A stretch of DNA of 64,000 nucleotides from an uncultured Actinomycetes bacterium (GTDB lineage Bacteria > Actinomycetota > Acidimicrobiia > IMCC26256 > DASPTH01), in NCBI GenBank assembly GCA_963841415.1, contig CAWJCN010000004.1:171470-235469 (forward strand). Reading direction: 5' to 3'. This document shows, one piece after another, positions 1-64,000 of this stretch. Within the stretch, counting starts at the first letter, position 1; the number at the start of each line of letters is the position of its first letter. Position numbers and translations under genes: made by a program. The notes under the pieces were generated by a model, which did no database searches, was not told where the DNA came from, and worked only from the letters and a program-made list of their open reading frames with translations.

Positions 1-129
1 GAGCGATGATTCAGGGAGTCCGACGGGACGCTGGAAGGTGCACCCATCGTCATCTTCCGGTTGCCGCCGGGTCGGCGCCGAACGAGACGGCACCTCAGCT
101 CGATCGCGAGGGACTGGACGGAGGACACG

Positions 130-651
130 ATGACGGTTGCCACTGCACCTCTTCCGCCGTCTCCGCCGTCGGCTGAACCGCCCAGTCGTCGAACCCGCCG
201 GGGCCTACGCGACATGCGCGGCACGCTCCTGACGGTTGGGGCGCTGCTGTTGGCCTCGATCGTGGCGGTGGCGATCGCGTACGCGGTGAAAGGATCGTCG
301 GGCCCCGTCGGCGACGTTCAGGCAACAACCGTCGACTTCAAGGTCATGATGCCAACCACCCTTGCGACCGGCACGCACACGATCGGTCTGACCAACAACG
401 GCACAGTCGGCCATGAAGTGGTGCTCTTCAAGACCGACCTCGCTGCGAACAGCCTGCCGCTGAAGGCTGACGGCGACGTGAACGAAGAGTCACGACTCCT
501 CGCGAGCGTAGGCGACAGCGGAGCACCACTCAAAGCGGGTGCGACGGAGAGCTTCAAGACCGCGAATCTGACTCCCGGACACTACGTCGCGGTATGCAAT
601 CTTCCGGGCCACTATCACCTCGGCATGAGGCTCGACATCACGGTGCGCTAA
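130..651 (+). CDS. Cupredoxin-like type-1 copper-binding protein, N-terminally membrane anchored
   Basis: Inside ORF 61..651. GGAGGA lies 6 nt before ATG 130. Hydrophobic helix LLTVGALLLASIVAVAIAYAV. His/Cys/His/Met ligand pattern GHEV...CNLPGHYHLGM. Confidence 0.7.
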   Translation: MTVATAPLPPSPPSAEPPSRRTRRGLRDMRGTLLTVGALLLASIVAVAIAYAVKGSSGPVGDVQATTVDFKVMMPTTLATGTHTIGLTNNGTVGHEVVLFKTDLAANSLPLKADGDVNEESRLLASVGDSGAPLKAGATESFKTANLTPGHYVAVCNLPGHYHLGMRLDITVR

Positions 652-815
652 CCGCAGCGACGCTCTCGCGCGCCGCGACGCCGAAGACATCCGTTGTGCC
701 GTGTTGCGCGTCGAGACGAGGCACGGTTGCTCGCGTCTCATCGGATTGCTGACCACGCCCCCACCCGCGCTGGCGTCGCGCCACATCTCCTGTGATCCTG
801 CCGGGGCTGAGCAGG

Positions 816-863
816 ATACCCTAAGGGGTATACTTAAGATTATTGGAATACCTATAGGGGTAT
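816..863. promoter_or_regulatory. Two tandem CsoR-family operator-like inverted repeats bracketing -10-like hexamers
   Basis: ATACCCTAAGGGGTAT (816-831) and ATACCTATAGGGGTAT (848-863), 32 bp apart. The AT-rich spacer holds TATACT/TAAGAT. Located 42 bp upstream of the trx start, with a DUF156 regulator in the same operon. Confidence 0.5.
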
Positions 864-904
864 ACCAGTTGACTGCTCTGATGCCCGAGCCGGGAGGAGG
901 ACGC

Positions 905-1267
905 ATGGGAACCGTTGCGCTGTCCGCGGTGACGTTCGAGTCGACCATCGCCGAGAACGTCATCGTGCTCGTCGACTGGTGGGCGTCGTGGTGCGGCCCG
1001 TGCCGCATGTTCGCCCCGGTCTTCGACGCCGCCGCCGTCAAGCACCCTGACATCGTCTTCGCGAAAGTCGACACCGAGGCCGAGAACGCACTCGCCAGCG
1101 CCGCCGGAATCATGTCCATCCCGACACTGATGGCGTTCCGTGGCGGCGTACTTGTGTTCTCCCAGCCGGGTGCCCTCCCTGCCCCGGCGCTCGACGACCT
1201 GATCGCGCAGGTGCGCGCACTCGACATGGACGCGTTGACCGCCGAACTCGCCGCCCACACGTCTTGA
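905..1267 (+). CDS. trxA: Thioredoxin
   Basis: WCGPC active site (WWASWCGPCRMFAP). GGAGGAGG precedes ATG 905. The N-terminal 68 codons of ORF 701..1267 overlap the operator region and are unlikely to be coding. Confidence 0.85.
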   Translation: MGTVALSAVTFESTIAENVIVLVDWWASWCGPCRMFAPVFDAAAVKHPDIVFAKVDTEAENALASAAGIMSIPTLMAFRGGVLVFSQPGALPAPALDDLIAQVRALDMDALTAELAAHTS

Positions 1268-1270
1268 ACC

Positions 1271-1311
<41 letters not shown>

Positions 1312-1315
1312 CCTG

Positions 1316-1585
1316 ATGCAGATCCCCGATGACGTTATTCATGACGTCCGCACGCGTGTCCGGCGCGCCGCCGGTCAGGTTCAGGCCATCGAGCGAATGC
1401 TCGTCGAGGGCCGCGAGTGCCGCGAGGTCGTGACCCAGATCTCGGCCGCCACGAAAGCGCTCGAGCAGGCCGGGTTCAAGCTCGTCGCGGCCGGCTTGAC
1501 CTATTGCGTCGAGAACCCGGAAGAGGCCGAAGCCGACGGCTATGCGCGCGACGACGTCGAGCGCATGTTCATGAAGCTGGCCTGA
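1316..1585 (+). CDS. CsoR/RcnR-family (DUF156) metal/thiol-sensing repressor, CstR-like fingerprint
   Basis: 89 aa. RVRRAAGQVQAIERML...ECREVVTQISAATKALEQAG...LTYC aligns to CsoR. Both Cys are conserved, but the His 4 residues before the second Cys is Gly. Confidence 0.8.
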   Translation: MQIPDDVIHDVRTRVRRAAGQVQAIERMLVEGRECREVVTQISAATKALEQAGFKLVAAGLTYCVENPEEAEADGYARDDVERMFMKLA

Positions 1586-1586
1586 G

Positions 1587-1973
1587 ATGCGCGGATTCGA
1601 AACCACGGTTCATCTGTCGTTCCCCGACACCGAACAGGCGGTGCGCGACGCCCTCGGCCAGGTTGGCTTCGGCGTGGTGAGCGAGATCGACGTCGCCGCG
1701 AATCTGAACCGCGCCCTCGGAGGAGACCGGTCACCGCTCACGATCCTGGGCGCGTGCAGCCCTGTGCTGGCCGACCGCGCGCTCGCCATCGACCGGTCGG
1801 CCGCGCTCGTGCTGCCCTGCAATGTCGCGCTCGACGAAACCGAAGGCGGCACACGAGTGCGCATCGTCGACCCGCGCGACCTCATTGACGACCGGCGCTT
1901 CGAAGCGCTGGCCGACGAAGCCGCCGCCCAGCTCCAAGCGGCGCTCGACGAACTCCCCGTCGGCGCACCGTGA
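1587..1973 (+). CDS. DUF302 domain protein
   Basis: 128 aa. ATG lies 1 nt after the regulator stop. Family-like core (VVSEIDVAANLNRALG...TILGACSP...LPCNVAL). Confidence 0.65.
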   Translation: MRGFETTVHLSFPDTEQAVRDALGQVGFGVVSEIDVAANLNRALGGDRSPLTILGACSPVLADRALAIDRSAALVLPCNVALDETEGGTRVRIVDPRDLIDDRRFEALADEAAAQLQAALDELPVGAP

Positions 1974-2042
1974 GCCCACGACTGGCGTCACCGCACGGGT
2001 TCCTGATCGAACGCTCGCTCGGCGCACACCGCGACGCAGGTC

Positions 2043-2111
2043 ATGGGTGCCCTCATCCACAGACGCAACTTCGTGTCCCGTCGGTCGGCGACCAGGAATC
2101 GCTGTAGATGA
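2043..2111 (+). CDS. Candidate 22-aa upstream mini-ORF (MGALIHRRNFVSRRSATRNRCR); its stop overlaps the MMPL start (ATGA)
   Basis: ATG 2043 reads in frame to TGA 2109-2111, which overlaps ATG 2108. The 3' end AGGAATCGC resembles the GGAATCGACC element family. Confidence 0.3.
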   Translation: MGALIHRRNFVSRRSATRNRCR

Positions 2112-4282
2112 AGACACCGATCGAGGATCCCGTCACTGCGGCTCATCAGCCATCGGCTCCGCCCGACCCCAAAGCGCTGTTCTCGCGCCTCGCTGCATTC
2201 TCGGCGCGGCACCGTCGGGGCGTCATCATCACCTGGCTCGTGGTCGCGTTTGCCGCCGCGCCGCTCGCCCTGACCTTGACCGGCGCGCTCTCCGGCGCGG
2301 GATGGGAGGCGCAAGGTTCGACCGCGCAACAGGTGCGCGACGAGCTGCGCCGCGACTTCCCCCAACTCGGCGCCGAGGACCCCATCGTCGTCTACCACCA
2401 AAACACACCCATCGCGACCGACCCCGCCGCGTTGCAACGCCTCATCGGCCAACTCCGACATGCACCGCACACGCGCGCGGTCGCCGACCCGCTCACGCTG
2501 CCCGCCTCCGCCGGACTCATCTCCGGTGACGGCCACACCGCGCTGATCCCCGTCGCCCAGGTCGTGCACAACGATGCCCAGCGGCCCGTCGCTGCCGGCG
2601 CACTTGGCAGCTACGTCGACAAGCTCACGCTGCCGTCTGGCGCGCGTGCCGAGGTCACCGGCGAATGGCCGGTGTGGAGTGACTTCAACACCATCAACGC
2701 CGAAGCACTCCACAAGGCCGAGTTGGTCAGCGGTCTGCCGACCTTGATCCTGTTGTTCCTCGCGTTCGGGGCGCTGACCGCCGCCGGACTCCCACTCGTC
2801 CTCGCGCTGGCCGGCATCGCGGTCGGCTTCGCGGTCTTGCACGTCCTTGGCTTGGCCATGCCGATGTCGGTCTGGTCGATGAACTTCTCGATGATGATCG
2901 GCCTCGCCGTCGGGATCGACTACAGCCTCTTCATCGTCAGCCGCTATCGCGAAGAACGCGCCGAAGGCAAAGACGCCCTCACCGCGATCGAAAACACCAT
3001 GTCGACCGCCGGCAAAGCCGTATTCCTCTCTGCCCTCACCGTCGTGATGGCGCTCGCCGCGGTGTTCCTCGTGCCGGTCATGGTCTTCCGCTCCATGGCT
3101 CTCGGCATGATCCTGTCCGTCGTTGCCGTCGCGCTCGCGTCACTGACACTGTTGCCCGCCTTGTTGGTCGCGCTCGGCGACCGCGTGCTGATCAAGAAGA
3201 ACACCGAAGACCGCGACATCACCGCCGAGTCCCGTTGGCAACGCGTCACCAGCGTCGCGCTGCGCCACCCCGGCCGCGTGCTCGCCATCGGGCTCGTCGT
3301 CCTCGGCGCGCTCATCGCGCCTGCGCTCGGCATGCACCTCGGCATGCCCGGCGCCCACGTCGTCGACAAGAGCCACACCAGCCGCGACGGCTACGACATG
3401 CTCGTCGCCGCCTACGGGTCCGGCGCCGCCGCACCCGCGTTCATCACTACCCCCGCCACGAGCGCTGACACCGTCACCCGCGTCGCCTCGGACGTGCCTG
3501 GCGTCGTCGACGCCCGCGTCGTCACCCCACCCGCAGCGACCGGCCGGGTCGTCGTACGCGTCACCGGCTCGACTCCGGTCGACAACTCCCATACCGCGCA
3601 GATGGTCGACACCCTGCGCGCCCGACTCCACACCGCAGTGCCTGCCGCGCGCGTCGGAGGACCCGCCGCGCAAAACCGCGACCTCACCGCGGTGCTCACC
3701 GGGCGCGCCCCCTACGCGATCGGGCTCATCCTCATCGTCGCGTTCGTGCTGCTGCTCATCGTGTTCCGCAGCCTCGTCGTCGCGCTCACGTCGATCCTCA
3801 TGAACCTGCTCACCGTCGGCGCCGCGTTCGGCTTCGCCACGCTCGTGTTCCAGCACGGCATCGGCACCGGACTCCTCGGCATCGAACACCAACCCTTCGT
3901 CGACGCCTGGGCACCACTGTTCTTCTTCGCGCTGCTCTTCGGCCTCTCAATGGACTACCAGCTGTTCTTGTTGGCCGCGATCCGAGAACGCTACGAAGCC
4001 ACCGGCGACACCCGCCGCGCCATCGCCGACGGTATCGCTCGCACCGGACGGCCCATCACCAACGCCGCGCTCATCATGATCGTCGTGTTCATCGCCTTCG
4101 GCGTGACCGGGCCCATCCCGCCCACCGAGCTCGGCCTCACTCTCGCCATGGCCGTCCTCCTCGACGCCACCGTCGTACGCGTCCTGCTCGTCCCCGCCAC
4201 CATGGCCCTCCTCGGCGACCGCAACTGGTACCTCCCTCGCTGGCTCAACCGCGCACTCCCCCACATCCACTTCAGCCACTGA
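2108..4282 (+). CDS. MMPL-family (RND superfamily) membrane transporter
   Basis: 724 aa with two 6-TM blocks carrying GIDYSLFIVSRYREE and GLSMDYQLFLLAAIRERY motifs. Confidence 0.9.
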   Translation: MKTPIEDPVTAAHQPSAPPDPKALFSRLAAFSARHRRGVIITWLVVAFAAAPLALTLTGALSGAGWEAQGSTAQQVRDELRRDFPQLGAEDPIVVYHQNTPIATDPAALQRLIGQLRHAPHTRAVADPLTLPASAGLISGDGHTALIPVAQVVHNDAQRPVAAGALGSYVDKLTLPSGARAEVTGEWPVWSDFNTINAEALHKAELVSGLPTLILLFLAFGALTAAGLPLVLALAGIAVGFAVLHVLGLAMPMSVWSMNFSMMIGLAVGIDYSLFIVSRYREERAEGKDALTAIENTMSTAGKAVFLSALTVVMALAAVFLVPVMVFRSMALGMILSVVAVALASLTLLPALLVALGDRVLIKKNTEDRDITAESRWQRVTSVALRHPGRVLAIGLVVLGALIAPALGMHLGMPGAHVVDKSHTSRDGYDMLVAAYGSGAAAPAFITTPATSADTVTRVASDVPGVVDARVVTPPAATGRVVVRVTGSTPVDNSHTAQMVDTLRARLHTAVPAARVGGPAAQNRDLTAVLTGRAPYAIGLILIVAFVLLLIVFRSLVVALTSILMNLLTVGAAFGFATLVFQHGIGTGLLGIEHQPFVDAWAPLFFFALLFGLSMDYQLFLLAAIRERYEATGDTRRAIADGIARTGRPITNAALIMIVVFIAFGVTGPIPPTELGLTLAMAVLLDATVVRVLLVPATMALLGDRNWYLPRWLNRALPHIHFSH

Positions 4283-4349
4283 AAGGAACGACCATGGCGC
4301 CCGCAACCCCAACCCGCCCGGCAGCGCGACCCGTTGGCCGCACGAACGG

Positions 4350-4533
4350 GTGCGGTTCGCGCTCGCCGGCACCATGACCGTCCTCAGCGTCGTCCTGGCA
4401 GCAACACTCACCCGTGGTTCCTGCGCTCACCGCGTTCGTGGGCATCAACCAGTGGCTCTACGTCACGGTCGGCAACTGCCCCGCGTCGCCGTTGTTCCGC
4501 CGGCTCGGCGTCGTGTCACGATGCGGGGCCTGA
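4350..4533 (+). pseudogene. DUF2892 (YgaP-like) small membrane protein, frameshifted as sequenced
   Basis: Frame 3 gives VRFALAGTMTVLSVVLAATL. Frame 1 continues ALTAFVGINQWLYVTVGNCPASPLFRRLGV to TGA 4531-4533. The frame switch is near 4400-4412. Confidence 0.5.
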
Positions 4534-4605
4534 CACCCACGCTGCCGATCCCCGCGGGACCGGTAGCAGACTGCATACGCAGGCCACGCGCACCTGGAGA
4601 GCGCG

Positions 4606-5223
4606 GTGATGGACCGTCACGACTGGGACGACCGCTACCGAGCGACCGAACTGGTGTGGTCGGCCGGGCCGAACCAGTTTGTGGTCGCCGAACTCGAACA
4701 CCTTGCGCCGACTCGCGCCCCCGATCTCGCGTGCGGGGAAGGCCGCAACGCAATCTGGCTCGCCGAGCACGGCTGGACCGTCACCGGCGTGGACTTCTCC
4801 GAGGCCGCGCTCGAGAAGGCCCGTCGCATCGCCGCAACCCGCAACGTCACCATCCAGTGCGAGCTCGCCGACATCACCGAGTACACCCCGCCCGCCGCGC
4901 AATTCGATCTCGTGATCGTGATGTACCTCCACCTTCCCGCAGCCCAGCGCCGCGTCGTATATTCGAGCGTGCCGCCGCCGCAGTCGCGCCCGGCGCGACG
5001 CTGCTCGTGGTAGGCCACAACAGCACCAACCCGGCCAGTGGATGGGGCGGCCCCCAAGACCCCAACGTGCTCTACGGACCCGAAGACATCAAACGTCGAC
5101 GTCGACGGGCTCCAGATCGTCAAGGCGGAACGGGTCGAGCGCGACGTCCGCACCGATCAGGGCGACAAGGTCGCGATCGACGCGCTCCTCCGCGCAACTC
5201 GAGCCCCTGAGGAGACACCATGA
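4606..5223 (+). pseudogene. Class I SAM-dependent methyltransferase, two frameshifts as sequenced
   Basis: DLACGEGRNAIWLAEHGWTVTGVDFS motif. The reading frame goes 1 to 3 near 4955-4962 and 3 to 1 near 5090-5097; homologous-looking sequence continues in each frame. Confidence 0.7.
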
Positions 5224-5480
5224 CCACAGGTCCTCCCCTCCCGCTCGTCGGCGACGACCTCGACGTCCGCTGTATCGACGGAACGGAGCGTGTTTATCTC
5301 AACCTCGACGGCGCGGCATCCACCAACGCGCTGCCAGCCGTCGCCGCCCGGGTGCACGACTTCGTGCCCTGGTACTCGAGCGTCCATCGCGGCGCCGGCT
5401 ACAAGTCGCGTGCCGCTACCGACGCCTACGAACACGCACGTACCGCGATCCGGCGGCGGGCGCGACGCCGCCCGTTGCAT
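5220..5480 (+). pseudogene. N-terminal fragment of a class V aminotransferase/cysteine desulfurase-like protein
   Basis: ATGA overlap with the methyltransferase stop. VYLNLDGAASTNALPAVAARVHDFVPWYSSVHRGAGYKSRAATDAYEHAR resembles the family N-terminus. Similarity is lost after about 85 aa, and there is no room for a full-length gene. Confidence 0.45.
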
Positions 5481-5869
5481 CGAGAGCTACCGGGCCGCGC
5501 GCGACATCACCGACCCCGAGCGTCCTCTCGGTCCAAAGCCGCCCGGTGGCCCATCAGCTGCATGGCGCCACCACCTACACCAGCTCGACCTGCTGCTCGT
5601 CCAGATCCACGAGCCGACCCTCGCACGGGGTGTCGAGCTGGAGCTCTGACAGCTGGCGGAATGCTCCTGCCCATGGGGGTCGACGCGGACCTTCCGCACC
5701 CATGCCAAGACTCCCTCGCGGCTGGCGGTGACCACGGCAGGGGACGGATGAGCTCAGGATGGGCGGACTCACGCAGCAGCGGCCCGTTGAGACCCTCGTC
5801 GTCTTCGGCCTTGAGGTCGCCGTCGAACTCGATGTCCATCTCAGTCAGCAACTTCGCTGACGATGACGC

Positions 5870-6082
5870 TCAGGGCTGAAGCGTGAGCTGCCAGCGGTGG
5901 TCGATCCGATCAGTGACGGTCGCCGCGAAGTAACGGCCCGCATCGTCGAGCACCTCGACTCGCATACCGATGGTGAGCTCTTCGTCGCGCTCGAGCTCGG
6001 CATCGTGCACGTAGGCGCGGCCGGCTTCGAGCTCCGCGGGACCGACTGATGCCGGCACGACGAGCTTGGTGATCGTCACCAT
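5870..6082 (-). CDS. Hypothetical small protein (70 aa)
   Basis: ORF only; no recognisable family. Confidence 0.3.
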   Translation of the reverse strand: MVTITKLVVPASVGPAELEAGRAYVHDAELERDEELTIGMRVEVLDDAGRYFAATVTDRIDHRWQLTLQP

Positions 6083-6242
6083 CAGCGTCCGATCGTACCT
6101 GCGTCCACGCCGCCCTCATCAGCCTCTCCACCAGTTCACGCGGCTCGCCGAGGACCGCCAAGACCTGCTCGAAACGCGGAGCGAGCTCAGCACGAGCAGC
6201 CGGATGGTGTAACATCTATGTCACGGCACGGAAGGATCTGGC

Positions 6243-6557
6243 ATGGCGAGGACAAGGACTGGTGCTGAGCGCTACATCGAGCGCCAGAAGCGCGATCCCG
6301 AGTTCCGCGAGGCATATGACGACGCCGCGCGTCGAATCCACCAGGTCGACGAGCTCGTTCGCGCACTGGACGATGCACGCGAGCAGCGAGGGATGACCAA
6401 GGCCGAGCTCGCGCGCCGCGCCGGGATGGCACCGGAGGTCGTGCGCCGACTCTTCACCGCGGAAGCAGCCAATCCGACCGCAGCCACGCTCGTTGCACTT
6501 GCCGACGTGCTCGACGTGGAGCTGGTGGCCCGACCGGCTCGACGAAAGGCCGGATAG
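6243..6557 (+). CDS. XRE-family helix-turn-helix protein (antitoxin-like)
   Basis: 104 aa. HTH segment GMTKAELARRAGMAPEVVRRLFT...TAATLVALADVLDVEL. Confidence 0.7.
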   Translation: MARTRTGAERYIERQKRDPEFREAYDDAARRIHQVDELVRALDDAREQRGMTKAELARRAGMAPEVVRRLFTAEAANPTAATLVALADVLDVELVARPARRKAG

Positions 6558-6606
6558 ACCCTTCTTGGCGCAGGCCACGACGCGGCACATGTCCCGTGAG
6601 ACGCGG

Positions 6607-7023
6607 TCAGTTGGCCACGGTCCTTCGGCGCCGGAACTCCTCTCGCAGCGCGACCGCGCGCCGGTAGTCACGAGAATGTGCCGCTTGGCGCAGTGGCTTC
6701 GAGAGGCCGGCGATGCAGACGATGCTCGGGCCACCGAGGTCAGGCGCTTTGCGTTCGAGGACGCAGAAGAGGCGGTGGTTGCGTCGGTCAGCGCCGCGCA
6801 ATCGGATCTCGTAGAAGCCGGCCATGTCTCCGTGCATGGCTTCCCATTTGCCACCACCCGAGAACGACGGTGGTGGAGCCTCGGCCACCGCATCGAGCAC
6901 CGCGATCACCTCGGCGCGCGTCCGGACCGGCAGGCTATCGAGGAACGTGATCGTCGGAACCTCGCGCGCTGGATCGTCATCGCGGTGGCGTTGGAAGAAG
7001 TGGATACGCCAGGGCTCGGACAC
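6607..7023 (-). CDS. RelE/ParE-superfamily toxin (phage Gp49/HigB-like)
   Basis: 138 aa. VPTITFLDSLPVRTRAEVIAVLDAVAE...FYEIRLRG...RLFCVL pattern of Gp49-like killer proteins. Confidence 0.65.
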   Translation of the reverse strand: MSEPWRIHFFQRHRDDDPAREVPTITFLDSLPVRTRAEVIAVLDAVAEAPPPSFSGGGKWEAMHGDMAGFYEIRLRGADRRNHRLFCVLERKAPDLGGPSIVCIAGLSKPLRQAAHSRDYRRAVALREEFRRRRTVAN

Positions 7024-7036
7024 GCGGCGACCGCAC

Positions 7037-8194
7037 TCAGCCCGCGGTGGGCGCGGCTGCAGGCTCGTCGGCGAAGAGCTGCGCGACTGTCGACGCCGCG
7101 CTTGCGTCGAGCTCGGGCTGCACGTGGCTGTAGATATCGAGCGTGATACCAGTCGTCGCGTGGCCGAGACGCTCGCTCACCACCTTGGGGTGCACGCCCG
7201 CTTGAAGCGCGAGCGTCGCCCAGGTGTGGCGGAGGTCGTGCAAACGAATCTGCTTCACGCCAGCGCGCCGCGCCGCCGAGCCGAAGGCGCGGGTGAAGCG
7301 GTCCGGGTGAAGCGGCCCTCCGAGTTGATCGCAGAACACCAAGCCGGCGTCTTGCCATGCATCTCCAGCAACGATGCGCTCTTCGAGCTGGCGTGCACGG
7401 TGTGCCTTCAGCGTCGCGACGGTTTCAGTATCGAGCGAAACACTGCGGCGAGACCGCGCCGTCTTCGGCGTCGACCACACCAACTCCTTGTCGACGACGC
7501 TCAGTGCCCGGTTGATCGCGACTCGGCCCGCGCCGAGGTCGACGTCTGACCACCGAAATCCCAGCGCTTCACCGCGACGCATCCCCGTCGTGGCGATCAA
7601 TCGGTAGGCAGCTTCGTTGCGATCACCGTGCACCGACGCGAGGAACGTGCGCATCTCGGCGGCGTCCCACGTCGACAGCTCGGGGCGGGTTGGCGTAGGT
7701 GGCTTCACCAGCGCGGCCACGTTGCGCTGCACGAGCCCGAAGCGCTCGGCATCGGCAAGGCAGCGGCGCAGGGCGATGTGGACGTTGCGAACCGTCTTCG
7801 CCGAGAGCCCGCCGCCATAGCGATGGCCTTCCGCGAGGAGCGATGCGTACAGCTCCTCCACATCGAGGGGTCGCAGCGCTTGGAGCCGGATGCGACCGAG
7901 GCGATCGGTGACTCTTCCAAGCCCATTTCGGTAGTCGCGGAGCGTGGACGCTCGAATCTTGGGAGCGATGGTGACGAGCCACCGTTCGATCCACTCGCCG
8001 ACCGTCTGCGGGTCGGGTGCGACGTAGCTGCCGTCAGTCACCGACCCGATCAGCTCGGACATGGCGTCTTCGGCAGCGCGCTTCGTGCGGAACCCGCTCT
8101 TGGTCTGCTGTCGCCGGTGACCCGTTGCCGGGTCGCGGCCGACGTCAACGACGTACGCCCAGCTCTTGCCGCGCCGATGCACATGACCTCGCAC
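7037..8194 (-). CDS. int: Tyrosine-type site-specific integrase
   Basis: 385 aa, GTG start. Phage-integrase catalytic region HDLRHTWATLALQAGVHPKVVSERLGHATTGITLDIYSHV. Confidence 0.9.
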   Translation of the reverse strand: MRGHVHRRGKSWAYVVDVGRDPATGHRRQQTKSGFRTKRAAEDAMSELIGSVTDGSYVAPDPQTVGEWIERWLVTIAPKIRASTLRDYRNGLGRVTDRLGRIRLQALRPLDVEELYASLLAEGHRYGGGLSAKTVRNVHIALRRCLADAERFGLVQRNVAALVKPPTPTRPELSTWDAAEMRTFLASVHGDRNEAAYRLIATTGMRRGEALGFRWSDVDLGAGRVAINRALSVVDKELVWSTPKTARSRRSVSLDTETVATLKAHRARQLEERIVAGDAWQDAGLVFCDQLGGPLHPDRFTRAFGSAARRAGVKQIRLHDLRHTWATLALQAGVHPKVVSERLGHATTGITLDIYSHVQPELDASAASTVAQLFADEPAAAPTAG

Positions 8195-8304
8195 GAATGC
8201 GATGTTAGCAATCCGTTAGCACGCGACGTACAAACAGGACGTAACGCCACGGACGCAGTCGGACTCGGTGGACGACGAGCAGGCGTTTGTGCAGGTCAGA
8301 GCGG

Positions 8305-8389
8305 TGCCCGGAGAGGGAGTCGAACCCCCACGCTCCTCGCGGAGCCGGCGGGTTTAAGCCGCCTGCGTCTACCGTTCCGCCACCCGGGC
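8305..8389 (-). tRNA. tRNA-Leu (anticodon UAA), class II with long variable arm
   Basis: Manual fold: acceptor GCCCGGG/TCCGGGC, anticodon stem GGCGG/CCGCC with loop CTTAAAC, variable arm GGCTCCGCGAGGAGCGT, T-loop TTCGACT, discriminator A. Confidence 0.85.
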
Positions 8390-8434
8390 CGGGTGCCGCG
8401 AGGGTAGACGCACCCGCGGTTATCGTCGCCGCCG

Positions 8435-9160
8435 ATGCCTCGATGGCTCGACCGGTTGCTCGATCCCAGCGCGCACATCGCCCACCGGCTGCAGACCACG
8501 GTCGTCGAACCCGCGTGGCGGCGGGTCACCGACCTCGAGTCGTTCGTCCCGGTCAGCATCGCGATCGGTGTCGCCGTCGTGCTCGAGGCAACGCTGCCGC
8601 ATCGCGTCGCGCAGCTGCGGTGGATGTTCGTTGTCGCCAGCGTGTTGTTCTTCGTCCTCCTGTTGGTCGTCAACCCGCGCCGGGCGGCGGAGCGACCGCG
8701 CCTCGTGCGCGGATCGATGCTCTCGCTCGTCGCGTTGCTGAGCATCGGCAACATGTTCTCCGCCGCGGCGCTGGTGATCGACCTCGTCAACGGCGAAGGC
8801 ATCCGCGACGCCGGCAAGCTCCTCCTCACCGGCGGCGCGATCTGGCTCACCAACGTCATCGTGTTCTCGCTGTGGTACTGGGAGTTCGACCGCGGCGGAC
8901 CGCTTGCGCGCGCTCACCGACCCGACGCCGCGCTCGACTTCCTGTTCCCGCAGATGGACAAGCCCGAGCTCGCCCCGGTCGACTGGCAGCCCGAGTACGT
9001 CGACTACCTGTACCTGTCCTTCACGAACGCAATGGCGTTCAGCCCCACCGACGTGATGCCGCTGTCTCGCTGGGCCAAGCTCACGATGCTCGTGCAGTCG
9101 CTCGCATCGCTGATGATCGCCGTCTTGGTGATCGCGCGGGCAGTGAACATCCTGCGCTGA
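8435..9160 (+). CDS. DUF1345 family membrane protein
   Basis: 241 aa, multi-TM. Family-like LWYWEFDRGGP...DFLFPQM...YLYLSFTNAMAFSPTDV. Confidence 0.7.
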   Translation: MPRWLDRLLDPSAHIAHRLQTTVVEPAWRRVTDLESFVPVSIAIGVAVVLEATLPHRVAQLRWMFVVASVLFFVLLLVVNPRRAAERPRLVRGSMLSLVALLSIGNMFSAAALVIDLVNGEGIRDAGKLLLTGGAIWLTNVIVFSLWYWEFDRGGPLARAHRPDAALDFLFPQMDKPELAPVDWQPEYVDYLYLSFTNAMAFSPTDVMPLSRWAKLTMLVQSLASLMIAVLVIARAVNILR

Positions 9161-9420
9161 GCTCAGCCACCGGATTCGGTGGTCGGCGGCGCGAGTGTGG
9201 TGACGGGCAGCGTCCTCGCGACGGTGGTCGGGATCACCGCGACCGACGGCGGAGTGGTCGGGACCCGCCGGGTCGGCGCCGATGTGGTGGTCACCGGCGC
9301 TGACGCCGTGGGCATCGGAGCACTGGAGCTCGGCGGGTTGGGTACCCGGTTCGCGGGCTCGTCGGTGGCGACGACGGCCGCACGCGTTCGACATCGCAGG
9401 CCCGGCCCGGGGACGACTCC

Positions 9421-11442
9421 TCACTCGTGCCCAGGCCCCGAGGTCGCCAAACCGGCGGGGACGAACACCGCGGGCCGGCGCGCTCCGTAGACCGCATCGA
9501 GCGGCGCGAGCACGTCGATCCAGTCGTGGGTGTCAGCATGCACACCGGAAGGATCGAGCTCGTCGATCCCGCACGTGGGCTGCATGTGTCGCACCGGGAC
9601 GGCGACCACGATGTCGGGTGCACCACGCGCGAACGCACACACGTCGTCGGGTGCGTGGAGCGCGCGGTACGGCGACTCAGTGAAGTTCGGGATGCGGGCG
9701 CGCAGTGTGAGCAGGGTGTGGGTCACGAAGAGCTTTGCGGTGAGGCGATCGACCGGCTGACCGCACAGCAGCCGGTCGAGGAGCGAGCGGCGCAGCTCCC
9801 AGTCGACCGGACGCCGGTTGTCGGGATCGACGAGCAGGTGGTTCCACAACTCGTCGCCCTGAAACACGTCGGGTACGCCGGGCGCGGTGCACCGCACGAC
9901 GAGCGCGCCCAGCGCGATCCGATCGGCGGCGGGGAGGATGGTCTCGAGCAGCGGCACGAAGAGCTCGCGGAAGCGGGGGCTGCTCATCGCGCGATCGATC
10001 ACCTCCAGCACCTGATGCTCTCGCGCTTCGTCGGGATCGATCCAGTTCGTGTGACGCTTCGCCTCGCGCATCGCCTTGACGAGGTAGATGCCAAGCCGTT
10101 CGCGAGACAGCGGCCACGCGCCCACCAGCGTCTGCAACATGAACATCTGCTCGTCGTCGTCAGGACCGCCACCCGGACCGGCGTGCTCCGTGCAGAGATC
10201 GCGCCACCACGCCACGAGACGGAGCCACGCCTCGCCGATCGTCGACAGCACCGCGATGCGTGCGCGCACGTCGGCGCTGCGTTTCGTGTCGTGCGTGGTC
10301 GCCGCGAGCATCGAGCGCGGCCACGACGCCGCCCGCGCGTCGTTGGCCCGGTGGAAGTCGTCGACGGTGATGCCGAAGCGGTCGGGCTCGCCGCCGACTT
10401 CGTCGAGAGTGAGCAGGCGCACGTCGCGGTACATCGCCGTGTCCTCGACGCCCTTCGCCATCACCGCGCCGGTCGTCTGCTGGAAGCGGACCACGAACTC
10501 CGGCGATGTCTGATCGGGTCGCAGCAGCGCGTCGACGAACGCCGGGGGCAGATGCTCCAGCGCGGCGCGGTCCGCGGCGGACGCCGCGCCGCGTCGGTCG
10601 GGCTCGAGGTAGGTCCGGTAGACCGGAAGCGCTGCGAGCGCCGCCTCGAGGCCGTCGACGTCGGCGAGCCGACGGAGCCGGTCGACCTCGGGCACGAAGG
10701 TGGTGCTCACCTGTTGCGCCTTGGCCTCGGCAGCAACGACGCGGAAGGGTCGCCGCCCGGCGACGGCGGCATCGAGCGCGGCCTGGCCCGCGGGATCGAC
10801 GAACAGCGCGTCGGCGTCGACGAGGAAGTCGTAGCCCGTCGTCCCCTCGACCGGCCATGGCGGCAGCTGCTCGCCCGGCTCCAGGATCTTCTCGACCCAC
10901 AGGTGCTCGATGCCTGCGCTGCGCAACTGCGCCAAGTAGCCGGCCGGGTCGGCGAGGCCGTCGACGTGGTCGACCCGCAGGCCGGCGACCACACCGTCGC
11001 GTACGAGATCGACGATGGTCGCGTGCGTCACCGCGAACACCTCCGGGTCCTCGACGCGCACCCCCGCCAGCTCATCGATGTCGAAGAAGCGGCGGTGACC
11101 GCCGGCGGGGTCGAGATCGAAGACCTGCGCGCGCAACTGCGGGTCTGTCCAAAACGGGTTCTCGTCGGACACGGCCATGTGGTTGGGGACGACGTCGACG
11201 ATCAGGTCCAGGCCGGCAGCGGCGAGCGACCGGAGCCCGGCCTCGCCACCGAGCACCTCCGACACCCGACGCGGGTCGACGACGTCGTAGCCGTGGGTGG
11301 AACCGCGCCGCGCCTCGAGGATCGGCGACAGGTACAAGTGGCTCACACCGAGGCTGCGCAGGTACGGAACGAGCGCGGTCGCGTCGGCGAAGGTGAGGCT
11401 CGGTCCGAGCTGCAGCCGGTAGGTGGCGACGAGGGGCGTCAT
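9421..11442 (-). CDS. treY: Malto-oligosyltrehalose synthase
   Basis: 673 aa. N-terminus ATYRLQLGPSLTFADATALVPYLRSLGVSHLYLSPILEAR..GSTHGYDVVDP. ATGA overlap with the glgX stop. Confidence 0.9.
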   Translation of the reverse strand: MTPLVATYRLQLGPSLTFADATALVPYLRSLGVSHLYLSPILEARRGSTHGYDVVDPRRVSEVLGGEAGLRSLAAAGLDLIVDVVPNHMAVSDENPFWTDPQLRAQVFDLDPAGGHRRFFDIDELAGVRVEDPEVFAVTHATIVDLVRDGVVAGLRVDHVDGLADPAGYLAQLRSAGIEHLWVEKILEPGEQLPPWPVEGTTGYDFLVDADALFVDPAGQAALDAAVAGRRPFRVVAAEAKAQQVSTTFVPEVDRLRRLADVDGLEAALAALPVYRTYLEPDRRGAASAADRAALEHLPPAFVDALLRPDQTSPEFVVRFQQTTGAVMAKGVEDTAMYRDVRLLTLDEVGGEPDRFGITVDDFHRANDARAASWPRSMLAATTHDTKRSADVRARIAVLSTIGEAWLRLVAWWRDLCTEHAGPGGGPDDDEQMFMLQTLVGAWPLSRERLGIYLVKAMREAKRHTNWIDPDEAREHQVLEVIDRAMSSPRFRELFVPLLETILPAADRIALGALVVRCTAPGVPDVFQGDELWNHLLVDPDNRRPVDWELRRSLLDRLLCGQPVDRLTAKLFVTHTLLTLRARIPNFTESPYRALHAPDDVCAFARGAPDIVVAVPVRHMQPTCGIDELDPSGVHADTHDWIDVLAPLDAVYGARRPAVFVPAGLATSGPGHE

Positions 11443-13547
11443 CGACGACGGCTGAGCACCACCACCGAGCGCTCATCCACCGCGACGGGCTGGCGCGCGG
11501 TGTACTCACGGCCCTCGGCGTCGGCGGTAGTCGTCGACAGCTCGACGTACCACCGCGCGCCGAAGCGCCGGGGCGGGAGCAGGAACTCGACCGGCTCGTG
11601 CCGCGCATTGAACATCAGGATGAGCGAGTCGTCGTGCACCGGTTCACCTTGGGACGTCACCGATCGGATCGCCTCGCCGTTGAGGAACACGCCGACGGGA
11701 CCACCGGGAACCTCCCAGTCGCGTCGCGCCATCCGGCGCCCGTCGCAACGGAACCACCAGATGTCGGGCAGGCCCTGCGCGTCGGGCTCACCGCCGAAGA
11801 ACGTGTCGCGCCGCACGACGGGATGGCAGTGGCGGAACTCGACGAGCCGCCGCGCGAACGCATGGAGATCCTCTTGGTGCAGGTCGAGGTCCCAGTCGAG
11901 CCACGACACCCCGTTGTCCTGGCAGTACGCGTTGTTGTTGCCGGCCTGCGTACGACCGAGCTCGTCGCCGGCCAGGAGCATCGGCACGCCCTGCGACATG
12001 AACAGCGTGGCGAGGAAGTTGCGCTGTTGCCGCGCGCGCAGCGCGAGCACGTCGGGATCATCGGTCGGACCCTCGACACCGCAATTCCAGCTGCGGTTGT
12101 CGTCGGAACCGTCGGTGTTGTCGGCAAGGTTCGCGTCGTTGTGCTTCTCGTTGTACGAGACGAGGTCGGCGAGCGTGAAGCCGTCATGGGCGGTGATGAA
12201 GTTGATCGACGCGAACGGGCGGCGTCCGTCGCGCTCGAACAGGTCGGCGGATCCCGCGAAACGGGTCGCGAAGTCGCCCACCGGCGCCACCCCGCGCCAG
12301 TAGTCGCGCACGGTGTCGCGGTAGGGGCCGTTCCATTCCGTCCACAGCACCGGGAAGTTGCCCACCTGGTAGCCCCCTTCGCCGACGTCCCACGGCTCGG
12401 CGATGAGCTTCACCTGCGAGAGCACCGGATCCTGGAAGACGATGTCGAAGAAGGCGGACAGGCGGTTCACCTCGTGGAATTCGCGCGCCAACGCGGCGGC
12501 GAGGTCGAAGCGGAACCCGTCGACATGGCACTCGACGACGAAGTAGCGGAGCGAGTCCATGATCAACCGCAGGACGTTGGGGCTCACGGGGTTGAGGCTG
12601 TTGCCGGTTCCCGTGTAGTCGACGTAAGAGCGCGGATCTTCCGGGTCCAAGCGGTAGTAGGACGCGTTGTCGATGCCGCGGAACGAGAGCAAGGGCCCGA
12701 GGTGGTTGCCCTCGGCGGTGTGGTTGTAGACGACGTCGAGGATCACCTCGATGCCCGCGGCATGCAGTGCTTTCACCATGCCCTTGAACTCGGCGAGCTG
12801 CTGGCCGCGCCGGCCGGTCGCGGCGTACTCGGAGTGCGGCGCGAGGTAGCCGATCGAGCTGTACCCCCAGTAGTTGGTGAGACCTTTGTCGACCAGTTCC
12901 GCTTCGTCGGCGATCTGGTGCACGGGGAGCAGCTCCACCGCGGTGATGCCGAGATCCACCAGGTGCGCGATCGCCTCCTCGGACGCGAGCGCGGCGTACG
13001 TGCCCCGCAGGTCATCGCGGATGCGTGGATGAGCACGCGTGAAACCCCTGACGTGCGCCTCGTAGATGATGGTCTCGTTCCACGGACGCCGGGGCGGCCG
13101 GTCGCCCTCCCAGTCGAAGTGCTCGGACACCACCACCGACTTCGGGATCGCGTCCTGGTCGTCCTCGTCGTCGGCGATCAGGTCGGCCTCGTCGCCGTCG
13201 GGCACATACGGCAGCACGTTGGCGACGCGGTAACCGATCGGACCGTCGATCGCCTTCGCGTAGGGATCGATGAGCAATTTGCGAGGGTTGAACCGCTGAC
13301 CCGCCTTCGGGTCGTAGGGGCCGTGCACGCGATATCCGTAGCGCTGACCGGGCCCGACCCCGGGGAGATAGCAGTGCCAGTGGAACGCGGTGCGCTCGCC
13401 GAGGGTGATGCGGGTCTCGTGGTCGTCGTTGTCGAACAGGCACAGCTCGACGCGTTCGGCGTGCTCGGAGAACAGCGCGAAGTTGGTCCCGTCGCCATCC
13501 CAGACCGCGCCGAGCGGGAAGGGCGACCCGGGCCACATCTCGGTCAT
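11439..13547 (-). CDS. glgX: Glycogen debranching enzyme (GlgX/TreX)
   Basis: GH13 debranching motifs ([36 protein letters not shown]). ATG 13547 overlaps the treZ stop (ATGA). Confidence 0.9.
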
Positions 13548-15091
13548 CGCATCCGTCCCTCCCACGGGCCGACGCCGTGCTGCTCGTCGTCGGAGAAGTT
13601 CATGAGCAGCTCGACCTCACCCCGCCACACACGCAAGAAACGGGCCTCCTCGTCGACCTGCACCCGGATCGGACCGGTGGGGAGCGCACGCCGCAGTGCG
13701 AGCAGGCCGCGGTAGTACTCACGGTGGGCGCGGTTGCCGCCGTCGGGATCGATCTTCGACCGGACGAAGGTGTCGAGCGCGCCGGGGTCGGGCACGTCGG
13801 GATCGCCGAACGCGGCGAAGTCGGCGAACTCCCGGCGGCGCCCTTCTCGCGTGGCCCGCGCGATCTCCGGGTCGTCGTGGTCGGCGAAGAACAGGAACGG
13901 ATGCCGCTCGTCATGTTCCTCCCCCATGAAGAGCGTCGGGACACCGGGCGCGAGGATCGCGCAGAACGCGGCGAGGCGCAGCTTGGCGCCGTGCAATCGG
14001 TCGCCGAGCGCGCGGTTGCCGACCTGGTCGTGGTTCTGCGCGCAGACGACGATCCGGCGCGCATCCTCCCGCTCGTACTCGCGCGCGGCATCGGCCACCG
14101 TACCGTACGACGCGTAGTAGCCGTCGCGTTCCCCGGTGAGGAGCACGTGCACCGCGTGGTGGAGCTCGTCACCCCACTGCGCATCGCATCCCCAGTCGTC
14201 GATCGGACGTGTGTCACCGGTCTCGATCTCGCCGATGACGAGGGTGGACTCACGCACCGCGCGCACCCGCGCCGCGAGCTCCGCGACGATGTGCGGTTCG
14301 CAGTCGTCGACGATGGCGTGGACGGCGTCGAGCCGCAGGCCGTCGACGTGGTAGTCGCGGACCCACTGCTCGGCGTTCTGGATCGCCCACTCGCGCACAC
14401 CTCGGCGCGAGAACGCGATCGCGGGACCCCAGAAGGTCTCGCGGCCCGGATCGGTGTACGGCGCGAAGGCGGTCAAGGCCTTGGCTCCCGGGCCGAGGTG
14501 GTTGTAGACGACGTCGAGCAGTACGCCGAGGCCGAGCGAGTGCGCGGCGTCCACGAAGCGAGCGAGACCCTGGGGCCCGCCGTAGTCCGGGTGGGGCGCC
14601 GAGGTGTAGAGCCCGTCGTACCCCCAGCCGAAATGTCCGGGGAAGGTGGCCACCGGCATGAGCTGGACGGCGGTGACGCCGAGGTCGACGAGCGCTGCGA
14701 GACGGTCGGCGGCGGCCTCGAAGGTGCCCTCGGTCGTGAACGCTCCGACGTGCAGCTCGTAGACGACGAGATCGTGGAGGGCGACGCCCGGCCACGTGTG
14801 GTCCGTCCACACGAACGTACGCGGATCGACCACGCTCGACGATCCCCGAACGCCGTCGGGTTGGCACCGGCTCGTCGGGTCCGGGTACATGCGCGACGCG
14901 TCGACTCGGAAGCGGTAGCGGTCACCCGGCGCGCCTGAGCACGTGAGGACGTGGGTGCCATCGCCGGCGGGGATGAGCGGCAGAGTTCCAGCGTCGGTCA
15001 CGAGCTCGATGAGTCGCGCGTCGGGTGCCCACACCGTGAAGGTGACGTCGTCTCTCTCGACGACCGCGCCGAGGTGCGGAAAGCGACTCAC
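13544..15091 (-). CDS. treZ: Malto-oligosyltrehalose trehalohydrolase
   Basis: 515 aa GH13 ([24 protein letters not shown]). GTG start overlaps the glgB stop (GTGA). Confidence 0.9.
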   Translation of the reverse strand: MSRFPHLGAVVERDDVTFTVWAPDARLIELVTDAGTLPLIPAGDGTHVLTCSGAPGDRYRFRVDASRMYPDPTSRCQPDGVRGSSSVVDPRTFVWTDHTWPGVALHDLVVYELHVGAFTTEGTFEAAADRLAALVDLGVTAVQLMPVATFPGHFGWGYDGLYTSAPHPDYGGPQGLARFVDAAHSLGLGVLLDVVYNHLGPGAKALTAFAPYTDPGRETFWGPAIAFSRRGVREWAIQNAEQWVRDYHVDGLRLDAVHAIVDDCEPHIVAELAARVRAVRESTLVIGEIETGDTRPIDDWGCDAQWGDELHHAVHVLLTGERDGYYASYGTVADAAREYEREDARRIVVCAQNHDQVGNRALGDRLHGAKLRLAAFCAILAPGVPTLFMGEEHDERHPFLFFADHDDPEIARATREGRRREFADFAAFGDPDVPDPGALDTFVRSKIDPDGGNRAHREYYRGLLALRRALPTGPIRVQVDEEARFLRVWRGEVELLMNFSDDEQHGVGPWEGRMR

Positions 15092-17253
15092 GATCCCGAC
15101 GGCGCGAGCCAGAGCACTCCGAGCGGCGGGAGCGTCACGCGCGCCTGCCCGGCCCCAGTCTCACCGGGCGCGACCATCACCATGCCGCCGTTGCCCACGT
15201 CGGAGCCACCGAAGAAGCGCGAGTCGGTGTCCAGGAGCTCCTCCCACTCCCCCGGCGCGGGGAACCCGATCGCGTACTCGTAGCGAGGCACGGGTGAGAG
15301 GTTCACGACGCAGACGACCGGGCGTCCTCCGCCCGGGTCGTAGCGCGCGAACGCGAACACGTTGTGGTCGGCATCCGTGCCCGCGAGCCAGCCAAAGGCG
15401 CCCGGATCGTCGTCACCGGCCCACAGTGCCGGCTCCGATCGGTAGCACCGGTTCAGGTCGCGCACGAGCGAGTGCATGCCCCGATGCCCAGGGACGTCGA
15501 GCAGGTCCCAGTCGAGCGCGTGGTCGTGATGCCATTCACGTTCCTGTGCGAGCTCACCGCCCATGAACAGCAGCTTCTTCCCGGGATGCGCCCACATGAA
15601 CGCGAGCAAGGCTCGCAGGTTGGCCAACTGCTGCCAGCGGTCGCCCGGCATCTTCCCGAGCAAAGACCGCTTTCCGTGCACCACCTCGTCGTGCGACAAC
15701 GGAAGGACGTACCGCTCGCTGTAGGCGTACACCATCGCGAACGTGAGCTCGTCGTGGTGGAAGCGACGGTGGATCGGCTCACGCGCGTAGTACTCGAGAG
15801 TGTCGTGCATCCACCCCATGTTCCACTTCAAACCGAAGCCCAGTCCGCCGTCGCTCAGCGGAGCGGTGACTCCCGGCCACGCCGTCGACTCTTCGGCGAT
15901 CGCGTACGCGCCGGGCGCGGCTTCGGGCAACCACGAGTTGAGATCACGCAGAAACGTGACGGCGTCGAGGTTCTCGCGTCCGCCGCGCGCGTTCGGAAGC
16001 CATTCGCCGGGTTCGCGGGAGTAGTCGAGGTAGAGCATCGACGCGACGGCATCGACGCGCAGCGCATCGACATGGAAGTCGCGTACCCAGGTGGCCGCGC
16101 TGGCGAGCAGGAAATTGCGCACTTCCGTGCGCCCGTAGTTGAAGATGAGCGTTCCCCAATCGGGGTGCGTGCCCTGACGCGGGTCGTGATGCTCGTAGAG
16201 CGCGGTGCCGTCGAAGCGCGCCAGGGCCCAGTCGTCACGTGGGAAGTGTGCAGGAACCCAGTCGACGATCACTCCGACGCCGCGACGGTGGAGCTCGTCG
16301 ACGAAGGCGCGGAAGTCGTCAGGGGTTCCCCAGCGCGCCGAGGGCGCGTGGTAGCCGGTGACCTGGTAGCCCCACGACCCGCTGAACGGGTGCTCGAGCA
16401 CGGCCATGAGCTCGAGGTGCGTGAAGCCGAGATCGGTCACGTAGTCGCCGAGCTCGCGGGCGAGCGCCCGCCAGTCGAGGCCGAGCCGCCACGATCCGGG
16501 ATGCACCTCGTACACCGACATCGGTCGCGGCGACGCGCTCGCGGTGGACCGGCGGGCCATCCACTCGTCGTCGGCCCAGCGGTGCGACGACTCGAACACG
16601 ACGGATGCACTCGCGGGAGGTACTTCGTTCCACGCCGCCAGCGGGTCGGCGTGGAGCCGCACGCGGTCGTCGGCCCCGTGGACCGCGAACTTGTAGCGCA
16701 TGCCCGGCGACGCCGCCGGGACGAAGAGCTCCCACACGCCCGAGGCTCCGAGCGAGCGCATGGGGAGCGTGCGATCGTCCCAGCGGTTGCAGTCACCGAC
16801 GAGGGCGACGGCGTGCGCGGCGGGCGCCCACACCGCGAACGAGATCCCGACGACTCCCTGGTGCTCTCGCACGTGCGCGCCGAGCACCCGGCCCAGCTCG
16901 CGGTGCTGGCCCTCGCCGAAGAGGTGGAGGTCGAGCTCGCCGAGCGAAGGGAGGAACCGGTACGGATCGTCGACCGGTTCCGGCGCGTCGGCGAGCAGCA
17001 GCCGGTAGCGGAGGCTCACGTCGGCGTCGGGCAGGACGAGCTCGAACAGACCGCGAGGGTCGACGCTCGTCATCGGGACGACGTCACCATCGAGGACGAC
17101 GGCGGGGGTACGGCCACGCGGTTCGTAGGTGCGCACGAGCACGCCACCGTCGCGCGCCGGATGGAGCCCGAGCAGCTGGTGGGGATCGTGCTGGGTGCGC
17201 GCCAGCAGCCGTTCGAATTCCTGCTCCACGGCAGGGGCCAGGAGCCGACTCAC
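15088..17253 (-). CDS. glgB: 1,4-alpha-glucan branching enzyme
   Basis: GH13_9 motifs (SWGYQVTGYHAPSARWGTPDDF, DALRVDAVASMLY). Likely start is GTG 17253, overlapping the pep2 stop (GTGA); the ORF track extends to 17469. Confidence 0.9.
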   Translation of the reverse strand: MSRLLAPAVEQEFERLLARTQHDPHQLLGLHPARDGGVLVRTYEPRGRTPAVVLDGDVVPMTSVDPRGLFELVLPDADVSLRYRLLLADAPEPVDDPYRFLPSLGELDLHLFGEGQHRELGRVLGAHVREHQGVVGISFAVWAPAAHAVALVGDCNRWDDRTLPMRSLGASGVWELFVPAASPGMRYKFAVHGADDRVRLHADPLAAWNEVPPASASVVFESSHRWADDEWMARRSTASASPRPMSVYEVHPGSWRLGLDWRALARELGDYVTDLGFTHLELMAVLEHPFSGSWGYQVTGYHAPSARWGTPDDFRAFVDELHRRGVGVIVDWVPAHFPRDDWALARFDGTALYEHHDPRQGTHPDWGTLIFNYGRTEVRNFLLASAATWVRDFHVDALRVDAVASMLYLDYSREPGEWLPNARGGRENLDAVTFLRDLNSWLPEAAPGAYAIAEESTAWPGVTAPLSDGGLGFGLKWNMGWMHDTLEYYAREPIHRRFHHDELTFAMVYAYSERYVLPLSHDEVVHGKRSLLGKMPGDRWQQLANLRALLAFMWAHPGKKLLFMGGELAQEREWHHDHALDWDLLDVPGHRGMHSLVRDLNRCYRSEPALWAGDDDPGAFGWLAGTDADHNVFAFARYDPGGGRPVVCVVNLSPVPRYEYAIGFPAPGEWEELLDTDSRFFGGSDVGNGGMVMVAPGETGAGQARVTLPPLGVLWLAPSGS

Positions 17254-18599
17254 ACGAACGCCGCCTCGAGCAATCCGATGATGCTCTCGACCGGGATGTC
17301 GACCCACTCGGGCCGGTGGTCGAGCTCGTAGCGCAACTCGTAGAACGCCTTCTCCAGTTCGAACATCGTCAGTTGCTGCTCCTGGGCTTCGAGCGACGAC
17401 GGCAAGACCGCCACCGCGGCGGAAGTGCGGTACGCGTCGAGGAAGCGCGCTCGCGCCTCGGCCTCCCAACCGACGGCCACCGGTGTCCCGTCGCGGCGCG
17501 CCGCGCTCGCGAGATACGACAACGACCGCAGCATGCCGGCGACATCGCGCAGAGGTGCGCTCTTCTGCCGCCGCGCGGGAGCCGTACGCGCCGGCTCGCC
17601 TTCGAAGTCGATCACCATCCAGTCGTGGTCGTACCGCAGTGCCTGGCCGAGGTGCAGGTCGCCGTGGGTCCGGATGTTCCGCCCCAGCGCAGCTGACGGC
17701 GCGGTCGCCAGCACGAGGTCGTGGGCCTGGTTGCGCCGACCCACGAGGGCGGCAAGCTCTTCGCGGTCGCCGAGCTCGTCGAACGTGGCATCGATCTCCT
17801 CGTCGATCCGCGCCGAGAGGAGACCGGCGCTCTCGGGGGTCGGATCCTCGGGCGCGAACGCAGGATCGGAGACGTCGGACGCGAGCACGGCGTGCATCTC
17901 ACCGACGACGGCACCGAGCTGCTCGAGCTGCGCGATCAGCCGGTCGGGCGACGACGCGAGCTCGCGCCGACCGAGCTCCCATCCGTCGACCGCGCCGGCC
18001 ACGAAGCGCTGGAGCAAGCCCAGCGTCGCCTGCACCCGCTCACCCTCGTAGCCGTACCAGCCGGCGAGCTCGGGCACGTGCGAGAAGCCGTGCTCGGCGA
18101 AGAAGAGGAGCATGTCGAGCTCCGTGTTGATTCCCGCCCGCACGTGGCGGTACGTCTTGACGAGCAGGTCGTCGACGACCACCACGGTGTTCGACGCTTC
18201 GGCTCCGAGCCCTCGCGCGACCGGTTCGGCGGGTGGCGTGATCGGTCGGATGGCATCGAACGCGATACGTCCGTCGGTCCCGACGACGGTTGCGCGCCCG
18301 GCGGTGAGCTCGACGAGTCGGGTGGCGAGCGCGGGGTCGTCGGTGGCTTCGAACACGTCGCCATCGCGGTCGCGCACGAGCAGCTGATAGAGCTCGCGGG
18401 TCCCCGTGTCGAACTGCAACTCGACGAGCACCACTCGCAGGCTCGCGTCGTCGCAGAGCGCCACGGCGTCGACCACTCCCGCGCCGTGCACGTCGCGAGT
18501 GTGCGCTCCGTACCAACGCTGCTGCTGCAGGTACGGCACGAGCGCGTCGTCGTCGATCATGCCGGCCGACCCCAGCCGAGCGCGTTCCTCAGCCATCAC
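17250..18599 (-). CDS. pep2: Maltokinase (Pep2/Mak)
   Basis: 449 aa. Kinase-like core with HGDLHLGQ and a position between treS and glgB. The start overlaps the treS 3' end by 8-11 nt. Confidence 0.85.
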
Positions 18600-20328
18600 T
18601 CCGCCTCAGCACGAACCAGAAGAACCCGCGACCCGGCAGCGTGAGCAGATACGGCAGCGTGCCGATGCTCGGGAACCGCGTGCGACCGAACATCTCCTCC
18701 GGCTCCATCCCCTCGAAGCGCGAGAGATCGAGCTCGACCGCCTGCGCGGAGCGCGCCATGTTGTGGACGCACAGCACCACTTCTTCCTCGAACGTGCGCA
18801 GGTGCGCGAACACGTGGTGGTTGGCTGGTCGCAACGCCTCGTAACCGCCGCACCCGAACACCGGATGGTCCTTGCGGAGGGCGATGAACCGGTGGATCCA
18901 GCGCAGCAGCGAGGTCGACGTGCGCAACTGCGCCTCCACGTTGACGGCCTGGTAGCCGTACACGGGATCCATGAGGGGTGGGAGGTAGAGCCGCGCGAAG
19001 TCGGCGCGCGAGAACCCCCCGTTGCGATCGCCGGTCCACTGCATCGGCGTGCGGACGCCGTCGCGGTCGCCGAGGTAGATGTTGTCGCCCATCCCGATCT
19101 CGTCGCCGTAGTAGAGGATCGGGCTCCCGGGCAGCGAGAACAGCACGGCAGTTGCCAGCTCCATGTCGTCGCGGCCGTTCTCGAGCAGCGGCGCGAGCCG
19201 ACGTCGGATGCCGAGATTGAGCCGCATGAGCGGGTCGTTGGCATACTCGCCGTACATGTAGTCGCGTTCCTCGTCGGTCACCATCTCGAGCGTCAGCTCG
19301 TCGTGGTTGCGGAGGAACACTCCCCACTGCGCGTTCTCCGGGATCTCGGGCGTCTGCTCGAGGATGTCGATGATGGGTCGTGCTTCTTCCCGCCGCATCG
19401 ACATGAACAGGCGCGGCATCACCGGGAACTGGAACGCCATGTGGCACTCGTCGCCGTCGCCGAAGTACTCGACGACGTCCGCGGGCCACTGATTCGCTTC
19501 GGCGAGCAGCACCCGGTCCGGGTACTCGTCGTCGATGGTCTTGCGGATCCGCTTCAGGAACGTGTGCGTCGCCGGAAGGTTCTCGCAGTCGGTGCCTTCC
19601 TGCTCGAACAGGTACGGCACCGCATCGAGCCGCAGGCCGTCGAGACCGAAATCGAGCCAGTACCGCATCACGTCGAGCAGCGCGTCCTGGACCTCGGGGT
19701 TCTCGAAGTTCAGGTCGGGTTGATGCGAGAAGAAGCGGTGCCAGTAGTACTGGCCGACGACCGGATCGAACGTCCAGTTCGACGACTCGCTGTCGACGAA
19801 GATGATGCGCGCGTCCCGGTAGCGATCTTCGGTGTCGGACCACACATACCAGTCGCGCCTGCGGCTGTCGCGCGACGCCCGCGCGTCGCGAAACCACTCG
19901 TGGTCACTGGAGGTGTGGTTCATGACGAGATCGGCGATCACGCGAATACGGCGCTGGTGGGCCTGCTCGACGAACGCGGCGAAGTCGTCGGTGCTGCCGT
20001 AGTCCGGATGCACCGAGTAGAAGTCGGAGATGTCGTAGCCGCCGTCACGCAGTGGCGATGCGTAGAACGGAAGCAGCCAGATGCAATCGATCCCCAGCCA
20101 TTCGAGGTAGTCGAGCCGTTCGGTCAGGCCGAGGAAGTCGCCGATGCCGTCGCCGTTCCCATCGGCGAAGCCGCGGACGTGGATCTCGTAGAACACCGCG
20201 CGCTTGAACCACAGCGGGTCCGACTCGAACCAGCGCGGCGCGGCATCGGTCAGCCCACCGGCGGCAGTGAGCTGCCGTCGGAGGTCGCCCAGCTCGGGTC
20301 GGCGGAGCGTGAGCTCGCCCGTGCTCAT
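18589..20328 (-). CDS. treS: Trehalose synthase / maltose alpha-D-glucosyltransferase
   Basis: [26 protein letters not shown]..., [28 protein letters not shown] 20328 overlaps the glgE stop (ATGA). The rest of ORF 18589..21312 is the alternative frame of glgE. Confidence 0.9.
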
Positions 20329-22148
20329 CGCTGGACCAGCACGTGCGCGCCGCCGGGGGGCAGCCGCACGTAGTTGTCGCCGACGCGCCAGTCGTGAGCA
20401 CCGCCCGAGAGCAGGTCCACCACCGCGAACTGCTCCGGCAGGCCGAGCGAGTCGGGCAGGGTGACGAGCCCCTCGCAGTCGGCGTGCGGATCGAGGTTCA
20501 CGCACACCGTCACCGCATCGGATCCGCGTCCCTTCACGTAGCCGATGAGCTGGTCGTGCGCGGTGTCGACGAACGTGACGTTGTCGACCCGACGGAACAC
20601 GTCGGAGGCGCGCCGGATCTCGTTGCAGCGGCGCACGAGGGGACCGAGCTCCCCTCCCACCGTGCCCGTCGAGCACTGGTACTTCTCGGAGTCGCGGTAT
20701 TCCTCGCTGCCAGGGCGCAGGGCGACACCGGCCGCGCGCTCGAACCCCGAGTACATCCCCCACGACGGCGACAACGTCGCGGCGAGCACGATGCGCGCGG
20801 CGAACGCCGGACCACCGCCGAGCTGCAGGTACTCGTGGAAGATGTCGGGGGTGTTCACGAAGAAGTTGGGCCGGAACCAGTCGGTCTGACCTGCGAGCTC
20901 GCGGACGTACGACTCGAGCTCGACGCGCGTGTTGCGCCACGTGAAGTAGGTGTACGACTGGCTGAACCCGATCTTCGCCAGCGTCGACATCACGGCCGGT
21001 CGGGTGAACGCTTCGGCGAGGAAGACGACGTCCGGGAAGTCGTCGCGCACCGAGGTGATGAGCCACTCCCAGAACGCGAACGGCTTGGTGTGCGGGTTGT
21101 CGACGCGGAACACGCGTACGCCATGGCCGATCCAGTGCTCGACCACACCGAGCAGCGCCCGCCACAGCTCCGCCGCATTCGGGCTGTCGAAGTCGAAGTT
21201 GACGATGTCCTGGTAGCGCTTGGGCGGGTTCTCGGCGTACTTCACCGAGCCGTCCGGTCGCCACGCGAACCATTCCGGGTGCTCGGCCAGCCACGGGTGG
21301 TCGGGCGAGCACTGCACCGCGAAGTCGAGCGCAATCTCGAGCCCGAGCTCATGGGCGCGCTCGACGAGCCGGTCGAAGTCGGCCAGGGTCCCGAGGTCGG
21401 GGTGCACCGCGGTGTGACCACCTGCCGGGCCGCCGATCGCCCAGGGACTCCCCGGATCGTGGTCCGATGCGGCGAGTGCGTTGTTGCGGCCCTTGCGGTT
21501 CGTGGTGCCGATCGGGTGGAGGGGAGGGAGGTAGACGATGTCGAAGCCCAGATCGGCGACGTCGGGCAGCGCGGCACGCACGCCGTCGAACCCACCGAAC
21601 GACCGCGGGAAGAGCTCGTACCACGCCCCGAACGCGGCGAGGGCGGGCTCGGCGATCACGGACAGCGGGGCGCCGAGCGATGTGGTCGCCATCCGCACCT
21701 CACCGCCCGCGTCGAGTGCGGCGGCGACGTCGGCGAGCGGGACGCCGAGCAACACCTCGCCTTCCGCGATCTCTGCCCCGAGCTCGGTCTCCCCCGCTTC
21801 GACCTTGCGGCGCAGCTCGTCGTGCCAGGTCGCCGCCAAGTCGACCCAGGCGTCGATCGCGTACTCCCAGCGGCCCGTCGTGTCGACGCAGAACGCGCCC
21901 TCGAAGCGGTCGGGTTCGTCATGCGCCTCGGTCATGGGCACGCGCGCCCATCGACGCGTGCCCACCTTCCGGTAGCGGAGCTCGGCCCGCACCTGGGCGT
22001 GACCATCGGCGACGACGGTGGCGCGCACGTCGACACGCTCGCCGACGACGCGCTTCACCGAGTACCGCCCGCACTCGACCTGGGGGGTCACGGCGGAGAT
22101 GCGCACGCGCGCGGTCACCTGTGCGTTCCCTGGCGTCCGATTGGGCAT
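20325..22148 (-). CDS. glgE: Alpha-1,4-glucan:maltose-1-phosphate maltosyltransferase
   Basis: 607 aa. N-terminal [22 protein letters not shown] and GH13_3 core ([16 protein letters not shown]). Confidence 0.9.
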
Positions 22149-22198
22149 GACCCGTCAGAGATGCCCCAGGCCCGCGCGTTCCAATCAGTGACACGACC

Positions 22199-23449
<1,251 letters not shown>

Positions 23450-23535
23450 ATTGGGGGTGAACGCTGTCTCCAGACGCGCAGGCACCGCGTTGACTGGTCG
23501 ACGACACCGCACACACCCCACGCTGCGAGGTCACC

Positions 23536-23715
23536 ATGCTGACGATGCTGCGTGTCGACACTGCAGTCGACACCTCCCCCACCACCCCCCAGGTCGACGA
23601 TCTGCTCGCGGTCTACCTCGGGCAGACCAGTGGCGGCCGCGTCCCCGCACCTGGCTGCGGCCAGCCCGTCACGGACGCCCAGGACCTCTGGGACTACCTG
23701 GGCGATTTCGCCTGA
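23536..23715 (+). CDS. Candidate small protein, 59 aa (MLTMLRVDTAVDTSPTTPQVDDLLAVYLGQTSGG...DLWDYLGDFA)
   Basis: Below the track cutoff. GAGG lies 7 nt before the ATG. About 86% G/C at codon third positions. The 3' end overlaps the convergent amidohydrolase by 22 nt. No family recognised. Confidence 0.3.
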   Translation: MLTMLRVDTAVDTSPTTPQVDDLLAVYLGQTSGGRVPAPGCGQPVTDAQDLWDYLGDFA

Positions 23716-24797
23716 ACGAGGCGGCCCGACAAATTCCAGATCCGGGCCGCGTTGCCTTCGATCATGAGGTCGCGCTCGGCGTGGGGCACGCCCTCGAACG
23801 TCTCGTCGATCACCGCCAACGACTTCGGCCACGTCGACACCGGGTGCGGGTAGTCGCTCGACCAGAGCAGGTTCTGCGCGCCGAGCACGTGACGGAGGTG
23901 GCGCACCGGATCCGGCTCGTCGATGAAGGTCATCGCCATGTTGCGGTGGTAGTAGAAGCTCGGCAGCTCGCCGTCGAGGACCGGGAACTCGTAGCCCTGG
24001 CGCAACACCATGTCGTCGAGGAACGCGAGGTAGCCCGCGACCCACGCCAGGCCCGGCTCCACGAACACGATCTTGAGGTCTGGGTATCGGGTGAGGACGC
24101 CGGTGAGGAGCCACATCCCGAGGGCTTCGCACGCCGACAGCGGCATGCACGACAACGTCCACGCCAGGCGCGGGGTGGGGTCGCGGTCGGCGAGCTGGTC
24201 GAGCGCGGTGTTGAGCCCGATGTGACAGCACACCGGCAGGCCACTGGCCGAGATCGCCGCCCACATGCGGTCGTAGCGCTCGTGGAAGTAGTCGGGTTGC
24301 CCGAGCTCGGCGGGAAACACCGGGAGCTGCAACGACTTGCCGCCCATCGACGCGACGCGCTCGATCTCGGCGACCGCGAGGTCGATGTCGTGGATCGGCA
24401 CCTGGTAGGTGACGACCAGCCGTGACGGATCGGCCGACGCGAAGTCGTGCAGGGTGTCGTTGAACGCGCGCGTGGCCTCGGCCGCGCCCGTCGGCAAGAG
24501 ATAGAGGTAGCGGTACGCGCTGACCTCGCAGTAGAGGACCTCGACGTCGACGCCGTCGACGTCCATGTCGCGCAGGCGTTCGTGCGGATCGGAGTAGCCG
24601 GGCCGGTTCCACGACGCGTGCTTGATCTCGTTGCCGCCCTGGTTCGCCCTCGCCGCGTTGCCGCCCAACATCTCGCGGTACGCCTGCATCAGCGCGGCGT
24701 CGTACTCGTCATGTAGCCGTGTCTCGAGATGCGCCTTCACGTCGTCGTGCTGGACGCTCACGTGGGAGTCGGCCGAGATGATGCGGGAGGTCGCCAT
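23694..24797 (-). CDS. Amidohydrolase-2 (ACMSD-like) family metal-dependent hydrolase
   Basis: MATSRIISADSHV... N-terminus and a SSDYPHP motif near the C-terminus. Start taken at ATG 24797 (ORF extends to 24827). Confidence 0.75.
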   Translation of the reverse strand: MATSRIISADSHVSVQHDDVKAHLETRLHDEYDAALMQAYREMLGGNAARANQGGNEIKHASWNRPGYSDPHERLRDMDVDGVDVEVLYCEVSAYRYLYLLPTGAAEATRAFNDTLHDFASADPSRLVVTYQVPIHDIDLAVAEIERVASMGGKSLQLPVFPAELGQPDYFHERYDRMWAAISASGLPVCCHIGLNTALDQLADRDPTPRLAWTLSCMPLSACEALGMWLLTGVLTRYPDLKIVFVEPGLAWVAGYLAFLDDMVLRQGYEFPVLDGELPSFYYHRNMAMTFIDEPDPVRHLRHVLGAQNLLWSSDYPHPVSTWPKSLAVIDETFEGVPHAERDLMIEGNAARIWNLSGRLVQAKSPR

Positions 24798-24823
24798 GCC
24801 GCGATTCTTGCACCGTCGGCGCC

Positions 24824-24853
24824 TCAATCGCTTGATTCAATCGGCTGATTGAA
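24824..24853. promoter_or_regulatory. Overlapping inverted repeats, candidate TetR operator
   Basis: TTCAATC-GGCT-GATTGAA (24836-24853, perfect 7-bp arms), preceded by TCAATC-GCTT-GATTCA (24824-24839). They lie in the 69-bp divergent region between the amidohydrolase and TetR genes. Confidence 0.5.
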
Positions 24854-24866
24854 CTAGGGTGCCCGG

Positions 24867-25487
24867 ATGGCCGTCGCCACCACCGAGCGCACGCAGGTGC
24901 GGTTGCTCGACGCCACCGAGCAGCTCATCGGCGAACGGGGCGTCGACGCAGTGTCGCTGCGCGCCATCAACGCCGCCGCCGAGAGCAACGTCGCCGCTGC
25001 GCACTACCACTTCGGGTCGAAGGAGGCTCTGGTGCGGGCGGTGCTCGACCGGCGCATGGCCGCGCTCGCCGCGCAGCGCTCCGAGCAGCTCGCCCCGCTC
25101 GAGACCGAGCCGGCGCCCTCTCCACGGGCGGTCGCCACGGTGTTCGTACAGCCGCTCTTCGACCTCGCGGCCGAATCGTCCGGCGCCCGCTACGTGCGCT
25201 TCCTCGCCGCCCTCTACCGCGCCGACGGCGACTGGCTCACCGTGCTCGACGGCGCGTTCGCGCCCCAGTGGGCGCGCATCGAGCCCGTCCTCGTCCGCGC
25301 CACGCCGCACCTCGACGACGTGCGCCGCGGCCGTCGTGTCTCACTCGCCAGCGAGACCATGATCCGCATGCTGGCCGACCCCGGACGCTACGGGGCCGGC
25401 ATCACCAGCGACGAGCTCCGCGACGAGGTGATCGGCATGTTCACCGCCATCGTCACCGGTCCGCCCGACACCCAGGAGACGCCATGA
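24867..25487 (+). CDS. TetR/AcrR-family transcriptional regulator
   Basis: N-terminal HTH RLLDATEQLIGERGVDAVSLRAINAAAESNVAAAHYHFGSKEALV. Confidence 0.85.
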   Translation: MAVATTERTQVRLLDATEQLIGERGVDAVSLRAINAAAESNVAAAHYHFGSKEALVRAVLDRRMAALAAQRSEQLAPLETEPAPSPRAVATVFVQPLFDLAAESSGARYVRFLAALYRADGDWLTVLDGAFAPQWARIEPVLVRATPHLDDVRRGRRVSLASETMIRMLADPGRYGAGITSDELRDEVIGMFTAIVTGPPDTQETP

Positions 25488-26380
25488 CCGCAACCACCGC
25501 GACCCTCGCCGACGTCCGACCGCTCACCGGAGCGTGCGGTGCCGAGGTGCACGGCATCGACCTGCGCGCACTCGACGCCGACGGCTGGAAGGCCATGTAC
25601 GCGACGTGGCTCGAACACCTCGTGCTGTTCTTCCCCGGCCAGTCGCTCGACGCCGACGCGCACGTCGCGCTGGGCCGTCGCTTCGGCGAACCCGAGATCC
25701 ATCCGTACATCCCCAAGCACGACGACGAGCACCCCGAGATCGTGGTGATCGACACCCTCGGTGGTGGTGTCGACGTCTGGCACACCGACGTGACGTTCAG
25801 CCCGACCCCGCCCATGGCGTCGGTGCTGCAGATGGTGGTGAACCCGCCGCGGGGCGGCGACACGATCTTCACGAACCAGTACCTCGCCTACGAGACGCTG
25901 TCGGCCCCGATCCGCGAGCTGCTCGACGGCCTCACCGCGGTCCACCACGCGGCGCCCTTCGGCCACCCCGAGCAGCAGGCGATCCACCCGGTCGTGCGCA
26001 CCCATCCCGACACCGGCCGCCGGTCGCTGTTCGTGAACCGCACCTTCACGTCACACGTCCGCGAGCTTCGGCGCAGCGAGAGCGACGCGCTGCTGCACTA
26101 CCTGTACTCGTGGTCGGAACGGCCCGACTTCCAGTGCCGGTACCGCTGGGAGGTCGGCACCATCGGGATCTGGGACAACCGGTGCACGCAGCACTACGCG
26201 GTCGCCGACTACCACGACGAGCGCCGGGTGATCGAGCGAGTCACCGTGATCGGTGACACTCCCGACGGCGGCACGCCGCGGTGGGAACCGTTCGCCGAGC
26301 ACCGCGGCTACCAGCAGGGCACGCTGGCCCAGGCGCGGTCGATGGACGCCGACCCGCGCGCGAACTCGATGGCGAAGTAG
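25484..26380 (+). CDS. TauD/TfdA-family Fe(II)/2-oxoglutarate dioxygenase
   Basis: ATG 25484 overlaps the TetR stop (ATGA). WHTDVTF (His-x-Asp) motif, GDTIFTN, IWDNRCTQHYA. Confidence 0.85.
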   Translation: MTATTATLADVRPLTGACGAEVHGIDLRALDADGWKAMYATWLEHLVLFFPGQSLDADAHVALGRRFGEPEIHPYIPKHDDEHPEIVVIDTLGGGVDVWHTDVTFSPTPPMASVLQMVVNPPRGGDTIFTNQYLAYETLSAPIRELLDGLTAVHHAAPFGHPEQQAIHPVVRTHPDTGRRSLFVNRTFTSHVRELRRSESDALLHYLYSWSERPDFQCRYRWEVGTIGIWDNRCTQHYAVADYHDERRVIERVTVIGDTPDGGTPRWEPFAEHRGYQQGTLAQARSMDADPRANSMAK

Positions 26381-26436
26381 CACCGTCAGGCGCGCGGGGA
26401 GAGTGACCCCCGACGACACCGAGCCGGGGGGAACAG

Positions 26437-27358
26437 ATGGACGTCGCCGCTTCGTTGCTGGCCGCGCAAGCACAGACCGGCCTCGACGACTACGGGCCCG
26501 AGGCCGACGCCATGCTCGAGGCGCTCGCCGTGCTGGCGCGCTCGGTCAACGACGAGGCTGCCCTCGACGAGCAGGGGGAAGCCGTCGTCGGCGGCATGGT
26601 GGTGGCGTTGCTCGCGCGGCGGCTCGACATCGAGCGCTGGTACGCCGACCATCCCGAGATCGGCGAGCAGGAGATCGGGTCGGTGCTCTTCGGCGTCGGC
26701 CTGCCCCGCACCGGCTCCACCGCGCTCAGCTACCTCCTCGCGCAGGACAAGGCCGTGCGCTCACTACGGGTGTGGGAGTCGAGCCAGCCCACCCCTCCAC
26801 CCGAGCTCGACGGCGAGGACGACGGCCCGGGTTCGTCGCGACGCGCGAGGCCATGAGCGGGCTCGGGTCACTCCCCGAGGAGCTCAAGTCCATGCTGCCG
26901 TCGTCGGCCGACGGTCCGGCGGAGTGCCTCGACCTGCTGAACCTCTCGTTCCGCTGCGCGATGCTCGACACCGTCACGCAGACCCCGTCGTACGGCGCGT
27001 GGTTGCTCGACTGCGACTTCGGCCCCGCGTACCGCCATCACGAACGGGTGTTGAAGTTGTTGCAGTGGCACCGGCCGCCCAACCGCTGGCGGTTGAAGAC
27101 GCCGGCGCACATGTTCGCCATCGACGCCCTCGACGCGGTCTACCCCGACGCGCGCTTCGTGATCACACACCGCGACCCCGCGAAGGTGATGCCGTCGCTG
27201 GCCAGCGTGGAGACCGCGGTCGTGCGCATGTACACCGGCAAGGCGGACCCGTACGACTTCGGCCGGCACTGCGTCGAGGACTGGGATCACGCGTTACTCC
27301 GAGCGGTTTCCCTTCATCAAGGAGGTCCGTTCGTGATGTCGGCCCGTTCGTGGTCTGA
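26437..27358 (+). pseudogene. Sulfotransferase-family protein (PAPS-binding GLPRTGSTAL), frameshifted as sequenced
   Basis: Frame 1 stops at 26856. Homologous-looking sequence continues in frame 3 (FVATREAMSGL...KTPAHMFAIDAL...VITHRDP). The switch is near CCCGGG at 26826-26832. The 3' end is uncertain. Confidence 0.6.
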
Positions 27359-27367
27359 GCGACTGCT

Positions 27368-27706
27368 CTACGCGGCCTGCGCGGCGTCTGCCGCGACGGG
27401 CCCGCCGGTGAGCGCGGCGGTGAGACGGGCCCGGAGGCGAGGGGCGTCGGCAGGAGCCACGCGGTTGGCCGCCAGCACGCCGTCGACCATGTCGGTGACC
27501 ACCTCGGCGAAGGGCCGGTCCCGCAGACGGACCGACACGACCGCGCCCGCCGGGTAGCGACGGATCGTGCGCGCCGCCCCGGCCACCCGCGGCGGCGACC
27601 GGAACGCGGGCACGTCGAGGCCGGCCTCGTGGGCGGAAGCCCCGAGGCGACGGGCGACGTCGGCGAAGCGCAAGGCGGGGAGCTCGGTGACGGTCCGGTC
27701 GTTCAC
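27368..27706 (-). CDS. Hypothetical protein (112 aa)
   Basis: ORF with ATG start, divergent from the MATE gene. No family recognised. Confidence 0.45.
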   Translation of the reverse strand: MNDRTVTELPALRFADVARRLGASAHEAGLDVPAFRSPPRVAGAARTIRRYPAGAVVSVRLRDRPFAEVVTDMVDGVLAANRVAPADAPRLRARLTAALTGGPVAADAAQAA

Positions 27707-27793
27707 GGGATCAGCATCGCACCGGGGTGTGACAGTTATTCCGGGCTCACCGAACCGGTGCTCTCACCGATCGTGCGTCACCATGGCGGACTG

Positions 27794-29128
27794 GTGACGC
27801 AAGAACGCGGAGACGGCGCGAGACGGCCCTACGACCGGGAGATCGCGCGCCTCGCGGTGCCGGCGCTGGGCGCGCTGGCGGCCGAGCCGCTCTACCTGCT
27901 CGCCGACACCGCCATCGTCGGCCACCTGGGCACCCGCCCGCTCGCCGGCCTGGCGGTCGCCGGGTCCGTCCTCACCGCCGCGTTCAGCGTGTTCAACTTC
28001 CTCGCCTACTCGACCACCGCCGGGGTGGCCCGCCAGCTCGGTGCCGGCCATCGGCGGGACGCGGCCGAGAGCGGCGTCGACGGGTGCTGGCTGGCGGTGG
28101 GCCTCGGGCTCGTGCTGACCGGGCTCGGGCTCGCGCTCGCTCCGGCGATCGCCGACGTGATGGGCGCGTCGCCGTCGGTCGCTCCCTTCGCGGTCACGTA
28201 CCTGCGCATCAGCATCCTCGGCGCCCCCGCGCTCCTCCTCGCGTTCGCCGGCGCGGGTTACCTGCGCGGCATGCAGGACACCAAGACCACGCTCGTCATC
28301 GCGGTCGTCGCCAACGCGGCCAACCTGCTCGTCGAGGTCCTCTTCGTCTACACGCTCGACCTCGGCATCGCAGGCTCGGCGTGGGGCACGGTGCTGGCGC
28401 AGTACGGCGCCGCGATCGCGTACCTCGTCATCGTGGCGCGCGCGGTACGACGCGCCGATGCATCCTTGAAGCCGCGCGCGGCGGGCGTGCGCGCCAACGC
28501 GACGGTCGGGAGCCGGCTGGTCGTGCGCACCGCATCGCTGATCGTCGCGTTGTTGACCGCGACCGCCGTCGCGTCGCGCATCAGCGTCGATGCCGTCGCC
28601 GCGCACCAGATCTGCATGCAGATCCTGCTCTTCCTCGCGCTGTCGCTCGACGCGCTCGCCATCGCGGGCCAGGCCATGGTCGGTCGCTTCCTCGGCGCGT
28701 CCAGCGCGCACGACGCGCGGGCCGTCGGCCGCCGCCTCATGGAGCTCGGCATCGTCGTCGGCCTGCTGTTCGGGCTGGCCCTGGTGGTGCTGCGCCCGTG
28801 GTTGGCGAGCGTGTTCACCAACGACGCCGGGGTGCGGCACCTCGTGCTCGAGGTGCTGTGGATCGTCGCCGCGCTGCAGCCGGTCGCGGCCGTCGTGTTC
28901 GTGCTCGATGGCGTGCTCATCGGCGCGGGAGACGCCGGCTACCTCGCGCTGGCGATGCTCGTCGCCACCGTCGCCGTGTACCTCCCTGCCGCGCTGCTCG
29001 TCGCGGTGCTCGACGGTGGGCTGCTGTGGCTCTGGGGCGCGCTCGCGCTCTGGATGCTCGCCCGCTTCGTGGGCATGGCCGGCCGCTTCCGCACCACCCG
29101 GTGGGAGGTCGTCGGCGCCAAAAGGTAG
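27794..29128 (+). CDS. MATE-family efflux transporter (DinF-like)
   Basis: 12-TM profile. EIARLAVPALGALAAEPLYLLADTAIVGHLG N-terminus. The start is uncertain; GTG 27794 was chosen within ORF 27629..29128. Confidence 0.85.
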   Translation: MTQERGDGARRPYDREIARLAVPALGALAAEPLYLLADTAIVGHLGTRPLAGLAVAGSVLTAAFSVFNFLAYSTTAGVARQLGAGHRRDAAESGVDGCWLAVGLGLVLTGLGLALAPAIADVMGASPSVAPFAVTYLRISILGAPALLLAFAGAGYLRGMQDTKTTLVIAVVANAANLLVEVLFVYTLDLGIAGSAWGTVLAQYGAAIAYLVIVARAVRRADASLKPRAAGVRANATVGSRLVVRTASLIVALLTATAVASRISVDAVAAHQICMQILLFLALSLDALAIAGQAMVGRFLGASSAHDARAVGRRLMELGIVVGLLFGLALVVLRPWLASVFTNDAGVRHLVLEVLWIVAALQPVAAVVFVLDGVLIGAGDAGYLALAMLVATVAVYLPAALLVAVLDGGLLWLWGALALWMLARFVGMAGRFRTTRWEVVGAKR

Positions 29129-29165
29129 CGATCTGTTGCAGATGTGAAACACGTCGCTACCTTTT
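29120..29165 (+). terminator. AT-rich 12-bp-stem hairpin overlapping the MATE stop codon
   Basis: AAAAGGTAGCGA (29120-29131) pairs with TCGCTACCTTTT (29154-29165) across a 22-nt loop. An A-tract precedes it and a T-tract follows. Confidence 0.4.
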
Positions 29166-29178
29166 GCCGAGAGTGGGG

Positions 29179-30087
29179 ATGTGCTTTCCTGGGCAGATGC
29201 CCGCGTCGCCCGAGCAGCCGCTGCGTCTCGTCGGCGAGGAGGGCGAGGCGAGCCCGCGGGTCGCACCCGCACCCGCAGCCGAGCAACCGGTCGCCCTCGA
29301 CGAGCTCCTGCGCGTCGACGAGTGGGGCCGCAGCGAGCCGGTGCGGGCGTTGGCACGCGCCCTCTACGAGCCCGTCTACCGGCACTGGCTGCGGGCCGAG
29401 TGGGAGGGACTCGAGCACGTGCCGCTCGAAGGCGGCGCGCTGCTCGTCGCCAACCACGGTGGCGCCATCCCCTCCGACGCCCCGGTGGTCATGCACGGCA
29501 TAGAGACGGAGTTGCTGCGCCCGGTGTACGGGCTGGCCGAGAACCTCTTCCGCCAGCTGCCGGTGGTCGGCACGCTGTGGTCGCGCGCGGGCGGCGTCCC
29601 CGCCCACCCCGACAACGCGTACCGCCTCCTGCACGACGACGGGCAGCTCGTGCTCGTGTTCCCCGAGGGCACCAAGGCCACCGGCAAGCTCGTGCGCGAC
29701 CGCTACCAGCTCCGCCGGTTCGGACGGGGCGGGTTCGTGGAGATCGCCATGCGCTCCGGCGTGCCCATCGTGCCGATGGCGATCGTGGGCAACGAAGAGG
29801 CCATGCCGATCCTGTGGAAGAGCGCGCGCCTGGCGAAGCTCTTCGGTCTCCCCTACTTCCCGATCACCGCCAACCAGTTCGTGTTCGGACCGGTGCTCGG
29901 CTACGTGGTGCCGCTGCCGGCCAAGTTCCGCATCCGCGTGCTGCCACCGATCGCCTTCGACGTGGAACCGGGCCTGCCTCGCTACAACCGCGGCATGGTC
30001 ATGGAGCAGGCCGAACACATCCGGTCGCTCATCCAGTCTGAGGTCGACGACCTGCTCCGCCACCGCCGCAGCGTCTGGCGGGGCTGA
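29179..30087 (+). CDS. 1-acyl-sn-glycerol-3-phosphate acyltransferase family (PlsC-like)
   Basis: NHGGAIPSD (HX4D) and FPEGTK motifs. The start is ATG 29179 or 29197. The upstream part of ORF 28084..30087 is the alternative frame of the MATE gene. Confidence 0.85.
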   Translation: MCFPGQMPASPEQPLRLVGEEGEASPRVAPAPAAEQPVALDELLRVDEWGRSEPVRALARALYEPVYRHWLRAEWEGLEHVPLEGGALLVANHGGAIPSDAPVVMHGIETELLRPVYGLAENLFRQLPVVGTLWSRAGGVPAHPDNAYRLLHDDGQLVLVFPEGTKATGKLVRDRYQLRRFGRGGFVEIAMRSGVPIVPMAIVGNEEAMPILWKSARLAKLFGLPYFPITANQFVFGPVLGYVVPLPAKFRIRVLPPIAFDVEPGLPRYNRGMVMEQAEHIRSLIQSEVDDLLRHRRSVWRG

Positions 30088-30094
30088 GCGCGCC

Positions 30095-31129
30095 GTGCGC
30101 ATCCTCGTCACCGGGCTCGGGACCTTCTGGGGCAGCCGGATCGCGCGGGCACTGGAGCAGCGGCCCGAGGTCGAGCTGGTCGTCGGCGTCGACACCCGCG
30201 AGCCGCGTCTCCCGCTCACCCGGACCGAGTTCGTGCAGGCCGACGCGTCGTACGCGATCCTGCGCCGCATGGTGCGGGCCACGCAGGTCGACACCGTGCT
30301 GCACACCCACCTCGAGGTCGACTCCACCCGCGTCAGCGGTCGCCGCCTGCACGAGGTCAACGTGATCGGCACCATGAACCTGCTCGCGGCGGCGGCCGGC
30401 GAGGGCAGCTCGGTGCACAAGATCGTGCTCAAGACGTCGACGCTGGTCTACGGCTCCAACTTCGCCGACCCCTACTTCTTCCGCGAGTCCGCTCGCCGCA
30501 CCCACACGCCCACGACGCCCGTCGAGCGATCACTGGTGGAGGTGGACTCGCTGGTGAACGACTTCGCGGAGGATCACCCGGAGGTCGCGGTCACGTCGCT
30601 GCGCTTCGCCAACGTGCTCGGCGACGACGTGACCACGGTCTTCTCCCGCATGTTGCGCATGACGACCGTGCCCGAGGTGTTCGGCTACGACCCGCGACTG
30701 CAGTTCGTGCACGAGGACGACGTCACTCGCGCGCTGGCACACGCGACGCTGCACGACGTCCCCGGCACATTCAACGTCGCCGGTCCGGGGACGATCACGT
30801 GGGGCGAGGCCTGCCGCGCGGTCACGCGCCGCCGGCTCGCGATGCCGCCGGTGTTCACTGGCGGCGCCGCGCTGCCCCTCCGCCTCCTGCGCATCATCGA
30901 CATCCCGCCCGAGGTGCTGAGCGTGCTGCGGTACGGGCGCGGGGTCGACACGACCGCATTCGTCGACGCCGGATTCGAGTACCGCTACACGACGCCGGGA
31001 ACGGTCGAGGCGTTCGCGCAGGCCTGTCGACTCGAGCGGGTCGTCGGTACGCCGCCGGCCTACGAGTACGAGCGCGACGTCGAGGACTTCTTCCGCAACT
31101 CACGCGCGGTGGTGCGGCCCGAGGGCTAA
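30095..31129 (+). CDS. NAD-dependent epimerase/dehydratase family protein
   Basis: GTG start. MRILVTGLGTFWGSRIA Rossmann-type N-terminus. Lies 7 nt after the acyltransferase stop. Confidence 0.85.
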   Translation: MRILVTGLGTFWGSRIARALEQRPEVELVVGVDTREPRLPLTRTEFVQADASYAILRRMVRATQVDTVLHTHLEVDSTRVSGRRLHEVNVIGTMNLLAAAAGEGSSVHKIVLKTSTLVYGSNFADPYFFRESARRTHTPTTPVERSLVEVDSLVNDFAEDHPEVAVTSLRFANVLGDDVTTVFSRMLRMTTVPEVFGYDPRLQFVHEDDVTRALAHATLHDVPGTFNVAGPGTITWGEACRAVTRRRLAMPPVFTGGAALPLRLLRIIDIPPEVLSVLRYGRGVDTTAFVDAGFEYRYTTPGTVEAFAQACRLERVVGTPPAYEYERDVEDFFRNSRAVVRPEG

Positions 31130-31734
31130 CTGAAGAATTTCGCCTCGAACTCGGCGCGGCGCTCGTCCCACTCCTCGCGCGTGATGGCATAGCGCACGTG
31201 GTCTTCCCAGACGCCCTGGATCTGCAGGAAGCGGAGCGCGGTTCCCTCGTCGCGCAGGCCCAACTTGTCGGCCACCCGGTGGCTCTTCGAGTTGCGGGGC
31301 ACGATCGCCGCCTCCATGCGGTGGAGGCCGAGCTCCTCGAAGCCGTAGCGCAGCACGATGGCGACCGCGTCGGGCGTGTACCCGCATCCTGCGTAGCGCT
31401 CGTCGACCCAGTAGCCGATGAAGCACGACTGGAACGGGCCCCGCAGCACGCTGCCCAGGCTCACCTCGCCGATGAGCGTGCCGTCGAGCAGGAAGGTGCC
31501 GAAGCCGTACGCGGAGTCGAACTGGCGTTGGCGTTCCCACGCGCCACAACGCGCCCGGAAGGCCTCGCGGTCGACGGTGGGGTCGCGCGTGCCGGGCTCG
31601 GGAAGCGGCTCCCAACGCTCCAACCAATCGCGGCTGCGGATGCGGATGTCACGCCAGGCGTCGTGGTCGCGCACCTCGAGTGGCCGCAGCATGACGCGCG
31701 GGCCGACCAGGGTCGACTCCCGACGTCCTCTCAT
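31126..31734 (-). CDS. GNAT N-acetyltransferase (RimJ/RimL-like)
   Basis: LRPLEVRDHDAW...GYWVDERYAGCGY...LGLHRMEAAIVPRNSKSHRVADKLG. Start is ATG 31734, or alternatively 31752. Confidence 0.8.
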   Translation of the reverse strand: MRGRRESTLVGPRVMLRPLEVRDHDAWRDIRIRSRDWLERWEPLPEPGTRDPTVDREAFRARCGAWERQRQFDSAYGFGTFLLDGTLIGEVSLGSVLRGPFQSCFIGYWVDERYAGCGYTPDAVAIVLRYGFEELGLHRMEAAIVPRNSKSHRVADKLGLRDEGTALRFLQIQGVWEDHVRYAITREEWDERRAEFEAKFFS

Positions 31735-31764
31735 CGCGCGAAGGTTATTCATTAGCCTCGCTGG

Positions 31765-32334
31765 ATGCCCACGAACGACGGCCGGCTGGTCTGGCTCGAC
31801 CTGGAGATGACCGGCCTCGATCTCGAGCGCCACGTGATCGTCGAGATCGCCGCGCTCGTGACCGATGACGAACTCGAGCCGCTCGACGACGGCATCGATC
31901 TCATCGTCCATCAACCAGCAGCCGCGCTCGCCGAGATGGACGACTTCGTGCGCGCCATGCACACCAAGTCGGGACTGTTGCCGGCGATCGAAGCTTCGAC
32001 GCTCGCGCTCGCCGACGCCGGCGCGCAGACGCTCGCGTACGTACGAGGACACGTGCCGACTGCCGGCGTCGCGCCGCTCTGCGGCAACTCGATCGGCGTC
32101 GACCGCCGCTTCCTCGACCGCCAGCTCCCCGAGCTCGACCGCTGGCTGCACTACCGCAGCATCGACGTGTCGAGCTTCAAGGAGCTCTGCCGTCGCTGGT
32201 ATCCCGTGGTGTACAAGGGTCGGCCGGGCAAGACGGAGACGCACCGCGCGCTGGCCGACGTCCGCGAGTCCATCGCCGAGCTGCGCTACTACCGCGAGCA
32301 CATGCTGCTGCCCGCACCCACGGCGCCGCAGTAG
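31765..32334 (+). CDS. orn: Oligoribonuclease
   Basis: LVWLDLEMTGLD...EIAALVTD, and HRALADVRESIAELRYYR at the C-terminus. Confidence 0.9.
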   Translation: MPTNDGRLVWLDLEMTGLDLERHVIVEIAALVTDDELEPLDDGIDLIVHQPAAALAEMDDFVRAMHTKSGLLPAIEASTLALADAGAQTLAYVRGHVPTAGVAPLCGNSIGVDRRFLDRQLPELDRWLHYRSIDVSSFKELCRRWYPVVYKGRPGKTETHRALADVRESIAELRYYREHMLLPAPTAPQ

Positions 32335-32340
32335 TCGCCG

Positions 32341-33435
32341 TCAGAGCAGTTCGCGCAAGGCACCCAGGAGAGTGGTCACCGAACGATCGCGGGCGGAGTG
32401 GCCCATGAGGCCGATCCGCCACGCCTGGCCCGCGAACTTGCCCAGCCCGCCGCCGACCTCGATGCCGTACGTGGTGAGCAGTGCCTTGCGCAGGGTGGCG
32501 TCGTCGGCGCCGTCGGGCAGCCACGCGGTGGTGAGCTCGGGCAGCCGGTGCCCCTCCGGCACGACCAGGCGGAAGCCGAGCGCGGGCAGGGACGCCTGCA
32601 GTCGGGTGCCGGCCGCGCGGTGGCGGGCCCACGCGGCCTCGAGCCCCTCGTCGAGCAGGGCACCGAGCGCGGCGTGGAGCGAGCACACCATCGAGACCGG
32701 TGCAGTGTGGTGGTACACGCGGTTGGCGCCGTCGACGTAGCTCGCGATGAGCGAGACGTCGAGGTACCACGACTGCGGCGGCGCCGTGCGCGATCGCACT
32801 CGCTCCACCACGCGGGGCGAGAACGTCACCGGCGAGAGACCCGGGGGCACGCCGAGGCACTTCTGCGTGCCCGAGTACGCGGCGTCGACGCCCCAGCCGT
32901 CGATCTCGACCGGAATGCCACCCAGCGAGGTGACCGTGTCGACGACGAGGAGCGTGTCGGTGTCGCGCAACCCGCCGAGCGGGGCGACGTCGTTCTCGAC
33001 GCCGGTGGATGTCTCCGCGTGCACGACCGCGACCAGGCGCGCCTGCGGGTGCTCGCGCTGCGCGTCGAGGAGACGCTGCGGGTCGAGCGGCAGGCCCCAC
33101 TCCTCCTCGATGCGGACGACCTCGGCGCCGCAACGACGCGCCACCTCGCACATGCGGTCGCCGAACACGCCGTTGGCGCCGACGATCGCGGTATCGCCCG
33201 GTTCGAGCAGGTTGACGAAGCACGCCTCCATGCCGGCGGAGCCCGTGCCACTCACCGGGAAGGTCAGCTGGTTCTCGGTGCGGAAGACGGTGCGCAGACG
33301 CGCCATCGTCTCGTCCATGATCGCGATGAACTCGGGATCCATGTGCCCGAGCATCGGGCGGCTCAGGGCGGCGACCGCCTCCGGGTACGGGTTCGACGGG
33401 CCGGGCCCGAGCAACAGACGATCCGACATGGGCAT
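32341..33435 (-). CDS. Class V aminotransferase (alanine-glyoxylate/serine-pyruvate type)
   Basis: 364 aa. LLGPGPSNPYPEV..., SGTGSAGMEA, SGTQKCLGVPPGLSP (PLP lysine motif). Confidence 0.85.
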   Translation of the reverse strand: MPMSDRLLLGPGPSNPYPEAVAALSRPMLGHMDPEFIAIMDETMARLRTVFRTENQLTFPVSGTGSAGMEACFVNLLEPGDTAIVGANGVFGDRMCEVARRCGAEVVRIEEEWGLPLDPQRLLDAQREHPQARLVAVVHAETSTGVENDVAPLGGLRDTDTLLVVDTVTSLGGIPVEIDGWGVDAAYSGTQKCLGVPPGLSPVTFSPRVVERVRSRTAPPQSWYLDVSLIASYVDGANRVYHHTAPVSMVCSLHAALGALLDEGLEAAWARHRAAGTRLQASLPALGFRLVVPEGHRLPELTTAWLPDGADDATLRKALLTTYGIEVGGGLGKFAGQAWRIGLMGHSARDRSVTTLLGALRELL

Positions 33436-33485
33436 GCGCGGGAGCCTACGCGCGCGCTCCCCTCACGTTCTGGCGTCCCTGCGCC

Positions 33486-33512
33486 GTGGCGTACACGGCG
33501 GAGGTACGCCAC
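33486..33512 (-). terminator. 9-bp-stem hairpin just after the hypothetical gene stop
   Basis: GTGGCGTAC-N9-GTACGCCAC. There is no U-tract, so terminator function is uncertain. A TAGGCT -10-like hexamer lies 7 nt before the aminotransferase ATG further on. Confidence 0.3.
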
Positions 33513-33527
33513 AACGAGGGAAGAGGC

Positions 33528-34022
33528 TCAGGCGCGGGCGAAGACGGGGAACCAGTGCTGGAGGAGCTGGCTCACCTCGAGCGCGCACTCGTCGCCGGCG
33601 GTCATGCCGCGCGCGACCTCGGCCGCGGCGCGGGCGACGTGGGTGACGTCGATCTCGGGGAGCTCCATCCCCTGCGCCTCGGCGGCGCGCTGCACCGTCT
33701 GCGCCGCGTCCCACGCGGCGCGGGCCGCGTGGCGGCTGCGGTGCGAGTGACGGAGAGCGCGGTCGATGGCGATCGTGGCGTGCCAGGCGTCGACCTCGTC
33801 ACCCACGGTGTCGCTGGCGAGCGAACGCGCGACGTGCTGGATGTCGGCGACCGTGAGCTCGGCGAGGGCGGCGTGGAACTCCATCAGATCCATGCCTGAC
33901 ATTCTCGGCACAACTCGACCTCGAGATGGGGGATTTTCGGGGTCTTGACGAGCAATTCCCGGTGAACGGCATGTTTCCCGACGCGCAGGCCACCTCGCGG
34001 TCGCCGCTCGGACCTGCCTCAT
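33528..34022 (-). CDS. Hypothetical protein
   Basis: The C-terminal 125 aa look coding. Start is ATG 34022 (preceded by the GGAATCGACC element) or ATG 33902. Confidence 0.45.
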   Translation of the reverse strand: MRQVRAATARWPARRETCRSPGIARQDPENPPSRGRVVPRMSGMDLMEFHAALAELTVADIQHVARSLASDTVGDEVDAWHATIAIDRALRHSHRSRHAARAAWDAAQTVQRAAEAQGMELPEIDVTHVARAAAEVARGMTAGDECALEVSQLLQHWFPVFARA

Positions 34023-34072
34023 CGGTCGATTCCGTTGCGCCGTCTCGCCCTCCGGGCACGGCTCCACTTCAT
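34019..34072 (-). CDS. Candidate relay mini-ORF D (MKWSRARRARRRNGIDR)
   Basis: Its ATG overlaps the ppx stop (AGATGAAG). Its TGA overlaps the downstream ATG 34022 (CGATGAGG). It contains the GGAATCGACC element. Confidence 0.35.
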   Translation of the reverse strand: MKWSRARRARRRNGIDR

Positions 34073-34998
34073 CTCGTCTGGCTGCGGACCAGGCCGTCGA
34101 GGATGTCGGCCTCGCTGACCAGCATCTCGTCGAAGCCGAGCACCCGGAAGATGCCCACCAGCACCGCGGTACCGCCCACGATCACGTCGACGCGGCCCGG
34201 TTCGAGCCCGGGGTTGTGGGCGCGCTGCTCGGCGCGCTCGGTGGCGAGCGTCCGGAACACGTCCTCGGCCGCGTCGCGCGTCAACACGAAGTGGTGGATC
34301 TTCTCCGGGTCGTACTCGGGGAGACCCTGCTCGACCGCGGCGACGGTGGTGACAGTGCCCGCGAGGCCGACCAGCGTCGCCGCCTCGGACGCGCCGGGCA
34401 CCAGGCGCGTCACTTCGGCGACGAGGTCGCGCACCGCGGCGACGGCGTTCGACAGCTCTTCGGGCGCGGGGGGATCGGAGTGGAGGTACTGCTCGGTGAT
34501 GCGTACGCACCCCATGTCGAGCGACACCATCCTGTTGGGCGCGTCGGTGCCGAGCACGAACTCGGTGGAGCCGCCGCCGATGTCGACGACGAGATACGGC
34601 GCGGGCGCGTCGAGATCGGCGGTGGCGCCGAGGAACGACAACGCGGCTTCCTCGTCACCGGAGAGCAGCTCGGGCGTGACGCCGAGCGCGGCGTGCGCGG
34701 CGGTGAAGAACTGGTCGCGGTTCGACGAGTCTCGCGCCGCGCTCGTTGCGGTCGCGCGCGCCGTGGTGACGCCGTGTTCGTCGAGCACGGTCCGGTACTC
34801 GCGCAGCACCGCGATCGTGCGCTCGATTGCGTCCGGCGCCAGGGCGCGCGTGCGATCGACGCCCTGCCCGAGTCGGGTGATGCGCATCCGCCGATCGAGC
34901 GGGACGACCTTGGTGTCGCGCGGCGAGGTGCCGTCGACGTCAGCGACCAGGAGCCGGACGGAGTTCGTGCCGATGTCGACCGCAGCGACTCGCTTCAC
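34069..34998 (-). CDS. ppx: Exopolyphosphatase / Ppx-GppA family phosphatase
   Basis: VAAVDIGTNSVRLLVADV motif. GTG 34998 overlaps the DUF501 stop (GTGA); the ORF track extends to 35112. Confidence 0.85.
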   Translation of the reverse strand: MKRVAAVDIGTNSVRLLVADVDGTSPRDTKVVPLDRRMRITRLGQGVDRTRALAPDAIERTIAVLREYRTVLDEHGVTTARATATSAARDSSNRDQFFTAAHAALGVTPELLSGDEEAALSFLGATADLDAPAPYLVVDIGGGSTEFVLGTDAPNRMVSLDMGCVRITEQYLHSDPPAPEELSNAVAAVRDLVAEVTRLVPGASEAATLVGLAGTVTTVAAVEQGLPEYDPEKIHHFVLTRDAAEDVFRTLATERAEQRAHNPGLEPGRVDVIVGGTAVLVGIFRVLGFDEMLVSEADILDGLVRSQTR

Positions 34999-35480
34999 AC
35001 CCGTTCCCCGTCGGGCGCGGTCGCGGTCGTGTGCGCCAGTCGTTCGGCCGTCCAGCGGCCCACTGGGTCGTCGGCCCCTGCCAGCAGGTTGGCGTAGTGG
35101 GCGTGCAGGCACTTGACGCCCTCACGGGTGCCGCCCACCCCGCCCGACGGTCGGGGTCCGGTGTGGTCGGGAGCGATGCTCGCGTCGCGCGCGGCCGCGT
35201 ACGCGTCGTGGGCCGACCGCACAGACACCGGATCCACCGCGGCCTGGGCGTCGCGCACGCCGCCGGCGGCTTCCAGGCGGGAGATCCGCAGGTTGAGGTC
35301 GGGATCGACCAGCCAGTACCGGGTGGGCATCGGCGTGCCGGCGCGAGTGAACGGCGCGTTGCACACCACCACCGGGGCACCGGCGACGTCGCGCACCACC
35401 ACCTCGAAGTCGGCTTGCGGCGCGCGCCCGAGCCGGTCGGTGACCGCGGCGACGTCGTCCGCGTGGTGGACGGGCATCAC
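34995..35480 (-). CDS. DUF501 domain protein
   Basis: 161 aa. PTRYWLVDP...GGVGGTREGVKCLHAHYA family core. Same position as the Rv1025 homologue. Confidence 0.8.
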   Translation of the reverse strand: MMPVHHADDVAAVTDRLGRAPQADFEVVVRDVAGAPVVVCNAPFTRAGTPMPTRYWLVDPDLNLRISRLEAAGGVRDAQAAVDPVSVRSAHDAYAAARDASIAPDHTGPRPSGGVGGTREGVKCLHAHYANLLAGADDPVGRWTAERLAHTTATAPDGERV

Positions 35481-35554
35481 TCGGGTCGATTCCGCTCGGG
35501 CGTCCCAGCCGTCCGGCCACGGCTCCGCGTCATCTCCCGCTTGATGTCCATCAC
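35477..35554 (-). CDS. Candidate relay mini-ORF C (VMDIKREMTRSRGRTAGTPERNRPE)
   Basis: Starts 2 codons after the ftsB TAA, in the same frame. Its TGA overlaps the DUF501 GTG/ATG (GAGTGATG). It carries the GGAATCGACC element. Confidence 0.35.
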   Translation of the reverse strand: MMDIKREMTRSRGRTAGTPERNRPE

Positions 35555-35560
35555 CCCAGT

Positions 35561-38554
<2,994 letters not shown>

Positions 38555-38634
38555 GCCCGACCGGAATAGTTGCGAGCGCAAGTAGGTTGCTGACGCTAAC
38601 CCGAGACGCCACCCGCAGCCCACCGGAGGCCGCC

Positions 38635-39600
38635 ATGCCCGCAGTGACCGTCGACAACCCGCTCGTGCTCCCCCGCATCCCGCGCCCCGACGCGGCGGCG
38701 ACGGTCGCGCGGCCGGCGGTGCGCGCCGTGCCCGCGCACCACGCGATCGAAGGCGCCGGCTTCGAGGTGTGGCGGCCGTTCCCCGGCGGGCTGAGCATGC
38801 ACGACACCGACCCGTTCCTCCTCCTCGACCAGCTCGGCCCGGTCGAGTACGAGCCGAACGAGGCGAAGGGCGCGCCGTGGCACCCGCACCGCGGCTTCGA
38901 GACGGTGACCTACGTGCTCGACGGCGAGATCGCGCACCACGACTCCAACGGTGGCGGTGGCGTGATCGGCGAGGGCGACACGCAATGGATGACCGCGGGT
39001 GGCGGCATCCTGCACGACGAGGTGCCGACCGAGCGCGCGTTGCGCACCGGCGGGCCGTCGCACGGCGTGCAGCTCTGGGTGAACCTGCCGTCGTCGCTGA
39101 AGTTCACGCCGCCCCGGTACCAGGCGATCACCGGTGACCACTTGGTGCTGCTGTCGTCCGACGACGGCGGTGCGCTCGTGCGCCTCATCGCCGGTGAGCT
39201 CGCCGGTCACCCCGGTCCCGGCGACACGCACACGCCGATCACCTACGCGCACGCGACCGTCTCGCCGGGCGCGCAGCTCACCGTGCCGTGGAACCCCGAG
39301 TTCAGCGCGATGGCCTACGTGCTGCTCGGCCAGGGGTACGCAAGCGACGAGGCCAGACCCGTGTCCGACCACCAGCTCGTGGTCTTCGGTCCCGGCGACA
39401 CGCTCACCGTGCGCGCCGCTGACCGCCAGGAGGGCCCGACCGACGTCTTCGAGGTGCTCCTGCTCGGCGGCCTCCCGATCTGCGAGCCCATCGAGCACTA
39501 CGGCCCGTTCGTGATGAACACCCGCGAGGAGATCGTCGAGGCGATCGACGACTTCAACGCCGGCCGCATGGGCACCATCCCCGCCATCGGGCTCGGCTGA
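38635..39600 (+). CDS. Pirin-family protein
   Basis: HPHRGFETVTYVLDGEIAHHDS cupin metal motif, and the C-terminal pirin domain (GPFVMNTREEI). Confidence 0.85.
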   Translation: MPAVTVDNPLVLPRIPRPDAAATVARPAVRAVPAHHAIEGAGFEVWRPFPGGLSMHDTDPFLLLDQLGPVEYEPNEAKGAPWHPHRGFETVTYVLDGEIAHHDSNGGGGVIGEGDTQWMTAGGGILHDEVPTERALRTGGPSHGVQLWVNLPSSLKFTPPRYQAITGDHLVLLSSDDGGALVRLIAGELAGHPGPGDTHTPITYAHATVSPGAQLTVPWNPEFSAMAYVLLGQGYASDEARPVSDHQLVVFGPGDTLTVRAADRQEGPTDVFEVLLLGGLPICEPIEHYGPFVMNTREEIVEAIDDFNAGRMGTIPAIGLG

Positions 39601-39671
39601 GACCGTCCGCCTCATCCAGCAGGTGTGAGTTCGACCCCCGCGGAAGGGGTGGAACTGCAACTTGCTCGGGG

Positions 39672-41102
39672 TCAGGGGTGGGAGGCGGCTTCGAGCCAGA
39701 GGGCGGCGACGGCGGCGGGGTCGAGGGCGGCGAGGTCGACGCCGCGCGCGATCGCCAGCTCCTCCATCGCCTCGAAGCGGCGTCGGTAGTCGGCGGCCCA
39801 GCCACGCAGGGCGGACTCGGCGTCGATGCCGCCGGCGCGGGCCACGACCACCGACGCGGCGAGCACGCGCGCCAGCTCGCGCTCCAGCTCGCCGTCGTGA
39901 GCGCGCAGGCCGGCGAGGGCAGCGTCGATGCGGTCGAGCGCCTCGTCGAGCGTTCCGGGGTCGAGTCCGACCGATGCGGCTTTGCGGAAGAGCTTGTGCG
40001 TGTAGAGCAGCGACGGGAGTCCGGGGGTGATGCCGGCCACGATCGACGTGGTGCCCTTCTCCTCCTTCTTGATCTGCTCCCAGTTGCGCATGACCTCCGC
40101 GGTCTCGTCGGCCACCACGTCGCCGAAGACGTGCGGGTGGCGGCGGACGAGCTTGTCGTGGATGCCGCGTGCGACGTCGGCCATCGTGAACTCACCGGCC
40201 TCCTGCGCGAGCACCGCGTGGAACACCACCTGGTAGAGCAGGTCACCGAGCTCGTCCTCGAGCGGTGCGTACCCGGCCTCGGGCAGGTCGTCGACCGCCT
40301 CGACGACCTCGTACGCCTCTTCGAGCAGGTAGCGGGTGAGCGAGCGGTGCGTCTGCTCGGCGTCCCACGGACACCCTCCCGGGTCGCGCAACCGCTTGGC
40401 CAGCTGGAACAGCCGCACCAGCTCGCGCGCCGAGGCCACCGCCCCGGCGTCGACGAACACCGAGGTGAGGTGGTCGGGCACGACTGCGCCGCGGTCGAGC
40501 TCCTCGAGCGCGACGACCGTGATCTGCTCGTCGGACAGTCCGAGTCGTTGCAGCACCGTCACCGGCGTGTCGGGCCCCAGGTGCTCGAGCAGCGCGAGCT
40601 TCACCTCGGACAGCACGAACGCGTTGTCGCACTGCGCGATCAGGAGGCGGCCCGCGAGCTCGGCGTCGTCGATGGCGCGGCCGTCGACGACGCGGGCGTC
40701 GCCGTCCATCGGGTCGACCCCCAGACGCACCCACGCCAGGTCGGCGAACGACACGCCGGGGACCAGCTCCAGCTCGACCAACGGATCCGCACGCAACAAC
40801 GCCACCGCGCGCTCGGCGACCGCCGGGCTGCCCGGCACCGCGTAGACCACGTCGCGGTCGAACGCCGCCGCCGCGAGCCGAGCTGCGATCTCGGTGTACG
40901 CGGCATCGAGGTCGAGCGCGGTGTCGTACACGTCGTCGAACGACTCGAACTCGAGCCCCGCGGCGACGAGGTCGTCGATCGCGGGATGGCGCAGCGTGCG
41001 CGCGCACCGGTGCGACGCCGACTCCAGTGCCGCCCGCGCCACCGGCAGGAGGTGGTCGGCCCCCGCCGGTCCGAGGCCCACCACGACGACCCGGCCCGGC
41101 AC
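39672..41102 (-). CDS. mazG: MazG nucleoside-triphosphate pyrophosphohydrolase fused to an N-terminal tetrapyrrole-methylase-like (YabN) domain
   Basis: VVVVGLGPAGADHL N-domain. MazG repeats (CPWDAEQTHRSLTRYLLEEAYEVVEA, EELGDLLYQVVFHA). GTG 41102 is preferred; the ORF extends to 41153. Confidence 0.8.
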   Translation of the reverse strand: MPGRVVVVGLGPAGADHLLPVARAALESASHRCARTLRHPAIDDLVAAGLEFESFDDVYDTALDLDAAYTEIAARLAAAAFDRDVVYAVPGSPAVAERAVALLRADPLVELELVPGVSFADLAWVRLGVDPMDGDARVVDGRAIDDAELAGRLLIAQCDNAFVLSEVKLALLEHLGPDTPVTVLQRLGLSDEQITVVALEELDRGAVVPDHLTSVFVDAGAVASARELVRLFQLAKRLRDPGGCPWDAEQTHRSLTRYLLEEAYEVVEAVDDLPEAGYAPLEDELGDLLYQVVFHAVLAQEAGEFTMADVARGIHDKLVRRHPHVFGDVVADETAEVMRNWEQIKKEEKGTTSIVAGITPGLPSLLYTHKLFRKAASVGLDPGTLDEALDRIDAALAGLRAHDGELERELARVLAASVVVARAGGIDAESALRGWAADYRRRFEAMEELAIARGVDLAALDPAAVAALWLEAASHP

Positions 41103-41112
41103 CCGCGCGCTC

Positions 41113-41685
41113 CTAGCTGCCGACGGGGCAGCCGCTCGGCGGGCAGACGCCATGGCGCCCGCGCCAGCTGCCGTAGCGCGGATTCACGTAGATGTCGGCA
41201 CCGCGCAGCGCCTTGGTGAAGAAGGCCTGCTGCTTCGCCTGCGTCGTCAGCCCCATCGCCTGCACGAGCGCGGTGCCGTCGACCAGGACGTCGATGGCGC
41301 TGGACGGTGCATTCGGATATTGCTTCTCGTACTGCGACCGGAGCTGGTCGCTCGTGGACTTCGGCACGCCGACGTCCTGCCGCGCGGCGGCATCGAGCAG
41401 GAGCTGGGTCTGGATCCGCTGGTTGAGCCAACTCGCCGTGACCGACGACGCGATCGAACCGTCGCTCGGGCTGAGGACCGTACCCTGCTTCTCGAGGTTG
41501 GTGGCGATCGTCTTGCTGCCGGCGAGCCACTCGAGCTCGTCGTCGACGGTGGACTGCGAGACCTGCGTGCCGTTGGCCTTGTAGGCGAAGGCCTGCCCAC
41601 CCGCGGCGACCGCGGCGATGGCCGCACCGACCACGCAGAGGACGGTGACGACAGCGACGGCGACGAGGGCGAGACGACTTCTCAC
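41113..41685 (-). CDS. Membrane-anchored hypothetical protein (SurA N-terminal-domain-like)
   Basis: GTG 41685 gives VRSRLALVAVAVVTVLCVVGAAIAAV (signal/anchor). Conserved position between mfd and mazG. Confidence 0.5.
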   Translation of the reverse strand: MRSRLALVAVAVVTVLCVVGAAIAAVAAGGQAFAYKANGTQVSQSTVDDELEWLAGSKTIATNLEKQGTVLSPSDGSIASSVTASWLNQRIQTQLLLDAAARQDVGVPKSTSDQLRSQYEKQYPNAPSSAIDVLVDGTALVQAMGLTTQAKQQAFFTKALRGADIYVNPRYGSWRGRHGVCPPSGCPVGS

Positions 41686-41750
41686 GTTGGTCGATTCCGT
41701 TCCCGCGTCCCGGCCATCCGGCCACGCCTCCACTGCATCTCGCGGCTCAT
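41682..41750 (-). CDS. Candidate relay mini-ORF B (MSREMQWRRGRMAGTRERNRPT)
   Basis: Its ATG overlaps the mfd stop (CCATGAGC). Its TGA overlaps the downstream GTG (ACGTGAGA). It carries the GGAATCGACC element. Confidence 0.4.
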   Translation of the reverse strand: MSREMQWRRGRMAGTRERNRPT

Positions 41751-44700
41751 GGCGCTGCGGAGGCTAGCGCGGGCGCCGCCGCGGCCGAGTCCGGGGGTGG
41801 CGGCGGGAGCAGGTCCTGCAGGAGGTCGACCAGCGTCGTCGCGACCTCCGCGGCCGCGGCCGTCACCGGCACGACCAGTTCGTCGTCCTTCGGCACTGCC
41901 TTGGGCACCAACCGGCGCAACCGGACCTTCTGCGACTCCTTGAGTGCGACGCCCACGATGCGCGCCAGGTTGCGCTGCACGGTGATGCTCCGGATGCCGA
42001 GCCGCACGCACTCCACCCGGAGCCGGGCCACGTCGAGCAACGCCACGGCCGACGGTGGTGGCGGGCCGTAACGGTCTTCCCACTCGGCCCGCACGTCCTC
42101 GACGTCGTCGTCCGACGTGACCGCGGCGAGGCGCCGGTACGCCTCCATGCGCACGTCGTCGCGCTGCACGTAGTCGCGTGGCAGGTTGGCGTCGACCGGG
42201 ACGTCGATGGTGATCTCGACGGGTTCGGGCACCGGTTCGCCCTTCAGCTCACCCACCGCCTCGGTGACCATCTGGCAGTAGAGGTCGAAGCCGACGGCGG
42301 CGATGTGGCCCGACTGCGCCTGCCCGAGCAGGTTGCCGGCGCCGCGGATCTCCAGGTCGCGCATGGCGATCTTGAAGCCGGATCCGAGGTCGGTGAACTC
42401 GCCGATGGTCTTGAGTCGTTCGTAGGCCTCCTCGGACAGCACGCGGTCGGCCGGGTGGAACAGGTACGCGTAGGCGCGCTGACCGCGCCGACCGACCCGG
42501 CCGCGGAGTTGGTACATCTGCGCGAGACCGAGCATGTCGGAGCGATCCACGACCAACGTGTTGACCGTGGGCATGTCGATGCCGCTCTCGACGATCGTGG
42601 TGCACACGAGCACGTCGAACTCGCGCTCGGCGAACTCGAGCACGACCCGCTCGAGCCGACTCTCGTCCATCTGCCCGTGGGCGACGGCGACGCGCGCATC
42701 GGGCACGAGCGCACGCACGTTCTCGGCGACGAGCTCGATGTCGCGCACGCGATTGTGCACGTAGAACACCTGGCCCTCGCGCAGCAATTCGCGCCGGATC
42801 GCCTCGGCCGCGGCGCGGTCGTCGTACTCGCCGACGTAGGTGAGGATCGGTTGGCGGTCCTCGGGCGGCGTGTTCACCAACGACAGATCGCGGATGCCCG
42901 TGAGCGACAGCTCCAGCGTGCGGGGGATCGGAGTGGCGGTGAGCGTGAGGACGTCGACGTTCGTTGCGAGCTGCTTGATGAGCTCCTTGTGCTGCACCCC
43001 GAAGCGTTGCTCCTCGTCGACGACGAGCAACCCGAGGTTCTTGGGCTTCACGTCGGTCGACAGGAGACGGTGCGTGCCGATGAGCACGTCGACCGCGCCC
43101 GACTCGAAGTCGCGCACGACTGCCGTCTGCTCCCTGGCGGAGAGGAAGCGCGACAGGACCTCGACGCGCACGGGGTAGTTGGCGAAGCGCTCGCGGAACG
43201 TCTGGCCGTGCTGACCCGCGAGCAGCGTGGTCGGTACGAGGATGACGACCTGGGTGCCGTCCTGCACCGCCTTGAACGCGGCCCGCACCGCGACCTCGGT
43301 CTTGCCGTACCCGACATCGCCACACACGAGGCGGTCCATGGGGATCGGCCGCTCCATGTCGCCCTTCACGTCGTTGATGGCCTGGAGCTGGTCGGGCGTC
43401 TCCTCGAACGGGAACGCCTCCTCGACCTCGTGCTGCCACGGCGTGTCCGGGCCGAAGGCGCGCCCCGGCGTGGCGAGGCGCCGGCGGTACAGCACGATCA
43501 GCTCCTCGGCGATCTCGCGCACCGCGCTGCGGACTCGTGCCCGCTGCTTCTCGAAGTCGGCGCCACCCATGCGGTTGAGCGAGGGCGTCTCGCCGCCGGT
43601 GTACTTGCGCACGAAGCCCACCTGGTCGGTGGGCACGTACACCTTGCCGTCCCTGAACTCGAGCCAGAGGTAGTCGCGCTCGACGCCGCCCATCGTGAGC
43701 GGCTTCATCTCCAGGTAGCGACCGACGCCGTGCTGGTGGTGCACGACGTAGTCGCCGGGCTCGAGCGCGTCGTAGTAGTCCTGGCCGCGGCGCGCGCCGC
43801 GTGCGCGACGGTGGACGCGTCGACGGCCGGTGAGGTCGGCTTCGGCGACGACCGCGAGGTGCGCAGCGGGCAGCACCACACCGCGTTCGAGTGGAGCGAC
43901 GCGGATGCGCACCGCGCCGGGCGCGGGTTCGCCGTCGCCGGCGTCGAGGCCCTCACCGGCGAGGATGTCGCGCAGACGCTGCGCGGAGCCGGTGCCCTCG
44001 GCGGCGAGCACGACGCGGTAACCCTCGCCCGCGAGCGCGCGCAGACGGCGCGCCGAGCGCGTCGGCGTCGCCCACGACCGGATCGAACGCGCTGGCGGCG
44101 ACACGCGGCGTGTCGGGACCCTCGGGAGTCGCCAGCAACGACACCGCGCCGGCACGCGTGTTCGCGAGGAGGCGGTCGAACTCCAGCGAGAGGCGAGGGA
44201 GGTCGCGCACCTCGCCCGCGCCCCACGTGACCGCGAGCGTGGACGCCAGCGACGCCTCTTCGTCCAGCAGCTCCTGGGCGCGGTCGCGCATGCGCTTGGG
44301 CTCGACCAGCAACACGAGCGCGTCGTCGGGCAGGAGGTCGGTGAGCAGGTGCTCGCGGTCGGTGAGCCACGGCAGCCACGACTCCATGCCGTCGAACAGC
44401 TGCCCTTCGGCGAGGCGCTCCCACTGCTCGCGACCCCACGGCTGGCGGGCGACGAGCGCGGCGGCGCGCTCGCGCACGTCGTCGGTGGGCAGCAGCTCCC
44501 GGGTGGGGAACACGCACACCTCGTCGACGTCGTGCGTGGAGCGCTGGTCGGCGACCGAGAACGCCGAGAGCCGGTCGACTTCGTCGCCCCAGAGGTCGAT
44601 GCGGACCGGGTGGTCGTCGGTCGACGGGTACACGTCGACGATCGAGCCCCGCACCGCGACCTCGCCCCGTGCTTCCACCTGGTACTCGCGGCGGTAGCCA

Positions 44701-45209
44701 CCGGCGACGAGGCGCGCCACGAGCGCGTCGCGGTCGACCTGGTTCCCCGGGCGCACCACGACCGGTTCGACCTCTTCGGCGTGCGGGCCCAGCCGCTGCA
44801 CCAACGCGCGGACCGGCGCCACGACGACGTCGGGCGGCGTGCCTTCACCCTGCGACGAGGCGCGCAGGCGCCACATCACCCGGAGGCGGCGCCCCATCGT
44901 CTCGAACGACGGCGACACCCGCTCGAACGGCAAGGTCTCCCACGCGGGGAACAGCTCGACCGCGTCGTCGCCCACGAACTGGCCCAGGTCGCGCACGAGG
45001 CGCTGCGCCTCCGCGCCCGTCGGCACCGCCAGCAGCAACGGCCGACGGGTCGTGACGCCCGCTAGCGACGCCACGAACAGGGCACGGGCCGCGTCGGGCA
45101 CCGCCACCGTCGGCCGCCGCGAGATCACCGCGCGCAGCGCCGGCTCCTCGGCGAGGAGCGGAGCGAGGGCGGCGAGCGGCGGCGCGGGATTCATTGGTGG
45201 GTGGAACAC
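41747..45209 (-). pseudogene. mfd: Transcription-repair coupling factor Mfd, frameshifted as sequenced
   Basis: The N-terminal ORF 43953..45209 and the C-terminal part of ORF 41747..44848 (DEAD/helicase motifs GDVGYGKTEVA, VVDEEQRFG) join at about 44045-44070 with a 1-nt frame change. Confidence 0.85.
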
Positions 45210-45248
45210 GCTATGTGTCGTCCAGCTGCCAATGAATCGGGCAGGGGG

Positions 45249-45833
45249 TCAATTCACACGATTCATGGCGGCGTCGACGCCGTCGGCGATGATCGCCTCC
45301 ACCGCGTCGGCGGCCTCCTCGAGCACGACGTCGATCTCGGCCCGCTCGCGCTTGGAGAACTTCTTGAGCACGTGGTCGACGCCGTGCTCCTTCGACACCG
45401 GCTTGCCGACCCCGATGCGCACCCGCAGGAACGCGTCGGAGTGGAGGTGCGACGTGATCGAGCGGAGCCCGTTGTGGCCGGCCAGCCCGCCACCGTTCTT
45501 CACCTTCAGCGCGCCGACCGGCAGGTCGAGCTCGTCCTGCACGACGACGATCTGCTCGGGCTCCACGCCGTAGCGGCGCGCCAGCGGGGCGACCGCCATC
45601 CCGGACTCGTTCATGTACGTGAGGGGCACGGCGAGCGCGACGAGCGACGAGCCGAAGCGCACCTGGTCGACCCGGGCACGCTCCTTGCCCTTCTTCAGCT
45701 TCGCGCCGTGCCGGTGGGCGAGGATCTCCACGACCTCGGCGCCGACGTTGTGGCGCGTGCACGCGTAGTCGTCGCCCGGATTGCCGAGCCCCACCACCAG
45801 CAAGTCGGCGGCGGTGCCCCGACGCCGCAGCAC
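45249..45833 (-). CDS. pth: Peptidyl-tRNA hydrolase
   Basis: LVVGLGNPGDDYACTRHNVG, GHNGLRS motifs. Confidence 0.9.
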   Translation of the reverse strand: MLRRRGTAADLLVVGLGNPGDDYACTRHNVGAEVVEILAHRHGAKLKKGKERARVDQVRFGSSLVALAVPLTYMNESGMAVAPLARRYGVEPEQIVVVQDELDLPVGALKVKNGGGLAGHNGLRSITSHLHSDAFLRVRIGVGKPVSKEHGVDHVLKKFSKRERAEIDVVLEEAADAVEAIIADGVDAAMNRVN

Positions 45834-45836
45834 GGG

Positions 45837-46502
45837 TTACTCGACGCCGGCGTCGTCCGAGGCCTCGGCGGATGCCTCCGCACCCTCGGCGGCCTCGCCC
45901 TCGCCCTCGACGCCTTCGCCCTCTTCGCCTTCCTCGGCCTCGGTGACGACGCGCGGCGCGGCGACCTGCGCGACGACGGTGTCGGTCTCGACCTCCGTCG
46001 ACACACCTTCGGGCAGCTTGACGTCGTCGAGGTGCAGCTGGTCGCCGATCTCGAGCGCGGTCACGTCGATCTCGATGGACACCGGGATGTTGCCCGGCAT
46101 CGCCTCCACGGTGAGCTGGAACATGAGCTGCTCGAGGAGACCGCCGTCTTTCACCCCGGTCGCCTCGCCCAGGAGGTGGATCGGGATCTCGGCGCTGACG
46201 GCGACGTCGCGGCGGATGCGGATGAAGTCGACGTGCACGAGCTCGCCCCGGGTGGGGTGGCGGTGGATCTGCCGGGCCAGCGTGAGCACGCTCTCGCCGT
46301 CGACGTCGAGGTTGATCAGGGTGTTGGCACCGGACTCGCCGGCGAGGATGTGCTGCAGCTCGCGTGACGGCACGGTGATCGACACGGTCTCGGTGCCGAG
46401 GCCGTAGACCACGGCAGGCACCTTGCCCTCGCGGCGGATCCGGCCGGAGGGGCGCGACCCGAGCTCGGTGCGCGGAGCGGAGGCGAGGGTGATGTCAGGC
46501 AT
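45837..46502 (-). CDS. rplY: 50S ribosomal protein L25/Ctc with acidic C-terminal tail
   Basis: GSRPSGRIRREGKVPAVVYG...HPTRGELVHVDF. Confidence 0.9.
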   Translation of the reverse strand: MPDITLASAPRTELGSRPSGRIRREGKVPAVVYGLGTETVSITVPSRELQHILAGESGANTLINLDVDGESVLTLARQIHRHPTRGELVHVDFIRIRRDVAVSAEIPIHLLGEATGVKDGGLLEQLMFQLTVEAMPGNIPVSIEIDVTALEIGDQLHLDDVKLPEGVSTEVETDTVVAQVAAPRVVTEAEEGEEGEGVEGEGEAAEGAEASAEASDDAGVE

Positions 46503-46559
46503 GGCGGAACAGGGGCCTTTCAGCCGTCCGGGACGGCCCGGAACGCGGAGCCCGAAAGT

Positions 46560-47543
46560 TTAGACGTTGTCGCCGCGGAAGATCTCGCTGACGCTGGTGT
46601 CTTCGAAGACGGCGTCGAGGGCCTCGGCGATGATCGGCGCGATCGAGAGGATCTCGAGGGCGTCGAAGCGCTTGTCGTCGGGGATCGGCAGCGTGTTGGT
46701 GACCACCACCTGGCGCACCGGCGCGTTCTTGAGGCGGTCGACCGCGGGCCCCGACAGCACGCCGTGGGTGGCGGTCACCCACACCTCGGCGGCCCCTCGC
46801 TCGAGCAGCAGGTTGACGGCGGACGTGATGGTGCCGGCGGTGTCGATCATGTCGTCGACGAGGACGCAGACGCCGCCCTCCACGTTGCCGACCACGTCGG
46901 TGGCCTCGGCGACGTTGTGCGTGCCCTTGGGGCGACGCTTGTCGATGAAGGCGAGGTCGGACTCCACGCCGGCGTCGCCGAGACAGTTCGCGAAGCGCCG
47001 GGCCAGCTTCAGACCGCCCGCGTCGGGCGACACCACGACGACGTCGCCGTCCACCTGACCCGCGAGGTAGTCGGCGAGCAGCGGCACCGCGGTGAGGTGG
47101 TCGACCGGGCCGTCGAAGAAGCCCTGGATCTGGCCGGTGTGGAGGTCGACGCTGACGAGGCGGTCGGCTCCGGCCGCAGTGAGGAGGTCGGCGAGCAAGC
47201 GAGCCGAGATCGGCTCGCGACCCTCTGCCTTGCGGTCTTGGCGCGCGTATCCGTAGAACGGGCACACCGCGGTGATGCGACGCGCCGACGCGCGCTTGGC
47301 CGCATCGATCATGAGCAGCTGCTGCATGATTCGGTCGTTGATCGGTTCGCAGTGGCTCTGCACGACGAACACGTCGGCGCCACGGATGCTCTCGCCGTAG
47401 CGCGCGTAGAGCTCACCGCTCGCGAACGTCGACAACTTGATCTGCCCGAGCGGGACGCCGAGGCACTCCGCGATCTCGTTCGAGAGGTCCTCGTTGCCCT
47501 GCCCCGCGAAGACCATGAGCTTCTTCTTGGAAACGAGTTCCAC
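46560..47543 (-). CDS. prs: Ribose-phosphate pyrophosphokinase
   Basis: GTG start. KKLMVFAGQGN..., and the PRPP-binding loop VLVDDMIDTAGT. Confidence 0.9.
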   Translation of the reverse strand: MELVSKKKLMVFAGQGNEDLSNEIAECLGVPLGQIKLSTFASGELYARYGESIRGADVFVVQSHCEPINDRIMQQLLMIDAAKRASARRITAVCPFYGYARQDRKAEGREPISARLLADLLTAAGADRLVSVDLHTGQIQGFFDGPVDHLTAVPLLADYLAGQVDGDVVVVSPDAGGLKLARRFANCLGDAGVESDLAFIDKRRPKGTHNVAEATDVVGNVEGGVCVLVDDMIDTAGTITSAVNLLLERGAAEVWVTATHGVLSGPAVDRLKNAPVRQVVVTNTLPIPDDKRFDALEILSIAPIIAEALDAVFEDTSVSEIFRGDNV

Positions 47544-47629
47544 GCCTTCTCCGCTCTTGGCCCTGCGGGCCGGGCCGCTCCGGCCCCGCCTCGCTGCACC
47601 GCAGGATACCTGCGGCGCGGCCGCTCGGC

Positions 47630-49081
47630 TCAGGCTTCTCCGCTCTCGGCCTCATTTTCGAGGTCGTCTTCGTCCCGGGCATCGTCGCGCTTCGCGACCC
47701 AGCCCTCCTCGATCGAGGCCGGCACGCCCTTGGCCAGCGCGCCGGAGGGCACGTCGCGGGTGACGACCGCGCCGGCGCCGGTGTAGGCGCCCTCGCCCAC
47801 CTCGACGGGCGCGACGAGCACGGTGTTGGAGCCCGTGCGCGCGTCGGCGCCGACCTTGGTGCGGTGCTTCTCCCGGCCGTCGTAGTTGGCCGTGATGGTG
47901 CCGGCACCGATGTTGGCGCGGGGTCCGATCTCGGCGTCGCCGACGTACGCGAGGTGCGGCACCTTGGCGTCTTCGCCGATCTCGGAGTTCTTGATCTCGA
48001 CGAACGTGCCGACGTGCGCGCCCGCGGCCAAGCGCGTGCCCGGTCGCAGCGACACGTACGGCCCGACGGTCGCGCCGTCGCCGATCTCCGCCTCGCGGGC
48101 GACGGTCTGGCGGACGACCGCGCCCTCGCCCACCACGGTGTCGACGAGCTGACAGTCAGGACCGATCACCGACCTCGCGCCGACCACGGTGCGGCCCGAG
48201 AGGATGGTGTTGGGCAGGAGGTGCACGTCGGGCGCGAGCCCGACCGCGGCGTCGACGTAGGTGCGCGCCGGGTCGGTCATCCCGACGCCTGCGCGCATCC
48301 AGCGGGTGTTGATCCGGTGGCGGAGCTCGGCCTCGGCTTCGGCGAGCTGGGCACGGTCGTTGACGCCGAACGCGTCGGTCGCGTCGTCCGCCTCGACGCC
48401 GAGCACGAGGTGGCCGGCCTGACGCAGGACGGCGACGACGTCGGTGAGGTAGTACTCGCCCTGCGCGTTCTCGGGGCTGAGCCGGCGCAGCGCGGGCGCG
48501 AGGAGGCCGCGGCGGAAGCAGTAGATCGACGGGTTGACCTCGTCGATCTCGAGCTCGTCGGGGGTGCCGTCGGACTGCTCGACGATGCGGTCGACCCGGC
48601 CCTGGTCGTCGCGCACGACGCGCCCGTACCCGGTGGGATCGGCCACGCGAGCGGTGAGCAACGACGCGGCGGCGTCGGCGTTGCGGTGCGCGGTGGCGAG
48701 CCGGGCCAGCGTCTCGGCCCGCAGGAGCGGCACGTCGCCGGCCACGATGATGAGGTCGTCCTCGACGTCGAGGTCGTCCGCGAATGCGGTGAGTCCGATG
48801 TGTGCGGCGTCGCCGGTGCCCCGTTGCGCGGGCTGCTCCACGAACTCCACCGGCACGTCGCCCACGAGCTGTTCCTGCAGCGTCTTGGTGACGTGCTCGG
48901 CGGCGTGACCGACGACGACCACGATCTTCTGCAGCGGTAGCTGCTCGAGCGCGTCGAGCACGTGCAGGAGCATCGGCCGTCCGCACAGCGGGTGGAGCAC
49001 CTTCGGGGTGGCGGAACGCATGCGCGTGCCCTCGCCTGCCGCCAGAACCACTGCGCTCACCGGCCGGATCTGCGTCGCCAC
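47630..49081 (-). CDS. glmU: Bifunctional UDP-N-acetylglucosamine pyrophosphorylase / GlcN-1-P acetyltransferase
   Basis: VVLAAGEGTRMRS N-terminus and left-handed beta-helix hexapeptide repeats at the C-terminus. GTG start preceded by GGAG. Confidence 0.9.
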   Translation of the reverse strand: MATQIRPVSAVVLAAGEGTRMRSATPKVLHPLCGRPMLLHVLDALEQLPLQKIVVVVGHAAEHVTKTLQEQLVGDVPVEFVEQPAQRGTGDAAHIGLTAFADDLDVEDDLIIVAGDVPLLRAETLARLATAHRNADAAASLLTARVADPTGYGRVVRDDQGRVDRIVEQSDGTPDELEIDEVNPSIYCFRRGLLAPALRRLSPENAQGEYYLTDVVAVLRQAGHLVLGVEADDATDAFGVNDRAQLAEAEAELRHRINTRWMRAGVGMTDPARTYVDAAVGLAPDVHLLPNTILSGRTVVGARSVIGPDCQLVDTVVGEGAVVRQTVAREAEIGDGATVGPYVSLRPGTRLAAGAHVGTFVEIKNSEIGEDAKVPHLAYVGDAEIGPRANIGAGTITANYDGREKHRTKVGADARTGSNTVLVAPVEVGEGAYTGAGAVVTRDVPSGALAKGVPASIEEGWVAKRDDARDEDDLENEAESGEA

Positions 49082-49116
49082 TGATCTCCTACGGGATGTC
49101 TCCCTGTCCGGGGGTG

Positions 49117-49187
49117 CTCGGGGGCGAGGTTTCGAACCTCGACTTGGGACTCCAAAGGACCCCGTGCTGCCGTTACACCACCCCCGA
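49117..49187 (-). tRNA. tRNA-Gln (anticodon UUG)
   Basis: Manual fold: acceptor TCGGGGG/CCCCCGA, D-stem GTGT/GCAC, anticodon loop CTTTGGA (one U-U mismatch in the stem), T-arm CGAGG-TTCGAAA-CCTCG. Confidence 0.8.
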
Positions 49188-49252
49188 ATTGGTCGACACG
49201 ACGGTACCTGATGTGCGGGTCGTCGCCGTGCCCGACTAACTTGCGTCCCGCC

Positions 49253-49354
49253 ATGGGCTCACTGATCAAGAAGCGCCGCAAGCGCATGCGGAAGAAGAAG
49301 CACAAGAAGCTTCTCAAGAAGACGCGCTGGCAGCGCCGTCAGCAGGGCCGCTGA
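49253..49354 (+). CDS. Small basic ribosomal protein bS22-like (33 aa)
   Basis: MGSLIKKRRKRMRKKKHKKLLKKTRWQRRQQGR closely resembles the actinobacterial MGSVIKKRRKRM...KHRKLL bS22 family. Too short for the ORF track. Confidence 0.7.
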   Translation: MGSLIKKRRKRMRKKKHKKLLKKTRWQRRQQGR

Positions 49355-49445
49355 CCGACCTCTCCCCGTTCTGGCGTGCCCGCGCCGTGCATGTCACGGC
49401 GGAGGTACGCAAGAACGACATGGCGAGATGGCCAGATGGGGCGTG

Positions 49446-50339
49446 TCAGCTGGCGAGGCGGACGCCGCGGGAGACGCTGGTCGTGCCGACGACGGGCACG
49501 CGTAGGCGTCGCCTGACCTCCTCGACCAGCCCGGGAAGCCGGCGCGCGTCCGCGACGGGCACCACGTAGGCCGACCCGCTGCCCGCGAGCAGCGCGGGCG
49601 CGCCGGTGGCCGCTTCGAGCGCGGCGCGGAATTCGACCAGGCGCGGCTCGAGCATCTCGGCCGCCGGCTCCAGGTCGTTGACGAGCTCGTCGACCAACGC
49701 CGTCAGCCGGCGCGGCGCCGGCACCATCCGCTCCGACCGCGGGCCGCCCAACCGGTCCCACGCCTTGTAGACGTCCGGAGTCGACAGCCGGAACGGCGGG
49801 ATGGCCACCACGAACGCGAGTCCGGTCGGCACCGACGCCGGCTCGATGATCTCGCCCCGCCCGCGGATCCAGGCTGCGCCGCCCCGCACGCAGAACGGCA
49901 CGTCCGACCCCACCTCGGCCGCGAGGGCGAGGACACCGGCATCGTCGACGTCGACGTCGAGCAGCTCACGCACCGCCAGCAGGGCGGCGGCCGCGTCGGC
50001 CGACCCGCCGCCGAGCCCACCGCCGGCGGGGATGTGCTTGCGCAGCACGAGCCGCACGCCGTGCCCCGACCGTCCCGCGCGCACGAGCAACTTCTCGGCC
50101 GCGATGAAGGCGAGGTTGCGGTGGTCGGACGGCACGTCGTCGCCGAGCTCCACCCCCGAGACCTCCACCTGCACACCACCCGGCGCGGGCACCGCGAAGA
50201 CCTCGATCACGTCGTGCGGCTGACCGAGCGACACCACCAGCGACTCGAGGTCGTGGAACCCGTCACGCCGGCGGCCGAGCACGCGCAGCGACAGGTTGAG
50301 CTTGGGATATGCGGTGGCGCGGACGCGGGCAAGTCTCAT
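49446..50339 (-). CDS. ispE: 4-diphosphocytidyl-2-C-methyl-D-erythritol kinase
   Basis: AYPKLNLSLRVLGRRRDGFHDL and the GHMP motif PAGGGLGGGSADAAA. ATGA overlap with the rsmA stop. Confidence 0.9.
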   Translation of the reverse strand: MRLARVRATAYPKLNLSLRVLGRRRDGFHDLESLVVSLGQPHDVIEVFAVPAPGGVQVEVSGVELGDDVPSDHRNLAFIAAEKLLVRAGRSGHGVRLVLRKHIPAGGGLGGGSADAAAALLAVRELLDVDVDDAGVLALAAEVGSDVPFCVRGGAAWIRGRGEIIEPASVPTGLAFVVAIPPFRLSTPDVYKAWDRLGGPRSERMVPAPRRLTALVDELVNDLEPAAEMLEPRLVEFRAALEAATGAPALLAGSGSAYVVPVADARRLPGLVEEVRRRLRVPVVGTTSVSRGVRLAS

Positions 50340-51186
50340 GCTGCCTCCGCCGCGCTGCGGGCCACCGCGGCCCAGTCGTCGAGACCGAGCGCCTCGGCCC
50401 GTGCGGTCGGGGCGACGCCCGCCGCCGCCAGCACCGCGGGCGTGGCGTCGCCGAGCACCGGCGCGAGCGAACGGCGCAGCATCTTGCGGCGCTGCGCGAA
50501 GCCGGCGCGCACGAGCACGAACAGGTCGTCGGCCGACGGCACGCTCACGGGTGGTTCCGACCGGCGGTGCAGCCGCACGAGCGCCGAGTCGACTTTGGGG
50601 CGCGGGATGAACACGGTCGGCGGGACGAGCCCCACGACCTGCGCCTCCGCGAAGTACGCGACCTTCACCGACACCGCGCCGTACTGCGGGTCGCCGGGGC
50701 CGGCTGCCAACCGCTCCCCCACCTCACGCTGCACCATGACCAGGATGCGCTCGACCGCATCGGCCTCCTCGAGCAACCGGACGACCACCGGCACCGCCAC
50801 GTTGTAGGGCAGGTTCGACACGCACGTACGCGGCGACGGCGGCGGCGCGAGCAGTGCGTCGAGGTCGACGCTCATCGCGTCGCCGGGCTCCACTCGCACG
50901 ACGGCACGGGACCGGCGTCGACCACCACCGCGCGGAGCACGTCGGCCAGCCGGTCGTCGAGCTCCAGCGCCACGACGTCGTGGCCGGCGTCGAGCAGGGC
51001 GAGGGTGAGCGACCCGAGACCGGGGCCGATCTCGAGCACCGGCGCCGCGGCGGGCAACTCGGCCAACGCCACCACCCGGCGGGCGGTGTTCGGGTCGGCG
51101 AGGAAGTTCTGGCCCAGGCTCCGCTTGGGGTGGAGCCCGTGCTGGCCGAGCAGCGCGGTCACCGTCGCCGGGGTCAGGAGAGCCAC
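50336..51186 (-). pseudogene. rsmA: 16S rRNA (adenine1518/1519-N6)-dimethyltransferase RsmA/KsgA, frameshifted as sequenced
   Basis: N-terminal ORF 50872..51186 (KRSLGQNFL, LEIGPGLGSLT) and C-terminal ORF 50336..50899 (SNLPYNVAVP). There is a 1-nt frame change near 50895-50905. Confidence 0.85.
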
Positions 51187-51190
51187 GATG

Positions 51191-51424
51191 ACGGTCGATT
51201 CCGCTCCGGCGTCCCGGCCGTCCGCCGTGATGGTTCGCTCACTGCGAGCCGGGATACCCGGCTCGCAGCCGTTCGCTCACACCCACGCCTCCGCTGCATC
51301 TCCATCACAACGGTCGATTCCACTCCTGCGTCCCGGCCGTCCGCCGCGATGGTTCGCCCACTGCGAGCCGGGATACCCGGCTCGCAGCCGTTCGCTCACA
51401 CCCACGCCTCCGCTGCATCTCCAT
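51191..51424 (-). repeat. Two tandem 115-nt copies (119-bp period, 4 mismatches) of the GGAATCGACC intercistronic element, each with an internal 12-bp-stem hairpin
   Basis: Direct comparison of 51191-51305 with 51310-51424. Hairpin CTGCGAGCCGGG-TAT-CCCGGCTCGCAG is flanked by direct repeats GTGAGCGAAC. Located between the rpfB stop and the rsmA start. Confidence 0.95.
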
Positions 51425-51467
51425 GGGACGAGGAAACTACAAGGTGGGCGTCACCCGTTCCGCACGA

Positions 51468-53084
51468 TCACATGCTCCATTGCGGCCAGTGCAGGACGTT
51501 GTTGGCGCAACCCCACGAGTCGAAGCCGTACTTCGCGTAGATGCGCTCCGCGACGATGATCTGCTCCTCGCGGGTGGCGAGGCCGGCATTCGGCGCGAAC
51601 TCGGTACCGCCGAAGGCTCGCCAGGTGCTCCGGGCGATGCCGAGACCGCCGTCGAAGCCGTTGGCGTTGGAGTCGACGGTGTCCCAGCGCCCGCCCGACT
51701 CGCACTGCGCGAGCTCGTCCCAGTGGGGGTCGGCGTAGGTGCCGTAACCGATGATCTCGGGTGTCGGCGCCACAGTGGGCACCTCCGACACGACCTGCTT
51801 GTCACCCTTCTCGCCGTTCTCGACCCGTTGGCGGTAGGTGATGGTCATGGTGCCGTTCCGACCGTCCTGGATGACGCGGGTCTGGCCGATGGCGAGCGTG
51901 GGGTCGGCCTGTTGCACGGTGTCGAACAGGATCGGCTCGGGGCTCGAGGTGGTGACGGCGTTGACGCGCACGACCGCCACCGAGTCCCCGTCGTGCAGCA
52001 CGGTGTCGGGTGAGGGGATCGCGTAGTCGTCGCCGACGAGCTTCACCTTGTACGACTGGAGCAGCTCGTCGACGGTGCGCGACGGCGAGTCGAACGTGAC
52101 CATCTGGTTGTCGATCTTGAGCGAACCGGCGACGCGCGTGCGGAACACAACGGTCGCGCCCGCCGCGAGCCGGCCGGGATCGTTGCGGACGGCGGTGAGC
52201 TTCCCGAGCTTCAGCTGCTTCTCGAGCTTGTCGGCGCTCGTCTCGACGGTGGGGACGGTGCGGATGCGACCGTCGACGTCGACGGTGACCGGGAACGCGC
52301 GCAACACGTCGACGTGCAGTCCGTCGTGGAGCGAGCTCGTCGCGCTGGGGACGACGACGTCGCCCGGACCGAGGTGCACGCGCTCGGCCGCGAGCAACGC
52401 GCCGACGGAGGAGGCTTCCGAGCGCAAGGGGGTGCGGGTCCCGTCGACGACGAGGGTGATCTCGGACCCGGCCGGTTGCATCGCCCGCTGCGCGATCCAG
52501 GCGCCGCCCAGGGCGGTGAGCACCACGAGCACGGCGACGACGAGCACCCGGGGCGCGGGCAGGAACCGGTGCCGGCGGCGGGGACGGGGAGTGCTGCCCG
52601 GCGGCGGGCCCTCCTCGAGCAGCTCGGTGACCGGGGGGAGCTCCTCCGGGCTGGGCAGCGGGAGCCACGAGGCGGGCTCGGGGGCTTCGGCCCGGGCCGG
52701 AGAGGGCGCGGAGCTCGCTTCGGCCGCGGCCTGGGCGTCTGCCACCACCGCTTCCGCCTCGGCCACCACCGCGGCCTGGTGTTCGGGGTGGGGATCGAGG
52801 AGGGCGTGGAGGGGAGGGAGGCCGTCGAGGTCGGCGGGCAGCGGGAGCCAGGCGGCCGCGTCGTGCGGCTCCGCACGCGCCGGTGACGGTGACACCGCCG
52901 CCTCGATCGCGGCCTCGATCGCGGTGAGGTCGATCACGTCGGGCTCGACCACGATCTCGCTCGCGTCGTCGAGCAGCACCTGGATCGACGGCAACGCGCT
53001 CGGGTCGGGCACGGGCAGCCACGCGGTGGCGTCGTGCGGTTCCGCGCGCGCGGGTGACGGACCGATCTTGCGCGAGACGTGCAA
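51468..53084 (-). CDS. rpfB: RpfB-like resuscitation-promoting factor (3x DUF348, G5, Rpf transglycosylase domain) with a long repeat-containing N-terminal extension
   Basis: C-terminus WDELAQCESGGRW...GGLGIARSTW. G5 segment QTRVIQDGRNGTMTITY. TM helix VLVVAVLVVLTALGGAWIA. The start is uncertain (TTG 53084/53090); codons upstream to 53267 have low GC3. Confidence 0.8.
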   Translation of the reverse strand: MHVSRKIGPSPARAEPHDATAWLPVPDPSALPSIQVLLDDASEIVVEPDVIDLTAIEAAIEAAVSPSPARAEPHDAAAWLPLPADLDGLPPLHALLDPHPEHQAAVVAEAEAVVADAQAAAEASSAPSPARAEAPEPASWLPLPSPEELPPVTELLEEGPPPGSTPRPRRRHRFLPAPRVLVVAVLVVLTALGGAWIAQRAMQPAGSEITLVVDGTRTPLRSEASSVGALLAAERVHLGPGDVVVPSATSSLHDGLHVDVLRAFPVTVDVDGRIRTVPTVETSADKLEKQLKLGKLTAVRNDPGRLAAGATVVFRTRVAGSLKIDNQMVTFDSPSRTVDELLQSYKVKLVGDDYAIPSPDTVLHDGDSVAVVRVNAVTTSSPEPILFDTVQQADPTLAIGQTRVIQDGRNGTMTITYRQRVENGEKGDKQVVSEVPTVAPTPEIIGYGTYADPHWDELAQCESGGRWDTVDSNANGFDGGLGIARSTWRAFGGTEFAPNAGLATREEQIIVAERIYAKYGFDSWGCANNVLHWPQWSM

Positions 53085-53308
53085 CGGCAACGTCGAGCGT
53101 CCTCGTACTGGATCGCTCCCGGCCGCGCTACGGCCGGGAGGGCTTTGCAGTTGCTCGGTGATCGGGACGCCCCTTGCATCGGCGTTGGTTCTGCGCGTCG
53201 ACCGAGAAGCGCTTCCACCCGCTTCGGACGAAGTGATCACGGTAGTCAACCTCCCCCGGTGCGGCAACGATCGTCGCCCGCCGGCCCGGATCGGTGCAGG
53301 TCAGCAGG

Positions 53309-54091
53309 TCAGGAGGGGTCGGCAGGGTGCCCGAACACCGCCGCCGCGTTGGCGCGGGTCGCCGCCGCGACATCGCCCACCGGACAGCCCCTCGCCGCCG
53401 CGAGGGCGGCGCCGACCTCCACGACCCACGCCGGACGGTTGGGTCGGCCGCGGTGCGGCACCGGCGCGAGGAAGGGCGTGTCGGTCTCGACGAGGACGCG
53501 GTCGAGCGGCACCATCATGGCCGCGGCGCGCACGTCGTCGGCGTTCTTGAAGCTCACGATGCCGCTGAACGACACGTACGCGCCGAGATCCAGCGCGCGC
53601 CGCGCCTCGGTGGGTCCGCCGGTGAAGCAGTGGAAGACGGTCCGCGCGGGCACACCGACGTCGGCGAGCACCGCGAAGGTGTCGTCCCACGCGTCGCGGG
53701 AGTGGATCACGAGCGCGCGGTCGAGCTCCCGGGCGAGTTGCACCTGCGCCCGGAACGCGACCTCCTGGTCGTCGCGCGCCGAGTGCTCGTAGTAGAGGTC
53801 GAACCCGCTCTCGCCGATCCCGGCCACCACGTCGGCGTGGTCGCGGGCCAGGGCGGTGAGCTCGGCCCACTGCTCGTCGAGGTGGGAGGCGTCGTGGGGA
53901 TGCAGCCCGACGGTGGCCCGCACCTCCGGGTGCTCGTGCGCCAGCTCGACCGCCCGCCGGGAGCTCGCCAGGTCGGTGCCGACGCAGATCAGGGCGTCGA
54001 CGCCCGCCCCGACCGCTTCCCGGACCTGGGTGGCGGGGTCCTCGTCGGTGCCCTGGTAGCCCAGGTGGCAGTGGCTGTCGACCCAGGTCAA
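53309..54091 (-). CDS. tatD: TatD-family metal-dependent deoxyribonuclease/hydrolase
   Basis: TTG start. WVDSHCHL N-terminus, VLVETDTPFLAPVPHRG near the C-terminus. Confidence 0.85.
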   Translation of the reverse strand: MTWVDSHCHLGYQGTDEDPATQVREAVGAGVDALICVGTDLASSRRAVELAHEHPEVRATVGLHPHDASHLDEQWAELTALARDHADVVAGIGESGFDLYYEHSARDDQEVAFRAQVQLARELDRALVIHSRDAWDDTFAVLADVGVPARTVFHCFTGGPTEARRALDLGAYVSFSGIVSFKNADDVRAAAMMVPLDRVLVETDTPFLAPVPHRGRPNRPAWVVEVGAALAAARGCPVGDVAAATRANAAAVFGHPADPS

Positions 54092-54175
54092 CTGGCGCTC
54101 ACGCTCACGCGTCCACCATTGGGCGCTCGCTGCTCGCCGGTCCGCCCTGCTCGAGGACGCCCGGCTCGCTCACGC

Positions 54176-55702
54176 TCACGCCTCGGTCTCGATCCGGGGG
54201 AACAGCGGGTCGCCCTTCTCCAGCGGTGATCCCGCGGGCAAGCCGCCCCACGCGGCCGCCTCCGGGAGCCGCTGCTCCTCCGGCGGGCCGGGCAGGCCGA
54301 GACGCCGCCAGAGCTCGCCCGCGGCGCGCGGGATCAGCGGCGACGCGAGCAGCGCGACGACGCGCAGCGCCTCGAGGCAGTCGCCGAGCACCGCGGCGAC
54401 CGCGGCGGTGTCGCCCACCTTGTTGAGCGCCCACGGCTGCTGTTCCTCGATGTACGCGTTGGTGTGACGGATCAGCTCCCAGACCGCGCCGAACCCACCC
54501 GCGTAGTCGAGCTCCTCCATGCGCGCGGTGAGGGTGCCGAACGCGGTGGCCGCCTGCTCGACGAGTGGACCGTCGGCGCGCGAGTCGGGCACCACCCCGC
54601 CGCAGTAGCTCACCGCCATGTTGAGGACGCGGTTGGCGAGGTTGCCGAAGTTGTTGGCGAGGTCGGCGTTGTAGCGCGCGACCATCGCCTCGTAGCTGAA
54701 GTCGCCGTCGGGTCCGAAGCGCTGGTCGGCGAGGAAGTGGTAGCGGAACCCGTCGACCCCGAACTCGGCGACGAGGTCGGCGGGCGCGATCTGGTTCGCC
54801 TTCGTCTTGCTCATCTTGTCGCCACCGACGAGCAGGTACCCGTGCGCGAAGACCGTCTTCGGCGGTGCCTCCCCTGCGGCCATCAGCATGGCGGGCCAGT
54901 ACGCCGCATGTTGGCGGAGGATGTCCTTGCCGATGAGGTGGTAGTCGGCCGGCCAGAAGCGGTCGAAGCGGGCGCGGTCGTCGGGATACCCCACCGCGGT
55001 GCAGTAGTTGATCAGCGCGTCGAACCACACGTAGGCGACGTGGGACTGGTCCCACGGCAGCGGGATGCCCCACGAGATCGACGTGCGGCTGATCGAGAAG
55101 TCGAGCAGGCCCTGCTTGATCAGGCCGAGCACCTCGTTGCGTTTTCCGGCGGGCTGCACCGCCTCCGGGTGCTCGGTGTAGTGCGCGAGGAGGCGGTCCT
55201 CGTAGCGCGAGAGGCGGAAGAAGTAGTTCTCCTCGGTGACGTGCTCGACGACCGTGCCGTGGATCGGGCAGCGTTGGCCGTCGTCGAGCTCGTCCTCCTT
55301 GTAGTAGAGCTCGCAGCCGACGCAGTAGAGGCCCTCGTAGCTGTCGAGCTCGATGTCGCCGGAGTCGTAGACCCGCAGGAGGAACTCCTGCACCGCCCGC
55401 TTGTGACGGGCCTCGGTGGTGCGGATGTAGTCGTCGTAGGTGATGTCGAGGTCGTCCCACGCGGCACGGAAGAGCGCGCTGTTGCGGTCGGCCCACGCGA
55501 GCGGCTCGACTCCGTGGGCCTCGGCCGCCCGCTGGATCTTGAGGCCGTGCTCGTCGGTGCCGGTGAGGAACACCACGTCGTCGCCCCACAGCCGGCGCCA
55601 ACGGGCCAGGACGTCGGCCGCGAGCGTCGTGTACGCGTGCCCGATGTGGGGCGCGTCGTTGACGTAGTAGATCGGCGTGGTGACGTAGAAGGGCTCCGAC
55701 AT
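54176..55702 (-). CDS. metG: Methionine--tRNA ligase
   Basis: TTPIYYVNDAPHIGHAYT (HIGH) and KMSKTK (KMSKS) motifs. The remainder of ORF 54176..56623 is the alternative frame of rsmI. Confidence 0.9.
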   Translation of the reverse strand: MSEPFYVTTPIYYVNDAPHIGHAYTTLAADVLARWRRLWGDDVVFLTGTDEHGLKIQRAAEAHGVEPLAWADRNSALFRAAWDDLDITYDDYIRTTEARHKRAVQEFLLRVYDSGDIELDSYEGLYCVGCELYYKEDELDDGQRCPIHGTVVEHVTEENYFFRLSRYEDRLLAHYTEHPEAVQPAGKRNEVLGLIKQGLLDFSISRTSISWGIPLPWDQSHVAYVWFDALINYCTAVGYPDDRARFDRFWPADYHLIGKDILRQHAAYWPAMLMAAGEAPPKTVFAHGYLLVGGDKMSKTKANQIAPADLVAEFGVDGFRYHFLADQRFGPDGDFSYEAMVARYNADLANNFGNLANRVLNMAVSYCGGVVPDSRADGPLVEQAATAFGTLTARMEELDYAGGFGAVWELIRHTNAYIEEQQPWALNKVGDTAAVAAVLGDCLEALRVVALLASPLIPRAAGELWRRLGLPGPPEEQRLPEAAAWGGLPAGSPLEKGDPLFPRIETEA

Positions 55703-55757
55703 GGTGAGCACCACCCTATTTCCGAACTGGCGTCGCTCAACCCACCTATCACCCCAC

Positions 55758-56630
55758 CTATAACCCCGGCGAACGACGCCGGTTCGCTTGCTTGAGGCGC
55801 GTGGCGGCGTCGTAGGTGCGGCGACGGGGGACGCCGAGGTCGCGCGCGACCCGGGCCGCGGCGTCGCGCGTCGACAGGCCCTCGCCGAGCGCGGCGGTGA
55901 CGTGGGCGTCGATCTCCGCGTCGCTGGCCTCGGGCGGCGGCGGTGCGGGCGCGACCACGATGACGTGCTCCCCGCGCGGCTCTCCGAGCTCGACGTGCCC
56001 GACCGCCTCGTCCAGCGTCCCGCGCCACACCTCCTGGTGCAGCTTGGTGAGCTCGCGGGCGACGGCCACCTCCCGCAACGGTCCGCACGCGCCCAGCAAC
56101 TGGGTGAGCGTGCCGTGCACCCTCCGGGGCGACTCGTAGAGCACGACGGTGCGGATCTCGGGCACGAGCCCGGCGATGCGGTCGCGGCGTTCGACGCCGC
56201 GCCGGGGCAGGAACCCCTCGAAGACGAAGCGGTCGGTCGGGAACCCGGAGAGCACGAGCGCCATGAGCACCGCGCTCGGACCTGGGACCACGTCGACGGC
56301 AAGCCCCGCGTCGACGCACGCCCGCACGAGACGCTCGCCCGGATCGGAGATGCCCGGCATCCCGGCGTCGGTGACGTACGCGACACATCGTCCGTCGCGC
56401 ACCGCGTCCACGACCCAGTCGGCGCTCTGCTGCTCGTTGTGCGCGTGCACCGAGCGCAGGCGCCCGGCCGCGGGCACGCCGAGGTGGCTGAGCAGGGCCC
56501 GGGTCCGGCGCGTGTCTTCCGCCGCGATGACGTCGGCGTCGCGCAGCGCCTCCACGACTCGTGTCGACACGTCACCGAGGTTGCCGATCGGCGTCCCGAC
56601 CAGCACCAACACACCAGGATCATCGGTCAC
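55758..56630 (-). CDS. rsmI: 16S rRNA (cytidine1402-2'-O)-methyltransferase
   Basis: LVLVGTPIGNLGDVS..., DAGMPGISDPG motifs. GTG start. Confidence 0.9.
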   Translation of the reverse strand: MTDDPGVLVLVGTPIGNLGDVSTRVVEALRDADVIAAEDTRRTRALLSHLGVPAAGRLRSVHAHNEQQSADWVVDAVRDGRCVAYVTDAGMPGISDPGERLVRACVDAGLAVDVVPGPSAVLMALVLSGFPTDRFVFEGFLPRRGVERRDRIAGLVPEIRTVVLYESPRRVHGTLTQLLGACGPLREVAVARELTKLHQEVWRGTLDEAVGHVELGEPRGEHVIVVAPAPPPPEASDAEIDAHVTAALGEGLSTRDAAARVARDLGVPRRRTYDAATRLKQANRRRSPGL

Positions 56631-56719
56631 GCTTTCCCGCTCTCGGTGCTGCGCACCGGGCCGCTCGGGCCCCGCTCCGTTGCTCGCCGGGATACCCGGC
56701 TCGCGGACACTTCGCTCAT
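56627..56719 (-). CDS. Candidate relay mini-ORF E (MSEVSASRVSRRATERGPSGPVRSTESGKA)
   Basis: Its ATG overlaps the DUF192 stop (GCATGAGC). Its TGA overlaps the rsmI GTG (GCGTGACC). It contains the GG-TAT-CC hairpin and the GAGAGCGGGAAAGC 3' motif. Confidence 0.4.
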   Translation of the reverse strand: MSEVSASRVSRRATERGPSGPVRSTESGKA

Positions 56720-57045
56720 GCGCGGAGCTCCACCCGGTCGCCGGGCACGAGCCGCCACCGGTCGAACGCGCCGGATTCGGCTTCGATCACGAACACGGCC
56801 CGCCGCACGTACGGCGACACCCGCCACGGGGCGAGGTTGGTCGTGCGGACCACGACACCCTCGGCGTCGCAGAACGCCACGTCGATGGCGAAGCGCATCC
56901 CCGCGGTGTGCACGTTGCGGCACGGCCGCAGGACGAGCGCGCCGTCGAACGAGTCGCGGTGCAGCAGCCCGCGGCGACGAGCGCGCGCCGAATCGGCGAG
57001 CTCGGCTGCTGCCAGCACATCACCGTCGCGTACGAGCCAGGGCAT
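56716..57045 (-). CDS. DUF192 domain protein
   Basis: 109 aa. RRRGLLHRDSFDGALVL...VHTAGMRFAIDVAF family pattern. Confidence 0.75.
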   Translation of the reverse strand: MPWLVRDGDVLAAAELADSARARRRGLLHRDSFDGALVLRPCRNVHTAGMRFAIDVAFCDAEGVVVRTTNLAPWRVSPYVRRAVFVIEAESGAFDRWRLVPGDRVELRA

Positions 57046-57061
57046 CGCTCCCGAAACTCCG

Positions 57062-58126
57062 TCACACGTTGAAGCGGATCTCGAGCACGTCGCCGTCGAC
57101 GACCTCGTACTCCTTGCCCTCCACGCGCAGCTTTCCCTGCTCCTTGGCCTTGGTCCACGAGCCGATGTCGAGGAGCTCCGCCCAGTGGATCACCTCGGCT
57201 CGGATGAAGCCGCGCTGGAGGTCGGAGTGGATCACGCCGGCGCACTCCGGTGCCTTCGCGCCCGCCCGGAAGGTCCATGCCCGCGACTCGGTGTCGCCGG
57301 TGGTGAGGAACGTGCGCCGACCGAGGAGGTGGTAGGCGGCGCGCGCCACGCGGGGCACGACGCCCTCGCCGAGCCCGAGACCCTCGAGCAGCTCGGCGCG
57401 CCCCTCGGGGTCGAGCTGCGCCGCCTCGGCTTCGAGCTGCAGGCACACCCCCATCGCCTCGACGCCGTCGGCCACCGGAGCCACGATCTCGTCGACCCGC
57501 TCGAGCTGGTCTTCGCCGATGTTCACCACGACCAGCACCGGCTTCACGGTGAGGAGGAACGCGGGGGCCAGGAGCTCGCGCTCGTCGTCGCCGAGGTCGG
57601 CGCGGTACAGCGGCACGCCGTCGCCGAGCAGTGTCGCCGCCCGTTCGAGCGCAGCGATCTCGCCGGCCAGCGACTTGTCACCTTTCGCCGCCCGCTGCTG
57701 CCGGTGCAGCCGACCCTCGACCGACGCCAGATCGGCGAGCACGAGCTCGAGCTCGAGGGTGTCGAGATCGGCGCGGGGGTCGGTGTCGCCCGGCACCGAC
57801 GGATCCTCGAAGGCCCGCAAGACGTAGAGGACGGCGTCGCAGTCGCGCAACGACCCGAGGAAGCGGTTGCCGAGGCCCTCGCCAGCGCTCGCGCCCTTCA
57901 CCAGCGCCGCGATGTCGACGATCTCGAAGCCGGTGTACACGAGCTTCTTCGAGTTGGACATCTTGCCGAGCAGATCGACGCGCTCGTCCGGGACGTGCGC
58001 GAGCGCGACGGTCGTCTCGGTGGTGGAGAACGGGTGCGTCGCCACGACGGTCGACGCGCCGGTGAGCGCGTTGAACAGGCTCGACTTGCCGCTGTTGGGG
58101 AGACCGACGAGCCCGAGGCGTTCCAT
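57062..58126 (-). CDS. ychF: Redox-regulated ATPase YchF
   Basis: GLVGLPNSGKSSLFNALT P-loop, and a C-terminal TGS-like FIRAEV...VVDGDVLEIRFNV. Confidence 0.9.
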   Translation of the reverse strand: MERLGLVGLPNSGKSSLFNALTGASTVVATHPFSTTETTVALAHVPDERVDLLGKMSNSKKLVYTGFEIVDIAALVKGASAGEGLGNRFLGSLRDCDAVLYVLRAFEDPSVPGDTDPRADLDTLELELVLADLASVEGRLHRQQRAAKGDKSLAGEIAALERAATLLGDGVPLYRADLGDDERELLAPAFLLTVKPVLVVVNIGEDQLERVDEIVAPVADGVEAMGVCLQLEAEAAQLDPEGRAELLEGLGLGEGVVPRVARAAYHLLGRRTFLTTGDTESRAWTFRAGAKAPECAGVIHSDLQRGFIRAEVIHWAELLDIGSWTKAKEQGKLRVEGKEYEVVDGDVLEIRFNV

Positions 58127-58182
58127 GCGGGCGCCAGGCTACCGGCGCCTCCCCGATGGGTCGCTCCTCGGCGACCTTCCGG

Positions 58183-59541
58183 TCAGCAGCTCGCGACCGC
58201 GGCCGCGGCGTCGAGCTTCCCGTACCCGTACAACGTGTCGACCCCGGCGGGCCCCAGGTCGTGCGCCGAGCTCTCGAGTCGTCCCACCACCTGCGCCGCG
58301 GTGTCGGACGGGCAGTGCTGCACCACCAGCGCGGCGGCAGCCGCCACGAACGGCGTGGCCATCGACGTGCCGCTCAGCTGCCCGTAACCAGTCGAGGCGA
58401 CGGTTGTGGGCAGCGTGGAGTTGATCTGGGTGCCTGGCGCGCTGATGCCCGTGGGCGTTCCCGTGCCGCTCCACGCGCGTGACGAGTAGGTGGCGAGCTT
58501 GTAGGGGAGGTCGGCGGGCCACGGCGTCGATGTCGGGCACGACGAGGTGGTGCCCGCCTTGCAGAGCGCCGAGACCGACAACATCTGCGGCGTGCTGTCG
58601 GCGAGCGACGCCGGGAACAGCGGCGTGGCGCACGAGCTGTTTCCGGCCGCGACGGTGATCACCGGGTGGGTGTAGTTGGCGTTGCTCGCGTCCTCGACGT
58701 CGGCGATCGCCTGGATCACGGTCGGGTCGCTCGACTTGCCGCCGAGGCTCATCGTGATGACCTGCGCGTCGCCCTTCGTGATGTCGGCCGCCCAGTAGAT
58801 GCCGGCCGCGACGTCGGAGTAGCTGCCTGCGCCGCTGGTGCCGAGGACCCGCACGGGGATCAGGGTGACGCCGGGCGCGCCACCCTCGACGCCGATGCCG
58901 TTGCCGGCGGTGGCGGCGACGATGCCGGCGACGTGCGTCCCGTGTCCACTCGTCGAGGGATCGGTGGTGTCGGCGGGCGGGTTCGACTTGTCGGACGCCG
59001 ACACGATGTCGGCGCTCGGGCCGGTGAAGTGCCCGGTCAGGTCGGGGTGCGTCGTGTTGATGCCGGTGTCGAGCTCGGCGACTCGCACGCCGGTGCCGGT
59101 GTTGGTGGCAGGCGTTCCCCAGGCGCTGGTGAAACCAGAGTCGGTGAACCCCCACGTGGGCGTCTCGGCCAGGGCCTGCACCTCGCCGTCGGGCGCGAAC
59201 GACGTGACGTCGCCTTGGGCGGCAGCGTCGGCGCGGAACTTCGCGATGTCGGCGGCGGAGCCGACGTTGCGTGTGAGCACCTTCGAGCGGCCGTTGTGCT
59301 CCACCACTGCGACATAGCGGTCTTCGATCTTGCCGTTGTCGTCGTCGCCGCTCGTCGCGGCGGCCGCGGCGGACCCGTCGAGGCCACAGATCTTCGGCAG
59401 GGTCGTGGTGGTCGTCGTCGGAGGAGGGGGCGGTGGGGGCGGCGGCAGACAGGCGGCGGCGACGATCGCCACGCCCGCGACCGCGAGGAACACCAACCAC
59501 CGGCTGCGGACGCCGGTCCGGCCGGTCCGCTCGAGTTGCAC
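58183..59541 (-). CDS. S8-family (subtilisin-like) serine peptidase, probable lipoprotein with a Pro/Thr linker
   Basis: Asp/His/Ser motifs VAELDTGI, GHGTHVAG, GTSMATPFVAAAAA. Signal sequence LVFLAVAGVAIVAAAC. Start is GTG 59541 or ATG 59637. Confidence 0.85.
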   Translation of the reverse strand: MQLERTGRTGVRSRWLVFLAVAGVAIVAAACLPPPPPPPPPTTTTTTLPKICGLDGSAAAAATSGDDDNGKIEDRYVAVVEHNGRSKVLTRNVGSAADIAKFRADAAAQGDVTSFAPDGEVQALAETPTWGFTDSGFTSAWGTPATNTGTGVRVAELDTGINTTHPDLTGHFTGPSADIVSASDKSNPPADTTDPSTSGHGTHVAGIVAATAGNGIGVEGGAPGVTLIPVRVLGTSGAGSYSDVAAGIYWAADITKGDAQVITMSLGGKSSDPTVIQAIADVEDASNANYTHPVITVAAGNSSCATPLFPASLADSTPQMLSVSALCKAGTTSSCPTSTPWPADLPYKLATYSSRAWSGTGTPTGISAPGTQINSTLPTTVASTGYGQLSGTSMATPFVAAAAALVVQHCPSDTAAQVVGRLESSAHDLGPAGVDTLYGYGKLDAAAAVASC

Positions 59542-59657
59542 CTGCTCGTCCTCCGCGTCCTGCCGCCCGCCGGGCGGGAGCCTATCGGGTCGCAGACCGC
59601 TCGTTGCGCGGCGCGACGGCCAATCCACTACATTCATCGGCTCTCACGGAGGATCTC

Positions 59658-59744
59658 ATGAGCAAGAAGACCGCCAAGCGCAAGCTCCGTTCGCGACGGA
59701 ACAAGGCCAACCACGGCAAGCGCCCCAACTCGGGCCGCCGGTAA
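59658..59744 (+). CDS. Small basic protein resembling ribosomal protein bL37 (28 aa)
   Basis: MSKKTAKRKLRSRRNKANHGKRPNSGRR with the KANHGKRPN core recalled from the mycobacterial bL37 family. Strong GGAGGA lies 4 nt upstream. Too short for the ORF track. Confidence 0.65.
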   Translation: MSKKTAKRKLRSRRNKANHGKRPNSGRR

Positions 59745-59933
59745 GCCGCTTCGGCCACCGCGTGAGCACGTGTGGAAGGACCCCCAGCCAACGGCCGGGG
59801 GTCCTCCGCGTGGGGCTGGTCGTGGGGTTGGTCAGCCGGTGAACTGCTTTCACCTGCCCGGCGGGTCCCAGGTTTCCCAAATGCGCGGCCGGCAAAACCT
59901 CGGGCGAGCCCTGGGGATCGGCCACGGAGGGTG

Positions 59934-60737
59934 TCAACCAAGCTGGGGCAATTGTTCGATGAGCACCGTTTGGACGGCGCGTCCGATGCGACCCCGCTCG
60001 TCGTTGAGGACGCTCTCGGCCACGCCGAAGCCGGTGCGCTCGGGGTACGTCGCAGAGTCGAGGCCCACCCACTCGGTGACGGGGAGCCGATGCAACGTCA
60101 CGGTGAGGTCGGGGTTGATGCACGAGTAGCGACCACGGTCGAAGGCCGCCGCGACCCCGTTGCCGAAGTCGCTTGCCGCGGCCACCCGCTGGAACGGGGT
60201 CGGCTCCTCTCCCGCGACGATCGGCACCGCGAGGCGGATCCACATGTCCGTGGGTCCGATCGAACCCATGTCGCCGTTGCCGACCCGGCTGACCTCGACC
60301 GCGTGCCAGAACCCGGTACCGCGCGTCCAGTCCCCCGCAAGCCGCTGCGTCGGGCCCGGAGGTGGCATCGGTCCGGAGGACCCCGCCGCGGGTTCCGTGT
60401 CGAACTCGACCGACTGCTCCCGCAGCCGCAGCAGCGTCGCGCGCACGACCTCGACGTCGCCCGCGAAGAGCGAGCCCTGCACGAGTTGCACCTTCTTCCC
60501 CGGACGGATCGTCGTGCGTTCGATGCGCAGCGGCGCAAGTGGCACCGGGCGCATCAGCTCGAGCGTGTAGCGGGCCGGGAACGTGGCCGTACCGAGCTCG
60601 AAGTCCTCCAGCAGCCCCGCGAGGAGCGCCGAGGGAGCTCCACCGTGTTGCGCGTGAGGGGACCACGGCCCGCGGGCGAGCTCGGTGGGCACAGCGACGT
60701 CACCGTCGACCTCGAAGACGTACTCGGGCTCGCTCAT
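59934..60737 (-). CDS. Thioesterase-family (double hotdog, TesB-like) protein
   Basis: Start taken at ATG 60737 (MSEPEYVFEVDGD...). The family call is from overall pattern only. Confidence 0.6.
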   Translation of the reverse strand: MSEPEYVFEVDGDVAVPTELARGPWSPHAQHGGAPSALLAGLLEDFELGTATFPARYTLELMRPVPLAPLRIERTTIRPGKKVQLVQGSLFAGDVEVVRATLLRLREQSVEFDTEPAAGSSGPMPPPGPTQRLAGDWTRGTGFWHAVEVSRVGNGDMGSIGPTDMWIRLAVPIVAGEEPTPFQRVAAASDFGNGVAAAFDRGRYSCINPDLTVTLHRLPVTEWVGLDSATYPERTGFGVAESVLNDERGRIGRAVQTVLIEQLPQLG

Positions 60738-60787
60738 CCATTCCCGCTCTCGGCGCGGACACGATGGCTCGGGCTCCCCTGCTTCAC
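60734..60787 (-). CDS. Candidate mini-ORF G (VKQGSPSHRVRAESGNG)
   Basis: GTG 60787 to TGA 60734-60736, which overlaps the thioesterase ATG (GGATGAGC). Its 3' part CCGAGAGCGGGAATGG matches the element upstream of rsmI. Confidence 0.3.
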   Translation of the reverse strand: MKQGSPSHRVRAESGNG

Positions 60788-60860
60788 GGCGGGTCAGCGT
60801 ACGCGGGAACCGTGCGGACACCCCGACCGTCGAAAGAGGTCAGCCGACCGCGGAGGGCCC

Positions 60861-61571
60861 ATGTCGAAGTTCCTACGTTCTCTGTTCCTCGTCGTCGCCG
60901 CCGTGACGGTCGCGACACCGCTCGCCCTGGTGACGACCGCCGACGCCGCCGACGCGGCGACGCACGCTCGCACGATCACCGTCGTCGGGACCGGTGAGGT
61001 GCGAGGCACCCCCGATGTCGCCGACCTCGTGATCGGCGTGTCCGGTCGTGGCGCGACGGCGACCGACGTGCTCGGGCGCATCGCCGACCGCGCGCAGAAG
61101 GTGATCGACGCCCTGCACGACGCTGGAGTGTCCGACGACGACATCCAGACGGCCGACCTGTCGGTGCAACCGGTGCTCGACGACAAGGGCGACGTCACCG
61201 GTTACCAGGCCACGAACACCGTCACCGCTCGCATCCGCGACCTCACGAAGGCCGGCGCGGTCGTCGACGCAGCCGCGGCCAAGGCCGGCGACGACATCCG
61301 CGTGCAAGGCATCACGTTCTCGATCGACGACGACAGCGCCCTCCTCGCCGCCGCCCGCACCAAGGCCACGAAGCGGGCCCGCGCCCAGGCGGAGCAGCTG
61401 GCGAGCGGGGCGGACGTCGAGGTGGGCGAGGTCCGTTCGATCACCGAGTCCACGAGCGCGGTGCCCCTCAGCTACGCCGCCGACGCGGCGGGGAAGGCGG
61501 CCAGCACGCCGGTGATGCCCGGGAGCGAAACCCTCTCCGTGCAGGCGACCGTGGTGTTCGCCATCCGCTGA
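60861..61571 (+). CDS. SIMPL/DUF541 domain secreted protein
   Basis: GGAGGG SD. Signal peptide LFLVVAAVTVATPLALVTTADA. ITVVGTGEV...TPDVA...GYQATNTVTA...ARAQAEQLA pattern. Confidence 0.8.
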   Translation: MSKFLRSLFLVVAAVTVATPLALVTTADAADAATHARTITVVGTGEVRGTPDVADLVIGVSGRGATATDVLGRIADRAQKVIDALHDAGVSDDDIQTADLSVQPVLDDKGDVTGYQATNTVTARIRDLTKAGAVVDAAAAKAGDDIRVQGITFSIDDDSALLAAARTKATKRARAQAEQLASGADVEVGEVRSITESTSAVPLSYAADAAGKAASTPVMPGSETLSVQATVVFAIR

Positions 61572-61698
61572 ACGTTGCCGAACCCCACTGAACCGCTCCG
61601 GCCGTCCCCAACGCCGCGAAGGTGAGTCGGTCAAGGCCGGTCACGCGGCGACCGATAGCAGTCACCAGGGCAGGTCGGGGCGAGTCGGGGACGGGCCA

Positions 61699-64000
61699 CG
61701 TGAGCGTGTTCAACATCGCGGATCTCTCCCGATCGAGGGCCGAGGGCAACCGGGCGAGCGAACGCGCACGCGCGGTCTTCGACGCGTTGGGCGAGGGCGT
61801 CATCGTCTGGAGTGCCGACGGGTTGGTCGTCGACTGCAATCGCACCGCCTCCGAGATCCTCGGTCGCTCGCGCGACGAATTGCGCAGCATGACGTCCGAC
61901 GAGATCCTGCTCGTCGCCCGCACGGAGATGGGTCCGGTGACCGAGTACGGCCACCCGCTCGAGACGCGGGAGTACCCGGCCATCCGGACCCGGCGAGGCC
62001 AGGGGCCGGTGCTCGGTCAGGTGCTGGGCATCACCCGGCCCGACCGCCGGCACGTGTGGCTCGAGGTCGACGTGCGCCCGGTGCACGACGACACCGACGG
62101 CGACCTGTTGGTCACGTCGTTTCGCGACATCACCGAGCGCAAAGAGGCCGCGGACCACATGCGTGCGCTCTCGGCCATCGTCGAGTCGTCGAGTGACGCG
62201 ATCTTCCGCCAGTCGCTCGGCGGGATCATCGAGTCGTGGAACCCCGGCGCCGAGCGCGTGTACGGGTACACCGCAGCCGAGATGATCGGCGCGCACCACG
62301 CGACGCTCGTCCCCGAGGACCGCCTGGTCGAGGCGGAGCGCCTCTTGTTCGCGGCACGAAACGGCACGTCGAACAACAACGTCCTCACCGTGCGCCGCCG
62401 CAACGACGGCGGGCACGTCAACGTGGTGGTCACCACGTCGCCGCTCCTCGACGCCGCGGGCACCGTCATCGGCGTGTCGGAGATCGTGGGTGACGTGACC
62501 GAGCTCGTGGAGATGCGCGACACGCTCGTGCAGTCGGAGGAGTGGTTCCGCTCGCTCGTGCAGCGCTCGTCCGACGTGGCGTTCGTGCTCGACGCGGAAG
62601 GCGTCATCACGTACGCGAGCCCGGCGGCGGAGCGCTTCGGCTACGCGCCCGAGGAGCTCGTGGGGGTGTCGAGCCGTGACCTGATCCACCCCGACGACGT
62701 CGAACGCCACCGCGACAACGTGTTCGAGACCGTCGCGCAGGTCGGCACCGCGACCGTCGAGTGGCGCTTCCGCAAAGCCGACGGGTCGTACGGCTGGGTC
62801 GAGGAGGTGCTCACCGACCTGCACGACGTCCCGGCGGTGTCGGGATGGGTCGCCAACGTCCGCGACATCACCGACCGCCGTCACGCGGAGGACGAGCGCA
62901 TCGAGGCCGAGGAGCGCTACCGCCAGGGCTTCGAGCGCTCCGCCTTCGGTCTCGCGGTGCTCGACCTGAAGCAGACGTTCACGTCGGTGAATCCCGCGCT
63001 CGCCGACATGCTCGGCCACTCGGCGACGCGCCTGATCGGTCGTCGCCCGCTCGAGTTCCTCCATCCGTTCGAGAGCGAGAGCGCGCGCAGCGGCGTCGCC
63101 CGGCTGCTGAGCGGCGACGTGCCGTTCTACAAGCGCGAGCACCGCATGGTGCGCGCCGACGGCAGCATCGTCTCGGTGCTCATCGACATGACCCTCGTGC
63201 GCTCCGCTGACGACAACCCGAGCTACTACTTCGTGCAGGTGCGCGACATCACCGACCGCAAACGGGCCGAAGAGGCACTCGCCCACCAAGCGCTGCACGA
63301 CGACCTCACCCACCTGCCGAACCGGATGCTGCTGGTCGACCGGCTCGGCCACTCGCTCGCCCGGGCCGACCGCACCGGCAGCCACGTCGCCGTGCTCTTC
63401 CTCGACCTCGACCGGTTCAAGCTCGTGAACGACGGCCTGGGCCACGTCGTGGGCGACCAACTCCTCATCGAGGTGGCCCGCCGGCTGACTCGATCGATCC
63501 GCGCGTCCGACACGGTGGCCCGGTTCGGTGGTGACGAGTTCGTGATCGTGCGCGAAGACGTCGCCGACGTCACGGAAGCGGTCGAGTTCGCGGAGCGGAT
63601 CGTCTCGGTGCTGCACGAGCCGATCCCGCTCTCGGGTCGCGAGATGTACGCGACCACCAGCGTGGGCATCGCGCTCGGGAGCCCGGGCGCGTCGGCCGAG
63701 CAGCTCCTGCGCGACGCCGACGCCGCCATGTACCGCGCCAAGGACCTGGGCCGAGCGCGCATCGAGCTCTTCAGCCACGAGCTGCAGCAGCAGGTCGCCG
63801 CCCGCCTCGACCTCGAGACCGCGTTGCGCCAGGCCATCGAGCGCGACGAGCTCGAGCTCCTCTACCAGCCGATCGTGCGTCTGGCCGACGGCCGCGTCGT
63901 CGGTGCCGAGGCGCTGCTCCGCTGGCATCGCGCCGGGCACGGCGTCATCCTGCCGACGGAGTTCATCCCGATCGCGGAAGAGACCGGGATGATCGTGCCC
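61699..64000 (+). CDS. Multi-PAS GGDEF-EAL signalling protein (partial, continues past the window end)
   Basis: Own translation of frame 1 from GTG 61699. Four PAS-like blocks separated by DITERK/DITDRR linkers, RFGGDEFVIV (GGDEF), then ELELLYQPIV (EAL start). Absent from the track because there is no stop in the window. Confidence 0.85.

Follow-up and report, generated by a model that had tools for sequence, protein, structure and literature searches.

A dispersed hairpin repeat family of Acidimicrobiia with a subtype that carries phased mini-ORFs at gene junctions

Introduction

A 64,000-nt stretch of DNA from an uncultured Actinomycetes bacterium (hereafter the window) contains five copies of a short conserved element, which an earlier note had read as arginine-rich mini-ORFs bridging the stop codon of one gene and the start codon of the next. 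The note proposed a dispersed, possibly mobile cassette that carries ribosomes across gaps in operons or, alternatively, an RNA- or DNA-level element whose reading frame is incidental. Here we ask what this element is, how it came to lie at gene junctions, and whether its reading frame matters.

Results

Five copies in the window

The 10-mer GGAATCGACC occurs exactly five times in the 64-kb window, always on the minus strand (34024, 35484, 41689, 51193 and 51312), against a chance expectation of 0.20 from shuffled sequence; none of 100 shuffles reached five, which bears out the count given earlier. GAGATGMAGYGGAGSCGTG, from the 5' half of the element, is present at the same five sites (0.24 expected), and neither nhmmer nor the covariance model with its filters off found an additional copy anywhere in the window. 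The mini-ORFs originally read in copies A1, B, C and D were recovered when their coordinates were re-derived, and both A1 and A2 were confirmed to carry an insertion of 57 nt, which is in frame (Table 1). Single-base details of the window need care, because mfd (near 44054) and rsmA (near 50885-50907) carry apparent frameshifts in this assembly relative to intact orthologues.

Table 1. Positions of the element copies, their mini-ORFs and the nested hairpins in the window.
Feature	Type	Position	Core	Strand	Mini-ORF	Basis
Unit A1	1, long form	51305..51424		minus	ATG 51424 to TGA 51307-51305, 39 aa	covariance model, nhmmer, ORF reading
Unit A2	1, long form	51174..51305		minus	ATG 51305 to TGA 51176-51174	ORF reading and relative L108
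Perfect hairpin GGCTGCGAGCCGGG-TAT-CCCGGCTCGCAG, centre of the A1 57-nt insertion		51361..51389		minus		
Same hairpin in A2		51242..51270		minus		
Unit B	1	41682..41750	41740-41689	minus	ATG 41750 to TGA 41684-41682, product MSREMQWRRGRMAGTRERNRPT	covariance model, 73.4 bits
Unit C	1	35477..35554	35535-35484	minus	ATG 35551 to TGA 35479-35477	covariance model, 62.6 bits
Unit D	2	34019..34074	34074-34024	minus	ATG 34072 to TGA 34021-34019	covariance model, 74 bits

The claim that the element always stands at a gene start does not hold for D. In B the entry ATG and the mfd stop overlap as ATGA, the TGA overlaps the GTG at 41685 of a 206-aa gene, and the two overlap motifs lie 65 nt apart. Copy C has GTGATG at both ends (35554-35549 and 35480-35475) and a period of 74 nt (62+12); its mini-ORF begins two to three codons past the ftsB TAA and closes with a TGA overlapping the GTG/ATG start of DUF501. 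The GAGATGA of D provides the ppx stop codon (34071-34069), so that its ATG overlaps the ppx TGA, and its own TGA falls in non-coding DNA. At orthologous loci as in the window, the ∼126 nt that follow D are conserved and non-coding (third-position GC ∼47%), and the real gene, of 121 aa, starts at ATG 33893, which refutes the reading that D ends at a gene start.

Upstream of rsmA the TGA of A1 overlaps the ATG of A2, giving a period of 119 nt (62+57). The mini-ORF stop that had been placed at the rsmA GTG (51186) is absent from A2; the in-frame codon there is TCG in the window and TAG in the closest relative (L108), and the A2 reading frame continues through it. The hairpin nested in both insertions takes the place of the element's apical stem and is itself a member of a second dispersed repeat family. 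A -10-like TAGTTT (51439-51434) lies 9 nt before the A1 ATG and is conserved at the loci of two relatives (L108 and L109).

The core is a covarying hairpin

The core of the element forms an extended 15-pair hairpin. In the basal helix (P1) GAU(G)C..GC pairs with GC..(A)AUC, and the 'ATG' of GAGATG thereby pairs with the AUC of GGAATCGACC. P1 is followed by a 3x3 internal loop (GGA/GNA), a second helix (P2, GGCGU/ACGCC), a GGG bulge and a third helix (P3, GGCC/GGCC) capped by the loop GGA(N). Among 95 distinct cores 95.3% of cells were paired, compared with 20-51% when the pairing partner was slid, and seven pairs changed on both sides. The covariation score of 0.218 (0.085 in shuffles) was reached by none of 500 shuffles, RNAalifold independently recovered P1 and P2, and substitution of ATG by ACG was compensated by a change of AAUC to AGUC in four of five cases. 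The hairpin, which this covariation supports, accounts for GAGATG and GGAATC both being conserved. The GGA/GNA internal loop, the GGG bulge and a CGACC tail are invariant and unpaired. Cells with G-U and A-C were found at a ratio of 19:12 (p=0.14); the hairpin may act in this strand's RNA or else at the level of DNA. The element does not have the make-up of an intrinsic terminator, as the GC-rich hairpin is followed by CGACC and a variable spacer free of T-runs, with no U-tract.

A large family of tandem repeats in Acidimicrobiia

Searching with nhmmer identified 187 units in 113 arrays of one to six tandem units, from ∼25 metagenome-assembled genomes (MAGs) of Acidimicrobiia. A pattern scan of genome contigs returned more than 103 loci, many of them tandem and nearly all in MAGs of Acidimicrobiia or 'uncultured Actinomycetes', with at least 20, 17 and 12 loci in three single MAGs. 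The one exception to this host range (L078) was binned as Acidobacteriota and has flanks identical to those of another locus (L097). The four other non-Actinomycetota pattern matches (L013, L065, L096 and L100) are missing from the nhmmer arrays.

Each unit consists of a 51-52 nt core and a 9-11 nt locus-specific spacer. The modal period is 62 nt, array periods range from 58 to 65 nt, and units share one strand within every array examined. Copy number varies between orthologous loci (one versus two units in L064 and L075 and in L026 and L084; five versus four in L005 and L071). The units fall into two subtypes, type 1 (A1, A2, B and C in the window) and type 2 (D, with stems GCCGU/ACGGC and GCCC/GGGC). 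The window copies are therefore members of a large, dispersed, tandemly expandable hairpin repeat family of Acidimicrobiia. At gathering thresholds the only Rfam match in the window was a tRNA (49117-49187), and E-value scans of A1/A2 and of one further array (L022) gave chance-level matches or none.

Only type 1 units obey an orientation and phase rule

Type 1 units lie immediately upstream of genes, directly after the ancestral start codon or stop/start overlap, and their ends carry a duplicated (G)TGATG or ATGA. This duplication provides the mini-ORF with an ATG for entry and, overlapping the real start, a stop for exit; the ORF is in phase because the distance between the two end motifs equals 2 mod 3. 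The overlaps at both ends are of -4 (ATGA, GTGA) or -1 (TGATG, TAGTG), and tandem units form separate phased ORFs joined by TGATG. In 76 of 78 units the ORF was open and initiated by ATG. The gene downstream ran in the same direction as the unit for 41 arrays and against it for 2 (p=1e-10), and stop/start overlaps were distributed over the three frames, mini-ORF frame first, as 34:4:1 arrays (p=5e-12), or 22:2:1 in Illumina-only assemblies. The proposed link from upstream stop to downstream start through NTGA or TGATG is thus upheld for type 1.

Type 2 units behaved differently. Stop/start motifs were missing from 53 of 76 units and the remainder were split 9:4:10 across frames; these units frequently have TAG right after the ATG. 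Their orientation was mixed: they were found preferentially behind co-oriented gene ends (21 against 11) and ahead of convergent genes (20 against 12), and eight arrays were antisense to both neighbours.

Two features of type 1 suggest that phase is maintained. Where the loop differs by 1 nt, the tail makes up for it with a change of 1 nt (51+5 versus 52+4), and five independent length variants (+3, +12, +57, -12 and -36 nt) are without exception divisible by 3; the resulting distances of 65, 74, 119, 50 and 26 nt each differ from 62 by such a multiple, which five events would do by chance with a probability of 0.004. However, type 2 arrays most often repeat at 62 nt as well (8 of 16), so that part of the phase signal is inherited from the unit length of the family rather than reflecting copy-by-copy selection. 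Independent support for selection on phase is limited to the loop/tail compensation and these roughly five length variants. As an SD-like motif precedes only about one-third of genes in the relatives, a downstream start that lacks an SD says little about whether it depends on coupling.

Relatives carry empty sites

In relatives with 86-92% identical flanking proteins we found empty sites or a deleted remnant. The ftsB-DUF501 junction is empty in three of them (L104, L105 and L106), with a single (GTG)ATG 9 nt past ftsB, as is the junction after ppx; the junction after mfd is empty in L104 and the rsmA site in L109. At the rsmA site L108 retains a remnant that has lost 36 nt internally and is in phase, its TAG overlapping the rsmA GTG. 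The element has thus been gained and lost between close relatives, in agreement with the suggestion of a dispersed, possibly mobile element, and it is probably mobile. Compared with the empty site, the GTGATG at copy C is duplicated; direct repeats flanking single units are not clearly longer than in controls, and a target-site duplication appears convincing at C only.

At the sites occupied by the element, the relatives' junctions consist of a 9-nt gap or a direct overlap. Because those sites are empty or hold a deleted remnant, the element itself created the gaps that it bridges, and the notion of ribosomes being carried across pre-existing gaps is unsupported.

Discussion

We consider it probable that the element is a structured repeat that inserts at gene junctions, its phased mini-ORF keeping the flanking genes coupled, and that it is a counterpart, of unrelated sequence, to MIRUs, the mycobacterial interspersed repetitive units. 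Ribosomes ending the upstream gene, or initiating at the captured original start codon, would translate through the hairpin, stop at the TGA of the mini-ORF and begin again at the real gene's start, which overlaps it. Reinitiation there would make the insertion non-polar and let the translational coupling of the operon survive; the element would first make a gap and then compensate for it. Selection would purge out-of-phase copies at gene junctions, and type 2 copies such as D, located behind gene ends in either orientation, would be free of the phase constraint. Whatever putative activity spreads the element most likely recognises its hairpin, which may also influence mRNA stability; the mini-ORF peptide as such would have no function. 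It is from the phase statistics alone that we infer translation of the mini-ORF and reinitiation.

Could the element instead be a cis-acting structured RNA under selection for a function of its own (an element for processing or stability between cistrons, such as a REP-like 3' hairpin or an RNase target, or a protein-binding regulator), with the ORF a by-product of its intergenic site? Strong covariation extending to the 'ATG' paired with GGAAUC, the invariance of the single-stranded loop, bulge and tail, and the preference of type 2 for co-oriented gene ends and convergent genes, as in REPs, all agree with such an element. It leaves unexplained the phase bias of type 1, the stop/start overlaps and the multiple-of-3 lengths. 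The element-free junctions of relatives indicate that the operons do not need it, eight type 2 arrays are antisense to both neighbours, and there is neither an Rfam match nor the U-tract of a terminator. We regard this explanation as rather unlikely. The related suggestion that the element acts at the RNA or DNA level and that its ORF is incidental fits the covarying hairpin and the lack of a rule in type 2, but not the phase kept by type 1.

An adaptive relay, in which unit number and hairpin set the flow of ribosomes downstream and so allow the host to tune operon stoichiometry, appears less likely still. Copy number does differ at orthologous loci (in the three pairs noted above), each unit is a separate ORF joined to the next in phase, and arrays are kept across species. 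Presence and absence appear sporadic, however, and type 2 arrays expand equally while following no phase rule, so expansion needs no translational role. That the mini-ORFs encode a functional Arg-rich micropeptide is highly improbable. Nearly all type 1 units do have an open, ATG-initiated ORF and the peptides are Arg-rich, but the 3' halves are not conserved, the frame read there changing with loop length: ..SGID.. is found in D and every other unit whose loop has 3 nt, ..ERNRP.. in those with a 4-nt loop. Moreover, first codon positions vary (CAG, AAG, GAG, TAG; CGG, TGG), base pairing accounts for the conservation, insertions of 12 and 57 nt that keep the frame are tolerated, as is the 36-nt deletion, and TAG often directly follows the ATG in type 2.

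Returning to the coupled, structured repeat that we favour, a bolder version of it, which we hold to be doubtful, makes the hairpin the recognition structure of a putative mobilisation system that would target start codons or stop/start overlaps ((G)TGATG, ATGA) and insert a self-phased 'delivery ORF'. This would be a start-codon-targeting element independent of MIRUs, whose tandem number could tune the ribosomes reaching the downstream cistron.

Several known systems share features with the family. REP elements (repetitive extragenic palindromes), which are associated with RAYT (Y1 transposase) genes, can stabilise mRNA upstream. Like REPs and BIMEs, the units are short, GC-rich imperfect palindromes of high copy number, and their hairpin is evident; the intergenic location of those elements, mostly past gene ends and avoiding divergent promoter regions, agrees with the distribution of type 2. 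In contrast to the inverted pairs of BIMEs, arrays here are strictly head-to-tail, and the conserved GTAG of REPs is absent (TAGG precedes 11 of 76 type 2 and 4 of 78 type 1 units). Unlike REPs, type 1 lies upstream of start codons with a phased ORF. Seen as a MITE, the element would have P1 as an imperfect terminal inverted repeat of ∼8 nt, with GTGATG doubled at C and flanking repeats of single units barely longer than controls. The -4 and -1 overlaps at the mini-ORF ends resemble those of delivery-ORF termination-reinitiation (PMC12548453); the difference is that here the delivery ORF resides in a hairpin element that is repeated and probably mobile, and it can be chained up to five to six times.

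The closest likeness is to MIRUs (Supply et al. 1997; summarised in PMC3184786 and PMC12548453), which are described as entering at start codons and having a coupled ORF inside the unit (PMC12548453; PMC3184786). Both families consist of 40-100 nt units at dozens of loci per genome in head-to-tail arrays of variable copy number, with a GC-rich inverted repeat inside the unit. Both lie at intergenic sites within operons. Type 1, but not type 2, also shares with MIRUs the co-orientation with genes and a mini-ORF that overlaps, at its start and at its stop, the neighbouring genes or the following unit. At senX3-regX3 we found MIRU units of 77 nt linked through CTGATGACC (TGATG junctions); their period, like that of 62 nt in Acidimicrobiia, equals 2 mod 3. 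The sequences are unrelated: the family profile had no nhmmer match in the MIRU array of M. tuberculosis senX3-regX3 (L107; elsewhere E ≥0.65), and local alignment to this one MIRU locus scored 14, below the shuffle mean of 15.7. MIRUs belong to Mycobacterium and this family to another class; the latter also differs in its long covarying hairpin, which pairs its own ATG, and in having a sister subtype that follows no rule of orientation or phase. The remark that the motif was not recognised as a described one holds for its sequence but not for the concept, already present in the MIRU literature (PMC12548453, PMC3184786). By analogy, the Acidimicrobiia element is not a new type of device but would be functionally the same solution as the MIRUs, in unrelated sequence.

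A dispersed repeat family behind five intercistronic copies

The intercistronic element that the earlier note had picked out in the window is real, and the finding is far larger than the window suggests. GGAATCGACC occurred there five times and only on the minus strand, as claimed, against a shuffle expectation of 0.20 (none of 100 shuffles reached five). The 5′ half of the element, GAGATGMAGYGGAGSCGTG, marked the same five sites (0.24 expected); the G+C content of the window is 70.3%. Neither a profile HMM nor a covariance model run with filters off found further copies in the 64 kb, and a weak covariance-model match at 56579-56641 was discarded as an extra copy because it falls within the N-terminus of a coding sequence. 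The copies were placed among the genes by Pfam and ORF analysis (see table). A1, A2, B and C belong to one subtype of the family (type 1) and D to another (type 2); both subtypes coexist in the same genomes.

A scan of one genome per species with the query GGNNGRGACGNNNNANNGGAATCGACC returned at least 103 stretches, and those among the matches listed came nearly all from Acidimicrobiia or 'uncultured Actinomycetes' MAGs of soil and fresh water. Using nhmmer, the matches listed together with the window resolved into 187 units in 113 head-to-tail arrays (72 single, 21 double, 12 triple, 4 of four, 3 of five and 1 of six units), and three single MAGs carried at least 20, 17 and 12 loci, respectively. 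In each unit a spacer of 9-11 nt comes after a core of 51-52 nt, and the modal period is 62 nt; the spacer is the same within an array and different between arrays. Units were present in both short-read and long-read assemblies. One locus, L078, lies in a MAG labelled Acidobacteriota (MFD02242.bin.2.7). Its flanks and type-1 unit are identical to those of L097 from an Acidimicrobiia-type MAG (MFD05841.bin.2.21), and its assignment is probably a binning error, not a cross-phylum occurrence. Rfam gave no relevant match, either for the whole window at gathering thresholds or, by E-value, for A1/A2 and the array of locus L022, and a full-text literature search for GGAATCGACC returned unrelated primer sequences only.

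Positions of the repeat copies and of neighbouring features
Feature	Location	Position	Strand
A1, A2	between rpfB and rsmA		minus
B	between mfd and 206-aa gene		minus
C	between ftsB and DUF501		minus
D	directly 3′ of ppx		minus
Second hairpin repeat	window, in A1	51361-51389	
Second hairpin repeat	window, in A2	51242-51270	
Second hairpin repeat	window, just past a stop codon, upstream of rsmI-like gene	~56690-56715	minus
Second hairpin repeat	L034	5503-5525	
Second hairpin repeat	L061	6710-6732 and 6799-6821	
Second hairpin repeat	L078	3702-3724	
Conserved non-coding block after ppx	window	33990-33894	minus
Conserved non-coding block after ppx	L104	10937-11034	
Conserved non-coding block after ppx	L106	10931-11010	
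Weak terminator-like hairpin	window, between rpfB stop and A1	51456-51432	minus
-10-like TAGTTT	window, before A1	51439-51434	
Frame split in mfd	window	~44054	
Frame split in rsmA	window	~50885-50907	
Intact enolase gene	window	35983-37272	
Element remnant at rsmA	L108	2124-2152	
Bridging ORF at mfd junction	L104	3268-3303	
Full antisense unit just 3′ of ispE	L109	3929-3979	minus

The cores form a covarying hairpin

An alignment of 95 distinct cores supported an extended hairpin. Its helix P1 pairs 5′ G-A-U(-G-)C(-A-)G-C with 3′ G-C(-G-)G(-A-)A-U-C and is followed by a symmetric internal loop (GGA/GNA), helix P2, a GGG bulge, and helix P3 closed by a loop of GGA or GGAY. P2 and P3 read GGCGU/ACGCC and GGCC/GGCC in type 1, and the corresponding stems are GCCGU/ACGGC and GCCC/GGGC in type 2. 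Standard pairs occupied 95.3% of cells, compared with 20-51% when the 3′ partner was slid by 1-3 columns. Both sides varied in 7 of the 15 pairs, and the covariation score of 0.218 (0.085 for shuffled alignments) was reached by none of 500 shuffles. At position 14-39, 46 sequences have C-G and 42 have G-C; at 22-31 the counts are 44 for G-C and 43 for C-G, and at 9-44 they are 72 for C-G and 20 for U-A. P1 and P2 were also found by RNAalifold unguided. Pairing in P1 places the ATG of GAGATG opposite the AUC of GGAATC, and changes of ATG to ACG were accompanied by the compensating change of AAUC to AGUC in four of five cases. The strong conservation of both element ends is therefore explained by pairing, and the alignment shows the ATG to be conserved at least partly as a strand of the predicted helix. 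G-U and A-C cells stood at 19:12 (p=0.14, not significant), which does not tell an RNA of the element strand from a DNA hairpin.

Only one subtype carries a phased, putative relay ORF

Neighbour orientation was scored from coding potential (local frame) over 240 nt on each side of an array; calls at single loci can err, C having scored 'upstream opposite' though ftsB lies upstream on the same strand. Among the matches listed and the window, the gene downstream of type-1 arrays was co-oriented in 41 cases and opposite in 2 (p=1e-10). Usual type-1 boundaries are xTGATGGAGATG at the 5′ side and GACC-N4/5-TGATGG at the 3′ side. Of the type-1 units in this same set 76/78 kept the ATG. The first in-frame stop lay no more than 15 nt past the core in 57 of the 78 units, compared with 4 and 5 for the other two frames, and overlapped a start codon in 53 of those 57. 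Counting one junction per array, again among the matches listed and the window, 34 arrays had the stop/start overlap in frame with the mini-ORF and 4 and 1 had it in the other frames (p=5e-12), and a per-unit count at Illumina-only loci gave 22:2:1 (p=2e-8). Between core and TGA lie 5 nt when the loop is 3 nt long (core of 51 nt) and 4 nt when it is 4 nt long (core of 52 nt).

Type 2 behaved differently. No stop/start motif was present in 53 of 76 units and the remainder split 9:4:10 over the frames; in some units TAG follows straight after the ATG. Upstream genes were co-oriented for 21 arrays and opposite for 11, downstream genes for 12 and 20, and 8 arrays among the matches listed were antisense to both neighbours. 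Array periods ranged from 60 to 65 nt. By this contrast the relay-ORF property is one of the junction-resident subtype, not of the family at large.

The window and three further loci contain a second hairpin repeat, (GAGCGAAC..)GCGAGCCGGG-TAT-CCCGGCTCGC, which is also dispersed. It takes the place of the apical stem in A1 and A2 as a 57-nt insertion with GTGAGCGAAC/GTG(G/A)GCGAAC on its flanks, and in L061 it sits within an 89-nt tandem unit.

Gain and loss at start codons in relatives

Contigs of relatives (Ppx 86-88% and IspE 87-92% identical) provided empty sites. The ftsB-DUF501 gap is 9 nt in all three relatives, where L104 reads ..CGCCGTGATGGCCGCT.. and the window reads GTGATGG[ACATCAAGCGG-core-CGA]GTGATGCCC. 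The start-codon motif GTGATG has thus been duplicated: in C the first copy starts the mini-ORF, and the second supplies its TGA and the ATG of DUF501. At rsmA, the empty site of L109 has a -10-like TAGTTT, 8 nt and then ATGGCGATGCTC, and the window retains TAGTTT 9 nt before the ATG of A1. L108, the closest relative (a short-read assembly), reads ATGAAGATG|CGGAATCGACCGTCATAGTGGCT, also written ATGAAGATG|CGGAATCGACCGTCATAGTG. Exactly 36 nt, the whole hairpin, are gone there, leaving an in-phase 9-codon ORF whose TAG overlaps the rsmA GTG. Comparison of the three places the element right after the ancestral start codon, which was probably of the leaderless type. The earlier note had let the A2 ORF stop on the rsmA GTG; where L108 has this TAG, the window reads TCG (51188-51186), and the ORF continues to TGA at 51176-51174. 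A weak terminator-like hairpin (GGGTGACGCCCACC then TGTAGTTTCC) overlaps TAGTTT in the window.

The mfd junction of L104 has no element. It does have its own 10-codon in-phase bridging ORF (ATGAGCCGTTCCCCGATGCCCGTTTCCCGATGA) with an ATGA overlap at each end, 29 nt apart (2 mod 3), which shows no similarity to the element. D is absent from all three relatives, where ppx ends in its own stop; in the window that stop is supplied by GAGATGA of D. The mini-ORFs of A1, B, C and D read as described earlier. D, however, does not end at a gene start as had been claimed: ~126 nt of non-coding DNA (third-position GC ~47%), kept in relatives, come next, and the following gene (121 aa) starts at ATG 33893. 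The conserved block in this stretch reads GGAAACAYGCCGTTCACNGGGAATTGCTCG ... CCGAAAATCCCCCA ... GTTGTGCCGAGAAT, then 7 nt and the ATG of the 121-aa gene. It had no Rfam match at gathering thresholds and could be a promoter or the leader of a leaderless-type transcript. Just 3′ of ispE, L109 carries a full antisense unit and the window none.

Unit number also differed at orthologous arrays, with 1 versus 2 (L064/L075 and L026/L084) and 5 versus 4 (L005/L071). The duplicated overlap motifs lie 65 nt apart in B, 74 in C, 119 in A, 50 in D and 26 in the L108 remnant, that is 62 plus 3, 12, 57, -12 and -36 nt; all being multiples of 3 has a chance of 0.004 if these are five independent events. A target-site duplication test on single units did not establish a general duplication, and several apparent long flanking repeats were partial neighbouring units. 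Searching by tblastn with L104 Mfd and L108 RsmA, we found window mfd and rsmA each split over two frames relative to intact orthologues, reflecting either long-read indel errors or pseudogenes; enolase is intact.

A proposed relay and a reservation on phase

These observations show that the repeat is structured, that genomes gain, lose and amplify it, and that its type 1 sits at start codons or stop/start overlaps with conserved mini-ORF phase. Ribosomes arriving from the upstream cistron, or initiating at the captured original start codon, would read through the hairpin, terminate at TGA or TAG and then reinitiate at the start codon that overlaps this stop. In that case insertions would be non-polar, and copies breaking the phase would be purged. 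In this form the earlier proposal of a translational relay is largely correct for four copies out of five. Its supposition that the relay carries ribosomes across gaps must be reversed, as these did not exist before and the element makes them: the empty ftsB-DUF501 site of relatives has just 9 nt.

The peptide itself is, on the sequence evidence, not the selected product, because units with 3-nt loops and units with 4-nt loops use different frames for its 3′ half, substitutions occur at first codon positions, the ORF withstands 12- and 57-nt insertions as well as a 36-nt deletion, and conservation is accounted for by pairing. One reservation concerns phase: 62 nt is also the modal period in type 2, so part of the signal comes with the unit length and was not selected copy by copy. 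That downstream genes need coupling for want of a Shine-Dalgarno sequence was weakened as an explanation: an SD-like motif precedes just 13 of 38 called genes of relatives, and many genes look leaderless. At several starts (L104, L106 and the window) a -10-like hexamer (TAGGCT, GAGAAT or TAGTTT) stands 7-9 nt before the ATG, which suggests that leaderless mRNAs may be frequent in these Acidimicrobiia. A CRISPR reading was rejected on spacers of just 9-11 nt that are identical within an array, and a terminator reading on a hairpin without a U-tract.

Comparison with MIRU and REP repeats

Mycobacterial interspersed repetitive units (MIRUs) have served as typing markers for decades, and their phased ORF may preserve translational coupling. 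MIRUs are intergenic repeats of 40-100 bp that lie in operons and number 40-50 copies per genome; their ORFs overlap the flanking genes, and they contain internal GC-rich inverted repeats (PMC3184786). A review has them insert at start codons, with a coupled ORF (PMC12548453). At Mycobacterium tuberculosis senX3-regX3 (L107) we found 3.1 copies of a 77-nt unit (77 = 2 mod 3), each an ORF, with CTGATGACC joining units to each other and to regX3. The architecture is the same as in the Acidimicrobiia family. The family profile did not match the MIRU array (best E 0.65, elsewhere in the locus), and local alignment of the two was no better than shuffles. The family is therefore MIRU-like but not MIRU. 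Type 2 resembles REP elements in distribution and differs from them in having neither the GTAG motif nor inverted-pair organisation.

M. tuberculosis RegX3 protein clusters P0121-P0124 and P0126 are extended at the N-terminus (245-347 aa against 227 aa), it seems because gene callers read through the MIRU array. In 32 of 41 type-1 arrays (matches listed and window) the core likewise leaves the downstream frame open, and gene callers therefore likely extend downstream proteins through units here too. The units are also candidate VNTR-type markers for uncultured soil Acidimicrobiia. A second family with a period of 2 mod 3 and the stop/start-overlap rule, in another class of Actinomycetota, provides an independent system in which to test whether a phased ORF enables small repeats to settle in operons. 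Its type 2 copies, which do not follow the rule, serve as an internal control, so that a comparative test takes the place of an anecdote. A known concept is met again in a new, sequence-unrelated family, which suggests that inserting at a start codon and bringing along a relay ORF is a recurrent lifestyle of small repeats in operons.

Follow-up and report, generated by a model that had tools for sequence, protein, structure and literature searches.

Two genes of an uncultured member of the Acidimicrobiia, prs and rsmI, are preceded by leaders that resemble each other, which raises the question of whether these leaders regulate the genes that follow them. The original prediction, made on the 64-kb stretch of DNA analyzed here (the window), tied a family of such leaders to prs, rsmI, rsmA and a thioesterase gene, saw a pattern of rRNA methyltransferases plus prs among the targets and set an RNA structure against a coding relay. 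The likeness itself was reproduced, as the prs and rsmI elements share 74% identity over 89 nt (nhmmer E=6.6e-5 within the window) and are recognized by one family profile (HMM E=1.5e-12 and 7e-22, respectively). The tie to particular genes was not sustained, because the element is a dispersed repeat that stands before unrelated genes and is absent from the corresponding junctions of relatives. With a probability of about 0.8, what precedes rsmI and prs is in each case a copy, from a different subfamily, of a dispersed, often tandem, ~89-nt element that is MIRU-like and tolerated by means of a relay ORF.

Repeat units in the window

The junction between DUF192 and rsmI is filled by a type A repeat unit of 89 nt of the relay type (56631..56719, minus strand). 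Its ATG (56719-56717) overlaps the DUF192 stop as ATGA and opens a relay ORF of 30 codons, MSEVSASRVSRRATERGPSGPVRSTESGKA, the TGA of which ends inside the GTGA of the rsmI start (GTG at 56630), exactly as had been predicted. Hairpin 1 (56682..56704, GCGAGCCGGG-UAU-CCCGGCGAGC) is built from a 6-bp stem, tandem G.A/A.G and 2 bp, and its 19-nt core GCGAGCCGGGTATCCCGGC is matched exactly in both copies before rsmA. Hairpin 2 (56658..56672, GGGCC-CGAGC-GGCCC) and hairpin 3 (56645..56657, GGUGC-GCA-GCACC) were obtained in the MFE fold. They are followed by the purine-rich, Shine-Dalgarno-like 3' arm GAGAGCGGGAA (56634..56644), and the rsmI GTG begins 3 nt past this arm; the 11-mer by itself is not enriched (3 found vs 1.8 expected). 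The copy is bounded by RTGA repeats, scores 102.9 bits against the covariance model (CM) and has its nearest kin in L072/L088 (92% identical).

The second type A unit lies between glmU and prs (47544..47633, minus strand) and belongs to a non-relay (stop-codon-start) subfamily, whose start recurs in many metagenome copies. Between the glmU stop (47632-47630) and the prs start (GTG at 47543) there is a gap of 86 nt, and the unit begins with CTGAGCCGAGCG, including the glmU TGA. Hairpin 1 is a CGCAGG-UAU-CCUGCG variant (47596-47618), followed by hairpin 2 (47572-47586), hairpin 3 (47559-47571) and the 3' arm AAGAGCGGAGA (47548-47558). As noted in the original prediction, the unit exceeds the relay type by 1 nt and has GTGG at its end; in addition CTG stands in the ATG position, and no relay ORF is present. 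The CM aligned it with zero indels (79.5 bits), and its closest kin are found in L175/L143 (85% identical). Directly upstream (47634..47651, minus strand), the 3' end of glmU, GCCGAGAGCGGAGAAGCC, duplicates the 3' arm of the element, GCCAAGAGCGGAGAAGGC. In relatives glmU ends in ...GAGAGC-TGA, without GGAGAAGCC, and partial 3' arms like this repeat also precede the first unit in L088, L091 and L072.

These two, 9 kb apart, are the only clear type A copies within the window, which holds further repeat-like sites on the same strand. GGTATCC, the apex of hairpin 1, occurs seven times in the window vs 2.4 expected. As proposed, four of them belong to the repeat elements (one each at prs and rsmI, two at rsmA); of the three unrelated ones, two lie within coding sequence and one within an operator-like palindrome. 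Two tandem composite units of 119 nt (3n+2) precede rsmA (51187..51424, minus strand); their arms come from the GGAATCGACC family, and the hairpin-1 module is nested inside (type C). Between metG and tatD, a 71-nt (3n+2) type-B-like unit was found (54096..54179, minus strand; E=4.6e-7 vs the type B seed), which is bounded by a 15-nt direct repeat, GCGTGAGCGTGAGCG, and overlaps the metG stop with a GTGA at 54179-54176.

For the thioesterase, the original prediction had described a partial copy of the leader. A 50-nt (3n+2) insertion is present between GTG 60787 and ATG 60737 (60738..60787, minus strand), and it holds the 3' arm CCGAGAGCGGGAA together with a 17-codon GTG relay ORF, VKQGSPSHRVRAESGNG, ending in ATGA. 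The match to type A is confined to that arm (CCGAGAGCGGGAA + ATGA), and although this leader is the top non-member match in the window, its membership was not significant (E=5.9 single sequence, 0.51 HMM, 0.19 CM, 0.26 short-variant HMM) and no stable fold of the insertion was obtained (z=0.02). In the orthologs of L117, L118 and L119 the GTG runs directly into ACC/AGC GAG CCC. To judge from these sequences, the insertion is lineage-specific and GTG 60787 ancestral and apparently leaderless; the insertion is possibly a degenerate or internally deleted copy of the element.

Structure, spread and reading frame of the family

The consensus unit starts with a 5' arm, (A/G)TGAGCG..., which is followed by hairpin 1 (GCGAGCCGGG-UAU-CCCGGCUCGC), hairpin 2 (GGGCC-nGAGC-GGCCC), hairpin 3 (a GNA loop closed by a variable 5-bp stem) and a purine-rich 3' arm, GAGAGCGG(G/A)A, a few nt ahead of the start codon. 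Within this arm GAGCGG is nearly invariant across 40 copies, and the loops UAU, CGAGC and GNA are conserved. The three hairpins of the unit all covary in independent samples. In the genome sample 90% of the cells were paired, with 49 double-change cells vs 11.7 in shuffles (0/500); slid controls gave 2-20. The metagenome sample gave 93% pairing and 128 double changes vs 38 in shuffles, in a CM-derived alignment that is fitted to the very structure under test. Covariation was seen in 8/9 pairs of the hairpin 1 stem (independent metagenome sample), while two-sided changes affected 3/5 pairs of hairpin 2 (genome sample; for example C-G 28 vs G-C 11) and 4/4 and 4/5 pairs of hairpin 3 (genome and metagenome samples). 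Such covariation among paralogous repeat copies is a sign of constraint on the element, not of regulation.

An exact scan with the hairpin core returned at least 159 copies in at least 113 genome stretches, among the matches listed nearly all from Acidimicrobiia MAGs and often in tandem arrays, and one MAG carries at least 20 copies. With its anchor in another part of the element, a second scan gave at least 120 metagenome stretches. Near-full copies were collected by HMM (about 48) and by CM (72). The tandem arrays comprise 2-7 units arranged head-to-tail, with periods that include 56, 89, 104 and 119 nt. Hairpin-rich repeats of this family are thus widespread in the Acidimicrobiia (Actinomycetota), the class of the window itself, and form a modular superfamily of types A, B and C, the GGAATCGACC family and nested composites. 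Rfam holds no family that matches the element, which has apparently been undescribed so far. The class was met here almost wholly as soil and sediment MAGs.

Copies typically sit exactly at the ATGA/GTGA stop-start overlaps of unrelated genes. Downstream of them are ABC ATPases, cydB, yebC, transaldolase, acyl-CoA dehydrogenases, proB and others; the 20 genes examined after other copies are functionally unrelated and include neither a methyltransferase nor prs. Between close co-directional ORFs the orientation is 26 sense vs 2 antisense (p=3e-6). In most genome-sample copies the TGA of the upstream gene lies inside the ATGA of the unit, and a relay ORF of 28-30 (or 35) codons ends in the ATGA/GTGA of the next gene. 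About a third of the metagenome sample shows the same arrangement, but 34/72 metagenome copies have no start codon at the 5' end of the unit, and the relay is therefore a trait of subfamilies, not of the whole family.

Each of the junction-unit lengths 26, 50, 56, 65, 71, 83, 86, 89, 104 and 119 nt is 3n+2, and it follows for relay-type units that an ORF of 28-35 codons leads from the upstream stop to the downstream start. Among arrays the rule is looser, with 3n+2 periods in 16/30, a moderate enrichment, beside others of 55, 57 and 88 nt. As read from the GC-rich consensus, all three sense frames are open except for the initial TGA, so that an open ORF alone is weak evidence. Depending on the copy, one motif is read in any of three frames (ASRVSR / PRAGYPG / EPGIPAS), which bears out the earlier claim that conservation is stronger at the nucleotide than at the peptide level. 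Given the 3n+2 lengths and the use of the same nucleotides in three frames, what is conserved is phase and structure rather than the peptide. The proposed choice between RNA structure and coding relay is accordingly answered in part on both sides, since the three-hairpin structure covaries and the relay ORF is also real in rsmI-type copies.

Filled and empty sites in relatives

Six syntenic relatives (L114-L119) were used for comparison. None of them (0/6) carries the type A element at the rsmI junction, which shows a GTGA overlap in L114, L115 and L117, a 13-nt gap in L119, an unrelated 33-nt repeat in L118 and a frameshift in L116. The prs site is empty in L114, L115, L116 and L119, and L117 retains a 52-nt remnant. 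The rsmA start forms an allelic series, being empty in L114, L116 and L119 and filled by 26 nt in L117, by 65 nt in L118 (both shorter forms of a related repeat) and by 2x119 nt in the window. At the tatD site, L115 and L117 have a plain GTGA overlap, and the site is empty wherever it is readable. Short RTGA(GCG) direct repeats bound the filled sites. Because close relatives lack the window copies at the same sites, these copies are lineage-specific insertions or expansions. As the junctions of rsmI (six relatives) and prs (four) are without the element, the combination of two methyltransferases with prs is a coincidence.

Origin, tolerance and meaning of the element

A gene-specific cis-regulatory RNA leader, with the GGGUAUCCC hairpin binding a protein or ligand and co-regulating rsmI, rsmA and prs, would agree with the covarying three-hairpin structure and with the position directly ahead of start codons. 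However, conservation upstream of orthologs and a single class of genes were not found: the orthologous rsmI and prs junctions lack the element in 6 and in 4/6 relatives, the genes after 20 other copies are unrelated, tandem arrays reach seven units and Rfam yielded no match, which makes this explanation very unlikely. A functional micropeptide, MSxVxASRVSRLATERGPSGPxRSxESGxx, made from the small ORFs is highly improbable. Most relay-type copies do keep the ORF intact, and a recognizable peptide results from the frame used most often. However, variants use two other frames and thereby encode unrelated peptides, residues change freely with the compensatory stem substitutions, and a start codon is missing from about half of the copies. 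Chance likeness or a recent local duplication, which the presence of only two nearby type A copies in the window might have suggested, is refuted by the significant match of the two copies to each other, by hundreds of copies elsewhere and by the closer kin that both window copies have in other genomes (92% and 85% identity, vs 74% between the two). The outcome that the original prediction had named as its refutation, a lack of further copies and a purely local duplication, clearly did not arise.

Two further explanations concern what the hairpins do. A host-level RNA function at any site, as mRNA stabilizer, RNase site, ribosome standby or coupling site or RNA-binding-protein site, is possible but improbable; it would be REP/BIME- or Correia-like and is compatible with a mobile origin. 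The sense-strand bias, the covarying hairpins with their conserved loops, the identical 19-nt core over many MAGs and several unit types, and the 3' arm at Shine-Dalgarno distance from the start codon speak for it. Presence nevertheless varies among close relatives at every junction examined, so that no copy looks essential, fold energies are ordinary for GC-rich sequence (rsmI z=-0.85), and counts of G.U vs A.C in the stems (24 vs 14) do not clearly favor RNA over DNA pairing. The hairpins might instead act as DNA, recognized as single strands by a trans-acting HUH/Y1-type transposase (REP/RAYT-like or IS200/IS605-derived). Insertion beside a short RTGA-like target would account for position and strand bias, and a hairpin-rich, strand-oriented element without terminal inverted repeats, RTGA(GCG) direct repeats around filled sites and a hairpin-1 module that also occurs alone, nested in another repeat, fit such a mechanism. 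Yet copies do not form REPIN-style inverted pairs. Moreover, a mechanism acting on DNA would not by itself account for units that fit start codons exactly, carry a Shine-Dalgarno-like arm and obey the 3n+2 rule, features that speak for a translational filter; we consider this explanation unlikely. Inspection of the consensus revealed no match between the 5' arm ATGAGCGGAGTG and the reverse-complemented 3' arm, and despite the direct repeats the element is thus not a MITE.

The closest parallel to the dispersed element is provided by MIRUs, the mycobacterial interspersed repetitive units of Mycobacterium. As summarized in PMC3184786 and PMC12548453, these repeats (Supply et al., 1997) are 40-100 bp long, occur solo or in tandem arrays of variable copy number, and lie inside operons, where they are co-transcribed in sense and contain G+C-rich internal inverted repeats. 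According to the same summaries, their small ORFs overlap the flanking stop and start with -4 spacing, and filled vs empty sites reveal short direct repeats; they are interpreted as apparently mobile. MIRUs are described as elements that insert at start codons, where the -4 coupling minimizes the effect on expression (PMC12548453; PMC3184786). Likewise, the Acidimicrobiia units (50-119 nt across element types) are dispersed, solo or in tandem with variable copy number, lie in sense between co-directional genes, and have filled and empty sites in relatives with RTGA(GCG) and 15-nt direct repeats. Overlap of the ORF ends with the flanking stop and start holds for rsmI and most genome-sample copies, but not for the prs copy and about half of the metagenome copies. 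Further differences are the host class, the three separate covarying hairpins, the modular superfamily and the sizeable stop-codon-start subfamily. By analogy, the element may be regarded as MIRU-type in kind and is not filed as a MIRU proper, being likened by design and not by consensus sequence. The MIRU unit itself is presumably unrelated in sequence to the Acidimicrobiia unit.

REP/BIME/REPIN sequences of Enterobacteria and Pseudomonas are short G+C-rich palindromic repeats, present in hundreds per genome and transcribed within operons, and they can affect mRNA stability between cistrons (PMC3184786). The element shares shortness, G+C-richness, palindromy and the location within operons. 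A REP, however, consists of one imperfect palindrome of 20-40 nt that mostly follows a stop codon, occurs in either orientation and frequently forms inverted pairs; REPs are linked to RAYT transposases and, unlike the Acidimicrobiia element, have neither a relay ORF nor start-codon placement. With three different hairpins per unit and head-to-tail arrays, the element is not a REP or REPIN. Rickettsia palindromic elements are hairpin repeats that are tolerated since reading frames stay intact; their insertions lie inside coding sequences and become a segment of the encoded host protein. A few copies (L064, L065) are similarly fused in frame to the downstream protein, but the Acidimicrobiia elements are otherwise separate ORFs between cistrons. 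Finally, a termination-reinitiation leader ORF, whose sole apparent role is ribosome delivery via the ATGA/GTGA overlap (PMC12548453), resembles the relay as a short ORF feeding the next start codon. A leader ORF of the ordinary sort occurs once, belongs to one particular gene and is vertically conserved, whereas the Acidimicrobiia units are multi-copy, variable in close relatives and equipped with conserved hairpins.

The anatomy of the MIRU-like element suggests how its insertion might be tolerated. A ribosome that has completed the upstream gene, or has begun at an ancestral leaderless start codon, would re-initiate on the relay ORF and melt the hairpins on its way; after termination at the next ATGA it would re-initiate once more, this time on the real gene. 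Expression of the operon would be nearly unaltered by the insertion, which would thus be tolerated, and selection would act on phase and hairpins rather than on the peptide. At prs, initiation would proceed without a relay from the element's own Shine-Dalgarno-like 3' arm, GGAGAAGG. Propagation or retention of the element most likely depends on the hairpins, via a putative trans-acting factor.

Taken together, the tempting reading of a shared regulatory leader for ribosome-related genes is removed. The design of the MIRU, a start-codon repeat whose pass-through ORF preserves phase, is no peculiarity of mycobacteria, as it recurs in the Acidimicrobiia in the form of a large and diverse superfamily of structured repeats. 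In MAG annotation, the units will lead to false small ORFs, to N-terminal extensions and to start codons called wrongly, and they are likely hot spots of assembly errors. With hundreds of diverged copies, modular subtypes and filled and empty sites, the family offers good material on element spread and operon tolerance. A tentative extension, which we hold to be rather improbable, is that the system is active and targets start codons: the near-invariant GGGUAUCCC hairpin would be the site of a putative trans-acting protein that copies units into RTGA(GCG) junctions, and the relay ORF and Shine-Dalgarno-like arm would be a device making insertions expression-neutral or tuning coupling. If true, this would be the first tractable comparative system for the movement of MIRU-like elements.

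Elements before prs and rsmI

The window has a G+C content of 70%, and its minus-strand gene order from 64 kb down to 45 kb is acyl-CoA thioesterase, S8 peptidase, ychF, DUF192, rsmI, metG, tatD, rpfB, rsmA, ispE, tRNA, glmU, prs, rplY and pth. On this strand, the gap between glmU (stop codon 47632-47630) and prs (GTG 47543) is 86 nt, and the rsmI element extends over 89 nt from an ATG at 56719 to the rsmI GTG at 56630. The likeness of both elements is real and beyond chance (74% identity; E=6.6e-5, nhmmer within the window). The rsmI element forms a 30-codon ORF, whose ATG overlaps the DUF192 stop codon (ATGA) and whose TGA overlaps the rsmI GTG (GTGA). The prs unit is 1 nt longer, ends in GTGG and carries CTG in place of ATG. 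The sequence statements of the original prediction, namely the alignment of 86 with 89 nt, the rsmI overlaps, the prs exception and a 17-codon GTG ORF ending in ATGA in the thioesterase leader, were all confirmed. The motif GGTATCC occurs seven times in the window (2.4 expected), and four of these sites lie in the elements, one each at prs and rsmI and two at rsmA.

One of the unrelated GGTATCC sites falls in an A+T-rich intergenic stretch (815-875, minus strand) with the palindromes ATACCCCTATAGGTAT and ATACCCCTTAGGGTAT, which resemble CsoR/RcnR-type operator sites. Tandem Repeats Finder further reported an (AG)19 dinucleotide run (1273-1310) and a 44-nt tandem repeat of 2.4 copies with 78% match (35837-35937).

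The thioesterase leader had been assigned to the same family. It has only the 3' arm in common with it, and its membership was not supported, as no profile placed it there (E 0.19-5.9 with single-sequence nhmmer, the full-unit HMM, the CM and a short-variant HMM lacking hairpin 1). It is possible that this leader is an internally deleted copy consisting of a GTGTCCGCG 5' arm and a CCGAGAGCGGGAA 3' arm.

Dispersal and structure of the repeat

A 19-nt hairpin core, GCGAGCCGGGTATCCCGGC, is common to the copy at rsmI and the two at rsmA. An exact scan for this core in one genome per species gave at least 159 matches in at least 113 genome stretches, where a rough base-composition estimate predicts a few tens by chance for the whole collection. 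Nearly all matches listed are from MAGs labelled Acidimicrobiia or uncultured Actinomycetes. RsmI homologues carry these labels too, which places the window in an Acidimicrobiia genome, probably one assembled from metagenomic data. One MAG alone contains at least 20 copies, and many of the matches listed form head-to-tail arrays. With a profile for which the rsmI element served as seed, about 48 near-full-length units were recovered in the listed genome stretches. Metagenome contigs were scanned independently with hairpin 2 plus the 3' arm as anchor, which was found in at least 120 stretches, and a covariance model built from the genome set identified 72 units in those listed. Neither Rfam, which in gathering and E-value modes returned a tRNA and a chance miRNA match only, nor the papers searched for the motif sequences and for repeats in Acidimicrobiia yielded a family matching the element.

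A local duplication alone, without other copies, is excluded by the at least 113 genome stretches and because each window copy is nearer to copies elsewhere than to the other window copy: among the matches listed, identity is 92% between the rsmI copy and L072 and L088, and 85% between the prs copy and L175 and L143 (all loci from the scans). The original prediction considered an RNA structure or binding site, with two rRNA methyltransferases plus prs among the target genes and the GGGUAUCCC hairpin as a possible recognition site. A regulatory reading was not supported. The genes downstream of 20 other units are mutually unrelated (ABC ATPases, CydB, DUF3090, a DnaJ-domain protein, acyl-CoA dehydrogenases, YebC, transaldolase, ChsH2-like proteins, HpcH aldolase, TauD, RsiG, ProB, F420 ligase, a JAB protein, epimerases and metallo-beta-lactamase) and include neither an rRNA methyltransferase nor prs. 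The element is a dispersed repeat and not a leader.

The consensus unit (type A) starts with a 5' arm, ATGAGCG(G/A)AG(T/C)G.CC, and continues with hairpin 1 (GCGAGCCGGG-TAT-CCCGGCTCGC) followed by AACG/AGCG, hairpin 2 ((A)GCG-GGGCC-nGAGC-GGCCC), hairpin 3 (GGyGC-GnA-GCrCC) and the 3' end GAGAGCGG(G/A).A..C, after which the ATGAGCG of the next unit or the gene follows. The minimum-energy fold of the rsmI copy corresponds to exactly these three hairpins. As fold energies do not discriminate at 70-75% G+C (z=-0.85 for the rsmI copy), covariation was used instead. In the genome sample, in which hairpin 1 was fixed by the search pattern, changes on both sides were observed for three of five pairs of hairpin 2 and all four pairs of hairpin 3, with 49 double-change cells compared to 11.7 in shuffles (0 of 500 reached 49) and 2-20 in slid controls. 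In the metagenome sample, in which hairpin 2 was fixed, eight of nine pairs of hairpin 1 and four of five pairs of hairpin 3 showed double changes (128 cells vs 38 in shuffles, in an alignment fitted to the model). Thus, all three hairpins are backed by covariation. Compensatory changes are also found between the prs and rsmI copies in hairpin 1 (CGCAGG/CCUGCG vs GCCGGG/CCCGGC) and hairpin 3 (GGCCC/GGGCC vs GGUGC/GCACC). The hairpins may act as RNA or as single-stranded DNA, and the stem mismatches (24 G.U vs 14 A.C) do not clearly favor either. A candidate closing helix was considered, in which CCGC of the 5' arm would pair with GCGG of the 3' arm and mask the Shine-Dalgarno-like segment; both segments are nearly invariant and hence lack covariation.

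The unit is modular. Hairpin 1 is a module of its own, being present in 56-nt type B and 55-58-nt type C units, and is nested in frame within a unit of the related GGAATCGACC family to give the 119-nt rsmA repeat. The 3' motif GAGCGG(A/G)A is common to both families that had been set apart. In several metagenome loci (L131, L184 and L151; L130, L149 and L178; L147 and L199), hairpin 2, hairpin 3 and GAGAGCGG occur with quite different 5' contexts, and this module is also present in contigs of lower G+C (60-69%). It may therefore reach other repeat families or taxa beyond Acidimicrobiia type A.

Relay ORFs and unit length

In most units of the genome sample, a long high-GC3 upstream ORF stops at the TGA within the initial ATGA/GTGA of the unit. 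The ORF of the unit itself, here called the relay ORF, has 28-30 codons (35 in a variant whose hairpin 3 is longer) and runs to another ATGA/GTGA, at which either a long downstream ORF or the following unit begins. Between close co-directional ORFs, the motif was found 26 times in sense and twice in antisense orientation (p=3e-6). The same hairpins are read in three frames (...ASRVSRLATERGPSGP..., ...PRAGYPGEQRAWPERPG... and ...EPGIPASSERGLSGP...) because of small indels near the 5' arm, and the peptide is not the conserved part. Despite these frame shifts, unit length stays 3n+2 (89, 86, 83 and 104 nt), which is the length required for a relay from ATGA to ATGA. The same rule applies at junctions to type B (56 nt), the tatD unit (71 nt), the rsmA composite (119 nt), GGAATCGACC-family units (26, 50, 65 and 71 nt) and the thioesterase insertion (50 nt). 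Three intercistronic GGAATCGACC-family units on the minus strand of the window, at 41682-41750 (65 nt), 35476-35551 (71 nt) and 34022-34072 (50 nt), are small 3n+2 ORFs with ATGA/GTGA overlaps at the ends read, encoding peptides such as MSREMQWRRGRMAGTRERNRPT.

Eight of the nine junction elements of the window obey 3n+2, the prs copy being the exception. Among all hairpin-1 arrays in the matches listed, 16 of 30 have 3n+2 periods, an enrichment that is only moderate because other subtypes (55, 57, 58 and 88 nt) are not of the relay type. The rule is thus not universal and holds for junction-type units. Of the 72 units in the metagenome sample, 34 lack a start codon at their 5' end, and many of these open on a stop codon, with CTGAGGCGAGCG or TAGAGGCGAGG. 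The overlap is abolished at prs because this copy belongs to a non-relay subfamily.

At the thioesterase and rsmA genes, the repeats are located just after the ancestral start codon, which is retained as the start of the relay ORF. In three readable thioesterase orthologs, the GTG is preceded at about 8 nt by a TAnnnT box and directly followed by ACC/AGC GAG CCC; in the window, the ancestral GTG is kept, 50 nt are added and a new ATG precedes AGC GAG CCC. The thioesterase and rsmA starts of the relatives (window equivalents 60788-60830 and 51425-51470, minus strand) have a TAnnnT-like box about 7-10 nt upstream and no Shine-Dalgarno sequence, and from these features they look leaderless.

Filled and empty sites among relatives

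Six syntenic loci from relatives (L114-L119; RsmI 80-90% identical, same gene order) were compared with the window. Between DUF192 and rsmI, the window carries an 89-nt insertion flanked by ATGA and GTGA, where L114, L115 and L117 have a plain GTGA overlap, L119 a 13-nt gap and L118 an unrelated 33-nt in-frame repeat; L116, a frameshifted assembly, also lacks the type A element. Between glmU and prs, the window has a full unit, whose 3' arm is repeated imperfectly and in direct orientation over 18 nt at the glmU end. Here L114, L115, L116 and L119 show a TGATG or TAGTG overlap, and L117 a 52-nt degenerate remnant. Between metG and tatD (54096-54179, minus strand), a 71-nt unit lies between 15-nt direct repeats (GCGTGAGCGTGAGCG); in L115 and L117 the unit is absent and the genes overlap at GTGA. 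This unit is related to the 56-nt type B repeat (E=4.6e-7), with a longer and different hairpin (CCGG.CGUCCU...GGGCGG.CCGG). At the rsmA start, the two 119-nt copies of the window (51187-51424, minus strand) correspond to empty sites in L114, L116 and L119, 26 nt in L117 and 65 nt in L118. Copies are therefore gained and lost among close relatives.

Repeats also seem to be absorbed into protein N-termini, since the 33-nt GAGCGA-rich in-frame tandem repeat of L118 (9960-10040) lies within the RsmI N-terminus, an N-terminal extension of L114 at the same junction (10001-10050) contains a hairpin-3-like GGCCCGCAGGG, and in L064 and L065, two further loci with copies, the protein encoded downstream carries whole units as in-frame fusions. 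The rsmA gene of the window (50336-51186, minus strand) has 851 nt, which is not a multiple of 3; its Pfam matches are split over two frames (50872-51186 and 50336-50899), and compared with L117 there is a 7-nt gap within a variable stretch. Either a real frameshift (pseudogene) or an assembly indel would account for this. L114 and L116, assemblies of the same kind as the window, are full of frameshifts.

The element is multi-copy, structured, strand-oriented and located at start codons, and its relay subfamilies contain phase-preserving ORFs. Ribosomes coming from the upstream cistron or a leaderless start might translate the relay ORF to its end and there re-initiate at the following, overlapping start, so that insertion would be tolerated; at the thioesterase and rsmA genes, the relay would begin with leaderless initiation. 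Such coupling of termination and reinitiation has been reviewed (PMC12548453). The purine-rich 3' arm could serve as a Shine-Dalgarno-like element, and at prs this arm offers a good GGAGAAGG a few nucleotides upstream of the GTG. Presumably, the hairpins persist because the element requires them to propagate or to be retained. Taken together, we assign the element to a known kind, the MIRU-type intercistronic repeats, as a new family from a class of bacteria that has been little studied.

Follow-up and report, generated by a model that had tools for sequence, protein, structure and literature searches.

A tandemly repeated, hairpin-rich sequence sits directly on the start codon of rsmA/ksgA in this uncultured member of the Acidimicrobiia, and raises the question of whether it is a device that regulates one gene or a member of something more widespread. 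The window analysed is a stretch of 64,000 nucleotides, and all of its features given below lie on the minus strand. Upstream lies an rpfB-like gene (ORF 51468-53267, stop codon 51468-51470), which in relatives is of the DUF348-G5-transglycosylase type (the orthologue in L001 matches PF03990, PF07501 and PF06737). A 43-nt spacer (51425-51467), also present in relatives without the repeat, separates it from two repeat units, which are followed by rsmA (50336-51186, GTG start 51184-51186, Pfam RrnaAD profile positions 5-75 and 84-261). By alignment and by the RrnaAD profile, rsmA is frameshifted, reading in two frames (50872-51186 and 50336-50899). The rsmA array belongs to a dispersed repeat family, here called family A, and is not a locus-specific regulator. 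We consider the locus likely to be a two-unit tandem array of a MIRU-type small interspersed repeat, a translated relay that is selfish or near-neutral.

The two 119-nt units lie head-to-tail at 51187-51424, and Tandem Repeats Finder reports 51191-51424 with a period of 119, 2.0 copies, 96% matches and a score of 440. The original prediction had described two 115-nt copies with four mismatches, and 51191-51305 and 51310-51424 indeed differ at exactly 4 positions, one of them synonymous (TCA/TCG) and the others giving the S/G, P/Q and R/W changes claimed; 3 further differences fall within the 4-nt junction. The upstream unit (51306-51424) contains a 39-aa mini-ORF running from MEMQ to NRPL (51305-51424 including the stop), whose TGA overlaps the following ATG by one A (TGATG), and the downstream unit (51187-51305) contains a 43-aa mini-ORF (51174-51305 including the stop), so that the predicted chaining of the mini-ORFs is borne out. 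The second stop codon, at 51174-51176, lies 11 nt inside rsmA. A TAG in L001 corresponds to TCG in the window, which is why the downstream mini-ORF stops within the gene and lacks a clean overlap, and coupling to rsmA would therefore need back-scanning.

Each unit also holds the palindrome that had been noticed, a 12-bp stem with a 3-nt loop, CTGCGAGCCGGG-TAT-CCCGGCTCGCAG, at 51242-51268 and 51361-51387, for which dinucleotide shuffles of the window give an expectation of 0.00 matches. From GAGATG to GACC the unit measures 110 nt here, 57 nt more than the 53 nt of short copies, and this is the length predicted for the extra segment. The 10-nt direct repeat said to flank it is present in part, with an exact 3′ copy (TGAGCGAAC) in the downstream unit and TGGGCGAAC in the upstream one. 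The computed fold of one composite unit has an energy of -62.4 kcal/mol (z = -3.8). The composite consists of an outer family-A relay element (ATG-GAGATGCAG ... CGGAATCGACC-n4-TGATG) and an inner family-B unit, a GAGCGA-flanked 12-13-bp hairpin that occupies the apical loop of the family-A hairpin and keeps the frame.

Family A is a 52-53-nt repeat, with 130 matches in 82 arrays among the matches listed from the genome scan and nhmmer. Three short copies occur elsewhere in the window: one between mfd and a 190-aa ORF (41684-41741; ATGA at its 5′ end, GTGA at its 3′ end), one that overlaps the DUF501 gene at its end through TGATG (35479-35536), and a subfamily-2-like copy at the junction of the ppx/gppA gene and a 164-aa ORF (34020-34075; ATGA on both sides). 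The 57-nt hairpin module is missing from all three. With genes called by a codon-model caller, family A is seen to precede genes of unrelated kinds, among them the DUF501 gene, response regulators and a gene for a membrane protein, and one array, in L048, is flanked by the genes of a PhoR-like histidine kinase and its response regulator. Among the matches listed, validated loci come only from MAGs labelled Acidimicrobiia, Actinomycetes or Actinomycetota, and three MAGs carry at least 11-13 loci each. Pattern matches to family A in Streptomyces and Corynebacterium had no nhmmer match, no validated copy from Mycobacterium is among the matches listed, and scans of viral contigs for family A and for the hairpin returned only chance matches in unrelated sequence.

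The relay cassette is thus a real repeated element, and its mini-ORF is chained to neighbouring genes through stop/start overlaps, as had been claimed. Among 44 unique copies with an overlap motif, 34 have an ORF that is open and ends exactly there, against an expectation of one third (p = 3e-9), a statistic that overstates the number of independent events because the copies are related by descent. The junctions are of the TGATG, ATGA and GTGA types, and in the main subfamily the mini-ORF usually ends in TGATG. Unit and tail lengths compensate for each other, with 52+5 in 14 of 16 cases, 53+4 in 10 of 11, and 110+4 and 122+4 in two long variants. The peptide varies with the frame (...GTPERNRPx or ...RRSGIDxx), so that the open reading frame is kept and the peptide is not; nucleotides are more conserved than peptides across the units. 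Where both neighbouring genes are co-directional, subfamily 1, the main one, is found 28 times in the sense orientation and once in antisense. Subfamily 2 has no orientation bias (12 to 9), and 36 of its 46 copies have no overlap motif, from which it follows that relay behaviour is not a property of the whole family. Its copies contain stops (ATG-TAG) or an ORF that runs on at random, and often lie in spacers between convergent genes; L002 has such a copy at the 3′ end of its bS22 gene. A hairpin spans the family-A unit, whose halves pair imperfectly over 14 pairs with 97.6% of cells paired and no sharply defined terminal inverted repeats. The covariation score is 0.223, compared with 0.091 in shuffles (0 of 500 reach the observed value) and at most 0.056 in slid controls.

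The 57-nt segment represents a single unit of another relay repeat family (B). As the original prediction proposed, the segment occurs as a separate dispersed element: GAGCGA-flanked hairpins lie outside family A in L039, L104, L069 and L084, further matches to the insert are found in L053, L063, L022, L113 and L040, and another such hairpin lies in the window at 56686-56718. This last hairpin belongs to a solo family-B relay (56609-56719) between the DUF192 gene and rsmI, with the mini-ORF MSEVSASRVSRRATERGPSGPVRSTESGKA, ATGA at the 5′ end and GTGA at the 3′ end. Solo copies likewise form mini-ORFs bounded by ATGA/GTGA, and the orthologous loci in L022 and L063 hold 1 and 2 modules, respectively, in frame. 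At rsmA, the nested modules cover 51344-51401 in the upstream unit and 51225-51282 in the downstream unit, the latter flanked by GTGAGCGAAC and TGAGCGAAC. The 10-nt repeat had been likened to a target-site duplication, but it does not duplicate relay sequence, because the short copies lack TGAGCGAAC entirely, and this origin was rejected. GAGCGA flanks the hairpin in the solo copies examined, and is either part of the family-B unit or its preferred target. The proposed history, in which a hairpin entered a cassette that was then duplicated, is supported, the insert being a separate element and tandem growth being normal for family A. Its placement at this locus need not hold: a diverged long variant in another MAG (L044) carries a 69-nt insert in the same place as the 57-nt insert, showing that such composite units can persist as a subtype, and insertion therefore need not have happened at rsmA.

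These features bear on the strongest competing explanation, namely that the elements are REP-like structural repeats in which only the DNA or RNA hairpin matters (for mRNA stability or processing, or protein binding), and in which the mini-ORFs and overlaps are untranslated and either incidental or inherited from the insertion target. The compensatory changes in a strongly conserved hairpin, the perfect GC-rich stem of family B, and the orientation-neutral copies of subfamily 2 in convergent spacers all fit such a role. However, it does not account for the 28-to-1 orientation bias of subfamily 1, for the frame-preserving 57- and 69-nt inserts, or for the compensation between unit and tail by which ATG...TGATG stays in frame despite the change of peptide. 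We regard this explanation as unlikely, and favour the translated relay.

A less probable explanation concerns the copy number itself, where assembly of a long-read MAG could have wrongly collapsed or expanded a unit. The source is probably a long-read MAG and the adjoining rsmA is frameshifted, so errors of assembly could have entered both the exact copy number and the 4 differences; many genes are also fragmented in the related long-read contigs L003 and L004. Against this, the units are not identical, with differences at 4 core positions and others in the junction, and tandem duplication is usual for family A: arrays range from 1 to 6 units, 25 of 82 contain 2-6 units among the matches listed, and arrays of this size also occur in short-read assemblies (L042, L029, L096, L097). 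Intervals between units are most often 62 nt (26 of 52), and at rsmA the period is 119 nt; both values have the form 3n-1 that TGATG overlaps of 1 nt should produce. An assembly artefact is therefore quite improbable. A CRISPR array was also considered and rejected, as copies of the entire 62-nt period differ at no more than 1-2 positions and are not separated by spacers.

The check in relatives that the original prediction called for shows the shared 43-nt spacer with the insertion missing or reduced. In L117 and L002 the rsmA site is empty and the spacer leads directly into the rsmA ATG (...CCTTGTAGTTTCCACGTCCC|ATGGCTCTGCTC in L117), while L001, the 92% relative, has only a remnant (ATGAAGATGC|GGAATCGACCGTCATAGTG), giving 0 units, a remnant, and 2 units in the window. 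When metagenomes were scanned for the spacer, L117 was the single relevant contig, and L118 matched by chance. In contig P0002, where IspE is 98% identical, gene coordinates give an rpfB-rsmA gap of 43 nt, which is 281 minus 2 x 119, and the repeat is probably absent there. Filled and empty sites can be compared elsewhere as well. Relatives have a plain ATGA overlap at the mfd site, and plain ATGA or GTGA overlaps across the mfd and DUF192/rsmI sites, where the window element has RTGA on both sides. The direct repeats at filled sites are ATGG...GTGG (rsmA), ATGA...GTGA (mfd) and ATGA...GTGA (DUF192/rsmI). These RTG-containing 3-5-nt repeats could be the ends of the element rather than a duplication. 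The elements may have spread by transposition with a 3-5-nt RTG-containing duplication, or by recombination or slippage.

Such occupancy leaves very little room for a locus-specific cis-regulatory RNA or leader peptide controlling rsmA-ispE, such as an attenuator or a riboswitch related to the rpfB RNA switch. The highly structured sequence is positioned 5′ of rsmA as a regulator would be, but it is missing from L117, L002 and probably the 98%-identical relative, and the same element precedes unrelated genes in arrays of up to 6 units. At the gathering score, Rfam finds only a tRNA and no cis-regulatory RNA in the whole window, and even at E <= 1 there are zero matches in 51100-51520 and in L048 7250-7700. 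The link drawn in the original prediction to the M. tuberculosis rpfB 5′-UTR RNA switch is irrelevant, because the element is downstream of rpfB and absent from relatives. Finally, functional arginine-rich micro-proteins are hardly credible, for although the ORFs are open, recurrent and begin with ATG, the copies use two different frames for their 3′ half, subfamily 2 has stops or random run-on, and nucleotides are better conserved than peptides.

For the translated relay, we propose the following working model. The original rsmA ATG would remain at the 5′ edge of the array, 9 nt past the -10-like TAGTTT of the spacer, and would now start mini-ORF 1, probably in a leaderless or near-leaderless manner, a type of start that the TANNNT ahead of several arrays would fit. 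The TGA of mini-ORF 1 would overlap the ATG of mini-ORF 2, which would end 11 nt beyond the GTG of the displaced rsmA start. At each junction, ribosomes that have terminated would initiate again, and insertion and duplication would therefore leave rsmA-ispE expression largely intact. Because they would be translated through, the repeats could persist as selfish or near-neutral DNA at gene starts and stop/start junctions. Termination-reinitiation coupling is known at ATGA/TGATG overlaps, along with "ribosome delivery" by uORFs (PMC6728339, PMC12548453). The TGATG, ATGA and GTGA junctions seen here, with no Shine-Dalgarno sequence before the downstream start, resemble such coupling; the difference is that here a repeat provides the upstream cistron, and several of these can follow one another in a chain.

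MIRUs, reportedly described by Supply et al. in 1997 and used as typing markers for 25 years, appear by analogy to be the closest counterpart of the window repeat, and were not named in the original prediction. In published accounts (PMC3184786, PMC12548453, PMC4213456, PMC2453075), MIRUs are units of 40-100 bp in operon intergenic regions, forming tandem arrays of variable copy number, with long and short variants (77 and 53 bp) that differ by an in-frame block. The same accounts report small ORFs that overlap flanking stop and start codons, filled and empty sites with short direct repeats of about 4 nt, and MIRUs in senX3-regX3. MIRUs are dispersed in tens of copies per genome. The units here (52-53 nt, long forms 110-122 nt) are within a MIRU-like size and dispersal, have in-frame length variants (110 and 53 nt), form head-to-tail arrays whose copy number differs among genomes, have mini-ORF ends that overlap flanking stop and start codons, and are bounded by short direct repeats at filled sites. 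The inverted repeats of MIRUs, imperfect at the ends and GC-rich inside, have a likeness in the GC-rich inner hairpin and the imperfectly pairing halves of the units here, and the kinase-regulator location of the L048 array recalls senX3-regX3. Subfamily 1 lies in gene orientation as MIRUs do, and subfamily 2, at 12 to 9, is unlike them. The host also differs, being Acidimicrobiia and not Mycobacterium, as do the covarying whole-unit hairpin, the two nested families and the sister subfamily without coupling features, all found here. Two MIRU motifs have been published, A TGACGAGGAGCGGCGCAGATGGCA and B GGCGCCGGTGACGATGCAGAGCGTAGCGA (PMC6286618); the family A and B consensus sequences show no significant similarity to them, with local alignment scores in the range of shuffles (best score 22, null 14.5 +/- 2.8, p about 0.02 in one of six comparisons).

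Other small repeats share fewer features. REP, BIME and REPIN elements of Proteobacteria are short GC-rich extragenic hairpins in many dispersed, often clustered copies, and family A and B hairpins are likewise GC-rich, dispersed and often clustered. REPs, however, are not known to be translated or to have stop/start overlaps, and they are associated with RAYT transposases and a conserved GTAG, a motif not seen in the family consensus; nor are REPs known to form head-to-tail arrays in which identical units recur with a 3n-1 period. MITEs (Correia/NEMIS, ERIC, RUP) are about 100-400 bp, target TA or similar and are not known to carry a coupling ORF. The present units are, like them, intergenic and inverted-repeat-bearing, probably non-autonomous and co-transcribed with their neighbours, and have short repeats at filled sites that may be duplications, but MITEs are much larger and do not target start codons, and the units here carry a coupling ORF. 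Rickettsia palindromic elements enter protein-coding genes, whose products then contain them. They too are palindromic repeats tolerated by keeping a reading frame open; those here lie between genes, as separate mini-ORFs.

To our knowledge, MIRUs have been described as confined to mycobacteria, and the position at junctions, ORF translation and spread of MIRUs are largely conjecture. Independent families built in the same way, from a distant class of actinobacteria, would supply comparative material that the nearly clonal M. tuberculosis cannot give, namely filled and empty sites, two length classes with compensating tails, a coupling-free sister subfamily and nested composites, and make the hypothesis of "translationally neutral insertion" directly testable. 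More speculatively, Acidimicrobiia might harbour two or more unrelated families of tiny elements, 38-62 nt long, which target start codons or stop/start overlaps, duplicate RTG(A/G), and become translationally "transparent" through a hairpin-wrapped coupling mini-ORF, one of them able to enter the hairpin loop of the other in frame. If this tentative idea were true, relay repeats would form a class of selfish DNA that is general among high-GC Gram-positives and arose by convergent evolution, with MIRU as one instance, a start-codon-directed insertion/excision machinery would exist, and array length could tune downstream translation. In practice, the arrays create spurious small ORFs, N-terminal extensions (an RsmA starting MEMQ) and MAG assembly problems, and could be strain-typing loci for uncultured Acidimicrobiia.

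The spacer itself contains a terminator-like hairpin (51442-51456) and the -10-like TAGTTT (51434-51439). A scan of 51000-51700 for the sigma-70 consensus found no promoter, and a promoter role for TAGTTT is suggested solely by its position and conservation; TAGTTT may instead belong to a terminator of rpfB, as its U-rich tail. Across the RTG-GAGATG arrays, 6 of 24 have TANNNT 6-9 nt 5′ of the first ATG, against a background of 0.2%.

All genes around the array are encoded on the minus strand of the window, in the order of an rpfB-like gene (51468-53267), a 281-nt gap, rsmA/ksgA, with a GTG start at 51184-51186, and ispE (49446-50339). Tandem Repeats Finder assigns positions 51191-51424 a period of 119 nt, with 2.0 copies and 96% identity, the two 115-nt cores differ at 4 positions, and each unit carries one 27-nt palindrome, CTGCGAGCCGGG-TAT-CCCGGCTCGCAG, which by chance is expected never to occur. 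The original prediction had described this duplication of near-identical cores, along with two mini-ORFs that meet at a TGATG junction, the second of which stops 11 nt inside rsmA, and each of these features was recovered. Shorter copies without the hairpin insert were also said to occur elsewhere, and three are present in the window (34020-34075, 35479-35536, and 41684-41741). These short copies of the dispersed relay repeat, family A, measure 53 nt from GAGATG to GACC compared to 110 nt at the rsmA site, and the insert is therefore 57 nt. The observation at 51187-51424 is real, and the interpretation first given to it is essentially right.

The rsmA/ksgA gene itself (50336-51186, minus strand) is split over two frames, with a break near 50893-50915 (Pfam RrnaAD profile 5-75 + 84-261). 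The indel falls in a linker of variable length, and relatives, including one that is 98% identical, have an intact gene of 284-289 aa. Either a true frameshift or an error in the long-read assembly may account for the break. Gene fragmentation is common in the related long-read contigs L003 and L004, where glmU, mfd, ychF, and metG are split, a sign that indel errors are frequent across this assembly set.

Comparison with relatives shows that the rsmA-site element sits exactly on the start codon. In L117, a locus with ∼80-86% DNA identity, the site reads ...CCTTGTAGTTTCCACGTCCC|ATG|GCTCTGCTCACC, so that the rsmA ATG directly follows the spacer with no repeat, and the site is empty in the related locus L002 as well. 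On the contig encoding the protein homologue P0002 (IspE 98% identical), gene coordinates place the end of rpfB at 472 and the start of rsmA, which is intact with 285 aa, at 516, and this coordinate-based gap of 43 nt equals the 281 nt of the window minus 2 x 119. In L001 (IspE 92%), only the two ends of one unit remain and are fused, ATGAAGATGC|GGAATCGACCGTCATA|GTG; the ORF across them has 8 codons and ends in a TAGTG overlap, and this remnant lies at 9113-9149. P0129, a fragment of an RsmA homologue, begins with MEMQTPATV rather than MALLTPATV. Its MEMQ start seems to be a footprint of the first 12 nt of the unit, with the first four relay codons replacing the native ones, a state presumably reached after imprecise deletion.

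At the rsmA site, the old ATG is found at the 5′ edge of the element and an RTG (ATG or GTG) precedes the displaced gene at the 3′ edge (ATGG...GTGG). The window holds two other filled and empty pairs, at the mfd site and at DUF192/rsmI. The mfd junction (41684-41749, minus strand) reads CGCC-ATGA-GCCGC[unit]AAC-GTGA-GAAG where relatives have CGCC-ATGA-AGC, and GCTAGCCTCCGCA, upstream of this copy, is conserved in the window and all relatives compared. At DUF192/rsmI, a 111-nt relay of a second repeat family, family B, is bounded by ATGA and GTGA where relatives have GC-GTGA-GCGA; this GTGA overlap is intact in L001-L004.

Family B is also the source of the 57-nt insert, in agreement with the earlier proposal that a small hairpin element had inserted into a relay cassette. 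When the insert was compared by BLAST with the retrieved loci, matches outside family-A units appeared in L039, L104 (two), L069 (two), L084, L053, L063 (two), L022, L113, and L040, as well as at window 56686-56718. The solo copies that a hairpin scan picked up in L039, L104, L069, and L084 share the consensus GAGCGAACGG-CCGCGAG(C/G)CGGG-TAT-CCCG(G/C)CTCGCAG-n-GAGCGAGCCATC...; their stems show compensatory changes, and GAGCGA lies on both sides of the hairpin. The 10-nt direct repeat, previously likened to a target-site duplication, is present, but relay sequence does not contain it and was therefore not what was duplicated; since GAGCGA flanks the solo hairpins, the repeat is either part of family B itself or the fixed target of that family.

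Solo family-B copies are predicted to be relays themselves. The copy at window 56609-56719 (minus strand) interrupts the DUF192/rsmI junction precisely at its GTGA overlap; CATGAGCG contains the DUF192 stop, after which comes a 30-codon mini-ORF, MSEVSASRVSRRATERGPSGPVRSTESGKA, whose TGA overlaps the rsmI GTG. Of the orthologous loci, L022 has one family-B module and L063 has two; in both, the frame is maintained and each end has an ATGA. In L044, a second composite, family A is interrupted at the same position by a diverged 69-nt family-B-like insert, also in frame, and composites (2 of about 75 loci among the matches listed) are thus a rare subtype rather than a one-off.

Family A is sub-divided into subfamily 1, GGAGGCGTG...GGACGCC, and subfamily 2, GGAGCCGTG...GGACGGC. 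With gene orientation taken from a codon-model gene caller, subfamily-1 arrays with co-directional flanking genes lie in sense in 28 cases and in antisense in 1 (p = 1e-7); subfamily 2 gives 12 to 9. The typical subfamily-1 3′ junction is GGAATCGACC-n4-5-TGATG-G..., where the ATG is the start of the downstream gene, and the 5′ junction often overlaps a stop (TGATGGAGATG, TAATGGAGATG, or TAGGAGATG). An ORF that is open from the ATG of GAGATG and ends exactly at the overlap stop is found in 34/44 unique copies with an overlap motif, compared to a chance expectation of 1/3 (p = 3e-9). The tail before TGATG measures 5 nt in 14/16 units of 52 nt, whose loop is 3 nt, and 4 nt in 10/11 units of 53 nt, whose loop is 4 nt, and the long variants (110 nt in the window, 122 nt in L044) both have 4-nt tails, such that the ATG-to-TGA distance is divisible by 3 in all of these combinations. 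Copies are related by descent, so independent events are fewer than 34/44, 14/16, and 10/11 imply. This compensation between unit and tail length is the strongest point suggesting that the mini-ORF matters. The peptides depend on frame (...GTPERNRPx* vs ...RRSGIDxx*), and because the in-frame distance is kept while they differ, selection appears to act on translatability and the position of the ORF end, not on the peptide. Subfamily-2 3′ ends are often GGAATCGACC-ATCGAGGAGG with a start codon a few nt on (L080, L081, L066, L077, L096, and L076), and such copies, which have no orientation bias, appear to bring a Shine-Dalgarno-like GGAGG in place of the stop/start overlap.

From 45 unique short family-A copies, RNAalifold predicts one long imperfect hairpin across the whole unit, with 97.6% of cells paired and compensatory changes at 15:37 (CG 21 / GC 20), 20:29 (GC 22 / CG 20), and 10:42 (CG 35 / UA 9). 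The covariation score is 0.223, compared to 0.091 ± 0.009 for shuffled alignments (0/500 reach 0.223) and ≤0.056 for slid partners. The 57-nt insert lies in the apical loop, and the composite unit is predicted to fold (−62.4 kcal/mol, z = −3.8) with the outer family-A stems intact plus an inner hairpin of 13 bp. The hairpin would matter as well as the mini-ORF, although action as RNA or as single-stranded DNA is indistinguishable from sequence.

The 43-nt rpfB-rsmA spacer of the window has no Shine-Dalgarno sequence. A hairpin (51442-51456, minus strand) directly follows the rpfB stop and is succeeded by TTGTAGTTTCC; in L001, L117, and L002 the hairpin is kept with a different sequence, followed by TTGTAG(T/G)TTCC, with TAGKTT 8-9 nt before the ATG. 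The hairpin looks like an intrinsic rpfB terminator whose T-rich tail may double as a −10-like TAGKTT for rsmA, and a leaderless or near-leaderless rsmA mRNA would fit this putative −10. Among arrays beginning RTG-GAGATG, TANNNT is located 6-9 nt upstream in 6/24, compared to a background frequency of 0.2%. In the proposed relay, a ribosome would initiate at the conserved first ATG, terminate at TGATG and restart on unit 2, then terminate 11 nt inside rsmA and re-initiate at its GTG. This final re-initiation is the weakest step, because the window has TCG where L001 has a clean TAGTG overlap. The rsmA array probably hands ribosomes on by re-initiation.

Homologues of IspE assign the window to an Acidimicrobiia MAG. 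A scan for GGGACGNNNNRNYGGAATCGACC, from the 3′ portion of the family-A unit, over one genome per GTDB species matched at least 112 stretches, and matches were validated with a profile built from short copies. The profile search of the stretches listed gave at least 130 hits in at least 82 arrays. Among the matches listed, 57 arrays are single, 12 double, and 7 triple, with 3 of four units, 2 of five, and 1 of six (L020), and the repeat period is 62 nt in 26/52 intervals. Hosts of these validated loci are ∼20 MAGs, all labelled Acidimicrobiia, “uncultured Actinomycetes” or Actinomycetota; among the stretches listed, pattern matches in Streptomyces, Corynebacterium, Proteobacteria, and others gave zero profile matches. 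Rfam holds no family matching family A, and the viral contigs scanned carry no copy. A five-unit array in L048 (7322-7626) lies between a PhoR/PnpS-like histidine kinase, an assignment below NCBIfam cut-offs, and an OmpR-type response regulator. Its final unit reads in frame into the regulator’s ATG without stopping first.

Judged by published descriptions, this architecture agrees point by point with MIRU. A MIRU unit measures 40-100 bp, occurs in about 40-50 copies, lies between the genes of polycistronic operons, and has an ORF whose ends overlap the flanking genes; sites are either filled or empty, with direct repeats of a tetranucleotide, and the units have imperfect TIRs as well as inverted repeats in their GC-rich interior (PMC3184786). 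Start codons are the points of insertion, and the ORF is coupled to the gene that follows (PMC12548453), and 77- and 53-bp variants share one senX3-regX3 array (PMC4213456, PMC2453075). The relay-repeat hosts, in contrast, are Acidimicrobiia, and the similarity of families A and B to two published MIRU motifs is not significant; we therefore liken the repeat to MIRU in working and do not place it in the MIRU sequence family. Literature searches on MIRU-type intergenic repeats, with MIRU-like repeats and Actinobacteria covered, gave no account of such repeats outside Mycobacterium. That the relay repeat is a new analogue of a known kind of element is well-supported, with expression, coupling, and mobility as predicted properties. 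Its features beyond those of MIRU are the nesting of two families, the covariation documented here, the compensation that keeps the frame, and a sister subfamily that lacks coupling.

A bS22-like ribosomal protein gene of 33 aa (MGSLIKKRRKRMRKKKHKKLLKKTRWQRRQQGR) lies between a tRNA gene and ispE in the window (49253-49354, plus strand). In L002, a family-A copy (10927-11075, minus strand) overlaps the stop codon of this gene in the convergent spacer, where the window has none. Many arrays (L066, L099, L069, L005, L072, L030, and L031) begin with a truncated 5′ unit that keeps only (C)GGAATCGACC. Together with the joined ends in L001, these are recurring internal deletions that end at similar positions, which suggests either a favoured breakpoint or a footprint of excision.
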